Assembly: GCA_051294905.1 (NCBI GenBank)
Contig: CM119372.1
Coordinates: 4,032,001-4,096,000, forward strand
Source: Botryllus schlosseri
Taxonomy: Eukaryota
Length of the DNA stretch: 64,000 bases
Direction of reading: 5' to 3'
In this document: piece by piece, positions 1-64,000 of the stretch
Layout of the letters: each line of letters begins with the position of its first letter
How positions within the stretch are numbered: position 1 is the stretch's first letter
The notes under the pieces: model-generated
Seen by the model: only the letters and a program-made list of their open reading frames with translations
What the model was told of the DNA's origin: nothing
Database searches by the model: none
Made by a program: the position numbers and the translations under genes

Positions 1-1118
1 TTATAACATCTTTGGTTCATATTTATTGCATTTCAACTGCGGGCCACTCTATGCATGGCGCTGGCAGCTATAAAAATTAACACTAAACGAGCATGCACCT
101 TGACACCTCTCAAAAGTTTTACTTGCTTTGTTACAAAAGTTTGCTCGAAATATCCAGCTTTCCGTTTGTGAATATGTAGTGACTCTCTGCTATGAGTTTG
201 ACCCGCAATCACACAACATCACGAGCGAAATACGTAGTCAGCGAATGATGCTTATTCAATCAATCAATGAGATTGATATCGTTTTCTCGTGCAAAAAATC
301 TAGCTGGCGTACGGGGTCAATCTTGACTTCATATCTTTACTCAGTTTACTGCATTAAAACCAAATCCTTGCGATTGAGATGTTGGCTACTGCTGCATAAC
401 TTATAAATGGGGTAATATTGGTAGCAAGTATAGAAAGTAGAAACCCGCTTTACACTCTGCTCAATATCAATGTAGCGATACTCAGACGCCGAATACATTG
501 TCCGGTCTGGCCTATATTCCCTGGTAAGTCCTCGTTGAAATTGTTGGCAAAGCGACGGAAGATATTGATTTGATAGGAGTATTATATCCTTTGATTGCCT
601 CAGTTGATATACGTTTAGCGATGTTTAAAACGCCAACATGGAGTTCGATGTGGCCCGAGTCGTCGCTAGGTATCGTGTACATTAATACAGGCTATCACTT
701 CATTGAAAGATAGGCTTGGAATTAGCAATATGACGTCACGTGACGTCATGAGGTTCATGTTCGTGTTCACACAGAACCTTTCAAAAAGGTTCGCGTTCAC
801 ACGAACCTGAACCTTTCAGAGGTTCACACCATCCCTACTAATTACATCATCGCGCTGCGAAAGTTCAATGCAATGCCATCCATTCCCTATTTCTAAGGAT
901 GATTTCATGTATTTTCAGCGACCTGAACAGATTGAAAGTAGCTTTCGATTGATTAATCCTACGACAATCACTTTTATTTGGAATAATCACAGACCAATGT
1001 ATAGTGGAAATAAATAACTGCCAAATCATGAAATTCAGGGTTAGGGTTAGGGACTTAGGGTTAGGGTTCGAATGTGCTGATAACCAATGCCTCTGATTAA
1101 CTTGCTAGGAGTGTCCAA

Positions 1119-2730
1119 TAGGGTTGTCCAAAATTTGGAAAATCTTAAAAATACCCCGTGATTGTGTCTCATTCCATAGATTATTGATAAAAAATAACAA
1201 TGAGCCCAAAAGAAGCTCACGGGATAGCCGTTAAGATTTCAGCCGAAGCGTTTTAAAGTAGCTGCCCAAGAATGGGCGTGCCACTGACCATAGAACGGCG
1301 AGAAGACTAGTAATCAAATAACCACGGCTCCTGATTGGCTAATTGGCTATGCTTCAATGATCACCACAGCAACAACTTGCTGATTATGTGCTCAAGGAGT
1401 CTGCTACCGGTGGGGATTCTGAAATCGCGTTGTTGGTAGGTTGGCAGATGATGATTTAAGATTAATTCAGGACATGTTAAGGTACGAAATACATGATGAA
1501 CAATCAACAGCTGATTCACAAAAACTTCTACAGCATGACTGCTTTGTTGGAAGGAAACGGCTGTAGCCTACATGCCGTGTTTTCATCGAGGGAAAGCAAA
1601 GGCGCTCATGCAAGCGGTAAACGAATTCCCCGTTTGGAAAGGATCCATCATCAGTGAACACAAATATAAAGCTTAACAATGACACGATACCGTAATTTGT
1701 GTGATGTTATTAGGCTCAAGCTGTAATATATAGGTGACGTTTTGAATGATATTGGAATCGGCTGAATCAGCGGGTTATGCTTGGCACTCATCAGATGCTT
1801 ACAGTAAATTGAATTCACTTGTAAGTGTTGCTAAAGTCCCTAATGATAACGCACACTCGCACAGGCTATGCCCAATGTGGTATGTCAAAGTCCCTATTGA
1901 TCCCGCAGAAAATAGGTGTAAAGATAATCACAGACTATACTGCATAGTATCCAGCATAGTTTGGACATGATATCCAGCATTGTGCTTACTTTACACCTCT
2001 TTTCTGCAGCATCATTAAGGACTTTGACAACACTTACATGTGAATTCAATTTGCTGAAGTATAACTGCCAAGCACAACCGGCTGATTCAGTCAATCCCTA
2101 GAGCATTCAAAATATCAACTATATACTACAACTTGAGTCCAATAAGCTCACACAAAGTATAGTGTCATGGTCAAGCTTTATATTTGTATTCACTGATAAT
2201 GGATCCCTTCTGAAACGGGGAATTCGTTCACTACTTGCCTAAGCGTCTTTGCTTTCCCTCGATGAAAACACGGCATGTAGGCTACAGCCGTTTCCTTCAC
2301 AATAAAGCAGTCATGCTGTAGAAGTTTTTGTGAAGCAGCTGTTGATTGTTCATCATGTATTTCGTACCTTAACATGTCCTGAATTAATCTTAAATCATCA
2401 TCTGCCAACCTACCAACAACGCGATTTCAGAATCCCCACCGGTAGCAGACTCCTTGAGCACATAATCAGCAAGTTGTTGCTGTGGTGATCATTGAAGCAT
2501 AGCCAATTAGCCAATCAGGAGCCGTGGTTATTTGATTACTAGTCTTCTCGCCGTTCTATGGTCAGTGGCACGCCCATTCTTGGGCAGCTACTTTAAAACG
2601 CTTTGGCTGAAATCTTAACGGCTTTCCCGTGAGCTTCTTTTGGGCTCATTGTTATTTTTTATCAATAATCTATGGAATGAGACACAATCACGGGGTATTT
2701 TTAAGATTTTCCAAATTTTGGACAACCCTA
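1119..2730. mobile_element. Foldback/MITE, hAT-type, with ~730-bp inverted arms
   Basis: Termini TAGGGTTGTCCAAAA...TTTTGGACAACCCTA. 8-bp TSD GTGTCCAA at 1111-1118 and 2731-2738. Arms near-identical in the outer ~400 bp and more diverged inward. A partial right-end copy lies at ~22750-22996. Confidence 0.9.
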
Positions 2731-3328
2731 GTGTCCAACTAACTAACTCTCTCTCTCTCTCTCTCGCTCTGAGCGTCCCTGTCGGAACTATAAATTTACT
2801 CAGATAACAATAGGATTATATTAGTCGGATCATCACCTGGTCTGATCATGTGCTTGTGCATGCCATACAGTTACATGATATTTATCGATAGGCCTACGTG
2901 CCGAATTGTTCACCAAGTTCCTCAAGTGCCGAGTTCGCTACTGGCAATCGTCCTATATGAACATGACTTTCTGCGATCTGGAAGTTACCATTGAATGAAG
3001 CGCCATCGCATCAAGCCGAAGACTCTAATTTTAGTAGTGAAATAGATTATCAGCACTCTGTCGTTACAATAACAGCAAAATCCATTAACAATGGCGAACT
3101 GAAGTGCGTGCATTTTACGATATTACGCGACCATACTAATCCAATAATTAATTTTTGAGCGTAAAACTGACCTGGCGAACTGGATGTTGAAAATAAACCC
3201 AGATTTCAAGGATAAAAACCCAGAAACCCAGGTGATGCTCAAAAAACCAAGATCTGGGTGGAAAAACCCAGGAGTGGCATCTCTGATCCATGGCTTCCCT
3301 GCTTGGCGCTCATGCATTACTGGGATAG

Positions 3329-3755
3329 CAGAGATGAGCATGGATTAGGACTAGGTTTTGAAAAAACAGGATTTGTGAAATTTTGTCGGATTTGGATTGG
3401 ATTTGGATTAGACATTTTTTTCAGAACGGATTAGGATTTGGATTGGATTGAACTATTTTCTGGTACATTGAAATGTCGTGTGGCGAATGGCGACAAACTT
3501 TATTCAGATCAGTTATTAATGTACTTATGATTACTAAGTTATCTTGAATCAAGCGAATCGTTGGTTGTGAAAGAAAATTTTCGAATCCCTCCATTGCATA
3601 AATTAATATTTTTTCTGAATTTCCAGTTGGAATCGGATTAGGATTGGACATGGACTTGAATATGAAAAAGTTATGGATTAGGATTTGGATTTGGATTTGA
3701 AGGTTCGGATTTGGATTGGATTAGGACATAGAAATTTCAAATCCGCTCATCTCTG
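3329..3755. mobile_element. hAT-type MITE (CAGAGATGAGC TIR)
   Basis: TIR CAGAGATGAGC/GCTCATCTCTG. 8-bp TSD TGGGATAG at 3321-3328 and 3756-3763. Internal GGATT repeats. Second copy at 14870-15290 in the opposite orientation. Confidence 0.9.
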
Positions 3756-4630
3756 TGGGATAGCATGGAGGGCTGGAGCATGACTTAGAAAGCCGTAAAG
3801 GCTATATCTGCACTTCCTTGTCCAGCGGCATATTCACATCATGCACTCATGGTATGCATATGCGCAGATCGTGTGTATGTGTATCATGAGTCGGTGTATA
3901 TGCCGCAAAACATCAAGGACAAAAATAAACTACGTCCTTCCTTCCTTCTTCCCACCGCCGAGCTTTATACAGTTCGAAGTTTACTATTCTTGACCCTTCC
4001 CACTACCGGTGACGTCGTGTTTTGTGATACGATTGTTGATATACAATGTTGTTTTTAATTATCCGCTATTTGCTGACGATTGCCCATGACGAGTGTCGAC
4101 ATTCGGGTTCACTTCAATATAATTGCCAGTATACTGGTGATCTGTTCGCATCGTTTAGTAGCATCGATTTAGAACAGCAATTCACTAACGACCTTCGGAA
4201 AGTAATCCGAGATTCCGAGGTTCATCGTGCTCACTGCTCGCTTTACGTAATGACAAGGTTCATGGTTTTCATTCAATGTCAATCCTATAAGGTCACAATC
4301 GGGGCACTTTCAGCTTTAAATGAATGTGGCAATGACGACTTTCAATCACTACCGTATTATGATGGGAATGGAACGCCGTCATAGCATAGCTTTAGCCATA
4401 GACAGCAAACAGCATATTGATGCCGAGCTGTGATTCACTTACTGATTCATGTTCTTGATATCATACTGCTGTTTTTTAGGCGTGAGATCAAAGGTAGAAA
4501 AGAGTTCGTTTACCGGTACCGATAAGTTCTCTGCCAGATTGGAATTGGTGGCAACGTCACGCGCAACTTTTCGTTCAACTATTGAACTAATTGTTCCATG
4601 CAACAAACCCTTCTGTGAGTGTCATGCTGG

Positions 4631-5852
4631 CAGAGGTGGTCAAAGTAGTCAAGAATGCTACTCAAGTAGAAGTAGAAGTAGCGACGAAAACATCTACTCA
4701 AGTACGAGTAGAAGGACTTTCTCCATAAGCAACCTAAAACTACTTGAAGTAGAAGTAGAATTGACCGACTTTAAAAGTACTCGCGTAAGTAAGTAGTTGG
4801 GAAAACGATCCTAATTCGTTCACATGGATTGTAAAAATTAGGTGCAAATTGAGCTATACGAAAGGTGACGAGCTTGATTCATATTGATGCATACCAGTAG
4901 GTATCCAATTTTCGATAGCATCATGGGATGAAAATGATAGTATTGATATGGAAATGCGATACTAATCCTCTGTTTACTCGAACAGCACGTTTTAGAAATA
5001 GCATGGTATGGCGCCATCCCCCATATTATAGCGCCCGTAGTTTAGTCGAAGAGCAATACGGAGAAGTTGTATAGCATACCGTGTAAACACTGTGCGCGAT
5101 TAGTAAACGTTAATAAAAGATATGGTGGACCGTAAAAATGCCAGCTTTATTTGCGGAAATTAAAGGCATTGCTACACTTGCTTTATACTTCAACATGTAT
5201 GTTAACCAGACAAAAGAACTGATAATAATTATTACTCAAAGTACATGATACTGGGAATTGAAAGTGAAACATGAATACTACTTATAAAAGCGGAACATGT
5301 AATTCATGCCTTCAGTCCAGAAAGTTTCAAAGGTGGTATGCTAAAACAGCTCTAAAACTAACAAAAAAAGTCAGAGTCCACTTTTCCAGGTTAGGACACG
5401 CCATGGACATGTTAAATTACGATATGACAAGTAAATGCTAGATGACGAAACATCAGATTCAGACGTTATGATGAGCCATATAAACTGAGATGAATTATTT
5501 CATATAGGCGAAATTGTATTCATCGATACTTTCGTGAAATCATACGGATCACTTCGTATCCACTGCGCGCGAAGCGCGACGAAAATTCTGGGCTTTACCA
5601 AACTTTTATGAAAATTAAATGTTGATAATCCGTAAAAACAGCCCCGAAATTCCTCAGGCTATCTTCCTGATCGGAAGATTGAACTACTTCTACTTGACAA
5701 ACTGAAAATAGCGAAAAGTGAGTAAGTAGATCACCAAATATCACGAAGTAGAAGTAGCGAAAATCAGATCTACTTGAGTAAGTACCACAAGTAGAGGAAA
5801 ACTATTTGAGTACTTCGAAAAAGTAGAAGTACTTCGTTACTGACCACCTCTG
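4631..5852. mobile_element. Non-autonomous hAT-type element (CAGAGGTGGTCA TIR)
   Basis: TIR CAGAGGTGGTCA/TGACCACCTCTG. 8-bp TSD CATGCTGG at 4623-4630 and 5853-5860. Subterminal AAGTAG repeats. No transposase ORF. Confidence 0.9.
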
Positions 5853-6887
5853 CATGCTGGTGATGCTGACTGCTGCTGCTTCATGGACTTGTGAAATACC
5901 GCATGATATCAGTAGGCTACTCTCCTCACTGTCTTGTATTCTTGCTTGGCAATATTTGACTGGACTTGTAATATTAATCACTATGTAAGGTAATGCTATC
6001 GACACCCAAATGCAAAATTTGAATTGGTCTCAATCAAAGGCAAATATCGCGATTCTGAAATGGTAAATTATAATTTGATCAGGGCACTAAAACCCCTCCA
6101 AACTTCTTGACTTAATTTTGTACTGTTGACTTTCGCTGTGTCTGTGTGCAACCCTGTAATCATTTTTTTCTCTTATTATGATTGATTTACTATAGGCCTA
6201 CTGCAACCAAATAAACTAGACTGGTGGCCTAGCGGTTCATTCATATCTCCATCACCCAAGCTCCTGTAACATTTTGAATTATAAAAAAATTGAAAGTTTT
6301 TTTTTCGAAATTTACTGACTAGCCTACCTCATGAAATTCTTACGTCTTCTGAAAATATGACGCCAAACTTGATACGACGCAAAACCCATAGAAGCGAAGT
6401 TACGAGTTGAAAATTTTGTATTTAAAAACATGATGAAGAAACTAAAAATAACTCAACTGGAAGTGCGTATGTCTATATATAGCGCATGAGACAGCCCAGT
6501 ATGGAATCGGTGTCCACGGCACGCAGGATCACGCCGACTTGGTCGCCAGTTGCACGCCGTCACGGGTCGTTGATTTTATTTTATTTTTTTTTCAAAAAAG
6601 TCAATGTTCTCAGCCACCCCAAATGCTATATTCCAGTTAGTATGTGGTATATAATGTTGGTAAAGTACTGTCTGTTGGTAAAGTACTTGCACCTTGCCAG
6701 TTGCTAACCATTAGCATCTGATCTCCTGTCACTGGTTAAACACAGTCATTTGAAAGCAGTAACCTTGCTTGTAACGCTGCAAAGTTGACTCTGTCACGCG
6801 AAAAAAGCTCCTATCACGCAGGATTTATTTAAAAAAAAGGACGGAGATTCCATACCGGGAGACAGCAGTTCCATGGTCTGTGTAGGC

Positions 6888-7335
6888 TAGGCTTACCATA
6901 CGTCCTCTTTTAAGAGGATTTGTCCTCTTTTTTGACTTTTTTGAAAGTGTCCTCGGAGGACGCCCTTTTGTCCTCTTTTTTGAGATTTTGTCCTCTTTTT
7001 TGAGATTTAGAGCAGTTTTAGAGCAAATTGCGAGTGATATGCCGCATATTAGCACAGAAGTGAAGCTCCGACGGGTATTGCGAAGTGAAAAACGGTGATT
7101 TTAGCTCTGAGCGAAAAGATGACCTTTTTTTTTTTTTTTTTAGTCATCCACCTGGCAATGTGGATTAAAAAACGTTATTTTGAGCCCTGAGCGGAAAAGA
7201 TGACCTTTTTTTTTAGTCAACCGATCACAAAGTGGGAAAAATTAACCGGTTTTTGAGAATTTCACTCCGGTTTTGCAAGTTGCAAATTTCTGAAAAAGTG
7301 TCCTCTTTTTTGATTTCCAAAATATGGTAAGCCTA
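6888..7335. mobile_element. hAT-type MITE (TAGGCTTACCATA TIR) just upstream of citrate synthase
   Basis: TIR TAGGCTTACCATA/TATGGTAAGCCTA. 8-bp TSD GTGTAGGC at 6880-6887 and 7336-7343. Internal GTCCTCTTTT repeats. Confidence 0.9.
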
Positions 7336-7458
7336 GTGTAGGCGTGCTCACAATTCTAAGGATTTTCGCTTTCTTAAGTGTTCACAAAATGATGAACAGA
7401 AACATTACACTTTCAGAATCTAGGTAATACTGCAGTGTAGTTTTTCCCCAAATTTGTG

Positions 7459-9918
7459 ATGTTCTCGGAAAAAGCTGTTACCCGTCTTTTCCCATCACTA
7501 GTAAAATATGGAGCTATATCCAGATCGTACAGCGCCGCGGCCTCTACCAATTTGAAAGAAGTTCTCACAAACATGATCCCGGAAAAGCAAAAAGAAATCA
7601 TGGAATTCAGGAAAGAATACGGAAGCGCCAAAGTTGGCGATGTCAACGTAGACATGGTCTACGGCGGTATGAGAGGTATCAAAGGTATGGTATGGGAAAC
7701 GTCTGTGTTAGACCCGGAAGAAGGTATTCGATTCAGAGGTTACAGCATTCCGGAATGCCAACAGCTTTTACCGAAAGCAGAAGGTGGTTCGGAACCTATA
7801 CCAGAAGCACTATTTTGGCTTCTAGTGACAGGTGAAGTACCAACAAAGGCACAAGCGGACGCGTTGAGTAAAGATTGGGCAAAAAGGGCTGATTTACCAC
7901 AACACGTTGTCAACTTATTAGATCAACTACCAAGCAATGTTCATCCAATGTCCCAACTAAGTGCCGCGATTACTGTTCTCAACACAGAGTCGAAATTCGC
8001 AAAGGCCTACTCTGAAGGAGTTAACAAGAAGTTATACTGGGAACTGGTGTACGAAGACGCAATGGACCTGATCGCTAAACTGCCACCAATCGCTGCCAAG
8101 ATTTACCGCAATTTGTACAGGGATGGCAGTCCCATAGGCACTATCGATGAAAACGCGGATTGGTCTCTCAACTTTTGTAGAATGCTTGGTTACGATAACC
8201 CCGGATTCATCGAGCTTATGCGTCTTTATTTGGTGATTCACTCTGATCACGAAGGAGGCAACGTCAGCGCGCATACTTCGCATCTCGTCGGCAGTGCGTT
8301 GAGTGACCCGTATTTGTCTGTGGCTGCGGCAATGAATGGACTCGCAGGACCTCTGCACGGTCTTGCAAATCAAGAAGTCTTGGTCTGGTTGACCGGTAAG
8401 TAATTTAGTCGATTGTAATCATTGTCTTCTTTAGATGATGTTTTGTGGAATAATCTACAAGCCTTTATCAGATTGTCGGACTCGCTAGATGTTTTCAAGC
8501 GTGAAATCAAAATCGTTTCATTTACTCGTGCTATGGCTGTGTTCATTAGCATTGTTCAAAAACAACTTTTTTTTGGGTAAAAGTATTAGCTGTGCTAATG
8601 AACGCCACACAACAAATTTGACTCAATTCCAACCTTTATTAAAAAATGATTTGAACAGCTTCTTGGAGGTACATATCTTCGTATATTCATATTGAAATGA
8701 ACCCGATTCAGCCGAAAATATTCAGGTTCATTTCAATTTGAATAAAAAAAAGAATTGAAAAAAAAACTTGAAATTGTTGAGCTGTCGAAAAAACGACGCA
8801 TAGCAATTTTGGCTCAATTCCAACTAGTGGAAGCAAAGTTATTGTTGTTGGATTTGAAATTATAGGCTAGTATTTACGGTGGTCAGTTCTAATCAGTAAT
8901 TAAAAAATTTTCCACCATGATTACTAGTATTTTCAGTCCACAATTTTGTACTCAAATAATTTAGATTCTACCGGTTGAAATCGGGCCAAATTTGCTATGC
9001 ACTGTTTTGTTGCAGACAACCTGATAATTTCATGCGGTTGCCAGCAAAATTTCAACAACAAAAATTATTTTGGGACAACCCTACCCTATTGATCGATCAT
9101 TCTTTCCCTACAGCAACGCAATCCCTCTTTTATACACAAATACATATACTTTTTTGATTTTATCACCCTTGTGTAAATTGCTGTATTCGTCGCTCTATAA
9201 ATTATAATATCAACTGATCGAATAATGTATTCATATTGAAATGAAAACAACTATTTTTTGCTGACACTTGTCAGGGGTAATTGTCAGCAACTAGTAAAGA
9301 AATAGAAATAACATTGCCCAATTCTCTGGTAGATGCTGATGAATACCCCTGACGAGTGTCAGCCGATTATATTCCGGTTTATTTCAACATGAATACAATA
9401 TCGAATTGTATATTGAAGTTCTGCACCGTCGAACAGCTCTTCAACTAACTGATTTTCATGCAGGTGTCGCAAAGGAGCTTGGCTCTGCCGAAGTGTCTGA
9501 TCAACAACTGCACGATTACATCTGGAGCACGCTGAAAAGCGGGCGGGTTGTGCCTGGTTACGGGCATGCCGTTCTCCGCAAAACAGACCCCCGCTACACT
9601 TGTCAAAGAGAATTCGCATTGAAGCACTTGCCGGATGACAAAATGTTTAAGCTCGTGGCACAAATTTACAAGATCGTTCCGGATATTCTGCTCGAGCAAG
9701 GAAAGGCCAAGAACCCGTGGCCGAATGTAGATGCACACAGCGGCGTTCTCTTGCAGCACTACGGCATGACCGAAATGAGTTACTACACCGTACTCTTTGG
9801 CGTCTCGAGAGCGCTCGGGTGTCTGTCTCAGTTGATTTGGAGCAGGGCGCTTGGTTTGCCGTTGGAAAGACCAAAATCTATGAGCACGAGCGGTCTGATG
9901 CAGCTTGTTAAAAAGTAA
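7459..9918 (+). CDS. CS: Mitochondrial citrate synthase, 463 aa, 2 exons: 7459-8395, 9464-9918
   Basis: Hallmark motifs [49 protein letters not shown] and [11 protein letters not shown]. Basic/Ser-rich N-terminus resembling a mitochondrial presequence. Phase-1 intron GTAAGT...CTAAC...CAG joins LVWLT-G-VAKELG in frame. Confidence 0.97.
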
Positions 9919-11260
9919 TGGCCGAAGAAACGTATATATTTATAGGATTCAAGTTCTTGATATTTTGGAATTCTGTTAATCGTCCGTGTAAAGACATATT
10001 ATTGTAATAATCTCAATTTGGATATAACTGAATGAACCTGTTGGAGCATATAAAATCGAAACACCAGAGTCGCGAATGTCTGTCCATTTTTATCAAGTTT
10101 ATATGCATGCAGACACAGTTCAGATAGCGTTGGCTGGAGAGAGCAGATTTGAGAGGTCAGTATCAGTAAGGCCCATGTAAGACTATACTGTGATTTTAAT
10201 CCCGAGATCGTTTTTTATTTCCCCTCGGGACATCCAACGTGAAATACCATATATGAGTCACAATATTATGTGATGAACTGTCAGTGCTGACACACAAATT
10301 ACAGTAGGAGCATGACCGACAAGATAGCGAAACGATGGAGCGTCCCGGCTGGGTCAGACCTAAGACCATCCTTGTCCGGCGGCCTACGCACGATTGCACA
10401 TGCTCATGATATGCATATGCACAGATTGTGTGTGTGTGTATCATGAGTCGGCGTATATGCTGCGAAAACATCGAGGAGAAAACCATAAAAAAGAAAAAGA
10501 GGTAGGCTATACTATAAATTTATAAATCTGTAGGAGTGTCTGCTGTGTACTGTGATTTCAAATGTAAAATCAAGAACAAAATTAATTTTACCAGCAACAG
10601 ACACAAATCCTTACACCTTACATTGCCAGCAATATATTTCATCATCTGTTTTAACCACAAAGTTGCCAATACAACGTCATTGCAAAATGGTTTTTGTGCT
10701 TTGAATATTCGGAAGAAATGAGCTTGCTCATTCTGTTTCTGTCAATTCAAATTTCTTTAATTCCAGTTGGGAAGGAAATTTACAGCTGTAATGGTTGTTA
10801 GTTGCTGCAGGACAAGACAAGTTTAGTCGCAATTTCAAGGGTCACGAATAAAATTTAGTTAAATATAGTCAAGTACACAGCAAAGATACTCATTACTCAT
10901 TTAGTCTCTATGTTTCTGAAATTTTGACATAAATTTGTCCGCAGGTGAGGCCTACTTCTTGGTAACTTCTTGCAGCCCACACACAACTCCCAAAATGCCC
11001 ACAAGTTTGCTGGCCACTGCATTACGCCATATATCATATTGACTAGAAAGCATCAAGCACAAAAATATACCACAAAATGAAATCTGTAAACATGAAGGTG
11101 TCTTGAGTGCGATCATGTCCATGGTTTTGAACTTCTTCCTCTCGAACTGTTAGATCTGTAAATCATACCGTATTACGTTGATCTCAACAGGTCAGTGATG
11201 CGGCAAATTAGTCATCATTCGTACAAAAATGCAAGTAGAAGTAGACATGTATGCAGATTG

Positions 11261-11696
11261 CAGGGTGGTGATGACTCGACTGACAATTCTACGGTGACTC
11301 GACTAAGTCTTTTGACTCGAGACTGGGCTGGCCAAGAGAGACATTTCGTTGTAACTTCAAAGAATAGTAAGCTACCACATTACATGTACTTCGTCTATTA
11401 GTACTGGTTTTGTAAAATGGGGCCAGAAACTTTGAACGGTGAGGAAAATTAATGTGCTATGAATGGGAGGCATTGAACATAACTAAAACATAGTTGTAAA
11501 AAGTGACTTGAAAAGGATTGAACTCAAAAATGAACGGTGACCCGGACTCAAGTCTCAACACCGAGACTAGGACTCTAACCTTTGAAGCCTGACTTAGAGT
11601 CGGACTTGGCTCGGTGGTGAATTGAAAATGACCTGACTTGACTCGATTCAAATTTCTATAAAAGTAGAATTGACTTGTGACTAGGCTACAACCCTG
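11261..11696. mobile_element. Degenerate copy of the CAGGGTTGTAA / GACTCGAGTC MITE family
   Basis: Ends CAGGGTGG...ACAACCCTG. Similar to the intact copy at 46451-46990. Confidence 0.65.
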
Positions 11697-11873
11697 AATG
11701 TAGGTCTTGAAAGTACTCGAGTAGTTTAGAAAATAGAATAGGTTGATGGGTGACCACTTTTGAAATTGTGAGATTTATCTACATTTTCACTATGAAGGTG
11801 ACACAGACAAACTCCGAAGCTACTTTCTACGCAAGTGGAAGCAGTCTATGAGTATGTAAAACATTATCTTAAC

Positions 11874-14800
11874 TCACTTGGTGGAAGCGCCCGATGTGAA
11901 GTTTTGCAAACTCCCTTTCTTTCTGATCTGCGATTGCGAAGGAGGTATTGCTTTCGGTCTTGTTCGGTCCGACACCCTGCCCCGAAACAGCTTTATAAAA
12001 TCAATTTTTGAGTTGTCTTGAGATCTCTGCGGTTGAGTCTGCGCGTCGGTCGTTTCTGTTTTATCCTCGTCCATTTTGAGACGGATTGGGGCGTACAAGT
12101 TGAACCATTGCTGTGAAATATTTGAAACTAAGTGTCAGAAGTGAAGAACACTACAAAAAGATATCCAGACCTCAACACAGATGCTACACTTGATAAATCT
12201 AAATAGTAATCAATGGCACATGCAGGAAAGTCACCAAAGTACTGGTGATTATATCTGCTTACATTTGGCAACAGTATTAGTATCAGTTTAGTAATAATTA
12301 CATCAAAATCATCAATTCAAAACACCACAAGACTACGACATAATGAAATGATAGGAAGGTGCCGAAACGGCTTGGAGCAGTGTTTGAAATCAGACAACCA
12401 CCTCGGCCTAGGCGATGTACATGAGGCGTGCACGCTGGATGGAAGGAAACAAGTGATAACACACAACCAACTGGTGATGAAAATGAATGAGACATGTGTC
12501 GATAGGCGAGGTTGATACGTCAGGTTGCAGTCGGGTCATCTTGAGGGCTGACTAGTATTCATTCAGTAAAAATTGCTTGTATTTCACCTAGAATGTGGAT
12601 ATACTGGTGATTATATCCCCAAGACCACCAAAGTTGACATGTTCCTAACACGAAACAAGTATGGCTGCAGCAGCATTGCTACGGCAGGGGATGATGAGAT
12701 CAAAATCACACTAATACTGATCTTCATTATCTGTATTGTTTGTATGATAATACAGTACTACTCCTTGTCGCTTCGACATCTTCCTGTCTTTTCATTGTAT
12801 CGCATTTTTGTGGTGTATTGAACTGATAAAATTGCTAATAAACCAATGATGATGATACTAAAATATTAAAACAATGAAAATGTATAAAGAACATCCCAAT
12901 ACAAATATCCATCTCAAAAAAGTCACTGTTTAGCGATACCTCCAAATTAATGTTTAGCAGTACCTTCAAGAGTCAATTTTTGTGATGGATTCACATCACG
13001 AAGGCCTGTACTCTATTCAAAAGCTTTGACAATACTCATTTCAAGTATGCCGAACACAAGTATGATCCACACAGCCAAGTCGATTATAACGGTATTGAAA
13101 ATAACCTTAGCCGTGGAGCTCAATCCCAAATTGGTCAGTGCATATTGCCATTGAGGCAAGCCAAGATGCATCAGCATGAGTCGGTAGTAAGACGTGAAGT
13201 CCTCCGACAGAAAATGCCATTGTAGCGAGCGATCCATAAGCCAAATTTCCGGCTTATGGGCTGGCAAACCTGTGACATAACAAGCTTCCTGTTAATATCT
13301 TGATCCATCTTTTCTGTTCCGATATTTAGACATCAAGTCGCGTACGTATGGCTTTACCTTAAGATATGATCCACTATCTTTATTGACTACTGTAACCACT
13401 TCAGTAATGTACATCTACAATACGTAAAGCTGAACAAGCTTACTGCTAGCTAGGTCTTACCGGGGCTTGTATTCAAGTAGACAAGACATGCCTTTCCGTA
13501 ACCTTGGCACGAGTCAAGTTCAAATATCCTGCTTCTGTTATCAAAGTGTGGAACACTTCTGCGTTTAGTATTTTCTGGAAATAGACATTCATAAATTAAT
13601 GTACTATATTCCGAAAAGTATCATGTCGACATTATATAGTTTTGACTCGAGTCAAGCCGAGTCATTTACAATTCACCACCAAGCCAAGTTCGAGTCCGAG
13701 TTGAGACTCAAGTCGAGTCAATACACAAATCAACTCAAGCCGAGCCAAGCCAACGTAAAACTCCGACTCGAGTCATTACAACCCTGATTTTCGCATGAAA
13801 AACTCTATGTAAGAATATTCTCAAAGTTACCAAAACTTGCTACCTTCATCGTCACTACTGCTGTCATCGTCACTGCTATGATCCATTTCGACATCAGCAA
13901 GGGAAGGCGTATTGGCGAGCGACGATGTAGAGCCAGAAGCGTTTATCTTCACCAAGCGATTGAAGGAATTAATCTCCATTCTTCCAACCGGGAACTTGTT
14001 ACCTAGAAAAAATGCTTATCTTCATTATCCAATAATCATCATGAAGTGTGATAGTGATACTACTCTAAAAATGCATACCGTAATACTGTATTGATATATT
14101 TTTTTATCGCCATGAAGCAAAGAAGAGTAGCATATCGGCTATTACTCATAATTTCAATAGATCTGGAGTGTATGAGTACTGAGTAGATTCTTATGCCGGG
14201 TTGTAATGACTCGACTTGCGTCATTTTATCAAATGCGTAAAATGACTCGACTCGAGTCAATTTTTGTATTGCCTCGACTTGTGCTCGAGTCATTGTACAT
14301 GACTCGAGGCTAGGACGGCCAAGACAGACACTTCATTATAATTCGATGTATAGTAAAGTTACCATACTGCATTATTGGTATCTCGTCTATCAGCCTGATA
14401 CTTGGAAAATGCGATCAGAAACTGATAAGTCTGAGGAAGATTACTATATATGAATGCGAGCCATTCCATATCACTTGAGCAGAGTTGCAAAAATTGGGTT
14501 GAATCGATTACTGAACAGTGAACAACATGAATCGGACTCGAATCGCAACACTATGACTCGTACTCAACCCACTACTAGCTGACTTGGACTTGACTCGGTG
14601 GTGAATTGAAAATGACTCGAATCAAAGCTAAAAAAGTGAGATTGACTTGGAACCTGGTGACTACGTTACAACCCCGTTTTTATCCTTCTGAAATTCTCCA
14701 ATATTGGCTCGAAAAAAAAAACGGGGTAAGTTTGCTAAATAGAGCAAGTTTTCAGCTTTACCAAACTAGATTCGAATAAGAAGTATTGTTACACATTTTT

Positions 14801-16500
14801 TTCAAATTAGAGTAGAATTACAAAATTCGCAAACACTTGAAATTCCAAATTAAAAAGGAATATAAATACCAGAGATGAGCGGATTTGAAATTTCTATGTC
14901 ATAATCCAATCCAAATCCGAACCTTCAAATTCAAATCTAAATCCTAATACAAAACTATTTGATATTCAAGTCCATGTCCAATCCTAATCCGATTCCAACT
15001 GGAAATTCAGAAAAAAAACTAATTTCTGCAATGGAGGGATTCAAAAATTTTCTTTCACAACCAACGATTCACTTGATTCAAGATAACCTAGTAACCATAA
15101 GTACATGTACATTAATAACTGATCTGAATAAAGTTTGTCGCCATTCGCCACACAACATTTCAATCTCCCAGAAAATCAGTAAATCCAATCCAAATCCTAA
15201 TCCGTTCTGAAAAAAATGTATAATCCAATCCAAATCCGACAAAATTTCACAAATCCTGTTTTTTCAAATCCTAATCCATGCTCATCTCTGACAAATACAG
15301 TTCAGTTCATGTCGAATCAGAGTTCCTTCGCATTCGCATTGGACTGGCAAATGTCTGTACAGAAATCTTGGATCGTTTCACACTATACAGTTCTGCTGTA
15401 GTATTTTCAGGAAAACGAGAAATTAGATTACAATTAGATTACAGGGATTTTGTTCTTATCAGTCTAATTAGGCAACTAGAATTATATGTCATTAACATAA
15501 TTAATTTGACCAGGATCGTGGGTTTTGGAATGTAGTTTTGGTTGTTAAGGAATTACAGTGTCCACGACGGAGAATAGGCTTGGAAGAAGTTTGGCAACCC
15601 AGATGACAAGCAAAGATGCCAGATGACCTACAGATGGATGCACAGGTACACATACATACACACATACATACAAACGTAGGCCCGTTTATTGACCTATTGC
15701 TGTAGTTGATGAAATCTCACCCTCTGCGATCACATTCCATGTCAGCAAAATCCCGTCAGTTGTCAGATAGAAATTTTTCAAATCATCCGGGAGGGTGCAG
15801 CCATTTCGTTGCTCCCATCCCACTAATTGATGTCTTTCTGCTGGTTCACCTCCTGTCAACTCCACATCACAAACACCGGGCCTCTTCTCTAAAACAGTGG
15901 GACACATTTACAATTTTCATGGATCCTATAGCATCGGAGCCTGTAAATTAGTTCAACACTCAATATTATATCGAAAGGTTCATAACTGGGTTATAATCAC
16001 TCGAGACACTCAAGTCGCAACATTTCGTTGACTTGACTCGAGTCATCTTTCTAAAAATAGAGTTTCAATCCCGGTTTACAGCTCCAATTCAAAATTAAGA
16101 CAATGGTCTTACTAATTTAAATATTGTTGTTTACCAAGATACAAACTAAAGAGGTGGCCAGTAACAAGCAGTATAGGGAAAGTTTTGAATACATTTATCC
16201 TCCATCACTTTTTCTACAATGAAATCTGCATGACCATAGGCAAAACTGCCCCCTTATCATGATGACGCAATGCATCTATTTGAAGAGTCAATAGCCATTT
16301 GGAATTAGTTACCAATGCACTTCTCAAAATTTTGAGAGATTTAGTGGAAAGATGCATTCACATGTGTCAAATATTTCAGTCTAACGAGGTCTGAGAATAA
16401 CTTTCATTATTTACTTACCTAGAGATTTTGAGACACCCAGGGTTAGCCTCTCAAGTAGATCATTGATAGACGGTTTTGGCACCTCCTCTGCCTCTATCAT
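11874..16500 (-). CDS. TPGS2: Tubulin polyglutamylase complex subunit 2, ~307 aa. Exons 16419-16500, 15721-15888, 13844-14002, 13461-13574, 13106-13269, 11874-12110; possible extra last exon 11113-11155
   Basis: Spliced translation LERLTLGVSKSLEKRPGV...WEQRNGCTLPDDLKNFYLTTDG...PHFDNRSRIFELDSCQGYGKACLVY...EIWLMDRSLQWHFL...YYRLMLMHLGLPQWQYA...QWFNLY matches the TPGS2 family sequence as I recall it. All introns are GT-AG with compatible phases. Confidence 0.92.
14197..14674. mobile_element. CAGGGTTGTAA / GACTCGAGTC MITE family copy in a TPGS2 intron
   Basis: Ends CGGGTTGTAA...TTACAACCCCG. GACTCGAGTC subterminal arrays. Confidence 0.7.
14870..15290. mobile_element. hAT-type MITE (CAGAGATGAGC), second copy, nested in another repeat
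   Basis: Reverse-complement copy of 3329-3755. TSD ATAAATAC/ACAAATAC with one mismatch. Confidence 0.88.
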
Positions 16501-17104
16501 ATCAATTGTATATGTATTCCAATATGGGTAACAGGATCCCTAATGCTTCCAATTGGGTAATTGTATAGCCTAGCTGGCGACCATAGTGCAAAATTTACCG
16601 AAAGTTATGAAACTGGTCACAATCGAAAACTAAATCTATCTCAAAGTCTCACAAGTTCCGGCCAGATGATTAAATTGTAACAAGCCAAAAAGTTCAAGCA
16701 AAACCATAGAATCGTCGCCTGTTGCCCAAATCACTTGTTCCCACCGCCGCCTCATAAACCGCTTGAAATAAAACTGACGCCAAAGACGGAAGGTCATCGA
16801 TACGCTTGATAGCGTGAAGATTTCATGCATCGCTTCACACGCGTTTAGACCGCGAGCCGTGCGGATGTCGTTTTGCCACCACGTCTATGTGCGCGGCACG
16901 CTGTCGTATGTATAAGATATGTCTGTATCTGTAGTATTAGTAAATCACCATTCCTTTGAACTGTAATGTATATTTGCTTGATTCAGGCTCCATTTATTAC
17001 AGGAGGTATACCCTTGTTATTTTCGGTAGAAAACACTACGATCTGTAGATGTCTAAAAGCCTAAAATAGAAAATCGTTTTGTATCGGATATTTATAACAA
17101 AGAT
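16501..17104. promoter_or_regulatory. Putative bidirectional promoter region between TPGS2 and THOC1
   Basis: Divergent ATGs only ~600 bp apart, with a CpG-enriched segment at ~16790-16910. Function is inferred from geometry only. Confidence 0.55.
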
Positions 17105-20100
17105 ATGACATCTGGATTTTCGCACGAAGCATGTCTGAAAAGCTTGAAGGTATGTTTGCTGAATAGATGTGGGGATCCTAATTTTCATTATAAATTCCGT
17201 TATCGTACATTGGCATTTTGCGAAGTAGAATAGGATTGATTTTTAGTGGCGAATACTTTTTTCGACCGTACTTATATCTGTTTATTACATCGAATTGTAC
17301 ATTGCCTGATGAAAGTAATAGAAGCGCTTTTCATGATTATAAACTGCTATATGTTGGATTCTGTTCAGAAAAACATTTCCTACATTTCTATCAAATTGTC
17401 ATAAGAGGTGATAAAAATAGTCATTGTTAGACATACTTAGCCTTAGTATAAGTTGAGCCAGTGGCGTAGACTGCGGGGGGAATCGGAAAACCCTCTACCC
17501 CTTTCCAAACTACACTCTACCCCCGTTTATAAGCTCTTATTATTGTCTCGGAGAGAGTCATCAGCTTATCCCTTTACCCTGAATGCATTCGCATATTTTT
17601 CATATTGTTGTCAATAGTTATCAATAGCGCACCGAAATGGTTTATGATTCGTTTCCCCTGCTGCAGTACTGTAGCTGGCATATGTTATGTGTGTACAAGT
17701 AGATGTTAACATGAGCGAGATTATCTGATCCTTGTTGCATTGGCATTTGTAGATAGATTTAACCATATTAATTAGAGCATTGTCTGTTTTCAAAACATCC
17801 CTGCTATCCCCCCATTTGTTTTATCTCACCTTCATTTTCTCTCGGCTGGCTACTTGCCTACTAGATTAGTATACATATATTTTGCGTACCGGTATAGCCC
17901 ATATATCTACCATTGTACATTTGATATAACAATGTATTTTTCACTGTAACCGGTCAATCTTTTCTGTGTCATTTCTACTTTCAATAACTTGTCACCTAAT
18001 TTTGTCGCTTGTCTTTTTATATTATCTTCTTTTACTTTTCATTCAGTGTACTGTACATGCCTCCTCTTTACATCGCCGAGGCCCAAGTGAGTGCCTGATT
18101 TCAACATAGTGTCCTATATGGTGTCGACACAGCCAAATCTCACGCCTCAGTGAAATTGTATCACGTCACAATTTCCATTTGGCTACAGGCAATTTGACGG
18201 TCATTTTTGACCGGCTTGCCGAGCATTAAATTTCGTAAAACGGGTATCAATCGAAAGCTGACTCTGCACTGATTACGAAAATATAAATTTTATTCCGCTC
18301 GTGGCCCTGGAACTCCCACAATCAGCCTCGAATTTTTCATTGTTATGGAGATTGGCATTGGTACGCAACAATGCTGTCTGGCGAAACGAGAGAGATCCTG
18401 ATGACGCAACAATGCTGTCTGGCGAAACGAGAGTGTAGCTCAAGAGAAAAAGGTCCAAAAAGCATTGTTGCGTCCTAATGCCAACCTCCATAACAATGAA
18501 AAATTCGAGGCTGATTGTGGGGGTTCCAGGGCCGCAAGCGGAATAAAATTTATATTTTCGTCATCAGTGCAGAGTCAGCTTTCGATTGATACCAGTTTTA
18601 TCAAATTTAATGCTCGGCAATCCGGTCAAAATTGACCGTCAAATTGCCTGTAGCCAAATGGAAATTGTGACGCGATACAATTTCACTGAGGCGTGAGATT
18701 TGCTTGTGTCGACACCATATAGGACACTATGATTTCAAAGACTGCTCCAAGTCGTTTTGAAACTTTCCAGTCTTTTCATCGTATTGCAATCTTGTGATGT
18801 ATAGATTTGATGAAATTGTTAATAGTATAGGCTAGTAAACTAAACTGAAGGCAGGCCGGATACATTTTCCCTACTATGGTATTGAAGGTTCAATCACAAT
18901 TCATTTTAGGCATCAGTCCAGAAAGATGTTGCCTCCCACAATGATGATTCCGTTATCGAATTCACGAATGCATATCAATCACTGCCGGGGTTGGACGCGG
19001 ACAAGCGCACCGCTGCCGATCAGTCCATCAAGAATCTCATTGCTGATGATATTCATCAAATTCTCAAAAGCGAACAAACGAACGTGGGCGTGGTGAAACG
19101 CGCAATCAGAATCATATCGTTTGCGGTGAATGTTGCGAAACACGGTGAGTAATAACGAGCAATTGCTCATTAATAAAATGGTTTTCGTGTAGGCTACTTT
19201 ATTAACTTGACCGTCACCAATCAGTGTTTAGGGTTAGGGTATTGTGGATTTGGCTTGGGATTGGGTTTAGGGTTACAGGGACTGGGACTGCGTATCAAAA
19301 AGTTGGGGTTGGAGATATGGCATCGTAAAATTCGTAAGGTAATATTTGGGTTGGGGGTTAGGGTTAGGTAGACTTGGACAACTGGAAGATTTTCCAGATT
19401 AGATTAGAATTGGAATTACTGAATTCGCAAAATCGTGGAAATTGAATTTAATACGGAATTGGAAAGGAATACAACAAAAATGAAGTTCAGTTCATATCAA
19501 ACCGTATTTCATGAGAATGACAAATGTCTCTGTCGTACTATACAGTTTTCCTGTAAATTTTCAGGAAAACCAGAATTTAGATTATAATTTAAATTGAAGC
19601 ATAGAAACTTTTCGTAAATAAGAATAAAATTAGATTACTGATATTTCACTCTAATTATTTTGATTAGACAACTAGAATTATCTAGTCATCCAAGTTTGGA
19701 GTCGGGGAAACGTAAAATTAGGGTTGCGGATGAGAGTAATGAATGCACCTACAATACATTAACCCTAAACCAATTATAAACGCCGTAAATTTTAACATGT
19801 TTATTGTTCATTGGTAGCCCTGATTGGTGATGGTCGATGTTGTTGTGAACAAAGTATATTAGACCCAATAAAATATCTTAATAATACGGTGTATCGTTAT
19901 GTTATGTTATCACAGGTATGTGCTCACCTAGTCTGCCATTCAGTCTGCTGGGGGACGTCTTAGACTGTTTGACTCTCGACCTTTGCGACCCCGTTTTCTG
20001 CTTCATCGAGGAGAGAGTGGCGACTTGGAAATCGACACAATTTTACACAGCCGGTAGGAATTTCTTATCTCGCTCTTGTGTTTACGTCAGGGTTGTAATG

Positions 20101-23100
20101 ACTCGAGTCGGGATCTTTTAAATGTGGAAAACGACTCGACTTAAGGCAATTTGTGCTTTGACTCGGACGTGTACTCAAGTCAATTCACATGACTCGACCA
20201 AGTCGCATGACACCAGGGTTTTAATCACTCGAGTCATCATTCGGCTCAAGTCATGATTTTCTGATGACTCAACTTGACTCGAGTCATTTTCTCAAAATAC
20301 GGAAATGACTCGACTCTGTGTATTGACTCGACTTGGTTTCGAGTCATTGCGCATGACTCGAACCAAGTCATATGACTCGAGACTCAGATGGCCAAAATCG
20401 ACATTTCATGTAACTTCAAAGAATAGTAAGCCTAATACGATTGGTATTTCATCTATCAGGACTGCTGATTTTAAAATCGGACCAGAAACCGTGTACACTG
20501 TATACAGTGAGGAAAATTACTATATTATGTCACTTGGACTTGAACCTTTGAACCCTGACATAGACTCGGACTTGACTCTGCAGTAAATAGAAAATGACTC
20601 GAATTGGCCCAAGTCAAAACTATAAAAGTAGAATTGACTTGTGACTAGGTTACGGCCCTGGTTTAAATTTTACAATTTGGAATTGCAGGAAAGAATCATC
20701 TTCTGCGTATGTGCAACGATCTTCTGCGAAGACTTTCACAAGCTCAGAACACGGTCTTCTGCGGGCGGATACAGCTGTTTTTGGCGAGGCTATTCCCTCT
20801 GTCGGAGAAATCGGCGTTGAATCTGGTATTTCGGAGTTTTAGCATTAGCAGTAGCGTTTCATTTAGCATCGAACGCCATAACAGGAGTTCCGCAGAAACT
20901 AGCAATTTGGTGTGGATAATAATACTTCAATTTTGTGTACAGAAGGAGTTTGTATATGGCCTAAAAAGTACCTTCAAATTTGGTGTGCTTGTTGATTATT
21001 GGAATCGGTGTAGCTAGCTTGCATCAGAAGCATTTAAACCGAGTTATAGTGAGTTGATGCAATGTATCAGCACCTATCCTCCTTCATGGACCTTATCAAA
21101 CAGGGCTTCCCAGCCTGGGGGCCATGAATGTAGTGCAAACGTCATCAAAACTTCGAAATAGTTTTTTTTAGTTATCATCTCTAAATCTACTATTCACTAT
21201 AACTGCATACTTTTTCCCAAGGGCTGAAAAAATAGGTGGGCATGATTTATTATCCTGTTCTCGCAACCTGTTTGGGTCATTTTTCGTCAGTCGAAATCTG
21301 CTGCTACACTGTTCTACCCATATCGTGGTTTACCGTATGTGATTTGAAGTTGTTATAAACTGTGCTGCTAGGATTTAATACGTTTTTCCTTGTAGTTCAG
21401 CCAATTCAACAGTGACAACGTGACGATATTCAACAGCAATCCATCGCAATCCATTTTGAAAAACGAAAAGAATGCGCAAAGCGACAAAGACCCTCCAACG
21501 CTTAATCAAAAGGTATACTCGATTTGATGTGGCTTCGACTCATATCGCAAATCGCTTGCTCGAATCACAGCCTCAGAAAGACGAATTATGGCTCGACGGC
21601 GGCGCAAACGATATGGAGGTCGACCAAACAGATCTGGACCCTTCAAAGAATAGGGACGAAAAAAAATCGGAAAATTCGTTGTATGTTTTTTCCTTTGCTG
21701 TCTGTAGCAGAGTTTGACAAATGGAAAATTTTTAGCTATTCCAAATTAGATCAAAGTTAGAGTTATAGCTACACCGATTTTTTCAAACTAGACTAGAATT
21801 AGAATTATGGCTACACAGTTTCTTCTAAATTATATTGGCGTTATAATTATAGCTACACACTGTTTTCCAAACTAGATTAGAATTAGAATTACTGAACGCG
21901 AAAACTTGGAAATTAAACCGAGTTCATGTCAAATCAGTGTTCATTCGCATAAGCAGAAATGTCTGTACGCCATGCTTAGCTCGTTCCGCAGGATACAGTT
22001 CTCCTGTAGCATTTTCAGGGAGAGTGGAATTCAAACCAGAGTATAGAAACAATTCGTGAATCAGACAAAAATTAGACTCGAATTGCAACAAAGAAAATTT
22101 CACAAATTAGCAGCTGCTTGAAACCAAGTCACAATGCTCCGAGTCACAAGTCAATCTCAGTTTTATAGTTTTGACTCGAGTCAAGTCGAGTCATTTTCAA
22201 TTTACCACCGAGTCAAGTCCGAGTCCAAGTCACCCAGCAGAGGGTCGAGTCCGAGTCATGGTATTATGACTCGAGTCAAAGTCATTGTGTTGACTGCCCA
22301 GTTTCCAGTTAAAGGCTTGTTAAATCCACTTTTTGTAACCCTGTTTGGTGATATCGAATGGTTCGCATTTATAATATACTAATTTTCGTCATTTTTAGCA
22401 GTTTCTGGGCGCATTTTCAAGTACCAGTACCAATAGACGAAATCCCAATAGTGTGATTACTTTACTATTCCTCGAATTACAATGAAACGTCGGTCTTGGT
22501 CGTCTGAGTCTCGAGTCATATGACTTGGTTCGAGTCATTCCAAATCGAGTCAATACACAAATTGACTCGAGTCAAGTCGATTCATTTCCGTAAATCGAGA
22601 AAATGACTCGAGTCAAGTCATCTGAAAAACGTGACTCGAGTTGGACTTGAGTTGAGTCATGACTCGAGTCATTACAACCCTGCAAGTTAGATTCGAATTA
22701 GACTAACGGCGTTTCGCTGTAATTAGTCTAATGCAAGCCGTTACCGTTGTGGTCGTTGAAACATAGCTGATTAACCAATCAAGGGCCGTGAATTCCAGAT
22801 CGCTAGTCTGCTTGTCGTTATATGGTCGCTGGCACCCTCACTATTCATCAGCTGTTTTCAAACGCTTTTCGGCAAATCTTAACGACTTTCCTGTGAGCTT
22901 CTTGCAGGCCCATTGATGTTTTTTTTATAAATAATCAATAGAATGAGTCATGGATACCCGTGATTTTCGAGATTTTCCAAATTTTGAACAATCCTATTGT
23001 TCACATTCACTGCTACGATATTTTTCTTTCGCTGCTATAGTATTGAAATGCCATAAACCGTTGTATCTTTATACTGTTCGAAATATCAGATCTAAAATAT

Positions 23101-26100
23101 TTAATTCTCACGGGATTACATTAATGCCATTCTGTCAACAGGATCGTTGACTTCGAATTATACTCGAGCATATGGAGCCTTCAAGATATTTTTCGCAGCC
23201 CCCTCCAGTGCTATACGACGGAATCTTGGGAAAAATTCGCCAAGGTATACGCTGCTATGAAAATCTCAACTGCCCTGGCTTTATGTTGTTCTGTTTTTCC
23301 AGAACGCAGAGACAGTTTTTCGAGTTTTTGACAGTTTCAAGTTGGATAAACAACATTTCTTGGAGGAGCAACCGCACAAGTACGTTTCGTCAGATTTTTT
23401 TTCCCGTGTGGTCTACAAAAGAGTATTTTCTCTTGAATGACGTACAAATATAGCCAGTATTATGTCAATTGTCATGTGGAATAAGTGAGACATGCTACAC
23501 AGTGTCATGGCTTGTGTCTTGTGCGTATCATGAGATGTCTTGAATCCTAGCTGATATGTGTAGGCCTATACCACAGAACTTGACTTAATCAGAAGTTCTG
23601 TACTTCTAAAGCCTATTTATCAGAACTGTTCGTAATATGAATTGAATTTTAAGTCGACCGTGTTAAAACTTGATTGGTTGGGTTCCGATTCTAATTCTTG
23701 AATGGTTGGTCGCATCACCATGACACCACAGGGCTGTCCAGGGTTGTAGCCATGTCACGAGGTTCCGAGACACAGGTCAATCTTACTTTTATAGTTTTGA
23801 TTGAAGTCAATTCGAATCATCATTGCTGTTCTGTTTCAGTATAATATTCATCGCTTTGATGTCAACTGTTTTTGTCCCAGGGCATATTTCGCCAAGTTTT
23901 TAACGTCCGAGAAACTCATCGACCTACAACTGAACGACACGATGTTCCGCCGACAAGTCCTCTGCCAGTTTCTGATTTTGTTCCAGTATTTGTTAGGCAC
24001 CGTCAAGTTCAAATCGTACGTGATCGATCATATCTAGTTTAAATTGCTGGAGGTAACAAAACTATTCCGACAGCGCCAGCGCGATGCTCTCGGACAAGCA
24101 GACAAAATGGATCGGCGAATCGGAAACGAAGATTTATGCTTTGCTGGAAGAAACACCGCCGAATGGAAAGCACTTCGCTGCCTATGTTAAGGTGAGCAGT
24201 GCTTCTTCAGCAGGGTTGTATGTAATGACTCGAGTCATGACTCGGCACGGGTAACGATTTTTTGCTGACTCGACTTGACTCAAGTCATTCTTTCAAATGC
24301 GTAGAATGACTCGACACGAGGCGATTTGTCTATTGAATGGACTTGTACTCAGGGTTGTAATGACTCGAGTCATGACTCGACTCGAGTCACGATTTTCTGA
24401 TGACTCGACTTGACTCGAGTCATTTTCTCAAAATACGGAAATGACTCGACTCGAGTTAATTTGTGTATTGACTAGACTTGGACTCGAGTCATTGCGCATG
24501 ACTCGAACCAAGTCATATGACTCGAGATTCAGACGGTCAAGACCGATATTTCATCGTAATTTCGAAGAACAGTATAAAGTAACCACCCTATTAGGATTTC
24601 GTGTTTTGGTACTGGTACTTGAAAATGCGACCAGAAACTATTAAAATTGAGGAAAATTATTATTTTATATATGCGAATCATTCGATATCACCAAACAGAG
24701 TAATAAAAGTCGATTTAGCAAGACTTCAATTGGAAACTGAGCAGTAAACACAATGACTTGGACTCGGACTTGAGTCATTATACCATGACTCGGACTCGAA
24801 CCTCTGCTCGATGACTTGGACTCGGACTTGACTCGGTGGTGAATTGAAAATGACTCGACTTGACTCGAGTCAAAACTATAAAAGTAGGATTGACTTGTGA
24901 CTTGGTTACGACCCTGTTTTTCGGTGACTGCTTTTATGAAAGGGGTACTGCGCTGTGAATGTGATGTGGACTCGCATTACAGTTGAAAGTGTGAAAAAAT
25001 ATTTTAACAGCAGCCATTTACTTCAGAAATTATATTTAATCAGGAATTTGGCAACCCTACTATCATTTTGTTTTCTGTGTCGAAATTTTTGCTTTCATAG
25101 TAACATAACTGTCATTGTTCCCAAACATTATAACGCATATTCAATATAAAACAGTGTTTTGCCACGAAACTGTCGGCTCAAGACCTTTTCATCGTGAATG
25201 CCTTGGGTTCGAAGCTTCGATGTAAAATTGACTCGAAATTGAAAGAAAATTCTGAGTGTCGAGTCGCTTTGAAAATTTCCTTGACGTGACTTCATTATTG
25301 TTATTGTTTATTAATAAAATCGTGTTATGGTGCTTATTTCAGCAGTGGTCTTTCGCGGCACAATCCAATCGATTTCGTCAACAAGTCAAACTAATAGTTG
25401 AGTAAAGGATATTCACAGTATTGAATTAATGGTCAATGGCCGTCCTGATGAGGCTGCAAAATTGATAATGTGTCGTAGAATATTGGTATCCGTCGATAAG
25501 TTTTTAAAGTGAAATGTGATGCTCCTTCACTGTGCAGTGAAATGACTTGACTCGAGTCAAAAGGTGCAATGACTCGTAATGACTAGAGTCATTTTTTCAA
25601 ATGCCTAAAATGACTTGACTCGAGTCAAAATGTGCAGTGACTCGATATGACTCGATTCTAGTCAAAATTAGGAGTGACTCGACTACAGTTAAGATTCACA
25701 GTGACTCAAAATGACTTGACTCGAGTCAAAATTGGCAGTGACTGGTAATGACTTGACTTGCATCAAAATTTGCAGTGACTTGATGTGGCTCGACACAAAT
25801 CAAAGTTTCCAGTTATTCGAGTCAAAATTTGCGGTGACTCAACTGAAGTCAAAGTGTCCAGTGACTCGAAATGACTCGGCTCAAGTTAATAGTTACAGTT
25901 GCTCAAAATGACTTGTCGAGATTTGCAACGACCTGAAATGATTCGGTTTGAGTCAAAATGGCAGTGACTCAGAATGACTCGACACAATAAAAATTTCTAG
26001 TGACTCAAAATGAATCCACACAAAGGCAGTGACTTAATTCTGTATCGCTCGGTGCACGCAGCATTTGTTGGAGCGCGAGAAATATTGGATCTCTTGGAAG

Positions 26101-29100
26101 AACGAGGGGTGCCCCAGTTTCATCAAGGTCCGGGAGCCTGACAGCCAGAAAAAAGACGCCCCCGAAGAGGTCCAGTCACCCCCTGCCAAACGCCGTAAAA
26201 CTGCCGACGTCTCGAAACCGAAAAAAAGCACCATCGCGCAAGATTTCGTGTTGGGCAAGCCTCTAGGCATGGGAAGGTAAGTGATGTAATCACAGGTTGT
26301 CAGTAGGGTTGTTTAAAAATAACATTTTCTAGTTGGCAGATGTTGCACATCAAATTTGGCAATTCCAACCAACCTGTATATGTGTACATTGTGTAGTTAT
26401 TAGGGTCAAAAATTTTGGAATTTATTTCAAAAAATATGAATTTATTTTCAAATTTTTCTGGCTACCCCATAAAATTGTTACGTTGCCGTAAAACAATGCA
26501 CAACAAATTTGACTCATTTAGAACTTATTGGAGTAAACAATTTTTGAAAAAAATAGGGTTTACCGTACGGTGCGTAATTCGCTTCTACGGGTTGGAAGTG
26601 AGCCAATTCTGTTATGCATCGACTAAGACATAGGTGTTGTAGCAAGCCTGAAAAATCGTGTTTTCATTTCAGCCCCGAACTGACAAGGCTGTGGGAGCTG
26701 TGTCCCGACAATCTGGCCGCTTGCAAGTCAGAGAAAAGAAGCTTTCTACCCACTTTGGAAGGTTTCTTTGCCGAGGGCATCGAGCTGATGGATCCGAAGA
26801 ATATGGTGGAAGAAGAATACATGTCAGTCTACGTTTTTCACGTTTATTTTTTTGTTTGGTTGCTTGTCGATTTGGTCACTGCTACAGACACATACTTGAA
26901 GAGCTTCTTGGAGGTGCACAACTTCAATATACAATTGAAATGTATATTAATATTGAAACGAACCCGAATATTTTCGGCTGACACTCGTCAGGGGTAATCA
27001 TCAGTGGCTAGTAGAAAATTGGAAAAAACATTGTATATCAACAATGGTATCACCAAATATTACGTCACCGGCATGAAATTTTGAATAATTGGGGTGAACA
27101 GATGGCTTGAGCTCAATGTAGGCTACTATTTTTAATGGTACACAACTCCTTCTGTTGGCACAGACTACCTTGTCATATTTTGATTAAAGGCAGTTGTAGA
27201 ATTGTGCAAGCGATCATGCAATTAGCAACGCCTATTCGTCTTTGTTCGCAGGTCTTACAACGATCCAAACTTTCAATGGCGGGCGTTAAGGCTACTGTCG
27301 CAGAGAAGTCCCTTGTTCTTTGCAAGCCAACCTGCGCAAATGCAGTTCAAGGTCGTCTCTCAATACCTCAAGGGAATAATGAAGAAGCTGTCCGAAGAAT
27401 TCCCGGTACGTTACCGTCGATTCTAGTATTCGCATAAGATGCCACTAAGGCAGTGGTACCTAACCGAGGCTCCCCAACCAGTCCCAGGGGTTGGAGCGCC
27501 TGTCTAAAGTACGATTCATAGCCAAATAGCGACCGTTGCGTTGGCACAGCCAGCTGCACTGCATTAGGGTTGGGCACAATGATACTCTAATCTGAAGCGA
27601 GTATTCATTCTAACGGTTCGGGTCTAGTCGTGAGATGGTTTTTTTTCTAGTACTGAAATTATAAGTTCCCTGCCGTTAAGAGTTAATTAATCGACAAAAA
27701 TTATAGTTTCGATTGTATTTTCCTCTGCGGAAGGTTATAAACCTCAATTGGTCGTATCGCAGCATACGAAACATGCATCACAAAGCGACAATTCACCTTT
27801 AATGTGATATAAAACTGGCATGGGGTATTCTTTGTGGTGACATATCAGGTGCATATTTTAACTTCTCCCATCTTTAATACCGTTAAGACTATTGCGGGGC
27901 AAAATCGAGCGCCTGACTGATTTGAGAGTCACTCATAATGATATCATAACGGTATGAATGATGTGGGATGCTTAAATATGTTCCTTTTGTTCGACTGGAC
28001 AGAATATAATGCCATTTATACATCACATAGATTGGCTGATATTTTTCGATCATGCCTATTCAGGCGCGTAGATAAGGAGGAGGCATTGAAATGAAGGGAG
28101 GGGTTTCGATTTTTTTCAAATTTACTAATAGCATCAATTCATCAGGGTTAAGTACATGCGTAAATGACAATTATGCAATCTCCTCGTGTTGACGATTATA
28201 CACGTATGATAAGCTTGTCGACGAGTCCGGAAGTGCAGTTAATTAGCGAGTCCCTGATCTGTTGCGACCAAATACGCGCGCTTATCAATGTCCTAGTTTT
28301 TATGGAATATGTGCTGTAATGATGCCGATTTCAGGTGGTTCAAACCATCCCTCTTTTATAAAGGCTGTATCAGACGAGGCGATGCCGGCGATGTCGGCCG
28401 ATAATTTCTCTACCATCATGTGAGAGATCGTTGCACTTGATTAGTTTCAGAAGGCGTTGACCCGTTGCATTTAAACCTGCTCGGGGATGATTGACATCTG
28501 CGAATCGGTTTTTTGTTGTTGTACAGGTCAGGTACACTGTACTGTGCAACGTACATACTACCGTATTATGATCAGTGATGGGCGGATAGTGATTTCTGAG
28601 AATCCGAATCCATCCGACAGCTCAAAGCTCTGATGAGCAATCCTTCCGAATACCCATGCAAATCCGAAAAATCTTGTCCATAATCCAGAAAATCCGAACA
28701 GAATAAATATTCCGAAGAATCCCAATTGTGCAGCGGAGCTAGATACATTTAGGGCCTAGAGTTGGCTGGTTTATATTTGCTTGGACCTTTGACAAAACAA
28801 CTTTAGAGTGCTACCAGTCCTATAGCAAGGGGTACACTGTCCGTTTTGGTTGTCGAGCTGACGATTTTTTTCTTTCGACTTGAAGTCAAAAGTCACGTCT
28901 GGTCAAAATTATCCGGAAACAAAGTTACAACTAGCCGAAAATATTCGAAACTAATTCTGCAATATGGTTATGATGTCTGTCCAATGTGTTCATGCTGCAA
29001 TGTCTTGTCGAATGAAACCTTCTCTGAACCATGGTAGTATGGTATTTGTAAGGGTAGGTCAAAAAAGTTGAAGGTGGCACGAGTTTTGACTGTCATGATA

Positions 29101-32100
29101 GCTGTAGAAGAATATGCGCGTGCTGATGCTACTCGAAGGTGGTGGGTGCATCCGATTTTGCAACGCCGGCTTATACTGGATAAGTGGAGCGGCTCAATAA
29201 TTTAGTACTACATCGCAGTAATTCGTTTCGCAATGCCTCGCCAGAAGGTCCGTCCCGCAAACGGCTTGAGCAAAAGTGACGCTATTCAAGTCTCGACACT
29301 GGTTTATATATGGATACGCATGAGCGCATCTCTCACTTCTCTCATCGCCGGCGATGTCGCCGAGTTAATTGACACTGTCAATTAAAATCGGCGGCGATTC
29401 GGCCGATGGCAGCGATGATAAAACAAACACTAACGCTCCGCCGACATCGCCTCGTCTGATACAGCCTTAACTCAAGCCTTGACGCACATCTTCTGATGGT
29501 TATGTTTAAGTATTAGCGGAAATCAATTACGCATGTTTGCGGGCATTCTATGTCATTCAGTTTCAGTGTGTCACTCTTTAATCACAATCGCTAATCAGCA
29601 TATACTTAACAGCATTGTCTCCAAGCCATCGGGAGATAGGAGCCAAAGCATGCTAGGCTCAAGACGCGGTAGTTAAACCAGAAATGATATCATTGGTACT
29701 AGGCCTCTTGCAGATGCCATTGTGTAGGCCAGCAATGATACCGCGCGCACCAGGCCAATGCAGATGCGATTGTGTAAGCCATCGATGGTATAGTGCGCAC
29801 CAAGCCTATTGCAGATGCGATTATTCAAGCCAGCGGAACTAGGCTTGTTGGAGACGCGATAAATCAGGCCAACAACGATTGCCGTGCACGCGGCAATCAA
29901 TGGCAATCATCTCAACGGGAAATCGCGTGTCGTTACGTTGTACAGTGCCATGTGCACAGACGAATCTCGCAAATTGGCCACACGCAACACTGATAATACG
30001 ACTTATTGAATTGCAACCGAGTATCTCTTACTACTTGACTCAAATCATTTCTCGATTTCAGCAAAACGCGCCGGAAACGGCGGAGGTCGTGCCCGAGAAC
30101 GGCGAGATCGACAAGAGCATGGAGGAGGAGCCTCCCCGGGACGAGCAGAGGGAAGAGGGAGAAGACATCGACGAAGGAGAGGAGGACGGTGACGATGACG
30201 AAGTCCTGGAAGATGACCAGTTCGATAACGAGGACGCCTTGTTGAACGACGACAGCCAGCAGGAAGACGGTGATTCTGCCGACGAAGGTGAGCGTTTTTA
30301 CGGAAGCGGTTAGTGACGGAGCACTAATTTTTCGCATTACACAAGTAAGCTTTGCCTTACTTCATTAGGTATGATTTTGGACCGCTGCCACTTCTACTCT
30401 ACAATTTTTTCAGCACAACCTATTACTTTTTACAAATAAGTAGTTAGTAGTTTCGGGACAGGTTTGTGTCGCTTTGACGGGCGAAATTGTCAAGACGACT
30501 CGGAGAAATAGACACCAAATGACGGTGGCTGAATATATTTTCGGAAATAATACCGCCATTGCCGATTTTGCATTAGTCAGCTAAGGTGCCTTTGCAATTT
30601 CGATAGAAGTCACCTCGGATTAACTGATAAAGGTATGCGAGCCATCGACCGAGTATACTTTTTTAAAATGCTTACTTCATCACTCGCCATCCCCCCATTT
30701 ACTATTTCCGTTGAAATTATTTTTCGTGGTCTCGGACATGACTTGCAATTTAACCTAGAGTACAAATGCTAGCTTCTCAAACTGCCTGCTGAAACTGTTC
30801 TTGGGACCCGGGTTTCTGTTGATGCTGTTCCGACAAGACTTGGACAATTAGATAATACGCTTATGAGGATAAACTGAAGCTGAACTTGAATTTTTATTGC
30901 ACTTCTTTATTAATTCAATATTCGATTCTAATTTAAAATAAACTGTGTAGCCATGTAATCAAATTTGGAGAGGGTTGAACATTTTCTCGTTGACCAACTC
31001 TGGTACTAACGCGTCCGTCTACATTCAGGACTTCTGGAAGCGACAGTACCGGGCGACTCTCTGTCCAGCGACCAGGTCACTACAATCGCTCAGAAGCTGG
31101 GGAAAGAGTGGGAAAAACTGGCGCCGTTGCTGGGTCTCAACTCGAAAGATATCGCCGAAATCAGAGGGGATTCGGAAGACGTCATTCTCAGGGTAATGAT
31201 GACTGCGACATAAATATGCTAGAGTTGGTCAAAGTCTTCATTTCAGGTGCTGAAGTACATGCAGAATAAACATCATTACTTTGTGTTGTAGGCCGAGTAT
31301 TGCCTGAAAATTCTCAAGCCGAAGTTGATGTAGCCTAAAATCATAGCCACCTGAGCAGTATTGCAGAGACATATTTCAGTGCTCATATGATGTAACAATA
31401 CTTCATTACTGATCACCTCTGTGAAACTATAAATCACTAACCTACGGATAGATACGCGACTCCTGGTGGTTACGCTTGGGCAAGCAGTCGCTCTTATTGC
31501 TGAGCAATCTAAAAGCGGATTAATTGGCAGTGCTAAAGCTGGCGACGCGAGCGCTGGAATTCAATATGTCTGGCCTTAATCGAAAGCACTGATTCCGAAA
31601 ATATAAATTAAAATCTTGTCAGGACAATGGAACCACCCCGAAACAGTCCTTAAAGTCTGAAAACAACAATGGCCAATTTTGTCAAGCGATTGTTCGGAAC
31701 AATGCTGATTTTCAGACGTTGAGGGCTGTTTTGAGGTGGTTCCATCGTCATGACAAGATTTTAATTTGTATTGTTGGAATCAGTGCGACACTAGCTTTGC
31801 ATAAAGACCAGTTTTATTAAATTTTAGCACTCGGGTCTCCATCTATAAGCACTTGAGCACTACCAATTATGCTGCTTCTAGATTGCTCAGCAATGAGAGA
31901 CACTGCTTGACCAGGCGTAACGGCTGGTTTTGCGTATCCATCCGTAGGTTAGTAATCCATAGAAAAACGCTCACATTATGTGACTATTTAGCCTAAAATA
32001 ATGAAAACTGGTAGGTAGAAGTAGTCAAAAATTATAACCACCTTGCGTTAACAGTGTAAAGTGGGCAAAATCTACTCTGAAAAAGTAGAATTACTTCATT

Positions 32101-32514
32101 ACTGACCACCGGTGTAAAAACATTCACCTTCTGGGCCTGAAAACTGTCGAGTGAAAGCAGTCTAAAACAGTCGTTCTGAATCTTTTTGACCTCTCGGTAA
32201 AACTTCAAAACAAGTGTTGCGGGGACGGTGAACCTTCAAGAATCAAAATTAACTCCAAATATACGATTGCGACAAATGTATGCTACCAAAACGTAATGTT
32301 GGAAACTTCATTTAATGCTGCCTTTTTGATATTTATACATCGTTCTATTGAAGTTTAAGCAAGGCAAATCTTGTGTCTTCTGTGTGCCTAGGCCCGCCAG
32401 ACTCTGGTGACATGGCAGGACCGGAAAAAAGAGAACGCCAAACGACCCGCGCTAGTGCAAGCACTGACCAAAGCCGGCATGGAGGACTTGGCAAAAGAAT
32501 TTGGCGGCAATTGA
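17105..32514 (+). CDS. THOC1: THO complex subunit 1, ~748 aa, 16 exons: 17105-17149, 18910-19144, 19916-20053, 20689-20825, 21396-21512, 21571-21680, 23142-23244, 23303-23379, 23881-24015, 24074-24191, 26062-26276, 26673-26822, 27252-27405, 30062-30287, 31029-31192, 32392-32514
   Basis: Motifs [87 protein letters not shown] and WRALRLL. C-terminal death-domain-like segment ([14 protein letters not shown]...LVTWQ). All junctions GT-AG and phase-consistent, total 2247 nt. Exon 1 is the least certain. Confidence 0.95.
18105..18731. mobile_element. Palindromic (foldback) element, P/Galileo-like, 7-bp TSD
   Basis: TIR CATAGTGTCCTATATGGTGTCGACAC with ~250-bp inverted arms. TSD ATTTCAA at 18098-18104 and 18732-18738. 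Splits a copy of the GCCTAGGC retro-repeat. Confidence 0.85.
20088..20660. mobile_element. CAGGGTTGTAA / GACTCGAGTC MITE family copy with duplicated left end
   Basis: CAGGGTTGTAA at 20088, second left end at ~20214, right end TTACGGCCCTG. Confidence 0.7.
22120..22682. mobile_element. CAGGGTTGTAA / GACTCGAGTC MITE family copy
   Basis: Highly similar to 46451-46990. Ends TTACAACCCTG. Confidence 0.8.
24211..24916. mobile_element. CAGGGTTGTAA / GACTCGAGTC MITE family copy with duplicated left end
   Basis: Left ends at 24211 and 24350, right end TTACGACCCTG. Reverse complement of 46451-46990. Confidence 0.8.
25535..26035. repeat. Degenerate ~35-38-bp minisatellite (AATGACTTGACTCGAGTCAAAATTTGCAGTGACTCG)
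   Basis: About a dozen diverged tandem units that share the GACTCGAGTC motif with the MITE family. Confidence 0.8.
26962..26995 (-). ncRNA. Minimal type I hammerhead ribozyme motif (Penelope-type) in a dispersed repeat
   Basis: Minus strand reads ACCC-CUGACGA-G-UGUCAGC-C-GAAA-AUAU-UC-GGGU. This gives stem I ACCC/GGGU, an intact core, a 1-bp stem II, a palindromic AAUAUU stem III and a UUC cleavage triplet. Confidence 0.65.
28362..29467 (+). mobile_element. PIF/Harbinger deletion derivative
   Basis: TIR AGGCTGTATCAGACGAGGCGATG. 3-bp TSD TAA. Internal remnant [16 protein letters not shown] (~29120-29170) resembles the N-terminal RxWVxP motif of Harbinger transposases. Confidence 0.8.
29690..29890. 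repeat. ~50-bp degenerate tandem repeat, about 4 units
   Basis: Repeated AGGCC..TGCAGATGCGATTGTGTAGGCCAGC...GCGCACC units starting at ~29701, 29752, 29802 and 29841. Confidence 0.7.
31427..31962. mobile_element. Old palindromic MITE
   Basis: CTAACCTACGGAT... pairs with ...ATCCGTAGGTTAG. Arms stay complementary to a centre near 31690. No clear TSD. Confidence 0.7.
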
Positions 32515-33915
32515 AATATCTTGGATTTATGCCGTGTTTTTTGATACATTACATAATGACGATCGTCGTGTTCTTGTTGTCTCTGGCTGAATGTGGTGGA
32601 TATTGGAGGCACAATTCATGATGTTCGGTTTTATTTAATTCATTATTAGTTGCGACGCATCTTCTGTTATCAGTACCTTGGCGGATTACAGCGAGCACAG
32701 TTGAACACTTTAGTTCAGTAAGTTCAGAGTCATATATTCTCTCTCTGTACTGGAGCACCGTAGGGTTAGAGTCTAGTTATTGCAGGAGGCATGATGTATA
32801 ACTAGGTAAGGCACAAAGATTTCAGTATTAATTGTAATGGTATGAGTAGAAAAGATGTTTTCATTAATAATATGTATTTCCAATGTGGAAGGCTTGATAC
32901 CTCAGTTGGTCGAAGCACAACATAGTACAAAGCCATGCACGTGATTAGAACCTACATAAGTACAATGAAATAGGGTTATAGAACTGGAATTATTTTCTCT
33001 CTGGTCCCATGAAAGGTACATAGTGGAACTCATCATGTCATCCAGATTCCTATGAGATACTTGGACACTAGACTCGACGGTAATTACTCAATATCGAATC
33101 ACTTAGGTGAGAGTACCTATGTATAACTACGGTTGCCATCGACATGGATCTAGAACTAAGGACAGGCGAAAACTTCGATCACCCTAACTGCAAAATTTGT
33201 GAGCTGATGACTGAATAAATAGTCCAGACTTTCGCCCAGTGCTTATCACGGCCTGATTACCTTAAATAAGACAAATTATAAGTAAAAATCTTTAAAATAT
33301 GGACGGTTTGGCAACTCCAAGTATAACACCTGGTTTGGAAACGCATTTCATAACGGTGCAAATTGTTTTCCAAGCAACCCTATCCACGAACTAGCGGGCT
33401 TACTTTTGGTCGAACATAAGATTCCTGACCAGTTGATAGTTGTGAACCATTAATGATACAGATGCACCATTCTGACAAGGCTTATTTCGTAAAGGTTGTG
33501 GTTTTTACGTGAGCAAGTGTCTGATGATGTAGTACAATACGAAATTGATACATAGAGCAATGAAAAACAAATCTTTGAGGATTCTGTCTCCTGATTTTAC
33601 CCCAATCACTTACGGGGATGGAAGAAATCTGCGGGTAGGATTCAACGTGCTTCAAATACATCAACTGATTGGAGATTGCCCCCAGCGAATAATACTTGAT
33701 GCGGTGAATTGACAAGAAGTGCATGATACAAGGTTAGAAAAATGGCTTTGCGCACAGTGACATGGGAAACGGTACAGCAAAATTAATAAAAGTGATGTCG
33801 GAGTTAAATAGAAACACAGCGAAATCTCAATAGACTAATACTAGATTGAACTTGACGTGAGGCTTCATTAATGCGCTCGATGGGAGCACATGTAGTCTTG
33901 AAGGGGTCTTCCTGG

Positions 33916-36900
33916 TCAAAAGATAACTCCGCTTTCAATATGCAGAGAGTGAAGCTGGTTGGAAACTGACAATCCGTCGTAGACTCCAGGACCTTCATTA
34001 AAGATGTTTTCCTCATCCATATCGTCATCAGTTATTTCCCTGTGCACACGATAAATGAATATGTGAATCGCCGAGGTCACAAAATAGTCGGAGAGGTCAA
34101 AATTGTTTTTCACTCTCAGACTACAAAATGACAGTACAACGATACCGCAATTTTGAAGTCAGCAAATTTAGAGGCAAAATTGCCTCAGTCCATCCCATTT
34201 ATGCTCATGGAATGGGTTTTAACTTGGATGAAATGCATTGATAGACATATGATATTGAAGGTTTTGTAAGAGAGAGAGAGAATCTTTATTCGTATACATT
34301 ACATATCAACGTTACACTACAAAAATGTAACAGTGAAATGCGACATGCAAGGTAGACGGGAGGCTTGACATGACAAAGTCTTCAGAGCCGAGCCACCCAG
34401 GACAGGAGCAATTTTCACAGTTGATAACTAATGAACAAAAAAAAAAATTAACTAACGAACGAAAAGACAAATAAGACACAGTATCATGGACCAATTCGAA
34501 ATACAATGCAAATACAATTTAGCCGTAGTTAGAGATAAGGGAATGAAAACATTGTTTTTTAAATGCACAAGAGTCTAAATTGCGGAGATTAGGTGGCAGC
34601 TTGTTCCAGACATTGACACCAATAAAACTGATCGAATTTTGTACTAGACTGGTAGAGTGGTGTTGCACAGACAGAGACAAGTTAGAAGAAAATCTGGTAT
34701 GATGTTGGTGGGTGACCTATCGATCTCGCTTCCCATGACATGCCGCCCTATTTCTTGTCGCTTTCTTTTTCTATACTATCTTCTTTACTTTCATTCAGTG
34801 TGCATGTCGCCTCTTTACATTGCCTAGGCCAGTGGTTCCCAACCGGGGGGGAATTCCCCCCTTGGGGGGAATTTTGAAATTTTTAGGGGGGAATCTGGCT
34901 TAAATTATTTAGGGGAGATCTGGCTTTGGCATTGTATCGGAAGATACTCTGGGTTCACAAGGTTTTTAGATTTTTATGGTATGGAACTGTTAAGTAGAAA
35001 TTAGTTCTTTACAATTGTATATTTCTTTGGCGGATTTAAAGCTAGGTGTATGTTTAAATGCCTTCCCTATATATTACACCCCCTGATAAAGTGAGGCTCA
35101 CGAGACGATTTCGTTGGGTCCGGACAGCCTCTCGAACCAATTGCTACTAAGCAGGAAAACGTCAAGTCGAATTCAGCACAAGGTCGCTAGTGAAATTGTT
35201 CAACTTTTTAAGCCAACATATGAGCTAACGTGAAAAACATACCGTACCAAATTGATCGATTCAAATCAAGTCAATAGCAACCGGACTTGGTGATTTATTT
35301 TTCGTCAGCGGCTACCCGACCGGTCAAAATCAGTTGAAATTTGACTGTACTTTTCCAAAGTTTAGTGCGGTCTGTATTCGCCATAGTTCGGACATATCTG
35401 AATATGTTTGGCCATTAATTGCTCAGTCAGCAAATGGTTGCGTGTTAAAAAGTACATTTTTTTAGTCACAGGCAACTTTTTCATAGGGGGGAATTTTAGC
35501 TCAAATATTGGCCAAGGGGGGCACGAGACGAAAAAGGTTGGGAACCACTGGCCTAGGCCAAGGTGGGTGTCCGATTCCATAGACAACTCTTAGTCGCTTC
35601 AACATCTTCCTTTCTTTTCGTTGTATCGCATTTTTTGTGGTGTATTGAACTGATGAAATTGCTAATAAACCAATGATGATGATGATGATGGTATCTGAAG
35701 GTATCTTGAACAGATTATCAAAATATAGTGGCAGTTCACCCTGATGATAGCTATGCATAAATTTCATAACCTCAAATTTGAAAATGTCTTCCACTTTCAT
35801 TATTCCAACGCTTCGATACATGCTATTACAATTTTCATATCTAGATTTCCGACAGAGAATTCGTATGGCTCGGTTTTGCAAGACTTGCAATTTCTGCAGA
35901 TGTTTTTTTTGCAGCAGGTCCCCAAACTAGGATCCCATAAATGAGATAGCAGTGAATTAAGGCATAGTAGACTGATCTGAGAGTTTGATGAGGAATTAAA
36001 TTTTTAAGGCGATAGAGAGCCCCGACACCATGCGAGATTTTAGTTTTTATATTGTTGATATGATCAGACCATCCGAGTTTATCATCAATGATAATGCCAA
36101 GATATTTAACAGATTTATGTGTACCAAGACGTGCGTTATTTACTATAATTTCACTTCGATTCGCTTGAGTACGAAACACGAGAGTTTTGGTTTTGAAGGC
36201 ATTGAGCTGAAGTTGGTTAGATGCCATCCATTTTGACACTGTCGATAGCTTAGTGTTAATGTTGTGAAATGCATCAGATAAATTTTGAAGATTGAATAAT
36301 ATATTCCTATTGAATGAATCCGAATATTTTCGGCAGACGCTCGTCAGGGTATAGTAGAGAATTGAAAAGAAAATCGCATATCTACAATCATTTGGTGATA
36401 CGATTGTTGATATGTGATGTGATGCTATTGTCAATTATCTACTAGTTGCAGGTATTTTTTTACAGGAATATATCATTATTCAATTGAACATTGAAGTTCT
36501 GTGCATTCGTGATTCTCTTATTGTAAGATGAGGCCCATTCATGTAAAATGTTATTCATAAGATAAATGAAACAAGTTGGAGTGGTCTTTGAAATCAGACA
36601 CCCACCTTGGCCTAGGCGAAGTAGAGAAGCGACATGCGCACTGAATGAAAAGTAGAGCAATACAAAGCAAATACAAAAGGACAAGCGACAAAATGAGGTG
36701 GCATCAGACGGAATGCGAGACCGGTATGTCAGGTCGTGATCCGGTTAACTTGAGGGCTGACTAGACTGTCCAAATGTCCACGGACATCGGACATATGAGC
36801 ATGCGATACAAAAGCATGCAACATTCAAGCATGTGGGTTAACGGTAGGGTTGGGGTTAATTCTGGGGTTAGGATTTTTATAATAACACGCTCAACTGTCG

Positions 36901-39900
36901 TTAATCAGTGTGTTGCATGCTCAAATGTGGGGTAATCGTTTATATATGTTGTAAAAGGAGAATAATGTGACCAATGCAGGCAGATCTCATAAATTCTTCA
37001 GGCACGGTGTTTCTGACTTACGGTTCAGGCGATGTTCTGTGAACAGACTCTCTCGACACTGCCGAATGAATTCTGCTCATCTTCTTTTCATACTCGTCTT
37101 TTTTGGCGTAGTGCTCCTGATATATCTGCAAAAAGCGCGACTTGAAGGAAAATCGTATAATATGTTCATATTGAAATAAAACCGAATATTTTCGGCAGAC
37201 ACTCGCGGGTAATTGTAGTGGTAGCTCTATGGCGCCACTAGGGTGTGACGACATCGCAGGTGCTTCGGTGCTTGGTCGGCACTGAATACATGGCTGCTTG
37301 AGAACTCACGTCTCGTATATTAGACAGACCGTCAGTCACGTTACTACAGTAATCGTGAGCAACTAGTAGAGAATTGAAAAGAACATCGTTTATCAAGAAC
37401 CTTATCATCAAAAAGACTTAATTTTAGAGGAGGCATATTGATGATTTCATTTATAGCAACGACACAAATCTATCAGTACACAACCCTATTTTTGGCAAAA
37501 TTTGAAACGCTGAAAGCACGTGGGACTACACAATTGTTTAAGTAACCAGGGGTCAACCCGGATTAACTGTTAAAAGTATGCGACCCGTCGGCCAAATTTA
37601 CTTTTTGAAACTATATACTTCAGTACTTTCTTCATATCTGCTTCCAATTGAAGTAATCTTGAAATTTCTACTTCTACTTGTAATTGAGTAGTAATTTACA
37701 CCGTCACTTCTATTTCTGGCTGCTGAATACTTTGATCGTCTCTGGAAGCAACACAGGAGGTAATCTAATAACAGAATTCTAACCCGATCAAACTTAACCA
37801 AGCAAAGGAATTCTGCATGATTGGTTCGTAAAGGTAGATATGCATCTAATACATTCTAACGACATTATGCATTTGTTGTAAGCATCAAACTGACCTTGTT
37901 AAGTTGATCCTTCAGTTGTCTTTGCCTGCTCGGACTCGGTGTGAACCCTTCGCTCTTTTTGGAGACTTTACCTTCTGGTTGAATTCCATGGCATGAATAT
38001 ATCGTTGGTTGTGAGACCTGGCAACAATAATGATTATACGGATTGTAAAGTACCAGTAATCAGGGGGTTCATAATCTGAGGCTTGTCTTAAGTACGATTG
38101 ATCATTACGATGGTATGGTACCAATATATGAAGTTATCAAGTCGCGCTGCTCTCTACTACATAAATTAAAGCATTAAATAGAGACACATATGCGATATTT
38201 CCACACAAAACCAGCATAGCTATTGAAACCAATTAAAAAATCATTGACTCACAATAATTGTGGCACAACACAATACAGTTTCCGCATCACTTTGTATGGA
38301 AACGAATGGGATAAAAGTTGGCCGTGTTGCCACAATAACACTTTGTAACAGTTATCTTACATTATCTTTTGTGTTATAGCGCTTTTGTTGTACAACAAGG
38401 AAACTTAAGATCACTGAAATCGCACCAGTTATTTCAGGTCAGTTAACATATAACAGAGGCTTTTGTTGAAATGAAAGATTACTTTTATAGACAAAACGCG
38501 CCGCATACATACCGGAACTCAGTAACAGTAAGCTCTTGAGTATGCTGTCTGACTCTATGTGGAACGGATTGTATGACCCTTGCTGATCCTGTGACTTCAA
38601 TACATATTCAATCTTGAAATAGACCTTTCAAATTGTTACCTAGCTGAATGTCGACAAATGGTATCAAACTTCAACCATACAGCATCTTTGATTAGTCTTT
38701 TTCGTGTTATAGGTCAATGATTTCTCTGGAACCACCTCTTCGAGTGCAACATGTTTTGCTGACGATTCGCTCATGTACATCTGTCTATTGCTTCAAGTTT
38801 GAAAGCCCTGACCTGCGATCAAATGTCAAAAGTACATAAATAGATGTCTCATATCTGGAGCTAGACCGATATCTGTCTTAGTAGAAATATTGGTATCGGC
38901 TAACTCCAGTGTAAGTCTGCCAACTACTATTATTGTTTGATATGATAGGATCTGCAGTACTGTTAAATTGACTGATGTCTATCGATCTTGTTTTGTACAC
39001 TACAACGTAAGCTTAAGGGATGGGAAGTACAAGTTTCTTAGTCAGATGGAGTATAATTGTAAATAAATGAAGCATATTTATCAAATTACGACCACAAATG
39101 AGCAGGCCAAGTAGAAAAATATCACATTTTATTATTGGCAGAGAAGGTCGGCTTATCAGCGAAAATATATCATAATGGAATGGGCTCAAAATTGCGATAT
39201 CGATCAAGCTATATTCACAACAGGCTTTATTTGAACAGATGAAAAAATATATAAATAAATGAATGAATTTCGTTACCTAAAACTAAAAACACTGTGTGAT
39301 GAGAAATGTGTACTGATTGCTGTTAAATAAAAATAATGTTTTCCTGACAACGTGAAACTGTCACACATAGAAGCAGACATCCAAACAATAGACCCAAAAA
39401 TTAAAATGTTTTCTCCTCCTAAACACCAATTGCTACTACAATCCCATACCTGCTTATCTTTCTGAATTTTCAAACTAAACCACATCTATATATCATCCCT
39501 TGATTCAACTGTGTTTACTGGATTGAAGGATACTCATTAAGATAAGCTCGATTCGACAAGAAATACTAGAAAACTTATGCTATGCAGTGTAGCTACACTA
39601 TTGACAATTTTCTGTTGTGTCACAGATTATTGTGTGGCGAGAAGGCTTGTTCAGATTCAACTAACATGATATATCATTGGTCAGATTGAAATAAAAAATC
39701 TTACTTTGACGGGTTCCAGTGGTTTCAATTTTGCTTTTAATAACCTCCCTCGTTTTCTGTCATCAGATGGAGGCGCATCCAATTTGCTAATTCCTCGTTT
39801 CACCTTGGAAACCGTGAACGCCGTCGTTAACCGAAGCTCATAGCCGGGTCTCACCATATCATCCTGTCAAGACCAAAGAATCAGTAGGCTATCAGTTTAT

Positions 39901-42900
39901 TAATAATTTTCCTCATTTCAAAATGCCACAAGACTGCGATATAACAAAGAGATTGGAAGGTGTCCAAGCGACTCGGAGTTGTTTTTGAAATCGGACATCA
40001 TCCTAGGCCTAGGCCAGAGGTGGGCAATTATTTTGCTCGCGGGCCAAATGAAAAGCAGAAAATACGCTGGCGAGCCAAGTCAAAAATGTTAACTATATTC
40101 TGCGGCGTTATATTTGTATTTCTAAGAAGAAAGCAGTGAATTTCATTGTTTATACATGCTGCTCAATGGTAAACATGATCCACTGTAAACTCTTTTTAAC
40201 CCACATACATGTTTTTCTATTGAAACATTAAAATGTAGTTAGGATACTGCAAATATTATCTTGGTCGCTGCCTCCCGAGTAATGTGTAGCTTCCTGAAAT
40301 TCCTACTTGTTTGTGGAAACTAGCAATGCTTCCGAAATTCGCACTTCCTTAGCCGACTGATTGACTTGTTTTACGAATTAGGGATGTGGAAACGTATCGC
40401 ATAACAATATCTAAATGTGACAATGGCAATAAAGAAGGTTTGAACTGAACTGTATGGAAGCAGTGACATGTTGTGACTTTAATTGCTACGTAACACTTCC
40501 GTGCATTGGCTTTATTTTGAATCTGGATTACTCGTACGATTACGTAGGCTGACCAGTGTCAGCCGAAAATATTCAGGTTCATTTCAATATGAATAGACTA
40601 TTCAATCGTATATTGCGGTTCTGTACCTCTAAGAAGTTCTTCAAATGTGTAAGTTCATTACGTAATGTTACTTGAAGAGCTTCTTGGAGGTACAGAACTT
40701 CAATATACAATTCAATACTATATTCATATTGAAATGAGCCCGAATATTTTCGGCTGACACTCGTCAGGGGTAATTACTTGAGAGAAGAATGCTGATCACA
40801 GATATTGTTGCCGAATGAAAAAGCCACTTAAAGTCCACTTAATGTCTAGAGAATATCAATTTCCTCTCTTCAACGATTGCCTTATACAAATAAGCTGTTA
40901 GAGCATTTCAATTGTGTGAGAAAGTTAAGTTGATGGAATATATATCAAGTTGAGAGATCTGTAAATATTAGACTACTCAGAGATCACTTTCTACACATAA
41001 AGTAACCATTTTTGTAGATAAACTGAAACATGTTTCTCTAACGCTAGAGATACTCAAGGACTAGGAGTTGATCAATACACACGAGAGTGTTTCTACTTAC
41101 AATTATTTCCCCCAGTTTGTCTTGATTCATCGTGACGCAAGGGTATTGCTTGAACGGCATTTTAATGAACATATTCGCCTTTTTATTATGTTCCATCTCG
41201 TATGTTTCGTCTTCTCGCCACCTTGAGGAAGTACTGCTGACAGCCCTGCTGCTGGCAACTCGATTTTTAGCTGTCCATATGATTGATTTGGTAAGATGTG
41301 GTACGGTATTCCTGTGAAAGTATTGCTGCTTTTTATTGACAAATCCAACCATCCACAAATTCAATACCATACAATTGAATAGTATATTCATATTGAAATA
41401 AACCCGGATATTTTTGACAATAGTCAGGGGCAATCGTCAGCAATTGAAGAGAACTGGATATCCAGTTTGATATATAGCCTACGTCACTGCCAGACAGTCA
41501 TTATAACTGGGTTTATTAAAGTATAGTCCCCATAGTCACTTATTAGTACATTTATATCACATACCAGATTACGTTTGCGTAACTGATCTATGGTGAATAC
41601 AACAACTATGTCTCAATAAAAATACTTGGGAAACAATATCCGTTTATTTTAATAATTGTATATTGAAGTTATGTTCCTCCAAGAGTATATAAGAAACTAT
41701 ATCGATATAAATTTCAATCTATTAATCAAAATCTCAATCATGTTCAACTTTAACTGAGCTCATCAACTTTTTTACATCTATTTAGTTCCCAAATAACTCT
41801 CTCTTTCAAAATGTATTCTCGTCCATCGAATCATGTGGAATCAACTCCATCTTATATCACATCTCATCAAGTGCCCTTACAACGATTAAACGGTGTAACG
41901 ATACAAAAGATCAATCCAGCAGGCAGGAACATGTCACAATATTTATATCTGGATTCTTGAATAGACCATTACATGTATTTTTGGCATAATTGGCGTCACT
42001 GAATCACTGACTTTTGTTTCATTGTATCGAATACATTGCCCCTGCCACAAAATTTTGTGAAGCATCAATTGGTACCCAAAACAATTTACTAATTGCGATT
42101 TCTATTCATTAAATCATAACTTGTGTCACAGAATCACAGATCCTACATAATAATTATTTTATCATGTTCGTATCGGCGTTACAATATTTATGTACACAAT
42201 TGATACATTGTAATAATTATTTTATTGTGTTCATACCAGCATTACGATATTTATGTATTCAACAATTATGAGAAACATAATCCTATATATTGTTGGCGTA
42301 TTTAATAAAAGGTATCGAGTACCAGAACAACTTACGCTCTCTTTGGGTATATTTGCACTGTCGGGTCATCCAACAGACCCATCTCGCTTTCAGGCGCGGT
42401 TTGAGGGTGATTTTCATCAGGAGGGAACTCGTTTACGATGACGCCGGGTGATACCTGTGGAATAGTGAATAGCTGGATAAAGAAATTCGTTGCAGTAATG
42501 TTAATTGACTTGGGACTTTTCAAATTTGGAAAGTGCAGGAAAGCTTTGAAAATCTCCTTTTTGTTGGAATATTACATAGTAAAAGCTATAAAAACGAAGC
42601 CCAGTACTTTATTATGCACTGCGTATGCTATTTAAGTAGGGCTGAGCAAAATTGAGGACCTGAATGATTCGATTCCGAATAGAGTATTAGCCTAAAGCCT
42701 TCGAGTCGAGTATTTGAGCATCCCTTATTTAAACATCACAACAGTATGAATAATGTGGAAAGTTCAAATATGTACCTTTCATGCAGCTGCAAAGAATATA
42801 ATGCCAGCTCTATATCACATCTAAGTAAAAGCCATATATTCAATTACAAGTTAGTAATCGATGCATGCTTCCTTGTAGTGGTAAATCTCTGGGATTATAA

Positions 42901-44755
42901 CAAGATTATAACATCAAACTCTCACCTCATAATATCTTTTCGTATGGTGCTTTTTGACATTGCCGCTCATAAGCCGTCGTTGCTGTGGGCTTTCATTAGT
43001 TTGTAACCTTTGCATGTGTCGTAGGATGGCAGTTTTTTGCCTTTGTCTCTGTTCTATAATTATGGATTGCCTTTGCCGACTCTGCTGTCTTGTCCTTGCG
43101 CGATCTCGTGATACTAACGCCCCGGGTGGTTCCAGGGGTAAATTCACGAGTGGAACGCTGGGGGCTTTTCGTCGAAGCCTTGCTTCCTCCTCCTGTCTCA
43201 TCCTAGACGCGTGCCTGCTTGGGACTCTTTCGCTGGTTTGGTAAAGGTAATTTTCGCGAAATGCCCGGCGTTCTTCACTGTTATTGGTAGCCTGCAGGAA
43301 AGTGTTTTGATTTAGAGTAATTAAAAGACACTGTAGTTGGTTATTCAAAAGAAGCTGTTTCGCTCTTATCTAAATGTAAAAGAAGCGGGGGAGATAGTGT
43401 AGTGATGAGCGTCGGCGCCGTCTATGCAGGCGGCCAGGGTTCAGGTCTCGCTGTCGGAGGTTATTCTGGGCTCCTCGTCCAGATAAACACAGTAAAGAGC
43501 AAGAAATAGCTTCTAAAAAAAGGATGGACGAAGAAATATTAACATCGAAGAAGACTGTGACATCGGGCAATAGGTCGAGGTGAACCCCAGTTTAAGAGAC
43601 CCCAACTGGTCGTTCGGCAGCACCCTATCTGTTCATTACATCGCATGGTGTGTCTTAGGCTATATATTGCATTGTACATTGTGTGTGTCTTGGGCAAATG
43701 GACATATAATCAAACAACTTTGTTAAGGTATGAATAAAAAATAATTTGGGGGAATGGACTTTAAAATGAAAAGAAAATTAATGTGGCATTCCGCGTCACT
43801 GAAAGAAAATTGATGCAAAATGTACTTTGATGGTGCATGTATGGTTGATATAAAATAAGATTTTCAAATTGGACTTTAGTACCCTAGGAATTAGTCAGTT
43901 TATAAAATGCTGAGTCGTCAATCTCACAATTCTGTGATCATTTATTATAGAGCTACCCATCGTAAATAGTAATATTACAAATCATTAGCCATATGCAAAT
44001 CATAAACAATTACTAATAGTAATTAAAAAAGTAAAAACTACTTTGTTACTGACCACCTCTACCAGTGGCTTCAAACAGGCGTTCCGTTCTGCCATACTTT
44101 CAGCGCTAATTTTTGTATCGGTTCCAATTTTATTTTCTCAGATGCGTGCATGTATTTTTAGTTATCAAATCTTCAGCTTGATTCAAATATTATCATCTTT
44201 ATTTATTTTACTATAGTCGCAATTAACCAACGTTCATTTGGCTACCTGTTTAATCGCAATAATCGAATAAATCATGTGTAACTTGCTGTCACAAAACGGA
44301 TAAATACAAATGATATATCTGTACCATTGATCCTTCTTCACCCTCTTCGCTTGGAGGTGGAGCCACCATGTTGGGTCCAATACTACTCTGTGCCCCATCA
44401 GACTTTCGGTCTGATTTAAGGTCGGTTGCATGCCCAACACCCGTGGCTGGCTCGACAATTTCCACCTGAAAAGTAAGTAGATTCAGCATTCCACAAAAGA
44501 TATGATATTTATATGAACAAAGGATCAATGTGTCGAATATTTTGTGATTTTTGTTTAATTAGAGAACAAATCATCATTTTTATGAACGCATGGTTATGAT
44601 TTAAATAGCTATGGTGTCGGAATTGGTACCTGCTTTATTTGAACATCGTGAAACGCAGGACTGAAGACTCGGTCTTTCCATTTGACGGAATTGGCCCGGG
44701 ATTGAGTGCTTGCTCTGCTTTCTGTCCTCTTTATTGACTGCTTCCGTTCTTCCAT
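33916..44755 (-). CDS. Uncharacterised protein, ~502 aa. Model exons 44630-44755, 44325-44465, 42926-43291, 42336-42454, 41101-41311, 39705-39863, 37895-38017, 37602-37741, 33916-34039
   Basis: Chain of GT-AG-bounded open exons with compatible phases, from MEERKQSIKRTES... to ...HIESGVIF*. R/Q/S-rich with an acidic C-terminus. No recognisable domain. The 3' exons (38017 downward) are less certain. Confidence 0.55.
34714..35690 (+). mobile_element. SINE or LINE 3'-UTR-type retro-repeat with (ATG)n tail
   Basis: Ends AATAAACCA(ATG)n. Related copies at ~12300-12555, 12757-12860, 17940-18790, 36570-36765, 39880-40014 and 44951-45080. Confidence 0.75.
34830..35550. mobile_element. hAT (Charlie-like) MITE, CAGTGGTTCCCAACC TIR
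   Basis: TIR CAGTGGTTCCCAACC/GGTTGGGAACCACTG. 8-bp TSD GCCTAGGC at 34822-34829 and 35551-35558. Confidence 0.9.
36318..36351 (-). ncRNA. Hammerhead motif copy, core intact, weak stem I
   Basis: Minus strand UACC-CUGACGA-G-CGUCUGC-C-GAAA-AUAU-UC-GGAU. Confidence 0.4.
37214..37348. mobile_element. Very short solo LTR-like element (135 bp)
   Basis: Termini TGTAGT...ACTACA. 5-bp TSD GTAAT at 37209-37213 and 37349-37353. Related to 54888-55003. Confidence 0.75.
40738..40771 (-). ncRNA. Hammerhead motif copy, core intact
   Basis: Minus strand ACCC-CUGACGA-G-UGUCAGC-C-GAAA-AUAU-UC-GGGC. Sense to the host gene. Confidence 0.55.
43388..43630 (+). mobile_element. Possible tRNA-derived SINE
   Basis: A-box-like TAGTGTAGTGA and B-box-like GGTTCAGGTCT at tRNA spacing. 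Degenerate, so not a functional tRNA. Confidence 0.35.
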
Positions 44756-44865
44756 GATTATGAGAAATTATTATATTTCAACATTCAAATGACTAGCGGA
44801 TTATCAGGAAAACGCCTGGAACTGCAATAAAACAAACTGCAGCAAATGCATCATTTCGTCATATG

Positions 44866-44879
44866 GTTGCTATGGAAGA
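44866..44879. promoter_or_regulatory. RFX X-box-like motif
   Basis: GTTGCTATGGAAGA, ~110 bp upstream of the ATG of the uncharacterised gene. Resembles the X-box GTTGCYATGGNAAC. Confidence 0.5.
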
Positions 44880-44950
44880 TGTTTGGCGAGAGGAGCGATC
44901 ATGCGTGCAAGATATATACGGCGCCACCTCATGGGTGCCGATTTTTGTAC

Positions 44951-45602
44951 TATCATCATCATCATCATCATTGATTTATTAGCAATCTTATCAGTTCAAT
45001 ACACCACAAAAAAATGCGATACAATGAAAAGACAGGAAGATGTCGAAGCGACAAGGAGTAGTCTATGGAATCTGACAAAAATGCTGCATCCCACATTTCG
45101 CTTCTCTGAGATATCATAATACTGTTCGGCCACTGTTAGGAGGGCGTGTGCGGTTTGGTGTTTGTTTCGGAAGCCAAATTGTTGAGGGGAAATGACAGAC
45201 ATTTTGGCGAGGAATGAGGACAGGCGGGAGAGGAGCAGCTTTTCAAATACAACCCCGATGCTTGGGAGAACGGATATCGAACGGTAGTTGGTAACATTAG
45301 TTCTATCCCCAGCTTTGTGTACAGGGACTACTCTGGCTTTTTTAGATAGCTTGGGTAGGCTCCATTTTCTATCATGAAGTTGAAAAAATGGGCCTTATAT
45401 TGACCGATTAGCAGGTTTATCATTTTTAAAAACCACGATGGGATTTGGTCATAGCCGTCGGCCTTGTGCGATTTCAGTTTGTGGGTGGCTACTTCTACTT
45501 CGTATTTGGTCGTAGGTTCAAGCACAATCGACTGGGATATCGATCTCACCTCTGACCTGGCCGACACAGGTTTTGTAATAGAAGAAGCAATGTCAGTGGT
45601 AC
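44951..45602 (-). mobile_element. LINE RT fragment joined to the (ATG)n-tailed 3' repeat
   Basis: LKSHKADGYDQIP...YPSYLK, a frameshift, then VVPVHKAGD...NYRSISVLP...FEK...QFGFR. These are typical non-LTR RT N-terminal motifs. Confidence 0.85.
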
Positions 45603-46344
45603 CATAGTGTCCTATATAACGCAGAGCGAATGTTTGTTGATGTTGTACTTGTCTAATCTGACTCCAGAAGGTTACGTTTACCATTCGTTGCGAGTTTCTT
45701 TCCGTTCGACGGACCGGCGTCCCACGCCGCAGGGTTCGTTGTCTGACGTACCACGAAGCCTGTCTAGTGCACACGTATTGAAGATCACACGGACGAATAT
45801 TTTGCTTCTGTCTCCACGACTTGTAACTTGATTGAATCAATGTACGACGAAGTAACAGTTCTTCCGAATTTGTCAATGGAATAGAATGAATATTGTAGCG
45901 GACCGCTGGTCCTTTTGATTCAATGTCCCTAGATAACGCCTGGTATCTGCTATGAAGGAAATATAGGCTACTGTGCTCTTATTAGAATTTCACTATATCA
46001 GCAACCATCAGAACGCTACTATCTCTTCTAGATTGCGCATGCTCAGTAGGCATTGTTACGCCAAACAGTCCTAGCTATAGTGCTGCCTTCTTTCTGTGCT
46101 AGAACTTTAACAGTCCGTTCTCATTGGCTAAAGCCTTACAATCGCTTGCATTGTTACGAATTTTACGGGTATAAAAACCCACGTTTTCTCTGAAGTCTCC
46201 CCTTGAGACTTGAGATTCATCTACGCAACATCGACGTACGCTTCTCCGAAATATATCTGTAACGAGTGCATCTGCCCGGCTAAGAATACTCACAACGACA
46301 GGATAGCAAGTCGCCATCAGCTACGCATTAGCTTCAGGCACCAC

Positions 46345-46432
46345 GAGCCTTCTGTTACATGGAGCCCCTGAGTTCGGCAACAAGCCTTCTGTTACAAGGA
46401 GCCCTGAGTTCGGCAACGAGCCTTCTGTTACA
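46345..46432. repeat. ~36-bp tandem repeat, 2.5 units
   Basis: GAGCCTTCTGTTACA.GGAGCCCTGAGTTCGGCAAC repeated. Confidence 0.8.
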
Positions 46433-46450
46433 ATATGTATACGTTGTATG

Positions 46451-46990
46451 CAGGGTTGTAACCAAGTCACAAGGCTCCGAGTCACAAGTCAATGTCACTT
46501 TTATATTTTTGACTCGAGTCAAGTCGAGTCATTTTCATTTCACACCGAGTCCAAGTCAGTGAACAGAGGATCGAGTCCGAGTCATGGTATTATGACTCGA
46601 GTCCGAGTCCAAGTCATTGTGTTGACTGGTCAGTTTCCAGTTAAAATCTTCCTAAACCCACTTTTTTACCTCTTTTTGGTGATATTGAATGGTTCGCATT
46701 TATGATATATCAATTTTCCTCACTTTTAGCAGTTTCTGGTCGCATTTTCAAGCACCATTACCAACAAACGAAATCCCAATAGTGTGTTGGCTTCGAAATG
46801 TCAATGAAATGTCGGTCTTCGCCGTCTGAATCTCGAGTCGATGACTTGCTTCGAGTCATGCGCAATGACTCGAGTCCAAGTCGAGTCAATAACCAGATTG
46901 ACTCGAGTCGAGTCATTTCCGTATTTTGAGAAAATGACTCGAGTCGAGTCGAGTCATCCGAAAATCGTGACTCGAGTCATTACAACCCTG
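46451..46990. mobile_element. Intact hAT-type MITE (CAGGGTTGTAA TIR, GACTCGAGTC arrays)
   Basis: TIR CAGGGTTGTAA/TTACAACCCTG. Perfect 8-bp TSD GTTGTATG at 46443-46450 and 46991-46998. Confidence 0.92.
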
Positions 46991-48337
46991 GTTGTATGAC
47001 ACGCATATATATCTATATATATATATTATAGCCACGAGAGAATATATGCACAAAACATCGTACGATCTATATCCCTTATCTCCATTCACACGACACATAG
47101 ACGACTAACGAATGTCTTTATCGGGTTTTACTTCATGGAATTAGGTAAGGTTTTATAAAACTCCTCATTGAGCAAATATTAAAAGGACGTTAACAATATG
47201 TTCGGTTATGGTGTGGACCAGGTTTGTAATGACTCGAGTCATGACTGGACTCGAGCCCGACTCGAGTTACGATTTTCTGGTGAATCGACTTGGACTCGAG
47301 ACATTGCGCTCGACTCGAACCAAGTCATATGACTCTAGACTTAGACGGCCAAAACTGACATTTCGTTGCAATTTCGAAGAATAGTGAAGTAGGGTTACCA
47401 TCAGGGCCGTAAAACACCACTTCGTTAGCCCCCCTAAAAAAACGTTGGTCTTGGCTCCCTATAGGGTGATAAACCGGACGTCTCAGGCTATACGCTGTTT
47501 ACCGCTACTAATCATTCTACATTTATGTGTCCGTTTAGTGCAGGCCTGGGCAAAGTGCGGCCCGCCGAGCGATTCTGTGCGGCCCGCGAAAGGCTGCTTG
47601 AAATTTAAAACATCAAACCTAATTTTTAGTGTTGCTGCGTGGACTAAAACCATACGATGCATAAACTGGACCGGAATATCGTTTACTATCAAGCCTGTTC
47701 ATTAACATACCGTGATTACGCAGCCTTCGTACCTCACATGCCTAATCCAGATTAAAACTAAAGTCAATGTAGCATGTTATGCCGTTCGAATTAAAGTCAC
47801 AATAAGTCACCAAACCTTCTTTGGTACCATTGTCACATACGCATTACACGGTCTGTGTTTCAAATTGTTACGTGATGTGCTTCCAAATCCCCAGTGTCGT
47901 CCAACATGCGACCTTGCGTTTGCGCTCGCACAAAGACCGTCGACGATGAAACCTACATTCACAAAATGATTGACGCAGTATGTTGGCCGAAGCTTTCGAT
48001 ATCGATATATGTCCAGGCGCCAAATAGTCCAACCCATGCGAACTTAGCCCAGCGATATACAGCAGACCCGGAATATACTTAAGTAACAATATTATTGACC
48101 TAAACTTTGAAAAAATTTCGCGCGTTGCGCGGCTACTGGCCCGCGCGCTGGCTCGTCAAGGGGATGTGTCCCTTCGGCCAACAAGGTTGCCCCCCCCCCT
48201 GAGTTAACTGGTAACGGTAATCGCGCAGGTGTCTCTGTAAATATGTTGACTGTCCTGTGTGTAATTTTTAGGAAATGCAGGGATATCCCGGAACAAATGC
48301 GTCTATTCCCCACCAGTGGGAAATTCCCCACCGGTTA

Positions 48338-51300
48338 CCCAGCAAACACCCGATATCCCATGGATTTACTGGTATGTCCACAATTGTTCCAACTCGTCCC
48401 ACCTCCCAAGGTTGGTTACTGAGGACTTGCTCAGTTTGTCGCAAATTGGACGTCCAGTTATGTAACTCCAGGTGACTTCCAGTGGAAGAAATTTTTAGAA
48501 TCTTCCTGTCCCCGTCACCAATGAATATTCCAGAGGATGTCAGGGTAGTCAGTCACCTGGATGCCACGTACATGGGAGTTCATCAGGATGCCCCTACTTG
48601 GATATCGTTTTCATGGAGTCCAGCTGGCTTGTTCAAAATAAAGACTCTCTCTCTCTCTCTCTGTTCAAAATGGCATATTATCATTATTCATCCCCATTGG
48701 GATGCACATGCACATCTCGCGGACGAAATCGTAAGACATATAGGCTATATAGCCATTTATTGATGTACTGTTTTTTTTCAAATATATCGCAATCCTGCTT
48801 TGTATTGATTTAATGAAATTGTTAATGAGCTGAACTATAGGCCTAAAGAGGCATATAGCAGGACCCAGGCGTGCACCTGCACCTGCACAACTGCACAGTG
48901 CACATCATGGCGAAATACGTGTTCTGAATATGTATACTATCCCAATATGGTGAAATACAAGAACAAATGTGAGCATCAAGGTGAAATTGTGATGCATGTG
49001 GCGGCATCACAACGTGATTCAGTAAGCATGATACGCCATGACCAATTGACCATTCGTAGCACACAACACGTCAAGTCTGGTATCTCAACAATCGCGGCCC
49101 AGACAGCCTTCTTCCTTCTCCGTCACGTGATACCTGCTCAGTGCAGCGCGACGGCGCGTGCTTCTGGCATTTGAATCTGAGTTGATGTCGGTATGACTGA
49201 TGCGACGAGTTTCTTAGAGAAAATGGACGCAGACAAAACAGTCATTAGTCATTGATTAGATTGAGAAGCTGTACGAAGCGAAAGCTGAAGACTTGCTGTC
49301 TGTTGTTAGTGTTGTTGATTCAGAAACTCTACCCGAACCGCTCCAACAGTGAAACAGTTTGAAATGGTAAGAGTTCTAATTAATAATGATATAGAATGAT
49401 GCGTAAAGAGACTTAACTACCGTATACACTTCTTGTGAGCGTAATTTAGCTTCTCCTTTTTCGTTGATAGTTTGTGTTCAATATCGATATATGGTAGAAC
49501 ACTCATTGTTTGTTACGCCTCGTTATTTCTTGAAATGCAGATACGCCATACTGTGAAGTGTGAACACGCTGCAGTATGATTGAAACGCCATAAACACCTA
49601 TTTGCTGATTCATTCCAATAGCAATGTTTTGCAGGTCGGTAGACTGAATGTTCCTCAAGATAGTGATAAAAATATCTTATGTATTTGCGCGGTCATACCG
49701 TAGTAATTTATGTAATAAGGCATTTATATATTACTTGGCATTGTACTAGTTTGGTTGCGCCTGAGACTGATTGCCGCCATTGTGGATTATTCCCAATTAA
49801 CAACTCTTGCTGAAAGTATTCTGCTGACTTTTCCTTCAAAAACCTGATAAAATGAGTACATTTGCTGAAAAGTATGTCCCATATACAACCTATATGAGTA
49901 ATTGATTATGAACAAGTGCAAGTTATACTTTGATAGGATACCATGATTGATTATTATGTAGTTCATTATTAATGACTATGCCCCTTTGTAGAACATTACA
50001 CGCTCTTGCCGTGGTCAAATTCACCCTGTATATATAGCCGCACCCCGCACCCGTGTAAATTTTCCAGTAACGATAACGACAAGGTAACTAATGTTAATAT
50101 ACAAGCATATTGTCTAAACGTGATAGAAGGCATTATTTAAGATTATGTTGACTCCCTCTTCAAGTTGAGGAAATGCATGTGCCGCAATCAAACCCAACTC
50201 AGAGCCGCGGTTTGGCCTTTATCGCCCAGCGAATCTCGGCTATCAAAATGAATTATCGAATTACCATTGATGACGTAATCATATTCTGGGTGATTCACAG
50301 TAGCCAATATTCTCGCCAACAGTAACCTGATAACTGATTAGTGTGTAAATGTACTATAGGCAGCATGCTTGCACCCGCATCGGTTTGTTTTTGTTTCGCG
50401 TACTGTCAGATGACTTGAATACAATCATTCTGATTTTTTACCTAGATATCAGCAATGTCAGCCGTTGGTGATGACCACGTCAAGCAGACTGCACGAAGAA
50501 TGCATTATAAAGTGTGTAGTGTACCGTCAGCATAATGAAGTACTGAAATACATCATGGGCTTCAACTCGACAAAAAAGAGCACGGAACAAGTGGTGCCTG
50601 TATAATATCATTTTCTGTAAGTTGAATGGTAGGCCTACCTATCATATGCGAAAATCAATGTTCAAAATCAGAATCTATTTTCAGGCACCGGATGCGAAAT
50701 CCATTCATCAACAATGCGAAGTGTGGCGCCAGGCCCAGGCATGAAAGTTGGAGAGCAAACGAAGGTAAAATAAATAGCTTGGATACAATTTGCAAAAACC
50801 GAAGGTGGTTAAAGAATTTAGTGTTGGTACTCAATCAGTCGTAGCATCATATCATACATTTCTGCTCAAGTTCAAGTAGCAGTAGTGAGCGATTGCTCAA
50901 GTGGAAATAGAAATTAAGAAAATTGCACGAGCATCAAGAAGTGGATTAGCCTGAATTGTGGAATTCTTTTAGAGTGTAATCGTAAGTGGCCATTTCCGAA
51001 TATAGGTATAGTCAAGGTGAAAGTAGTATCCTAAATTTCTGTTGAAACCACAAGCGGAAATGAAAAATTGCGTTGATAAGTCTTCAAGAAATTTTGAGAA
51101 GTAAATTTGAAATTTTGAGAAGTAAATTTGGTCAAGGTTTTACCATCATCTTGCCACAAAATCGTGACTATTTCTGAATATAGGCAGTCAACGTATATCC
51201 ATGTTGACTAGCGCGTATCTTTATGTTGAAGATGATCAGCATTGGAACCCAAGCAAAGCATCAAATTTCTAATCGAGTGTATGTAGAAATCTATAAGGCA

Positions 51301-54300
51301 TGTAAAAGCTGCTTCCAGTACAAGCAGAAAATTGAGTTAGAAAGAAATCTTGTAATTTGTTTCATAGAGTAGATTTGGTCTCGGTCAGGAGTAGCCAACC
51401 CGTGGCTCGCGAGAAGGTTTTCAGTGGCCCGCGAGTTAATTATCGAAATAAATTGCAATATCAAAAAATAAATTAGGCAGGTAATTTATTGTGAGCTTGC
51501 AAGACCAACGAAAATTTGATTGTCCTGACCGCAAACTTTGAGATGTTGATGACGAAAATATCAGTTCCGACGCATTGGCGTAGCCAGGGGCCATCCACAT
51601 TTTCGTATATGAACATAAAGTAGAATATTTTGTCGCAGATTTATTTGACTTGATATTTTTCTTAGCTCTTCGCGCGCGATTTATTGTCACTCGATTTCTA
51701 TCTTTTATAGTATTGTTTTCCTCTCATGAAAATTAAATATGCGCCCAATCTACGGAATTGAGCTCAACTATATTCGCAATTATGTGAGAACTTGTTGTCC
51801 TACATGCGACTTCGCGCCTGCACTCGCTGAAAAATAGTCGTTGATGAAACCTTTGAGCAAAATGATAGACACATGTTCACTGAAATCTTCGATTCGTGTC
51901 TTGGTCAATTAAGCCCTGCGGTACACAGATCTGGTCAATTGAGCCCAGCGGTATGCAGAGGTGACCCACAATATATGCAACATTATTATTGCCAGAATTC
52001 ATTCATTAACTTTGAAAAAATTTCGCGATTTCGGATCATATAGGTTCTATTCTAGCTGCACCTATATTCGCAAACAATGGAATTGTCAATAATATGGTGA
52101 TTTGGCGGCAAAATACCGTTAAATTCAATAAAACAGTAGCTTTTCTAACAATGATGTAAGTCGGTATTTTTCTATGCTACCTATAATTTACTCGAACACT
52201 GCGGCAAACCTGGGTATGCATTGAGGTAGACAAAGTATGTTACTGTAAACGCGGACGTTGAAATTTTCTGCATCGTCTTAAATAGTGATTCAGGTTTCCC
52301 TCAAGGCCAGGGATCATTTGAGTCTTTTGTGATGCACTAGTGCGACCACAGATATTGTAATTATATTTTTGTGAAACTATTGTCTTCACCATGTAACTTG
52401 CATGTATCAGTTCCGTTTTGGCGTTTGTGCTTCTGTTTTTGGTAATTTTTTCATAGAACTCTGAACGCAATATGCAGTTTTTCCGCACTCGATATTTGCT
52501 GTGTTGAGGGATTATTTAATGGAAGTATTTCTTGCAGAAATTTCAAACGTTGCATTGCATCAAACAAGCATTGTTCAATCTACGCAGAATTGCTGGGCGG
52601 TCTGTATGTTTGACAGCCCTGATGTAATGGAATTTGGCTTCTTGCCAACATGGGTAGTCGAAGTAAAAGTAGTCAGTACTGCTCAAGTAATACATAATTT
52701 CTAGTAAAGTATATGTCGTGGTTTACAAGACAAGTTAAACCTACCTCAAGGAAGCCGTTAGTGTGATGTCGTAAATTTGGTCGAGGTGTCGCTTGATTTT
52801 TGCATATAACCGTAAGTGGCATTTAAAAAATTGAAGTATTCAACGTTGGGACTCTGGTGGAAGTAGAAGTAACAGGAATTTATACTGGAGTATGTAATGA
52901 TTTACGAAGTATGTTAAAACTACTCCAAGTTGAAATTTAAGTTGAAAGGTACTCGAGTTGTTTGAAAATGGTAGATTTGGTTGTAATGTTTCATTCTTTT
53001 ACCATGTAATGGTCCGAACATGGGTAGCCGAAGTAAAAGTAGTCGTTGTTGGTACTTGAGCTGAAGTAGAAGTAACATCATAAATTTCAACTGAAGTAGA
53101 AGTAGCAATTTTCAAGGTATGTCAAAATTATTCCAAGTGGAAGTAGAAATATAAGTTGATAAGTACTCGAGAAGTGGTCTTCGTCGAACAGGAGTTAGTT
53201 CTCAAGCAGACATGTACCGGTAAGTAACGTAAATCTGTAGTGAAGCATATGTAGCACTTTCCAAGGCGTTGTATAACTACTTCGAGCAGAAATAGGCAAC
53301 ATACTGAATTCACTGACATTGCTGTATATATTTCAGCCACAAGCGCTGAGAAAAAACGTTTTGGTGCAGCCACTTGTGATTGACGAAGAAAAAGAATAGG
53401 CACTCGACATCTGCAAACGGTGCATTGATTTAATTCTTGCAGAGTGAATTTTTACTGAACGCTTTTTGTAATGCTCGTTTTAAATTGTTGCGGTTTCTTT
53501 ATTCCTGCGATACCATTCTTTCATTTCATCAATCTTTTGCACATGGACTGTTCCATTAGCTTCGAGTTGTCCCAACAGTTGCAGTGTCTTATATTCCTGT
53601 GACACCTTTTTTTATGTAATTAATGCTTTTTTACTTTGACTATTTGTCATTAGTTTGAGTGGTATTAGCAGTTGCTGTTTGCTAAACTCCTGTGACACAT
53701 TTTCTGTGATTGCTTGTCGCAATATGATTATTTACTTCAGCCTTGACTGTGTTAAGTGGTAGTAGTTCTCGCCTTATTTCACATTTTTTGTTTCGTAAAT
53801 TGATAATAACCAATATCGTATTTGTATTTTGCCAGTTTCATTCCCCACTCACCCAATATACGCTGTGTGTGAGCTGATATGATGTTGTATCCCATGTTGT
53901 TAGTCGTGAGGCGTTGAACCAGGTATGGAGTGGAGATGATAAAGGGGGCGAATGACACTTCCATAGGGAGTGGCGTCATGTCCACAGTACGTCAGGCGAG
54001 TCCATAGGGAGTGACGTCATGTCCACAGTACGTCAAGCGTGTCCATAGGGAGTGGCGTCATGTCCACAGTACGTCGGGCGTGTCCATAGGGAGTGACGTC
54101 ATGTCCACAGTACGTCAAGCGTGTCCATAGGGAGTGGCGTCATGTCCACAGTACGTCAGGCGCGTCCATAGGGAACCACGTGACGTCCAGGCTAGGTCAG
54201 ACGCGTCCATGACGAGTCTCTCCATGTCCACAGCACGTTATTGCAGACGTACTCAGCAAGTGGACAGGACGTCTCTAGTTGTCGACAAACCCACTCCAGG

Positions 54301-54378
54301 GAGGTAACGGCCGGAAGTAACCGGATGTCCTGCCAGCTATTCCACCGGAAGTCAACTGGACATCGAGTGTTTGCTGGG
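48338..54378. mobile_element. ~6-kb CMC/EnSpm-like DNA transposon, apparently non-autonomous
   Basis: TIR CCCAGCAAACAC.CGAT.TCC / GGACATCGAGTGTTTGCTGGG, flanked by TA on both sides. GGAYRTCC-like subterminal motifs at both ends and a subterminal tandem array. No transposase ORF seen. Confidence 0.65.
53961..54236. repeat. 41-bp tandem array, about 5.5 units plus degenerate flank
   Basis: Unit CCATAGGGAGTGRCGTCATGTCCACAGTACGTCARGCGWGT at 53961, 54002, 54043, 54084, 54125 and 54166. Confidence 0.92.
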
Positions 54379-54887
54379 TAGGAACCACTGCTCTATACAG
54401 ATGAACAAGCAGGCTTAAAAGTAGACGCATTTCCGGTTCAGTTTATGTAGCCCCTGTGTTTAATTCACACATTAATATTCAAAAGTGGGTTTTATGTTCT
54501 AAATTCCAGGCTACTTTTCGCGGGCCAATCGGAATCGCGTCGCGGACCACACTTTGCCCAGGTCTGAGTTAAATTGAACCTGCTTCCGGGCCGAATATTG
54601 TTACCTCACGAAGTTCTGAATATGTTTGAATTCGATGCTTTATTTATTTCACCTATTGAAAAGTCTTCATAATTTTGCATCTTGAAATTTAAGTATAAAA
54701 TTATAAAATACCTGGCGGAAAGTCATCTCGGTCCGGCACCGGTCCGCGGACCGGCGGTTGAGAACCACTGGTCTAGAATGAATCACTATAACTATACTAG
54801 AAAACAATAAAATATCTTGTTACTACGTCACATATACTGCAATCTTCTTGCTGTGGTTAAGTTCCCAGCTACAAATCATGCAGTAGC

Positions 54888-55003
54888 TGTAGCAACGTAA
54901 CTGACGATCTGTCTAATACGAAACGTGTATGTTCTCAAGCAGCTAGATCTACAGTGTCGACCCAGCACCGAAGAATATTAGCACACGCGATATCGTCACT
55001 ACA
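54888..55003. mobile_element. Very short solo LTR-like element (116 bp)
   Basis: Termini TGTAG...CTACA. 5-bp TSD GTAGC. Reverse-complement similarity to 37214-37348. Confidence 0.7.
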
Positions 55004-55058
55004 GTAGCGTGCACTGTACAGTGTACAGTGTCAGTTTATATAGCTCAGTGGTGTACAC

Positions 55059-55682
55059 TAGGGCTGTTCAAAAATAACTTTTTTCCCGGATTCCAGCCAT
55101 TCACTGATTAAATTGTCAGGTTACCCTAAAAAACGCTGCACACCAAATTTGGCTCGATTCTAACAAGTACAGGACTCCGCAGATCCAATTAAAATTTTCG
55201 ATTTTTTAATTTATTATGGAAAATTGAAAAAAAAAATTTCCTAATTTTTCTGCCAACCCCATTAGATTGTTGAGCTGTCTTCAAAGACGTTGCAAAACAA
55301 ATTTGAGTCAATTCCTACCAGTAGAAGCGGAGTTATGTGAGTTTTTCGTTGATAAATCGCGGATTATCCACCAATCAAGGATAATCCGAGAAATATCAAG
55401 GAAAAACTCCAATAACTCCGCTTCTACTGGTCGGAATTGACTCAAATTTGTTTTGCAACGTCTTTGAAGACAGCTCAAACAATTTCATGGGGTTGGCAGA
55501 AAAATTTGGAAATTTTTTTTTCAATTTTCCATAATAAATTAAAAATTTTAATTGGATCTGCGGAGTCCTATACTTGTTAGAATCGAACCAAATTTGGTGT
55601 GCAGCGTTTTTCAGGGTAACCTGATAATTTAATCAGTAAATGGCTGGAATCCGGGAAAAAAAGTTATTTTTGAACAGCCTTA
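55059..55682. mobile_element. Near-perfect palindromic hAT-type MITE (624 bp)
   Basis: Termini TAGGGCTGTTCAAAAATAAC...GTTATTTTTGAACAGCCTTA. 8-bp TSD GTGTACAC. Arms complementary to a centre near 55372. Fragments also at ~8550-9083 and ~26305-26560. Confidence 0.92.
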
Positions 55683-56995
55683 GTGTACACACGAAACAAT
55701 AACCATAAAATCACTTGCCCACTGGCCAATGATATGACATGCTTTGCTTCGATTGAGCTGCAGAACACTCCTGTTCAAGCCTCCACCAGCAAATCAACCC
55801 AAAAATTTCAAGAATTATCATTATGTGAAACACCATCAAAATCGACCGATACCAGCAAAGGTCGACTAAACGCATATGACGGTATAATCGAGTTCAGATA
55901 TAGATACGATTGTTATATCACACCTTAGGGGCTACAGGGCTATGTTGCCCCACTTGCTCGGTAATTTTATGAATAGGAGAGACTAAATAACCGTTTCTTT
56001 ATAGTGCGTGGCTTTGAGAGAATAGACAGTGAAAGCTTGTTATGAGCCAGCATGTTCCTTATTGTTGTTGTTGTTGTGATTAAAGATTGACTGTAGCTGT
56101 ACTTGTCTGGCGTTCTCAGTATGGAAATTAGAGTTACGTAGTTAGTTAACTACTCAGTAGGATACAAGTTCCTGCAAGCATTGTGTTTCTTAGCGTGAAA
56201 ATGACCACTGACCGGCGCTAAAATGCTCGTTGATATAAAATAGTCGCGCTCCCGCCTCCCACAGGCTGCACATTGCACAATGCACATGCACACTCCTAGA
56301 CTAAAGCATTCAAACAGTTTCATACGATAGTAGGCTGCCGTATATATATTTTGTGGGTTTCCCAAAATCAAGAAATCAGGTCACCTTGAAGCTTAAATAG
56401 CAGCCCTCGTGCGCCCCTATCCGGGTTGGCGCCCTTGGGATGCTTGAGTGATTTCATGCGGGTTGCGTTTTTGGTCTCGCCGTTGCTGGATTGTTGAGTA
56501 CGACTGAGTGAAAAAACTACCTATCTGAGCAAAGGCCTCTACATTGGCGAGCACGCCAGGACCAGAGTGGACAGTTCATCTCAGCCGTAAATCTCCGAGG
56601 CTAGACATATCGAAGAAGAGTTTGAGTCGCATCAACTAGACGTGCTACGAACGAAAATTGAATACGTCGAGGGGAGAACGACCAACACCGAAAGTAGAGT
56701 ATCGGGGCAGATTGAGCGCATCTCAGAAAAAAATCTACTTGCTGTAGAAGAGATGATCGACCAAAAACTGCAGGCGTGGGAGAGCAGGGTTCTTTCGGTA
56801 ATTAGAGAAATGCAAGATACTGTACCGGAACTGTAGACTATAGTTTTGAAGACAAAAGCAGTGTTGATTGTCCATGTGTTTCAACTCCTGATGGTATATA
56901 TTCCAACGATAAAATATTTTCGAGCAGCAAGAAATCAACCGAAATACCAGTGCCTGGTAAGCCTATTCATCTGATATCGAAAACGCCAAATGTTC

Positions 56996-57831
56996 GGCGC
57001 TTCTTCGATATACGCCCCAGATCGAAACAGTGTTTCACATGTTACCAGCAAGTGTTTCCCATGAACACGATCAAATTTTATAAACGTCAAAATAAATTGT
57101 TTTTTTGCCTGTGGAGAGACGGATATTAGGGCTGGATGTGGTCAAAGTTGGGGTTAGGGGTAGGTGGATATTAGGGTTGGAGGTGGGTTAGGGTCAAAGT
57201 TAGTGTTAGGGTATCCCAAGATTATGGTCGGGAGAGTGTGGAATATCGTGTTCCGCACTCCAAACCTATTCTTGGGTTACCCTAACCCTAACACAGCTCT
57301 AACCCCAACCCAGCTCTAACCCTAACCCTAATATCCCCCTCTCCTCCAACCCTAATATCCCATTTCCTAACCCTAACACAGCTCTAACCCTAACTCTAAA
57401 CCCATCCCCTAACCCTAATATCCCCCTCTCCTCCAACCATAATATCCCCCTTTCCCAACCCTAATATCCATCATTCCTCGAACCCTAATATCCACCCTCC
57501 ACTCAACCTTAAAATCCTCCCTCCCCAGTCCTAATATCCCCCTCTCCTCCAACCATAATATCCCCCTCTCCTCCAACCATAATATCCCCCTTTCCCAACC
57601 CTAATATCCATCATTCCTCGAACCCTAATATCCACCCTCCACTCAACCTTAAAATCCTCCCTCCCCAGTCCTAATATCCCCCTCTCCTCCAACCATAATA
57701 TCCCCCTCCCACAACAAAGGCAAAAAACAATTTATTTTGACGTTTATAAAATTTCATCGTGTTCACGGGAAACATTTTCTGGTGTCATGGGGAACATGAT
57801 TTCAATCTGGGGCGTATATCGAAGAAGCGCC
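56996..57831. mobile_element. MITE with ~130-bp TIRs carrying telomere-like TTAGGG/CCCTAA arrays
   Basis: TIR GGCGCTTCTTCGATATACGCCCCAGAT. 8-bp TSD AAATGTTC at 56988-56995 and 57832-57839. Confidence 0.88.
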
Positions 57832-58072
57832 AAATGTTCTACCTAATAAGTAATTAGTGAAACAACACACGTTACGTTGGACCATCTAAGCCACTTTGAG
57901 TATGTTGTTGGCTGCACCCCATCTTGGGGTGTACGTGAAATTCTTTCATATTTTGGCTGGAGCCCGGAAGGTCCCGTGCTGAGGTTTCTGCCGAGGATTC
58001 CCAAAACTTCGACATGATAGTGGAGCATCTCAGAAAACGTTTTGGGAAGGAGCAATCTGGACAAAACGACAG

Positions 58073-61000
58073 TGTTTCTTGGTATACATTTATTATGGCT
58101 TCCATGTGCCATCAACCAGAGATGAGATAAGAGATGAAGCGGTCAAGCACGAGTGATGCGGTCACGCACAGTTGGGTAAGGCATGACGTCATACCTTGCT
58201 ACTTTACAGGGAAGCATCATCATAATACATACAATAACCCACGTAACATCCCTTTCTCAAAACATCACAAAATAATAGAAAACGAAGCGAACCGGAATAG
58301 GATATAAATTACAGCAACGAATCAAGTTGTAACATAGTCTTGCAAGTATGCTGGTCGAATTACTGTACGGCTTGGCCTGCTGCTACTGGAACCAGATAAC
58401 GACCCATTAGTGTCGCTGTTCACTACTGCTGGTCTGGCAATCGAAATGTCGTCAAAGTCAAATGCAACATGCGGGCGAGTTACAGTAGTTCGAATAAACT
58501 TTCTGTTGCGTCGGTAGATCGTTCCATCTGTCGCCTTAACAATGTACGATCGATCATTCAGTTGCTTAATCACCACCGCTTCGAGCCACAAGCCATTTTC
58601 TGTCCTTTTGAATCGAACCTGTTGACCAGGACTCAACAGGGCGAGGTCTTTTGCACCACGATTGTAATACTTTGCCTGTTTTCTTTTCCGATCCATAAGC
58701 GATGGAATGACACCAGAAACAATTTTCGGCTCAAGCAGTTTAGTTGCTATTGGCAACAAGGTCTTGGTGCGTCTTCCAAATAGCCTCTGTGCTGGAGAGC
58801 CAGGAACAGTCTCGCCTGGAGTGTTCCTCCAATCCAACAGTACAATATTTATGTCTTTTTTGTCAGTTGTCGCTTTACGAAGTAACGATTTGAAGATTTT
58901 GACAGCTGATTCCGCCTTTCCATTCGATTGGCTGTGTCCTGGAGAGCTGGTCACATGTTCAAACTCATATTCCTTTGCAAATGCCTCGAAGTCATGAGCA
59001 GCATAGCATGGACCATTGTCAGTAATCAATTTCTCGCAGATTCCATGACGTGCCATATGTGATTTTAAGCGGCAAATAACTGCTGTAGAAGTCTGTGAGG
59101 TCAGTCGATCTACTTCAAAATAATCCGAGTAGTGATCAACTGTAATCAAATAATGTTGTCCGTCAAATTCACATAAATCGCTACTGATTATTTGCCAAGG
59201 ACGTCCTGGTACCGGATGTGAAATCAGACTTTCCTTCTGTTGGTTGGGTTGGTGTAAGCCACATGTGGGACAGCTTGATACGAAGTCCGTAATATCGTTA
59301 ACCATGTTGGGCCAATACAAACATTCACGAGCCCGGCGTACACAACCTTGAATTCCAACATGACTGGCATGAAGTCGCTTGAGAATAGTGCCTTTTATGG
59401 ACGACGGTATGACAATACGATCACCCTTCAGAACGATTTGATCCTGAAATGTCAACTCCTCTTTAAAACAGTAAAAATTTCGAATTGATTGGGGTACCAG
59501 CTTGGCTTCATTCGGCCACCCATGTTTTATAAAAGAGATTAACGTGTTCATGACAGAATCAGAGATTGTTGCTTGGCTGACCATGCCGAGCGTGGAGCTT
59601 GATACCGGTACATCATTCAACATGTCGATATGTTCAATCTGTTGAAAGATATCAAACACATCAGCAGTTTCTGCGTCTTTGGGTGACTTCGGAATGTACG
59701 CACGACTCAACGTATCCGCCACAAATAATTGTGATCCAGGCTTGTATATCACCTCGAAGTCATACTTTTGGAGCTGAAGTAACATGCGCTGTAACCGTTT
59801 TGGTGCATTAACCAGACTTTTCTTTGTGATCACTTCCAGAGGTTTGTGATCGCTTTCTACTGTTACAAATCTGCCATAGACATATAACTCAAATTTTTCC
59901 ATGGCAAAGAGAATAGCAAGCAATTCTTTTTCGATTTGCGCATAGTTGCACTCCGTTGTTGTCAACGCCCGTGAAGCATAGGCAACAGGGTGAGAGTTTT
60001 GCAATACACAGCATCCTAGCCCTTTTGAACTGGCATCACATTGCAGTACCATAGGTGCGTTTTTGTCGAAGTATTGTAAAACTGGCGCGTTGATCAAGGT
60101 TTGTTTTATTTTCTCAAAGCATGTCCCATGGAGGATTGGATCCCATATGAACGCGTTGTCTTTTTTTAGGAGTTCGCGGATGGGAGCGGTTATATCCGAA
60201 AGCTTAGGGGCAAAACGCTGCAGAAAATTCGTCATCGCTAAAATTCTCTGGACGCCCTGCTTATCCGTTGGAGGGGGCATTTTTATGATGCCTTCAATTT
60301 TGCTCGATGAGGGTTTTAGACCATCTTTTGAGATGGTATGGCCTAAGTAAGGCACTTCAGTCTGCAGATAGCGTAGTTTCGCTTTATTCAGTTTAATACC
60401 AGTTTGTTGACAGCGTTTCAACAGTTCAAAGAACTTTTTCTTATTGTCCATAGTCGCCTCTTCAACAGTGTCGCCCACACCATAAATCAAGATGTCATCC
60501 GCGACGGGCGTGATTCCCTCCAGGCCGTCCAGCGCTATCTTCAGTCTTCTCATGAACTCCTCCGGTGCTGGGCTGATCCCGAAAGGTAGTCGGAGCCATC
60601 TGTAACGACCATATGGAGTACCGAATGTAGTTAGATAACTACTAGTATCATCAAGTTCTACATGCCAAAATCCATTTTTTACATCACACAGTGTAAATAC
60701 TTTGGCATTGTGCATATATGGTAACACATCATCAACTGTCGGCATTGGATAGTTGTTGCGTTTTAGGGCTTTGTTCAGCGCCAGGGGATCCAGGCACAAG
60801 CGGATATCTCCAGATTGCTTTTTTACAGTGACCAGATTAGATATCCAGGGAGTATGGCAATCCACGGGAGCTATTATGTCAGCATCAACCAAACTATCAA
60901 TTTTCTCCTTCACTTGTGCTTCAAGTGCCAGGGGTATTTTGCGAACAGGCATCTGTACAGGATTGATAGTGTCATCAATTTCCAGATGAAGTTTACCCTC

Positions 61001-61844
61001 TAGCCGTCCCGTACCATTGAAAACATCCGAAAATTGTTCACATATTTGATCAAACTCCAGTGTAGCAAAATTGGCGAATTCAGGATCCTTCGCTGTAAGA
61101 GCTTGTACTGAAGGTTCCTCGATCATTATGTTTTCAAAATTGATCGTAATTAGTTTCATCCTTTGAGCATCGGCGGAACCAATGATGGAAGTGTTCGGCT
61201 TCTCAACCACTACAAATTCTAGCAAGTAGTTTTCACCATTCTTTTTATTGGTGATTTCCAACGTTGTTATTCCGAGAGGCCTTATCACTTCCTTATTATA
61301 TACAACCAGTCTCATAGAAGTAGGTTTCAAGTTGAGCATTTTTGTGTCACCAGTTACATTCAAGTAATCTCGCCATGAAAGAACATTTACGGTTGCGCCA
61401 CAATCAATTTGGAATTTTACATACATGTTAACCAGGTATAACAGAGCAAATATTTTCTTAACATAGGATTCCTCCGTAGCACTCACATGTTCAAACGAAA
61501 GAACTTCGTCATCCTCTTCTTCATCCGACTCAATGCGATCAGCTGATATCATCATCACAGTTGCCTGACATGCCACGGCAAAATGGTCTTTTCCGTTACA
61601 GCGTGAACAAGTTTTGCCGTTAGCCGGGCAATATCGCCGACCAAAAACATGCACCTTTCTACAAAACTTGTTTCTTGGTATACATTTATTATGGCTTCCA
61701 TGTGCCATCAACCAGAGATGAGATAAGAGATGAAGCGGTCAAGCACGAGTGATGCGGTCACGCACAGTTGGGTAAGGCATGACGTCATACCTTGCTACTT
61801 TACAGGGAAGCATCATCATAATACATACAATAACCCACGTAACA
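58073..61844 (-). mobile_element. Young Gypsy LTR retrotransposon lacking PBS and capsid gag
   Basis: Identical 176-bp LTRs at 58073-58248 and 61669-61844 with TG...CA ends. 5-bp TSD GACAG at 58068-58072 and 61845-61849. Polypurine tract GAGAAAGGGA next to the 3' LTR. Confidence 0.95.
58322..61708 (-). CDS. Gypsy polyprotein: CCHC knuckle, protease, RT, RNase H, integrase (~1128 aa)
   Basis: Uninterrupted ORF with CSRCNGKDHFAVAC, FQIDCGA, RLPFG...VADDILIYG, CDAS...NYAQIEKE...SDHKPL, HASH...CPTC and DLCEF/TDNG/NGKAE, in Gypsy domain order. Confidence 0.95.
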   Translation of the reverse strand: MAHGSHNKCIPRNKFCRKVHVFGRRYCPANGKTCSRCNGKDHFAVACQATVMMISADRIESDEEEDDEVLSFEHVSATEESYVKKIFALLYLVNMYVKFQIDCGATVNVLSWRDYLNVTGDTKMLNLKPTSMRLVVYNKEVIRPLGITTLEITNKKNGENYLLEFVVVEKPNTSIIGSADAQRMKLITINFENIMIEEPSVQALTAKDPEFANFATLEFDQICEQFSDVFNGTGRLEGKLHLEIDDTINPVQMPVRKIPLALEAQVKEKIDSLVDADIIAPVDCHTPWISNLVTVKKQSGDIRLCLDPLALNKALKRNNYPMPTVDDVLPYMHNAKVFTLCDVKNGFWHVELDDTSSYLTTFGTPYGRYRWLRLPFGISPAPEEFMRRLKIALDGLEGITPVADDILIYGVGDTVEEATMDNKKKFFELLKRCQQTGIKLNKAKLRYLQTEVPYLGHTISKDGLKPSSSKIEGIIKMPPPTDKQGVQRILAMTNFLQRFAPKLSDITAPIRELLKKDNAFIWDPILHGTCFEKIKQTLINAPVLQYFDKNAPMVLQCDASSKGLGCCVLQNSHPVAYASRALTTTECNYAQIEKELLAILFAMEKFELYVYGRFVTVESDHKPLEVITKKSLVNAPKRLQRMLLQLQKYDFEVIYKPGSQLFVADTLSRAYIPKSPKDAETADVFDIFQQIEHIDMLNDVPVSSSTLGMVSQATISDSVMNTLISFIKHGWPNEAKLVPQSIRNFYCFKEELTFQDQIVLKGDRIVIPSSIKGTILKRLHASHVGIQGCVRRARECLYWPNMVNDITDFVSSCPTCGLHQPNQQKESLISHPVPGRPWQIISSDLCEFDGQHYLITVDHYSDYFEVDRLTSQTSTAVICRLKSHMARHGICEKLITDNGPCYAAHDFEAFAKEYEFEHVTSSPGHSQSNGKAESAVKIFKSLLRKATTDKKDINIVLLDWRNTPGETVPGSPAQRLFGRRTKTLLPIATKLLEPKIVSGVIPSLMDRKRKQAKYYNRGAKDLALLSPGQQVRFKRTENGLWLEAVVIKQLNDRSYIVKATDGTIYRRNRKFIRTTVTRPHVAFDFDDISIARPAVVNSDTNGSLSGSSSSRPSRTVIRPAYLQDYVTT

Positions 61845-63079
61845 GACAGAACTAAGTTCAACAGCCGAATGAGACCCCTGCTGCATTTGCTGCTGCTCTC
61901 CGAGAATTGGTAGTTAAAGGCTACAAGATGATTAAAAGTGGGTGATGACTCGGCTCAATTAATGAGTTCCAATAATGTCACGTGAAGCATTTTTCAAATT
62001 AAGAATCAATTTTAGTTCCTGCTCACAGTCAATTATGTGTGACTGGAATATCCACCCTTGGCCAGTGGATGTTAAGGGGGTTACTTCTGTAGTTGAGCCA
62101 GTCAGGGATTTTTCGTGGGCTCAGAATAAGTCTGGGGTGTATGTGTGTCCTGCTTTCGTTGCTGCACCAGAATGCTTAGTGCCAGTTGTGGTTGAGAATG
62201 ATTTGCCCTGCAGTCAACTTTCAGGATGTACATGGATGCCGTTCTGGCATTACCAGTATGAAGAAGAGTGAAGATGAAGAGGTGCCCCCGGGTGAAGCAA
62301 AGTCCTATTTAGGTGAAGAATCAGAATTCCAGATGAAAGAATTTCCCGATCATCCGAGTTCCATATTAGATGGGGTTCAGGTCTTGCGGAAGAGCAGTGC
62401 TGGATCTCTTGACTGAGTTCCAGGATGTTTTCATTGTTGCGGATGGTAAACTCGGACAGACACAAGTTTTGCAGCATAGAATCACTCTCACCACCGAACA
62501 GCCTGTCAAAGTACGTCCTTGGCGCATGGGCTGGGAGACACGAAAGTTGGCTATTCAAGAAGTGGAAAAGCTGAGAGAACGGAACTTGATAGAGGAGTCT
62601 GATTCACCTTTCAATGCACCAATCATGCTGGTTCCTGGAGGATTGTTCTAGATTACAGAAAACTGAATAGCGTAACGGTCATTACCTCGAATTGAAGATA
62701 TTCTGGATTCGTTATGAGGCGCCTTGTGGTTTTCATGTTTGGACTTGGCTAGCGGGTTTTTCCAAGTCACAATAGATCCTAAGGATCGCCCCAAAACAGC
62801 CTTTAGTGTTCCAGGTCATAACCATTACCAATTTACTGTACTTCCCATGGAATTGCCAAATTCGCCAGCTCTGTTTCAGAGATTGATGGAGAAAGTTACT
62901 ACTACTATGGTCATTTACACCAGGCCAATATTCTTAGTTTTGTTTCTATTCCGTAACTGCCGACTTGTAGCACCACCCTCTTCCAGGCTTTTTGTAAGAC
63001 ACTGTTTATGCGGCTGAGTCGAGCTCGGTCACTAAAACCCGCAACCCATTGGTGTTGCAGCTGTGGATTTGACCACTAC

Positions 63080-63330
63080 GCTATCTCGCCAAGCGTGCCA
63101 GGGTTGCCGACCCCTGGCGTAGCCAATACTTCTCTTGCTGTGAAACCCAGCCAGTGACATTCGCTGTAGCGTAGCCAAGACTCTGGGTATGAACGTAAAC
63201 TGGTGACATTCGCTTATATTATGGCGTTAGTGTAGCCAATACTTAACGTAAATCGGTGACATTCGCTGGCACTATAGCGTAGCCAATATTTCTCAGGTTG
63301 TGAAGGTAGTCCAATGACATTCATCGGCTA
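63080..63330. repeat. Degenerate ~50-60-bp tandem repeat
   Basis: Recurrent GCGTAGCCAATACT...GTGACATTCGCT units. Confidence 0.65.
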
Positions 63331-64000
63331 TCTATAAGAAATGACAATTCGGCGTCACAACGCGCTCAATTTGAGCCCGGTAAATACGATCGTGAATAGC
63401 GGTCAGTTGCGGGATAGTGGTTGCGCGAGCGGGTCGTGCGAGAGACGTCATAACTTCTGGTTGAATGGGGTTGATGACGTCATATTTGATGTGATATTCA
63501 TCCTTGCCAACTCTGCGTTTAGCTTCAGGTTTTCTTTTCGGCGTGAATCGCAACCTAACTGCTTTTTACACAGCAACTAGCAAAGAATATGATTGGATAT
63601 TTTAGCCAGATATGCATAGTCTTGACTGCCTGAACCCATTTACGATGAGAAAAGTTACATACACTCATTATGCATAGCCAAGTAGCCTTGTAGTTTTATT
63701 ACACTACACTCTTTTGCTGAAGCTCCAGCATTTGTTTTTCTGTCTCCATGACCAGGCACTGTCTGTAATAAAATACTTGAATTACTATGTTTTTGAATTA
63801 ATTATTATTCAATCTGCATGTGGCGTCTTTAGCCGAGCACCATTTTTTGTACTTCCAGGATAGCTAGCAGTCATATATGCTAGTGACACAAGCTGAGAAG
63901 CTGACTTTGACCATCTCTACAGTCTTCTAAAAGAAGTATCCAACCAATGGTGGCTTTTCAGACTTTTTCAGAACAATTTTGAAATACGAATCTTCAAAAC

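Follow-up and report, generated by a model that had tools for sequence, protein, structure and literature searches.

Distribution and extent of the repeat family

The window, a stretch of 64,000 nt (64 kb) from Botryllus schlosseri, contains copies of a dispersed repeat family that is very abundant in sequencing runs from the same species. Searches of the window with blastn and nhmmer, using the copy at 26860-27100 as query, detected 14 arms in about nine insertions between 4006 and 41684. All ten stretches that an earlier note on this DNA had listed as related copies proved homologous in these searches and in the alignment; arms at 8708-8745 (+), 36390-36524 (+) and 41619-41684 (+) were added, and the copy at 37 kb was found to consist of two pieces (37153-37214 and 37349-37412), interrupted by an insertion of about 135 bp. 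Pairwise identity across the core region averaged 79% (range 66-95%, 36 pairs). The longest homology reached about 27120, giving a family length of about 225 bp, so that the length of about 190 bp claimed previously was too short. The repeat had also been said to have colonised the introns of three genes; this was confirmed for citrate synthase and THOC1, whereas the third may be a gene judging from exon-like frames. The features are listed below (PLE, Penelope-like element).

26896..27120, minus strand: the longest of the copies (about 225 bp), tailed, hammerhead core complete, lying antisense within an intron of THOC1
26962..26995, minus strand: type I hammerhead, predicted from the sequence
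26999..27005, minus strand: upstream repeat of the core, predicted pseudoknot strand against loop II, from the contig majority
26896..26933, minus strand: optional 3' extension of 38 nt, PLE-type tail, weak hairpin
4006..4123, plus strand: single copy, tail absent, core broken
8651..8706, minus strand: left arm of a head-to-head pair, tailed, beginning beside the cut site, in a citrate synthase intron
8708..8745, plus strand: right arm of the 8651..8706 pair, tail-less, found by blastn/nhmmer
9219..9316, minus strand: left arm of a head-to-head pair, tail-less, core broken
9318..9444, plus strand: right arm of the 9219..9316 pair, tailed, GAAA box broken
36291..36388, minus strand: left arm of a head-to-head pair, tail-less, core complete, stem I of 2 bp, upstream repeat deleted
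36390..36524, plus strand: right arm of the 36291..36388 pair, hammerhead deleted, tail degraded
37153..37412, minus strand: single copy in the two pieces given above, tail-less, core broken
40549..40644, plus strand: 5'-truncated copy beginning at C3, tailed, G8 altered
40672..40773, minus strand: 5'-truncated copy, tail and complete core, upstream repeat lost
41354..41455, minus strand: left arm of a head-to-head pair whose arms are spaced apart, core broken, tail limited to about its first 11 bases or fewer
41619..41684, plus strand: right arm of the 41354..41455 pair, degraded, most of the tail kept

An old remnant of a LINE reverse transcriptase surrounds the pair formed by 36291..36388 and 36390..36524. 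MITEs are plentiful in the window. The genomic copies in the window are decaying passengers, with the core broken in six of the nine copies that span the motif.

Predicted hammerhead motif

In the copy at 27 kb, read on the minus strand, ACCC (26995-26992) pairs with GGGU (26965-26962) in stem I, the core is formed by CUGACGA (26991-26985) and GAAA (26975-26972), and G10.1 (26984) pairs with C11.1 (26976), enclosing loop II (26983-26977). The palindromic helix III, AAUAUU, occupies 26972-26967 and C17 lies at 26966. The palindrome is of the dimer type, in line with the earlier note, and of the same build as in Penelope of D. virilis; core, 4-bp stem I and palindromic helix III agree with the PLE consensus. 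The earlier note had also correctly placed the predicted cut between 26966 and 26965. Catalytic positions were complete in three of the nine motif-spanning copies (C3 at minus-strand positions 26991, 40767 and 36347), which are the copies whose cores, at 26962, 40738 and 36318, had been described as intact. Stem I comprised 4 bp in the 27 kb copy only, 3 bp in the 40.7 kb copy and 2 bp in the 36.3 kb copy. The conserved core (CUGANGA, GAAA, UH) was also complete in the family majority, and it lies 70 nt upstream of the 3' end.

A relaxed descriptor, requiring a stem I of at least 4 bp, the core, G10.1-C11.1 and the palindromic helix III, matched once in 24 Mb of simulated sequence, corresponding to roughly 2e-5 per 200-nt family, a figure that is rough as it derives from one match. 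A pattern scan of metagenomes, used as a control only, gave 34 matches to the same core and helix III, none of which had a stem I of at least 3 bp. Judging from sequence, a complete type I core in three of nine copies is very unlikely to have arisen by chance. Pattern scans for relatives gave no match in viral contigs and none in prokaryote genomes, and no Rfam hammerhead model matched the repeat at E values up to 5. The upstream CUGAYGA was rejected as a catalytic core for want of a stem I, and the palindrome at 18105-18731 was rejected as a hammerhead, since it has a CUGAUGA...GAAA string without stem I or a palindromic helix III. A scan of viral contigs for the classic minimal hammerhead returned three loci, which were read for the motif alone.

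Helix II consists of 1 bp only and loop II of 7 nt. In minimal hammerheads of PLEs, helix II is characteristically long and has an unpaired base following A9; here it is short, and A9 is followed by no bulge. The statement that PLE hammerheads have a tiny helix II was at odds with published motifs, in which helix II is long and none of 90 rows falls below 3 bp: it measures at least 3 bp in 56 of 56 motifs (range 3-8 bp; Cervera and de la Pena 2014, PMC4209133) and in 34 of 34 rows of File S2 of Craig 2021 (PMC8557442). Loop II is complementary over 6-7 bp to the upstream repeat of the core, predicting a pseudoknot. At 26999-27005, where the family majority reads GCUGACG (support in run X1 of 93% at 27000 and 90% at 27005), pairing of the 27 kb copy with loop II includes one mismatch and an additional wobble. 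By chance, loop II would have a flush 6-bp Watson-Crick partner no more than 20 nt away with a probability of 0.4%, and a 6-7-bp complement upstream with one of 0.4-1.5%; covariation was absent among the nine window copies. A single window copy keeps the core together with most of the pairing predicted for the pseudoknot. Loop II also pairs with the core, forming a 5-bp hairpin that is part of the lowest-energy fold in each of the two best copies; the upstream partner (7 bp) is longer than this hairpin and prevails in the fold of the 9.3 kb copy.

For the monomer free of pseudoknots, the hammerhead fold was calculated at +5 to +6 kcal/mol, as against -10 to -11 kcal/mol for folds that bury the core. 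The hammerhead was not formed in the predicted dimer fold. Covariation among the nine window copies was not detected, 271-474 of 500 shuffles being as good. Such a result is expected of decaying copies, and comparing the conservation of core and flanks is therefore uninformative here.

Insertion anatomy and sequencing reads

The 3' end of the repeat was sharp. Summed contig depth fell from 268,906 to 1,455 across 26896, where loose ends of low agreement were present in all four runs. The 5' ends were ragged, with at least 10 different positions among the window arms; depth dropped about 100-fold from the core to 27089-27101 and was near background beyond 27130. Homology of a second copy elsewhere begins at the same point, 27120, and its upstream sequence differs.

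Four head-to-head (inverted) pairs lie in the window. Joints of opposite strands were also found in contigs, making up 9 of the 15 listed out of 113, and head-to-tail (going-back) joints accounted for 2 of the 15 listed, each in one or two contigs. None of the going-back joints among the 15 listed of 113 came from RNA runs, the libraries of which are ill-suited to small circles. The 38-nt tail was present in 7 of 13 arms tested and absent in 6. In each of the four pairs exactly one arm was tailed (about 6% by chance alone), the tail boundary and the insertion boundaries having been set post hoc on the same copies. Only three of the six tail-less arms ended close to the tail boundary, no separate pile of loose ends was seen at 26934 among the 24 listed of 1,002 rows, and the tail hairpin was no more stable than shuffles.

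Junction duplications of 7-8 nt flanked three of the nine insertions (null expectation 2.2% per insertion), one of them being an A run. A 7-nt duplication flanks the 9219-9444 pair (9212-9218 and 9447-9453), and an 8-nt duplication surrounds the single arm 40672..40773 (40668-40675 and 40774-40781). The earlier view that there was no TSD signature was wrong. Symmetric TIRs with a TSD of fixed length were not seen, the outer ends being unequal in four of four pairs. Copy ends did not follow the cut site, the inner junction at 8706 being the sole exception. The single 3' end, the ragged 5' ends, the one-tailed pairs and the junction duplications match the published insertion anatomy of PLEs, unlike that of MITEs with TIRs or of retrozymes in tandem.

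Most bulk RNA reads (98%) continued into unrelated sequence, as expected of passengers in host transcripts. No pile-up of read starts or ends, at the predicted cut site or elsewhere, was observed in two raw RNA runs; this is a weak test, and for a PLE hammerhead that cuts in vitro such pile-ups were likewise not seen (Frangieh 2024, PMC11167929). Of the entries listed as containing the stretch, none is recorded as RNA, which is evidence neither way.

Searches for a coding partner

As noted before, no partner reverse transcriptase is visible: no PLE reverse transcriptase or GIY-YIG sequence was found, whether elsewhere in the window or joined to one of the copies. A Pfam search of 133 of the short frames from 1-7450 and 30400-44600 revealed no PLE domain. 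When the upstream open frame was used as query, no coding link was obtained, the sole match being a 72-aa ORF over another repeat copy; the frame downstream of the hammerhead likewise matched only a spurious ORF over another repeat copy. Over 27004-27183 one frame stays open for 60 codons; it contains a short motif that may resemble the end of PLE endonucleases. A tRNA-derived SINE was rejected, as neither an A box nor a B box was matched by pattern in the 27 kb copy and the window has no tRNA gene.

Interpretation

The repeat is probably the truncated 3' end (pseudo-LTR and tail) of a Penelope-like retroelement, copied by a PLE reverse transcriptase/GIY-YIG endonuclease encoded elsewhere and carrying a predicted dimer-type, pseudoknotted hammerhead. 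The hammerhead motif and the Penelope connection drawn earlier hold up, the latter being strengthened by the insertion anatomy. PLE insertions are described as truncated at the 5' end, accompanied by a neighbouring inverted copy that is itself 5'-truncated, and provided with a tail of 30-40 bp, often at one end only (Craig 2021, PMC8557442); the tail has been linked to two sites, downstream of the hammerhead, at which reverse transcription starts (Frangieh 2024, PMC11167929). By analogy with published PLE work, the PLE protein would nick AT-rich DNA. Reverse transcription would begin at one or other of two sites in the RNA, separated by about 38 nt, giving tailed or tail-less ends; priming on both target strands would yield the head-to-head pairs and early termination the ragged 5' ends. 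In the master RNA, two motifs might pair via the AAUAUU palindrome, loop II and the upstream core repeat would form a 6-7-bp helix that substitutes for helix II by stacking on the single G10.1-C11.1 pair, and the cut would fall after C17.

Two other kinds of element were considered. The repeat might belong, as one arm, to a foldback or TIR DNA transposon (MITE) in which internal palindromes give the semblance of a hammerhead, and the four inverted pairs with the fixed end outward, the many short palindromes and the MITE-rich surroundings are in keeping with this; yet the unequal outer ends in all four pairs would be intolerable for a transposase-bound TIR, the inner ends vary, a single arm bears its own 8-nt duplication and the motif itself would be a most unusual coincidence, making a MITE very improbable. 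The earlier suggestion of a ribozyme-processed, protein-free, retrozyme-like element found no support. As a non-LTR retrozyme, tandem hammerhead repeats would be cut to unit length, circularised and reinserted, which we regard as hardly credible: the window has no tandem array, going-back joints are few, copy ends do not track the cut site, no reads end there, the bulk of RNA reads run into unrelated sequence, and known retrozymes carry canonical contacts between helices I and II. It is consistent with such an origin that a type I hammerhead with a palindromic helix III occurs in a 200-bp non-coding repeat, that the repeat is abundant in RNA runs, that two going-back joints were among the 15 listed of 113, and that retrozymes have been proposed in the literature to derive from pLTRs and to leave monomers.

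The remaining alternatives accept a PLE origin. That the hammerhead is a dead relic, its helix II deleted in this lineage and the family spreading without need of cleavage, is a serious contender, towards which we do not quite lean. The complementarity between loop II and the upstream strand, a direct repeat of the core, would then have arisen incidentally when a 13-nt core segment was duplicated in tandem, loop II already pairing with the core in the 5-bp hairpin of both best copies. Hammerhead mutants of an anole PLE still insert in vitro (Frangieh 2024, PMC11167929), Naiads spread without canonical hammerheads (Craig 2021, PMC8557442), and neither covariation among window copies nor cut ends in RNA reads were seen. 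Against a relic stand the family majority, which keeps all core positions together with G10.1-C11.1, stem I and the palindrome, the 7-bp upstream partner, which exceeds the inhibitory 5-bp hairpin and prevails over it in the 9.3 kb copy, and the precedent of an active ribozyme with a 1-bp stem II (Perreault 2011, PMC3088659). A short non-autonomous master of about 225 bp, PLE-dependent and SINE-like, is a sub-case of the preferred explanation and comes closest to the idea of the earlier note; we consider it possible but doubtful. The fall in depth, the start of homology shared at 27120 and the failure to find a coding link fit such a master. However, of the 28 positions in the stretch of the depth fall, 6 differ between the 27 kb copy and the majority, which shortens alignments; truncation of this copy at 27120 would give the same picture, and the 60-codon frame, with a short motif that may resemble the end of PLE endonucleases, speaks against such a master. 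Further still, and unlikely on present indications, a dimer-type type I hammerhead with a predicted pseudoknot in place of helix II may work as a switch, in a short PLE-mobilised non-autonomous family of very high copy number in an ascidian. Pairing of loop II with the catalytic core would be the off state and pairing with the upstream decoy copy of the core the on state, and cutting would depend on the length of 5' sequence carried by the RNA and on the PLE protein.

Comparison with known systems

The truncated PLE end that we favour shares with metazoan PLE pseudo-LTR hammerheads (PMC4209133) the type I topology, the full core, a 4-bp stem I, G10.1-C11.1 and a palindromic helix III. Those motifs are likewise mostly single and dispersed, are ascribed to truncated PLEs, and include opposite-strand pairs 100-700 bp apart. 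They differ in having a helix II of 3-8 bp in all 56 cases, those of Ciona and Oikopleura included, as against 1 bp here, whereas our repeat lacks a bulged base after A9, has a predicted loop II pseudoknot and is linked to no PLE ORF. Insertions of endonuclease-bearing PLEs (PMC8557442; PMC11167929) resemble those in the window in their 5' truncation, adjacent inverted truncated copies, 30-40-bp tail at one end, AT-rich targets and a hammerhead within some 200 nt of the 3' end; in contrast to these elements, the repeat is seen in its last 225 bp or less alone, with no tandem pLTR-ORF-pLTR copy and no RT/EN clade assignment. Non-LTR retrozymes (Cervera and de la Pena 2020, PMC7229834; Li et al. 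2026, bioRxiv 10.64898/2026.07.22.740005) are also short non-coding repeats with a type I hammerhead and a proposed PLE origin, but they show head-to-tail tandems, canonical hammerheads and unit-length linear and circular RNA, none of which was seen here.

Since dispersed single PLE hammerheads are already known, the overall picture is ordinary and the type of element adds little. The unusual point is the 1-bp helix II with its predicted pseudoknot between loop II and the upstream strand. The survey of Lunse et al. is reportedly the largest of small PLE hammerheads. No such architecture in a PLE, ascidian ones included, was found in the literature searched; Lunse et al. 2017 (PMC5785218), which lies outside that literature, could contain it. 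The closest counterpart is the pseudoknotted hammerhead of Perreault et al. 2011 (PMC3088659), a type II ribozyme with a 1-bp stem II supported by a 6-bp pseudoknot, active at more than 1.2 per minute; that study predicted pseudoknots across all three hammerhead types, in about 40% of cases. That example is metagenomic, whereas the B. schlosseri motif is a predicted type I hammerhead, found in an animal retroelement and having a helix III of the dimer type. Neither the Rfam models nor the descriptors of PLE surveys, which require a paired helix II, cover a hammerhead in which helix II is 1 bp long and joined by a pseudoknot. If the motif cuts, similar motifs will have been overlooked, PLE families described as 'core only', such as the HHR_core Naiads (Craig 2021), would merit re-examination, and the repeat would offer a small, testable case for the role of the hammerhead in PLE transposition.

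Extent and abundance of the repeat family

The earlier note had placed ten stretches in one repeat family, and all ten were homologous; four further arms (an arm being one repeat piece of an insertion) raised the number in the window to 14 arms in about nine insertions. Mean identity across the core region was 79% (36 pairs). Genome-wide statements refer to one mapping of sequencing runs to the 27 kb copy (26896..27120, minus strand), the longest. A total of 16,871 contigs of one same-species DNA run matched this copy at 80% likeness. Summed contig depth peaked at 1.9 million over the repeat, compared with 25 in the unique flank, a value that does not equal copy number and is read only as "very abundant". 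Depth fell from 268,906 to 1,455 across position 26896, where heterogeneous loose ends occurred in all four runs, and the 3′ end of the repeat is thereby fixed. On the 5′ side, depth fell in steps to about 27120-27130, and the 5′ starts of the window arms were scattered over many different points. Homology to an unnamed ORF overlying another repeat copy started at 27120, so the family spans at least 225 bp.

Features referred to in the text:
26995-26962, minus strand: hammerhead motif (4-bp stem I, CUGACGA, G10.1-C11.1, 7-nt loop, GAAA, palindrome AAUAUU, C17 at 26966)
about 20.7 to 31.2 kb, plus strand: THOC1 exons

The gene for citrate synthase (7.4-9.9 kb; window 7441-9918) had Styela clava as its best named match, with 85% identity, ahead of Ciona and Phallusia, which places the window in a stolidobranch, probably styelid, ascidian. 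Only one intron is visible in the gene (~8397-9463), and its first coding exon is very long.

Structure of the insertions

Four insertions (8.7, 9.2/9.3, 36.3/36.4 and 41.4/41.65 kb) were head-to-head pairs with their 3′ ends outward. The tail, an optional last 38 nt at the 3′ end, was searched for with a probe from the 40.7 kb copy (40672..40773, minus strand), namely its terminal 38 bases; the highest score among 3,000 random windows served as threshold. Six of the 12 other arms scored above it and six below, and exactly one arm of each of the four pairs carried the tail. The tail-less arms at 9.2, 36.3 and 37.2 kb ended no more than a few bases from the boundary of the tail, which was defined on the same window copies as were tested; two others ended before it and one retained about 11 tail bases. 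No second 3′ end was found among the rows listed from read mapping. Duplications of 7-8 nt flanked three of nine insertions (null 2.2% per insertion), with boundaries picked by eye, one of the three being an A run and a 6-nt duplication from an alternative boundary of the 27 kb copy being left out. Among 15 listed contig joints of 113, nine were opposite-strand, four skipped and two went back. A TIR transposon is disfavoured by the unequal outer ends of the paired arms.

Other elements were also seen in the window. The 36.3/36.4 kb pair sits within one of two old minus-strand LINE reverse-transcriptase remnants (35501-36744 and 44996-45978; weak RVT_1 matches). A nested palindrome (55070-55670; 139-nt and 100-nt arms) belongs to a family that also encloses the 8.7 kb pair (8588-8825). 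The palindrome at 18105-18731 (277-nt arms, 94% complementary, around a short spacer that holds a direct repeat of 30 nt) resembles a MITE and contains a hammerhead-like string without stem I. A young 1.6-kb element (1116-2733) has long inverted arms of 434 nt (99%) and then 93 nt (90%), part of an arm recurring at 22733-22924. An intact-looking LTR retrotransposon (58073-61844) has identical 176-nt direct repeats flanking a 1,138-codon minus-strand frame with protease, RT, RNase H and integrase-like motifs, as read by eye. A large repeat family made up of GACTCGAGTC-type units lies at 11261-25906 and 46456-47385; it occurs in both orientations and has internal tandem periods of 37-41 and 135 nt. 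At another site, 113-nt inverted ends at 56993-57834 surround telomere-like and 24/70/140-nt C-rich tandem units.

The hammerhead motif and its predicted fold

All core positions were complete in three of nine copies, including the 27 and 40.7 kb copies. A relaxed descriptor matched once in 24 Mb of simulated sequence, and stem I fell short of 3 bp in all 34 metagenome sequences that matched this core. An Rfam scan of the repeat matched no family. The repeat is real and the motif really hammerhead-like. A single match to a U3-A8 core variant at 22420 (minus; 4-bp stem I, unpaired helix II) is probably due to chance. In a pattern scan for minimal hammerheads, two viral contigs (L035 4001-4038, L036 4001-4039) carried minimal type I hammerheads with a long helix II and no real helix III, which resemble the PLE (Penelope-like element) consensus yet sit in phage-type records.

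The tiny helix II that the earlier note took as the PLE norm is contradicted by published motifs: helix II is described as larger than usual, with at least 3 bp in all 56 motifs of Cervera and de la Peña (2014, PMC4209133) and in 34/34 rows of File S2 of Craig et al. (2021, PMC8557442). Loop II, the 7-nt loop closed by the single G10.1-C11.1 pair, is complementary to a second run of core sequence lying 13 nt upstream (six Watson-Crick pairs and one wobble in the family majority; chance 0.4-1.5%). At two sites where the 27 kb copy deviates, read mapping gave the majority bases in 93% and 90%. On topological grounds, a 6-bp helix between the two strands would be expected to stack onto the G10.1-C11.1 pair and to be crossed by a single linker base, the arrangement of a classic H-type pseudoknot; a type II ribozyme with a 1-bp stem II and a 6-bp pseudoknot was active (Perreault et al. 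2011, PMC3088659). Against an active pseudoknotted ribozyme, loop II pairs with the core too, because the upstream strand repeats it. The lowest-energy fold of each of the two best copies contains this hairpin and is 16-17 kcal/mol more stable than the plain hammerhead fold; covariation among window copies was not found. On balance, the predicted active ribozyme and a dead relic appear about equally likely. Novelty would be limited to a structural variant of a predicted ribozyme.

In two raw RNA runs, 2,764 and 8,561 reads mapped to the repeat, of which 98% and 76% continued into unlike sequence, as expected of a passenger in host transcripts. Neither run showed a pile-up of read starts or ends anywhere on the repeat. 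This is weak evidence, because Frangieh et al. (2024, PMC11167929) likewise saw no read ends at the cleavage position of a PLE hammerhead that cuts in vitro. In the single-cell run of the two, 2.7x more reads lay in the orientation of the would-be hammerhead strand; a small number of expressed loci could account for this.

Relation to retrozymes and Penelope-like elements

The frame 27004-27183 was open for 60 codons and contains a short motif resembling the end of PLE endonucleases, a likeness that protein searches did not confirm. Translations of the repeat matched only other repeat copies and no PLE protein, and no RT/GIY-YIG remnant was found in the window. The earlier note had proposed a non-autonomous Penelope/retrozyme-like element. 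Retrozymes are described as tandem repeats with canonical hammerheads and unit-length circular expression (PMC7229834; bioRxiv 10.64898/2026.07.22.740005). The retrozyme part of the proposal is not supported, since the window holds no tandem array of the repeat and copy ends do not track the cut site. The copies are most likely ordinary truncated PLE ends. Most minimal hammerheads are reported as isolated, scattered motifs left by truncated PLEs, with some lying in opposite-strand pairs (Cervera 2014, PMC4209133), and Frangieh et al. (2024, PMC11167929) traced the PLE tail to a pair of start sites for reverse transcription that lie downstream of the hammerhead. Helix III of the repeat is built like that of D. 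virilis Penelope. Craig et al. (2021, PMC8557442) describe copies that are heavily truncated at the 5′ end, lie next to a truncated copy in inverted orientation and have a 30-40-bp tail, in many cases at one end only, and the truncation, inverted pairs and one-sided tail of the repeat are exactly the feature set given there for PLEs.

Follow-up and report, generated by a model that had tools for sequence, protein, structure and literature searches.

The minus strand of a Botryllus schlosseri contig carries, at positions 26962-27005 of the 64,000-nucleotide stretch of DNA analyzed here (the window), a sequence that reads as a type I hammerhead ribozyme with a 1-bp stem II and a palindromic stem III. 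Its loop II is complementary both to a heptamer just upstream of stem I and to the catalytic core itself, and a sequence-only reading of the locus had proposed either a pseudoknot or an on/off switch. Which of these pairings has been kept in the family that carries the motif, and what might it do?

Read 5' to 3' on the minus strand, the motif runs ACUGAUG, AUU, ACCC, CUGACGA, G, UGUCAGC, C, GAAA, UAU, U, C, GGGU. The heptamer ACUGAUG (27005-26999) is composed of the 5' strand of the pseudoknot, a hexamer recognized by covariation between subfamilies (27000..27005; ACUGAU here, GCUGAC in the family), and a conserved G immediately 3' of it (26999). The AUU linker and the 5' strand of stem I (ACCC, 26995-26992) were placed by sequence and alignment at 26992..26998, and the core CUGACGA, hammerhead positions 3-9, follows at 26985..26991. 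A single stem II pair, G10.1-C11.1, closes the 7-nt loop II UGUCAGC (26983-26977) within 26976..26984, and in the alignment loop nucleotides 2-7 constitute the 3' strand of the pseudoknot. GAAA and the palindromic stem III AAUAUU (26972-26967) occupy 26967..26975, the palindrome taking its first two letters from the final A of GAAA and the A after it. By the hammerhead consensus C17 is at 26966, with predicted cleavage between 26966 and 26965, and the 3' strand of stem I, GGGU, is at 26962..26965. The start-codon position lies 14 nt 3' of the cut site, at 26949..26951; comparison with the family shows AUG there, and AUU in this copy.

The motif and the subfamily rows share the core CUGANGA, GAAA and U16.1-H17 of type I hammerheads, and in an 11-row alignment stems I-III surround the core, stem I being open-ended, with covariation support. 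Rfam gave no match within the window and, for a young copy, no hammerhead match up to an E value of 10; the motif stays below the gathering score of the Rfam hammerhead families. The bare core pattern is a weak signal in the window (11 matches versus a mean of 5.5 by chance).

The motif is part of a 5'-truncated, decayed copy of a Penelope-like element (PLE), consisting of the pLTR and the first ORF codons, which was delimited at 26888..27071 (minus strand) by blastn against other copies in the window. This copy is old: its best other genome copies are about 91-92% identical, AUG has become AUU, and the upstream segment has two changes. About ten related fragments occur in the window. By blastn and core inspection, they include an inverted pair of decayed copies with broken cores in both (9228-9316, minus; 9318-9447, plus) and a second inverted pair (40549..40774) in which the hexamer is missing from both copies and the core of the plus copy is broken. 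Further decayed copies are found at 4006..4120 (plus; heptamer intact, core and GAAA broken) and 41354..41440 (minus; heptamer intact, core broken), and a 12-13 nt deletion has taken out the heptamer of the copy at 36291..36388 (minus).

Genome-wide, the pattern of core, loop and stem III has 8,059 exact matches, versus 3 for a reversed control. The loci around the best 30 matches have only the repeat in common; 5' truncation varies and inverted copies are frequent. The 44-nt motif of family A (subfamily labels A-M are our own) is present in 2,742 exact copies. Another 32 exact matches lack the 14 nt between two CUGACGA repeats, so that the hexamer spacing and stem I are lost (e.g. L516-L520), probably by slippage between direct repeats. 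Longer copies encode a protein with RT (PF00078), DKG and YVDD motifs and a C-terminal YVGRT endonuclease-type region (GIY-YIG-type), and this ORF stops 97-105 nt upstream of the core. The endonuclease was recognized by motif, a Pfam search of the family A protein having detected no GIY-YIG domain; protein-atlas neighbours of the element carry RVT_1, and 27% of the members of one cluster have GIY-YIG as well. Sister subfamilies form head-to-tail tandem units of ~2.7 kb with ORFs of 845-850 aa. The ORF AUG lies 14 nt after C17 in family A, where it opens a 520-aa frame (locus L032), and 9 and 19 nt after C17 in subfamilies B and C1, with ORFs of 845-850 aa; the range across subfamilies is 9-21 nt. 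A tandem architecture of RT plus endonuclease is of the Penelope-like type according to PMC8557442, and, measured against the same text, the protein sequence points to the Penelope/Poseidon clade because it has no zinc-finger linker. The ends of all 41 copies sampled lie 20-79 nt beyond the cut site, implying that the RNA that was copied had been left uncut or was re-joined at its 3' ribozyme. At L061/L062, a D1-type pLTR follows a C1-type pLTR after 110 nt, which suggests that one subfamily inserted at the end of the other.

Elsewhere in the window, the open frame at 58322-61738 (minus; 1,138 aa) encodes RT, RNase H and integrase domains, is flanked by identical 176-nt repeats (58073-58248 and 61669-61844) and is a young LTR retrotransposon. 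A 320-aa open frame matching citrate synthase (PF00285) runs without introns over 7441-8403 (plus). Long near-perfect inverted repeats at 1116-2733, 18105-18731 and 55070-55670, with arms of 434, 277 and 139 nt, are likely MITEs or foldback elements. A degenerate tandem array of CCCTAA-like units (57320-57704) resembles interstitial telomere-type sequence, and an abundant GACTCGAGTC-rich repeat family is also present. A separate repeat with ~170-nt units and CUGGUC/GACCAG inverted words (L093:1320-1700; L078, L081, L094-L096, L100, L101) looks like a satellite or MITE. It was rejected as a hammerhead candidate, one unit having CUGAUGA...GAAA but no usable stem I or III.

Since the subfamilies descend from active elements, comparison between them is the right test of the upstream pairing. 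To this end, an alignment (A3) of 13 rows, one representative chosen by us per subfamily, was assembled, with ten rows from this genome (A, B, C1, C2, D1, D2, E1, E2, E3 and K) and three from metagenome contigs (M1, M2 and M3). The nine further genome subfamilies were obtained by pattern searches, and M1-M3 by an endonuclease search of metagenome contigs that yielded 80 loci, of which about 50 were inspected downstream of the endonuclease and gave three motif types, most of them M2. The subfamily proteins are 47-78% identical over the region compared.

The hexamer and loop II nucleotides 2-7 are paired in 77 of 78 cells of this alignment, with double-sided changes at six of six pairs. None of 500 shuffled controls matched the observed pairing, the shuffle taking no account of relatedness, and slid registers were 13-33% paired. 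Hexamer and loop read GCUGAC/GUCAGC in A, ACUAAC/GUUAGU in C1, ACUGGC/GCCAGU in D1, GCCGAC/GUUGGC in E1, UCUGAC/GUCAGA in M1 and M2, GGCUAG/CUAGCC in M3, and GUGCC/GGCAC in K, where pair 1 is a U.C mismatch. The changes fall on separate branches of the protein tree (E1 at pair 3, C1 at pair 4, D1 at pair 5, K at pairs 2 and 5, and M3 at pairs 2, 3, 4 and 6), and pair 1 occurs as G-C, A-U and U-A across it. This tree comprises 10 rows, C2, D2 and E3 being left out for want of a usable protein. The evidence for pairs 2 and 6 comes solely from K and M3; in all, three of the six positions (2, 6 and, in part, 5) depend on one or two lineages drawn from K, M3 and D1. Judged from the aligned sequences, the replacement of the whole helix in M3 is hard to account for without selection on pairing, and covariation across subfamilies strongly supports a 6-bp pseudoknot. 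The pairing of the heptamer with loop II, as first proposed, is thus borne out as a pseudoknot, but of six pairs and not seven: the G at 26999 is conserved in 12 of 13 rows, yet forms a G.U with loop nucleotide 1 in only 5 of 11 rows and is unpaired in 6, so that the seventh position is no conserved pair. In the copy at 26962-27005 the first pair is an A.C mismatch and five of the six pairs are left.

The surroundings of the helix are equally regular. The distance to the core is 6-8 nt from the heptamer and 7-9 nt from the hexamer throughout the subfamilies, and stem I has double-sided changes at four of four pairs (11 rows); the fixed spacing and the covariation of stem I together indicate that both helices are kept. 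Stem II is one invariant G-C (11 of 11 rows), with no extra base after A9 in 13 of 13 rows. The inner pair of stem III covaries, the palindrome being AAUAUU, AAGCUU or AACGUU according to subfamily, and subfamilies E3, K and M1 have U3-A8 core variants. With a Watson-Crick helix of at least 4 bp between the peripheries of stems I and II, the motif has the defining feature of pseudoknot hammerheads. Two subfamilies have peculiarities of their own: in most M2 copies seen (L255, L258 and related metagenome loci) the core is UUGAAGA, with a U3.G8 wobble in place of C3-G8 or U3-A8, and family K, with about a thousand copies (L507, L511), combines a U3-A8 core with a 7-nt stem III near-palindrome, AAGUCUU, that has a central U.

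Other explanations of the upstream segment were considered. The heptamer had been said usually to read as a second CUGANGA; it does so in six of the 13 rows (A, B, E2, E3, M1 and M2) and is absent as such from seven, so that in this set of sequences the second CUGANGA appears as a lineage-specific trait. An upstream CUGACGA acting as a second catalytic core was rejected for want of a stem I partner and because the same 7 of 13 rows do not have it. Family A has a pyrimidine tract and AG that might mark an intron end just before the heptamer; the other subfamilies have no such AG, and no matching joint was found among the joints listed. A splice branch point in the heptamer was likewise rejected, its A being lost, with compensation, in D1 and K. 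CpG decay is not supported as the origin of the GCUGAUG and GCUGACA variants, as CpG sites had changed at a frequency of 0.045 compared with 0.050 for other flank sites.

The covariation between subfamilies has no counterpart among individual copies. The heptamers reported by the sequence-only reading for the copies at 4070, 9227, 9318 and 41435 are present as stated, and their pairing-keeping variants had been offered as evidence; this argument falls, since these copies, four of the five cited, have damaged catalytic cores. A sample of family A copies was taken as the first listed places on contig 1, disregarding the heptamer (64 examined, 3 truncated there dropped, 61 kept). Exact copies made up 34 of the 61, and of the eight hexamer substitutions in the sample none was compensated and one keeps a wobble. 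Inserted copies simply decay without compensation.

Such decay is also what would be expected if the complementarity had arisen by chance in a repeat, for instance through an old inversion, with no selected RNA structure. Moreover, two of 164 chance core matches in viral and prokaryotic contigs attain 6-bp upstream pairing. On the other hand, none of the 164 combines it with a stem I of at least 3 bp, and the double-sided changes at six of six pairs, on separate branches and among elements whose proteins share only 52-78% identity, largely refute this explanation, which we regard as very improbable. The core-pattern matches in the viral and prokaryotic collections behave as chance, and no PLE relatives were found in viral contigs. 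In the genome, patterns with shorter loops (3-6 nt) or a longer stem II gave counts within ~2-fold of controls, subfamilies with 8-nt loops being the exception.

The competing fold, a CUGAC-GAGU-GUCAG hairpin between loop II and the core, is indeed possible, as had been claimed, with a calculated energy of -5.4 kcal/mol in this copy. Local core hairpins of -4 kcal/mol or stronger are calculated for four of 13 subfamilies (A, -5.4; B, -6.3; C2, -5.1; D2, -4.3), intermediate ones for M1 (-3.7), C1 (-2.9), D1 (-2.4) and E2 (-2.2), and the value is -0.5 to 0 kcal/mol in five (E1, E3, K, M2 and M3). In every one of the 13 subfamilies the duplex of hexamer and loop exceeds that of core and loop in stability by 3.0 kcal/mol or more. 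In the decayed copy the order is reversed (hexamer:loop, -5.3; core:loop, -6.6 kcal/mol), and the inactive hairpin is its predicted fold, with a modeled probability of 0.98. Nested-only folding of family A gave 0.43 for the pseudoknot helix versus 0.49 for the core hairpin, and B and M1 were mostly in the core hairpin (0.89 and 0.90). This model cannot combine stem I with the pseudoknot, and the active fold is therefore understated. The folding also predicts a second inactive hairpin, one that spans GAAA and the cut site. The earlier suggestion that the upstream segment frees the core survives as a thermodynamic side effect in family A, where the nested-only model puts the core hairpin at 0.49 with the hexamer and 0.90 without it.

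Could the two folds constitute a switch, in which a selected off state, the hairpin of loop II and core, spares uncut RNA for reverse transcription and hexamer pairing gives the on state? They are mutually exclusive and nearly equal in the most abundant family, and the core-hairpin pairing is kept in 54 of 65 cells. Attenuation could be useful, given that all 41 copies pass the cut site and that in a lizard PLE it was mainly unprocessed RNA that served for insertion (PMC11167929). The 54 of 65 cells are, however, no better than shuffled columns; as the invariant core cannot covary this comparison is a weak test, and the energies are a better one. By that measure the five subfamilies named above have hairpins no stronger than -0.5 kcal/mol. 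One of these is K, which accounts for most of the matches listed for a pattern with 1,321 matches; being large and young and having no stable hairpin, it shows that a successful family dispenses with it. No trigger was identified, the hexamer is always transcribed ahead of the core, and the short stem III by itself already attenuates monomers. The two exclusive folds are thus not both conserved across the 13 subfamilies. The complementarity of loop and core exists because the helix strand CUGAC, probably ancestral and kept in A, B, C2, D2, E2, E3, M1 and M2, resembles the core. From the modeled energies, the loop-core pairing appears to be a misfold that the pseudoknot out-competes and no conserved regulatory state; the evidence does not support an on/off switch as a conserved trait, and we hold a selected switch to be unlikely.

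For the lineages that keep CUGAC, which include the dominant family, a further and equally doubtful possibility is a ribozyme with a decoy core. Loop II would pick either the real core (off, giving an uncut insertion template) or the decoy (on, giving a cut 5'-OH leader 9-21 nt before the AUG, and a message), and folding, dimerization or the PLE protein would split the transcripts between translation and retrotransposition. If true, this would provide a testable answer to the question of what PLE hammerheads are for.

The upstream helix might also be real and yet inhibitory, as part of a long hairpin that cages the core, or might be a pLTR mark recognized by the PLE protein. In 7 of the 12 RNAs folded with the nested-only model it forms by displacing stem I, and its strand is conserved in sequence more than stem I. 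One PLE hammerhead cleaved only in the presence of its protein (PMC11167929), and a satellite-RNA hammerhead attenuated by an alternative tertiary structure is cited in PMC6155905. These explanations seem to us improbable, as the single stem II pair leaves no other route to an active junction, the spacing after the heptamer is fixed at 6-8 nt, and stem I covaries too.

We consider it probable that the locus holds a decayed type I hammerhead of a Penelope-like pLTR in which the covarying upstream pseudoknot stands in for stem II. In this clade stem II has been reduced to the single G10.1-C11.1 pair, on which the hexamer, paired with loop II, most probably stacks as a substitute stem II, a role that we infer from hammerhead structure and PMC3088659. 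Tethered just outside stem I, the pseudoknot would bring stems I and II side by side, a task that in fast hammerheads falls to the contact between loops I and II. The 6-nt palindrome of stem III makes it most likely that activity depends on a partner: stem III would be completed by a second copy, in a dimer or from tandem pLTRs, or with protein help (PMC4209133 and PMC6765202). Cleavage after C17 would leave an RNA with a 5'-OH end 9-21 nt before the ORF AUG, and a tandem transcript would be cut into unit RNAs that begin a few bases before the AUG. A role of the ribozyme in translation is plausible by analogy, given that viral 5' UTR type I hammerheads can promote translation (PMC13725137). 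Public single-cell RNA reads were found on both pLTR strands; 71% continue into unlike sequence and there is no pile-up of ends, these data being unsuited to show cleavage.

Lünse, Weinberg and Breaker (2017) reportedly noted that, in the majority of hammerheads known before, bases preceding stem I make a pseudoknot or some other contact with loop II. Cervera and De la Pena (2014; PMC4209133) described minimal PLE hammerheads that share with the present motif a place in the pLTR of an element with RT and GIY-YIG, type I topology, a short stem I, a short palindromic stem III, G10.1-C11.1, U3-A8 variants and thousands of truncated or inverted copies. In contrast, 56 of 56 motifs in Fig. S3 of that paper have a stem II of at least 3 bp, usually with an extra base after A9, whereas here stem II is 1 bp and the extra base is absent. 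According to a 2017 review (PMC6155905), PLE hammerheads are usually devoid of tertiary contacts, whereas a pseudoknot covaries here. Pseudoknot hammerheads in which, as here, a Watson-Crick pseudoknot joins the peripheries of stems I and II were described by Perreault et al. (2011; PMC3088659). That paper places pseudoknots in all three hammerhead types and includes phage hammerheads with a 1-bp stem II; in a ribozyme with a 1-bp stem II, shortening of the 6-bp pseudoknot caused a 20- to over 100-fold loss of activity, and compensation rescued it. The 1-bp example tested there is a type II metagenome ribozyme, whereas the present motif is type I, belongs to an animal retrotransposon, and has a dimer-type stem III alongside the pseudoknot, the upstream strand being 5' of stem I.

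Short-stem-III hammerheads (Lünse, Weinberg and Breaker 2017) are PLE-associated and dimer-cleaving according to PMC6765202, resembling the present motif. In Anolis, the hammerhead of Poseidon PAc (Frangieh et al. 2024; PMC11167929) belongs to a Penelope/Poseidon-type element, adjoins the start codon and has copies that extend past the cut site, again as here; its AUG is 26 nt upstream of the cut site, whereas here the AUG is 9-21 nt downstream. The word pseudoknot is absent from that paper. Literature word searches returned no paper describing this design in PLEs, and the sequence-only reading was right that the arrangement differs from the minimal PLE hammerheads described in PMC4209133 and PMC6155905. 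By sequence comparison, a pseudoknotted hammerhead with a 1-bp stem II thus appears to be new for PLEs among described motifs, pseudoknots and a 1-bp stem II being known from phage hammerheads; the Lünse 2017 alignments may already include it, and a 2026 bioRxiv study of animal retrozymes could also bear on its novelty.

PLE hammerheads have been described as weak, with a long stem II and free of contacts, and this clade has the opposite design. In phage hammerheads the combination of a 1-bp stem II with a pseudoknot gives fast cleavage (PMC3088659). Neither Rfam nor descriptors that require a stem II of several pairs pick up the design, yet a single genome contains more than 8,000 copies. Natural variation between subfamilies in core complementarity (A with, K without), together with the 9-21 nt from cut site to AUG, offers ready-made tests of the efficiency of PLE ribozymes and of any role of cutting in translation.
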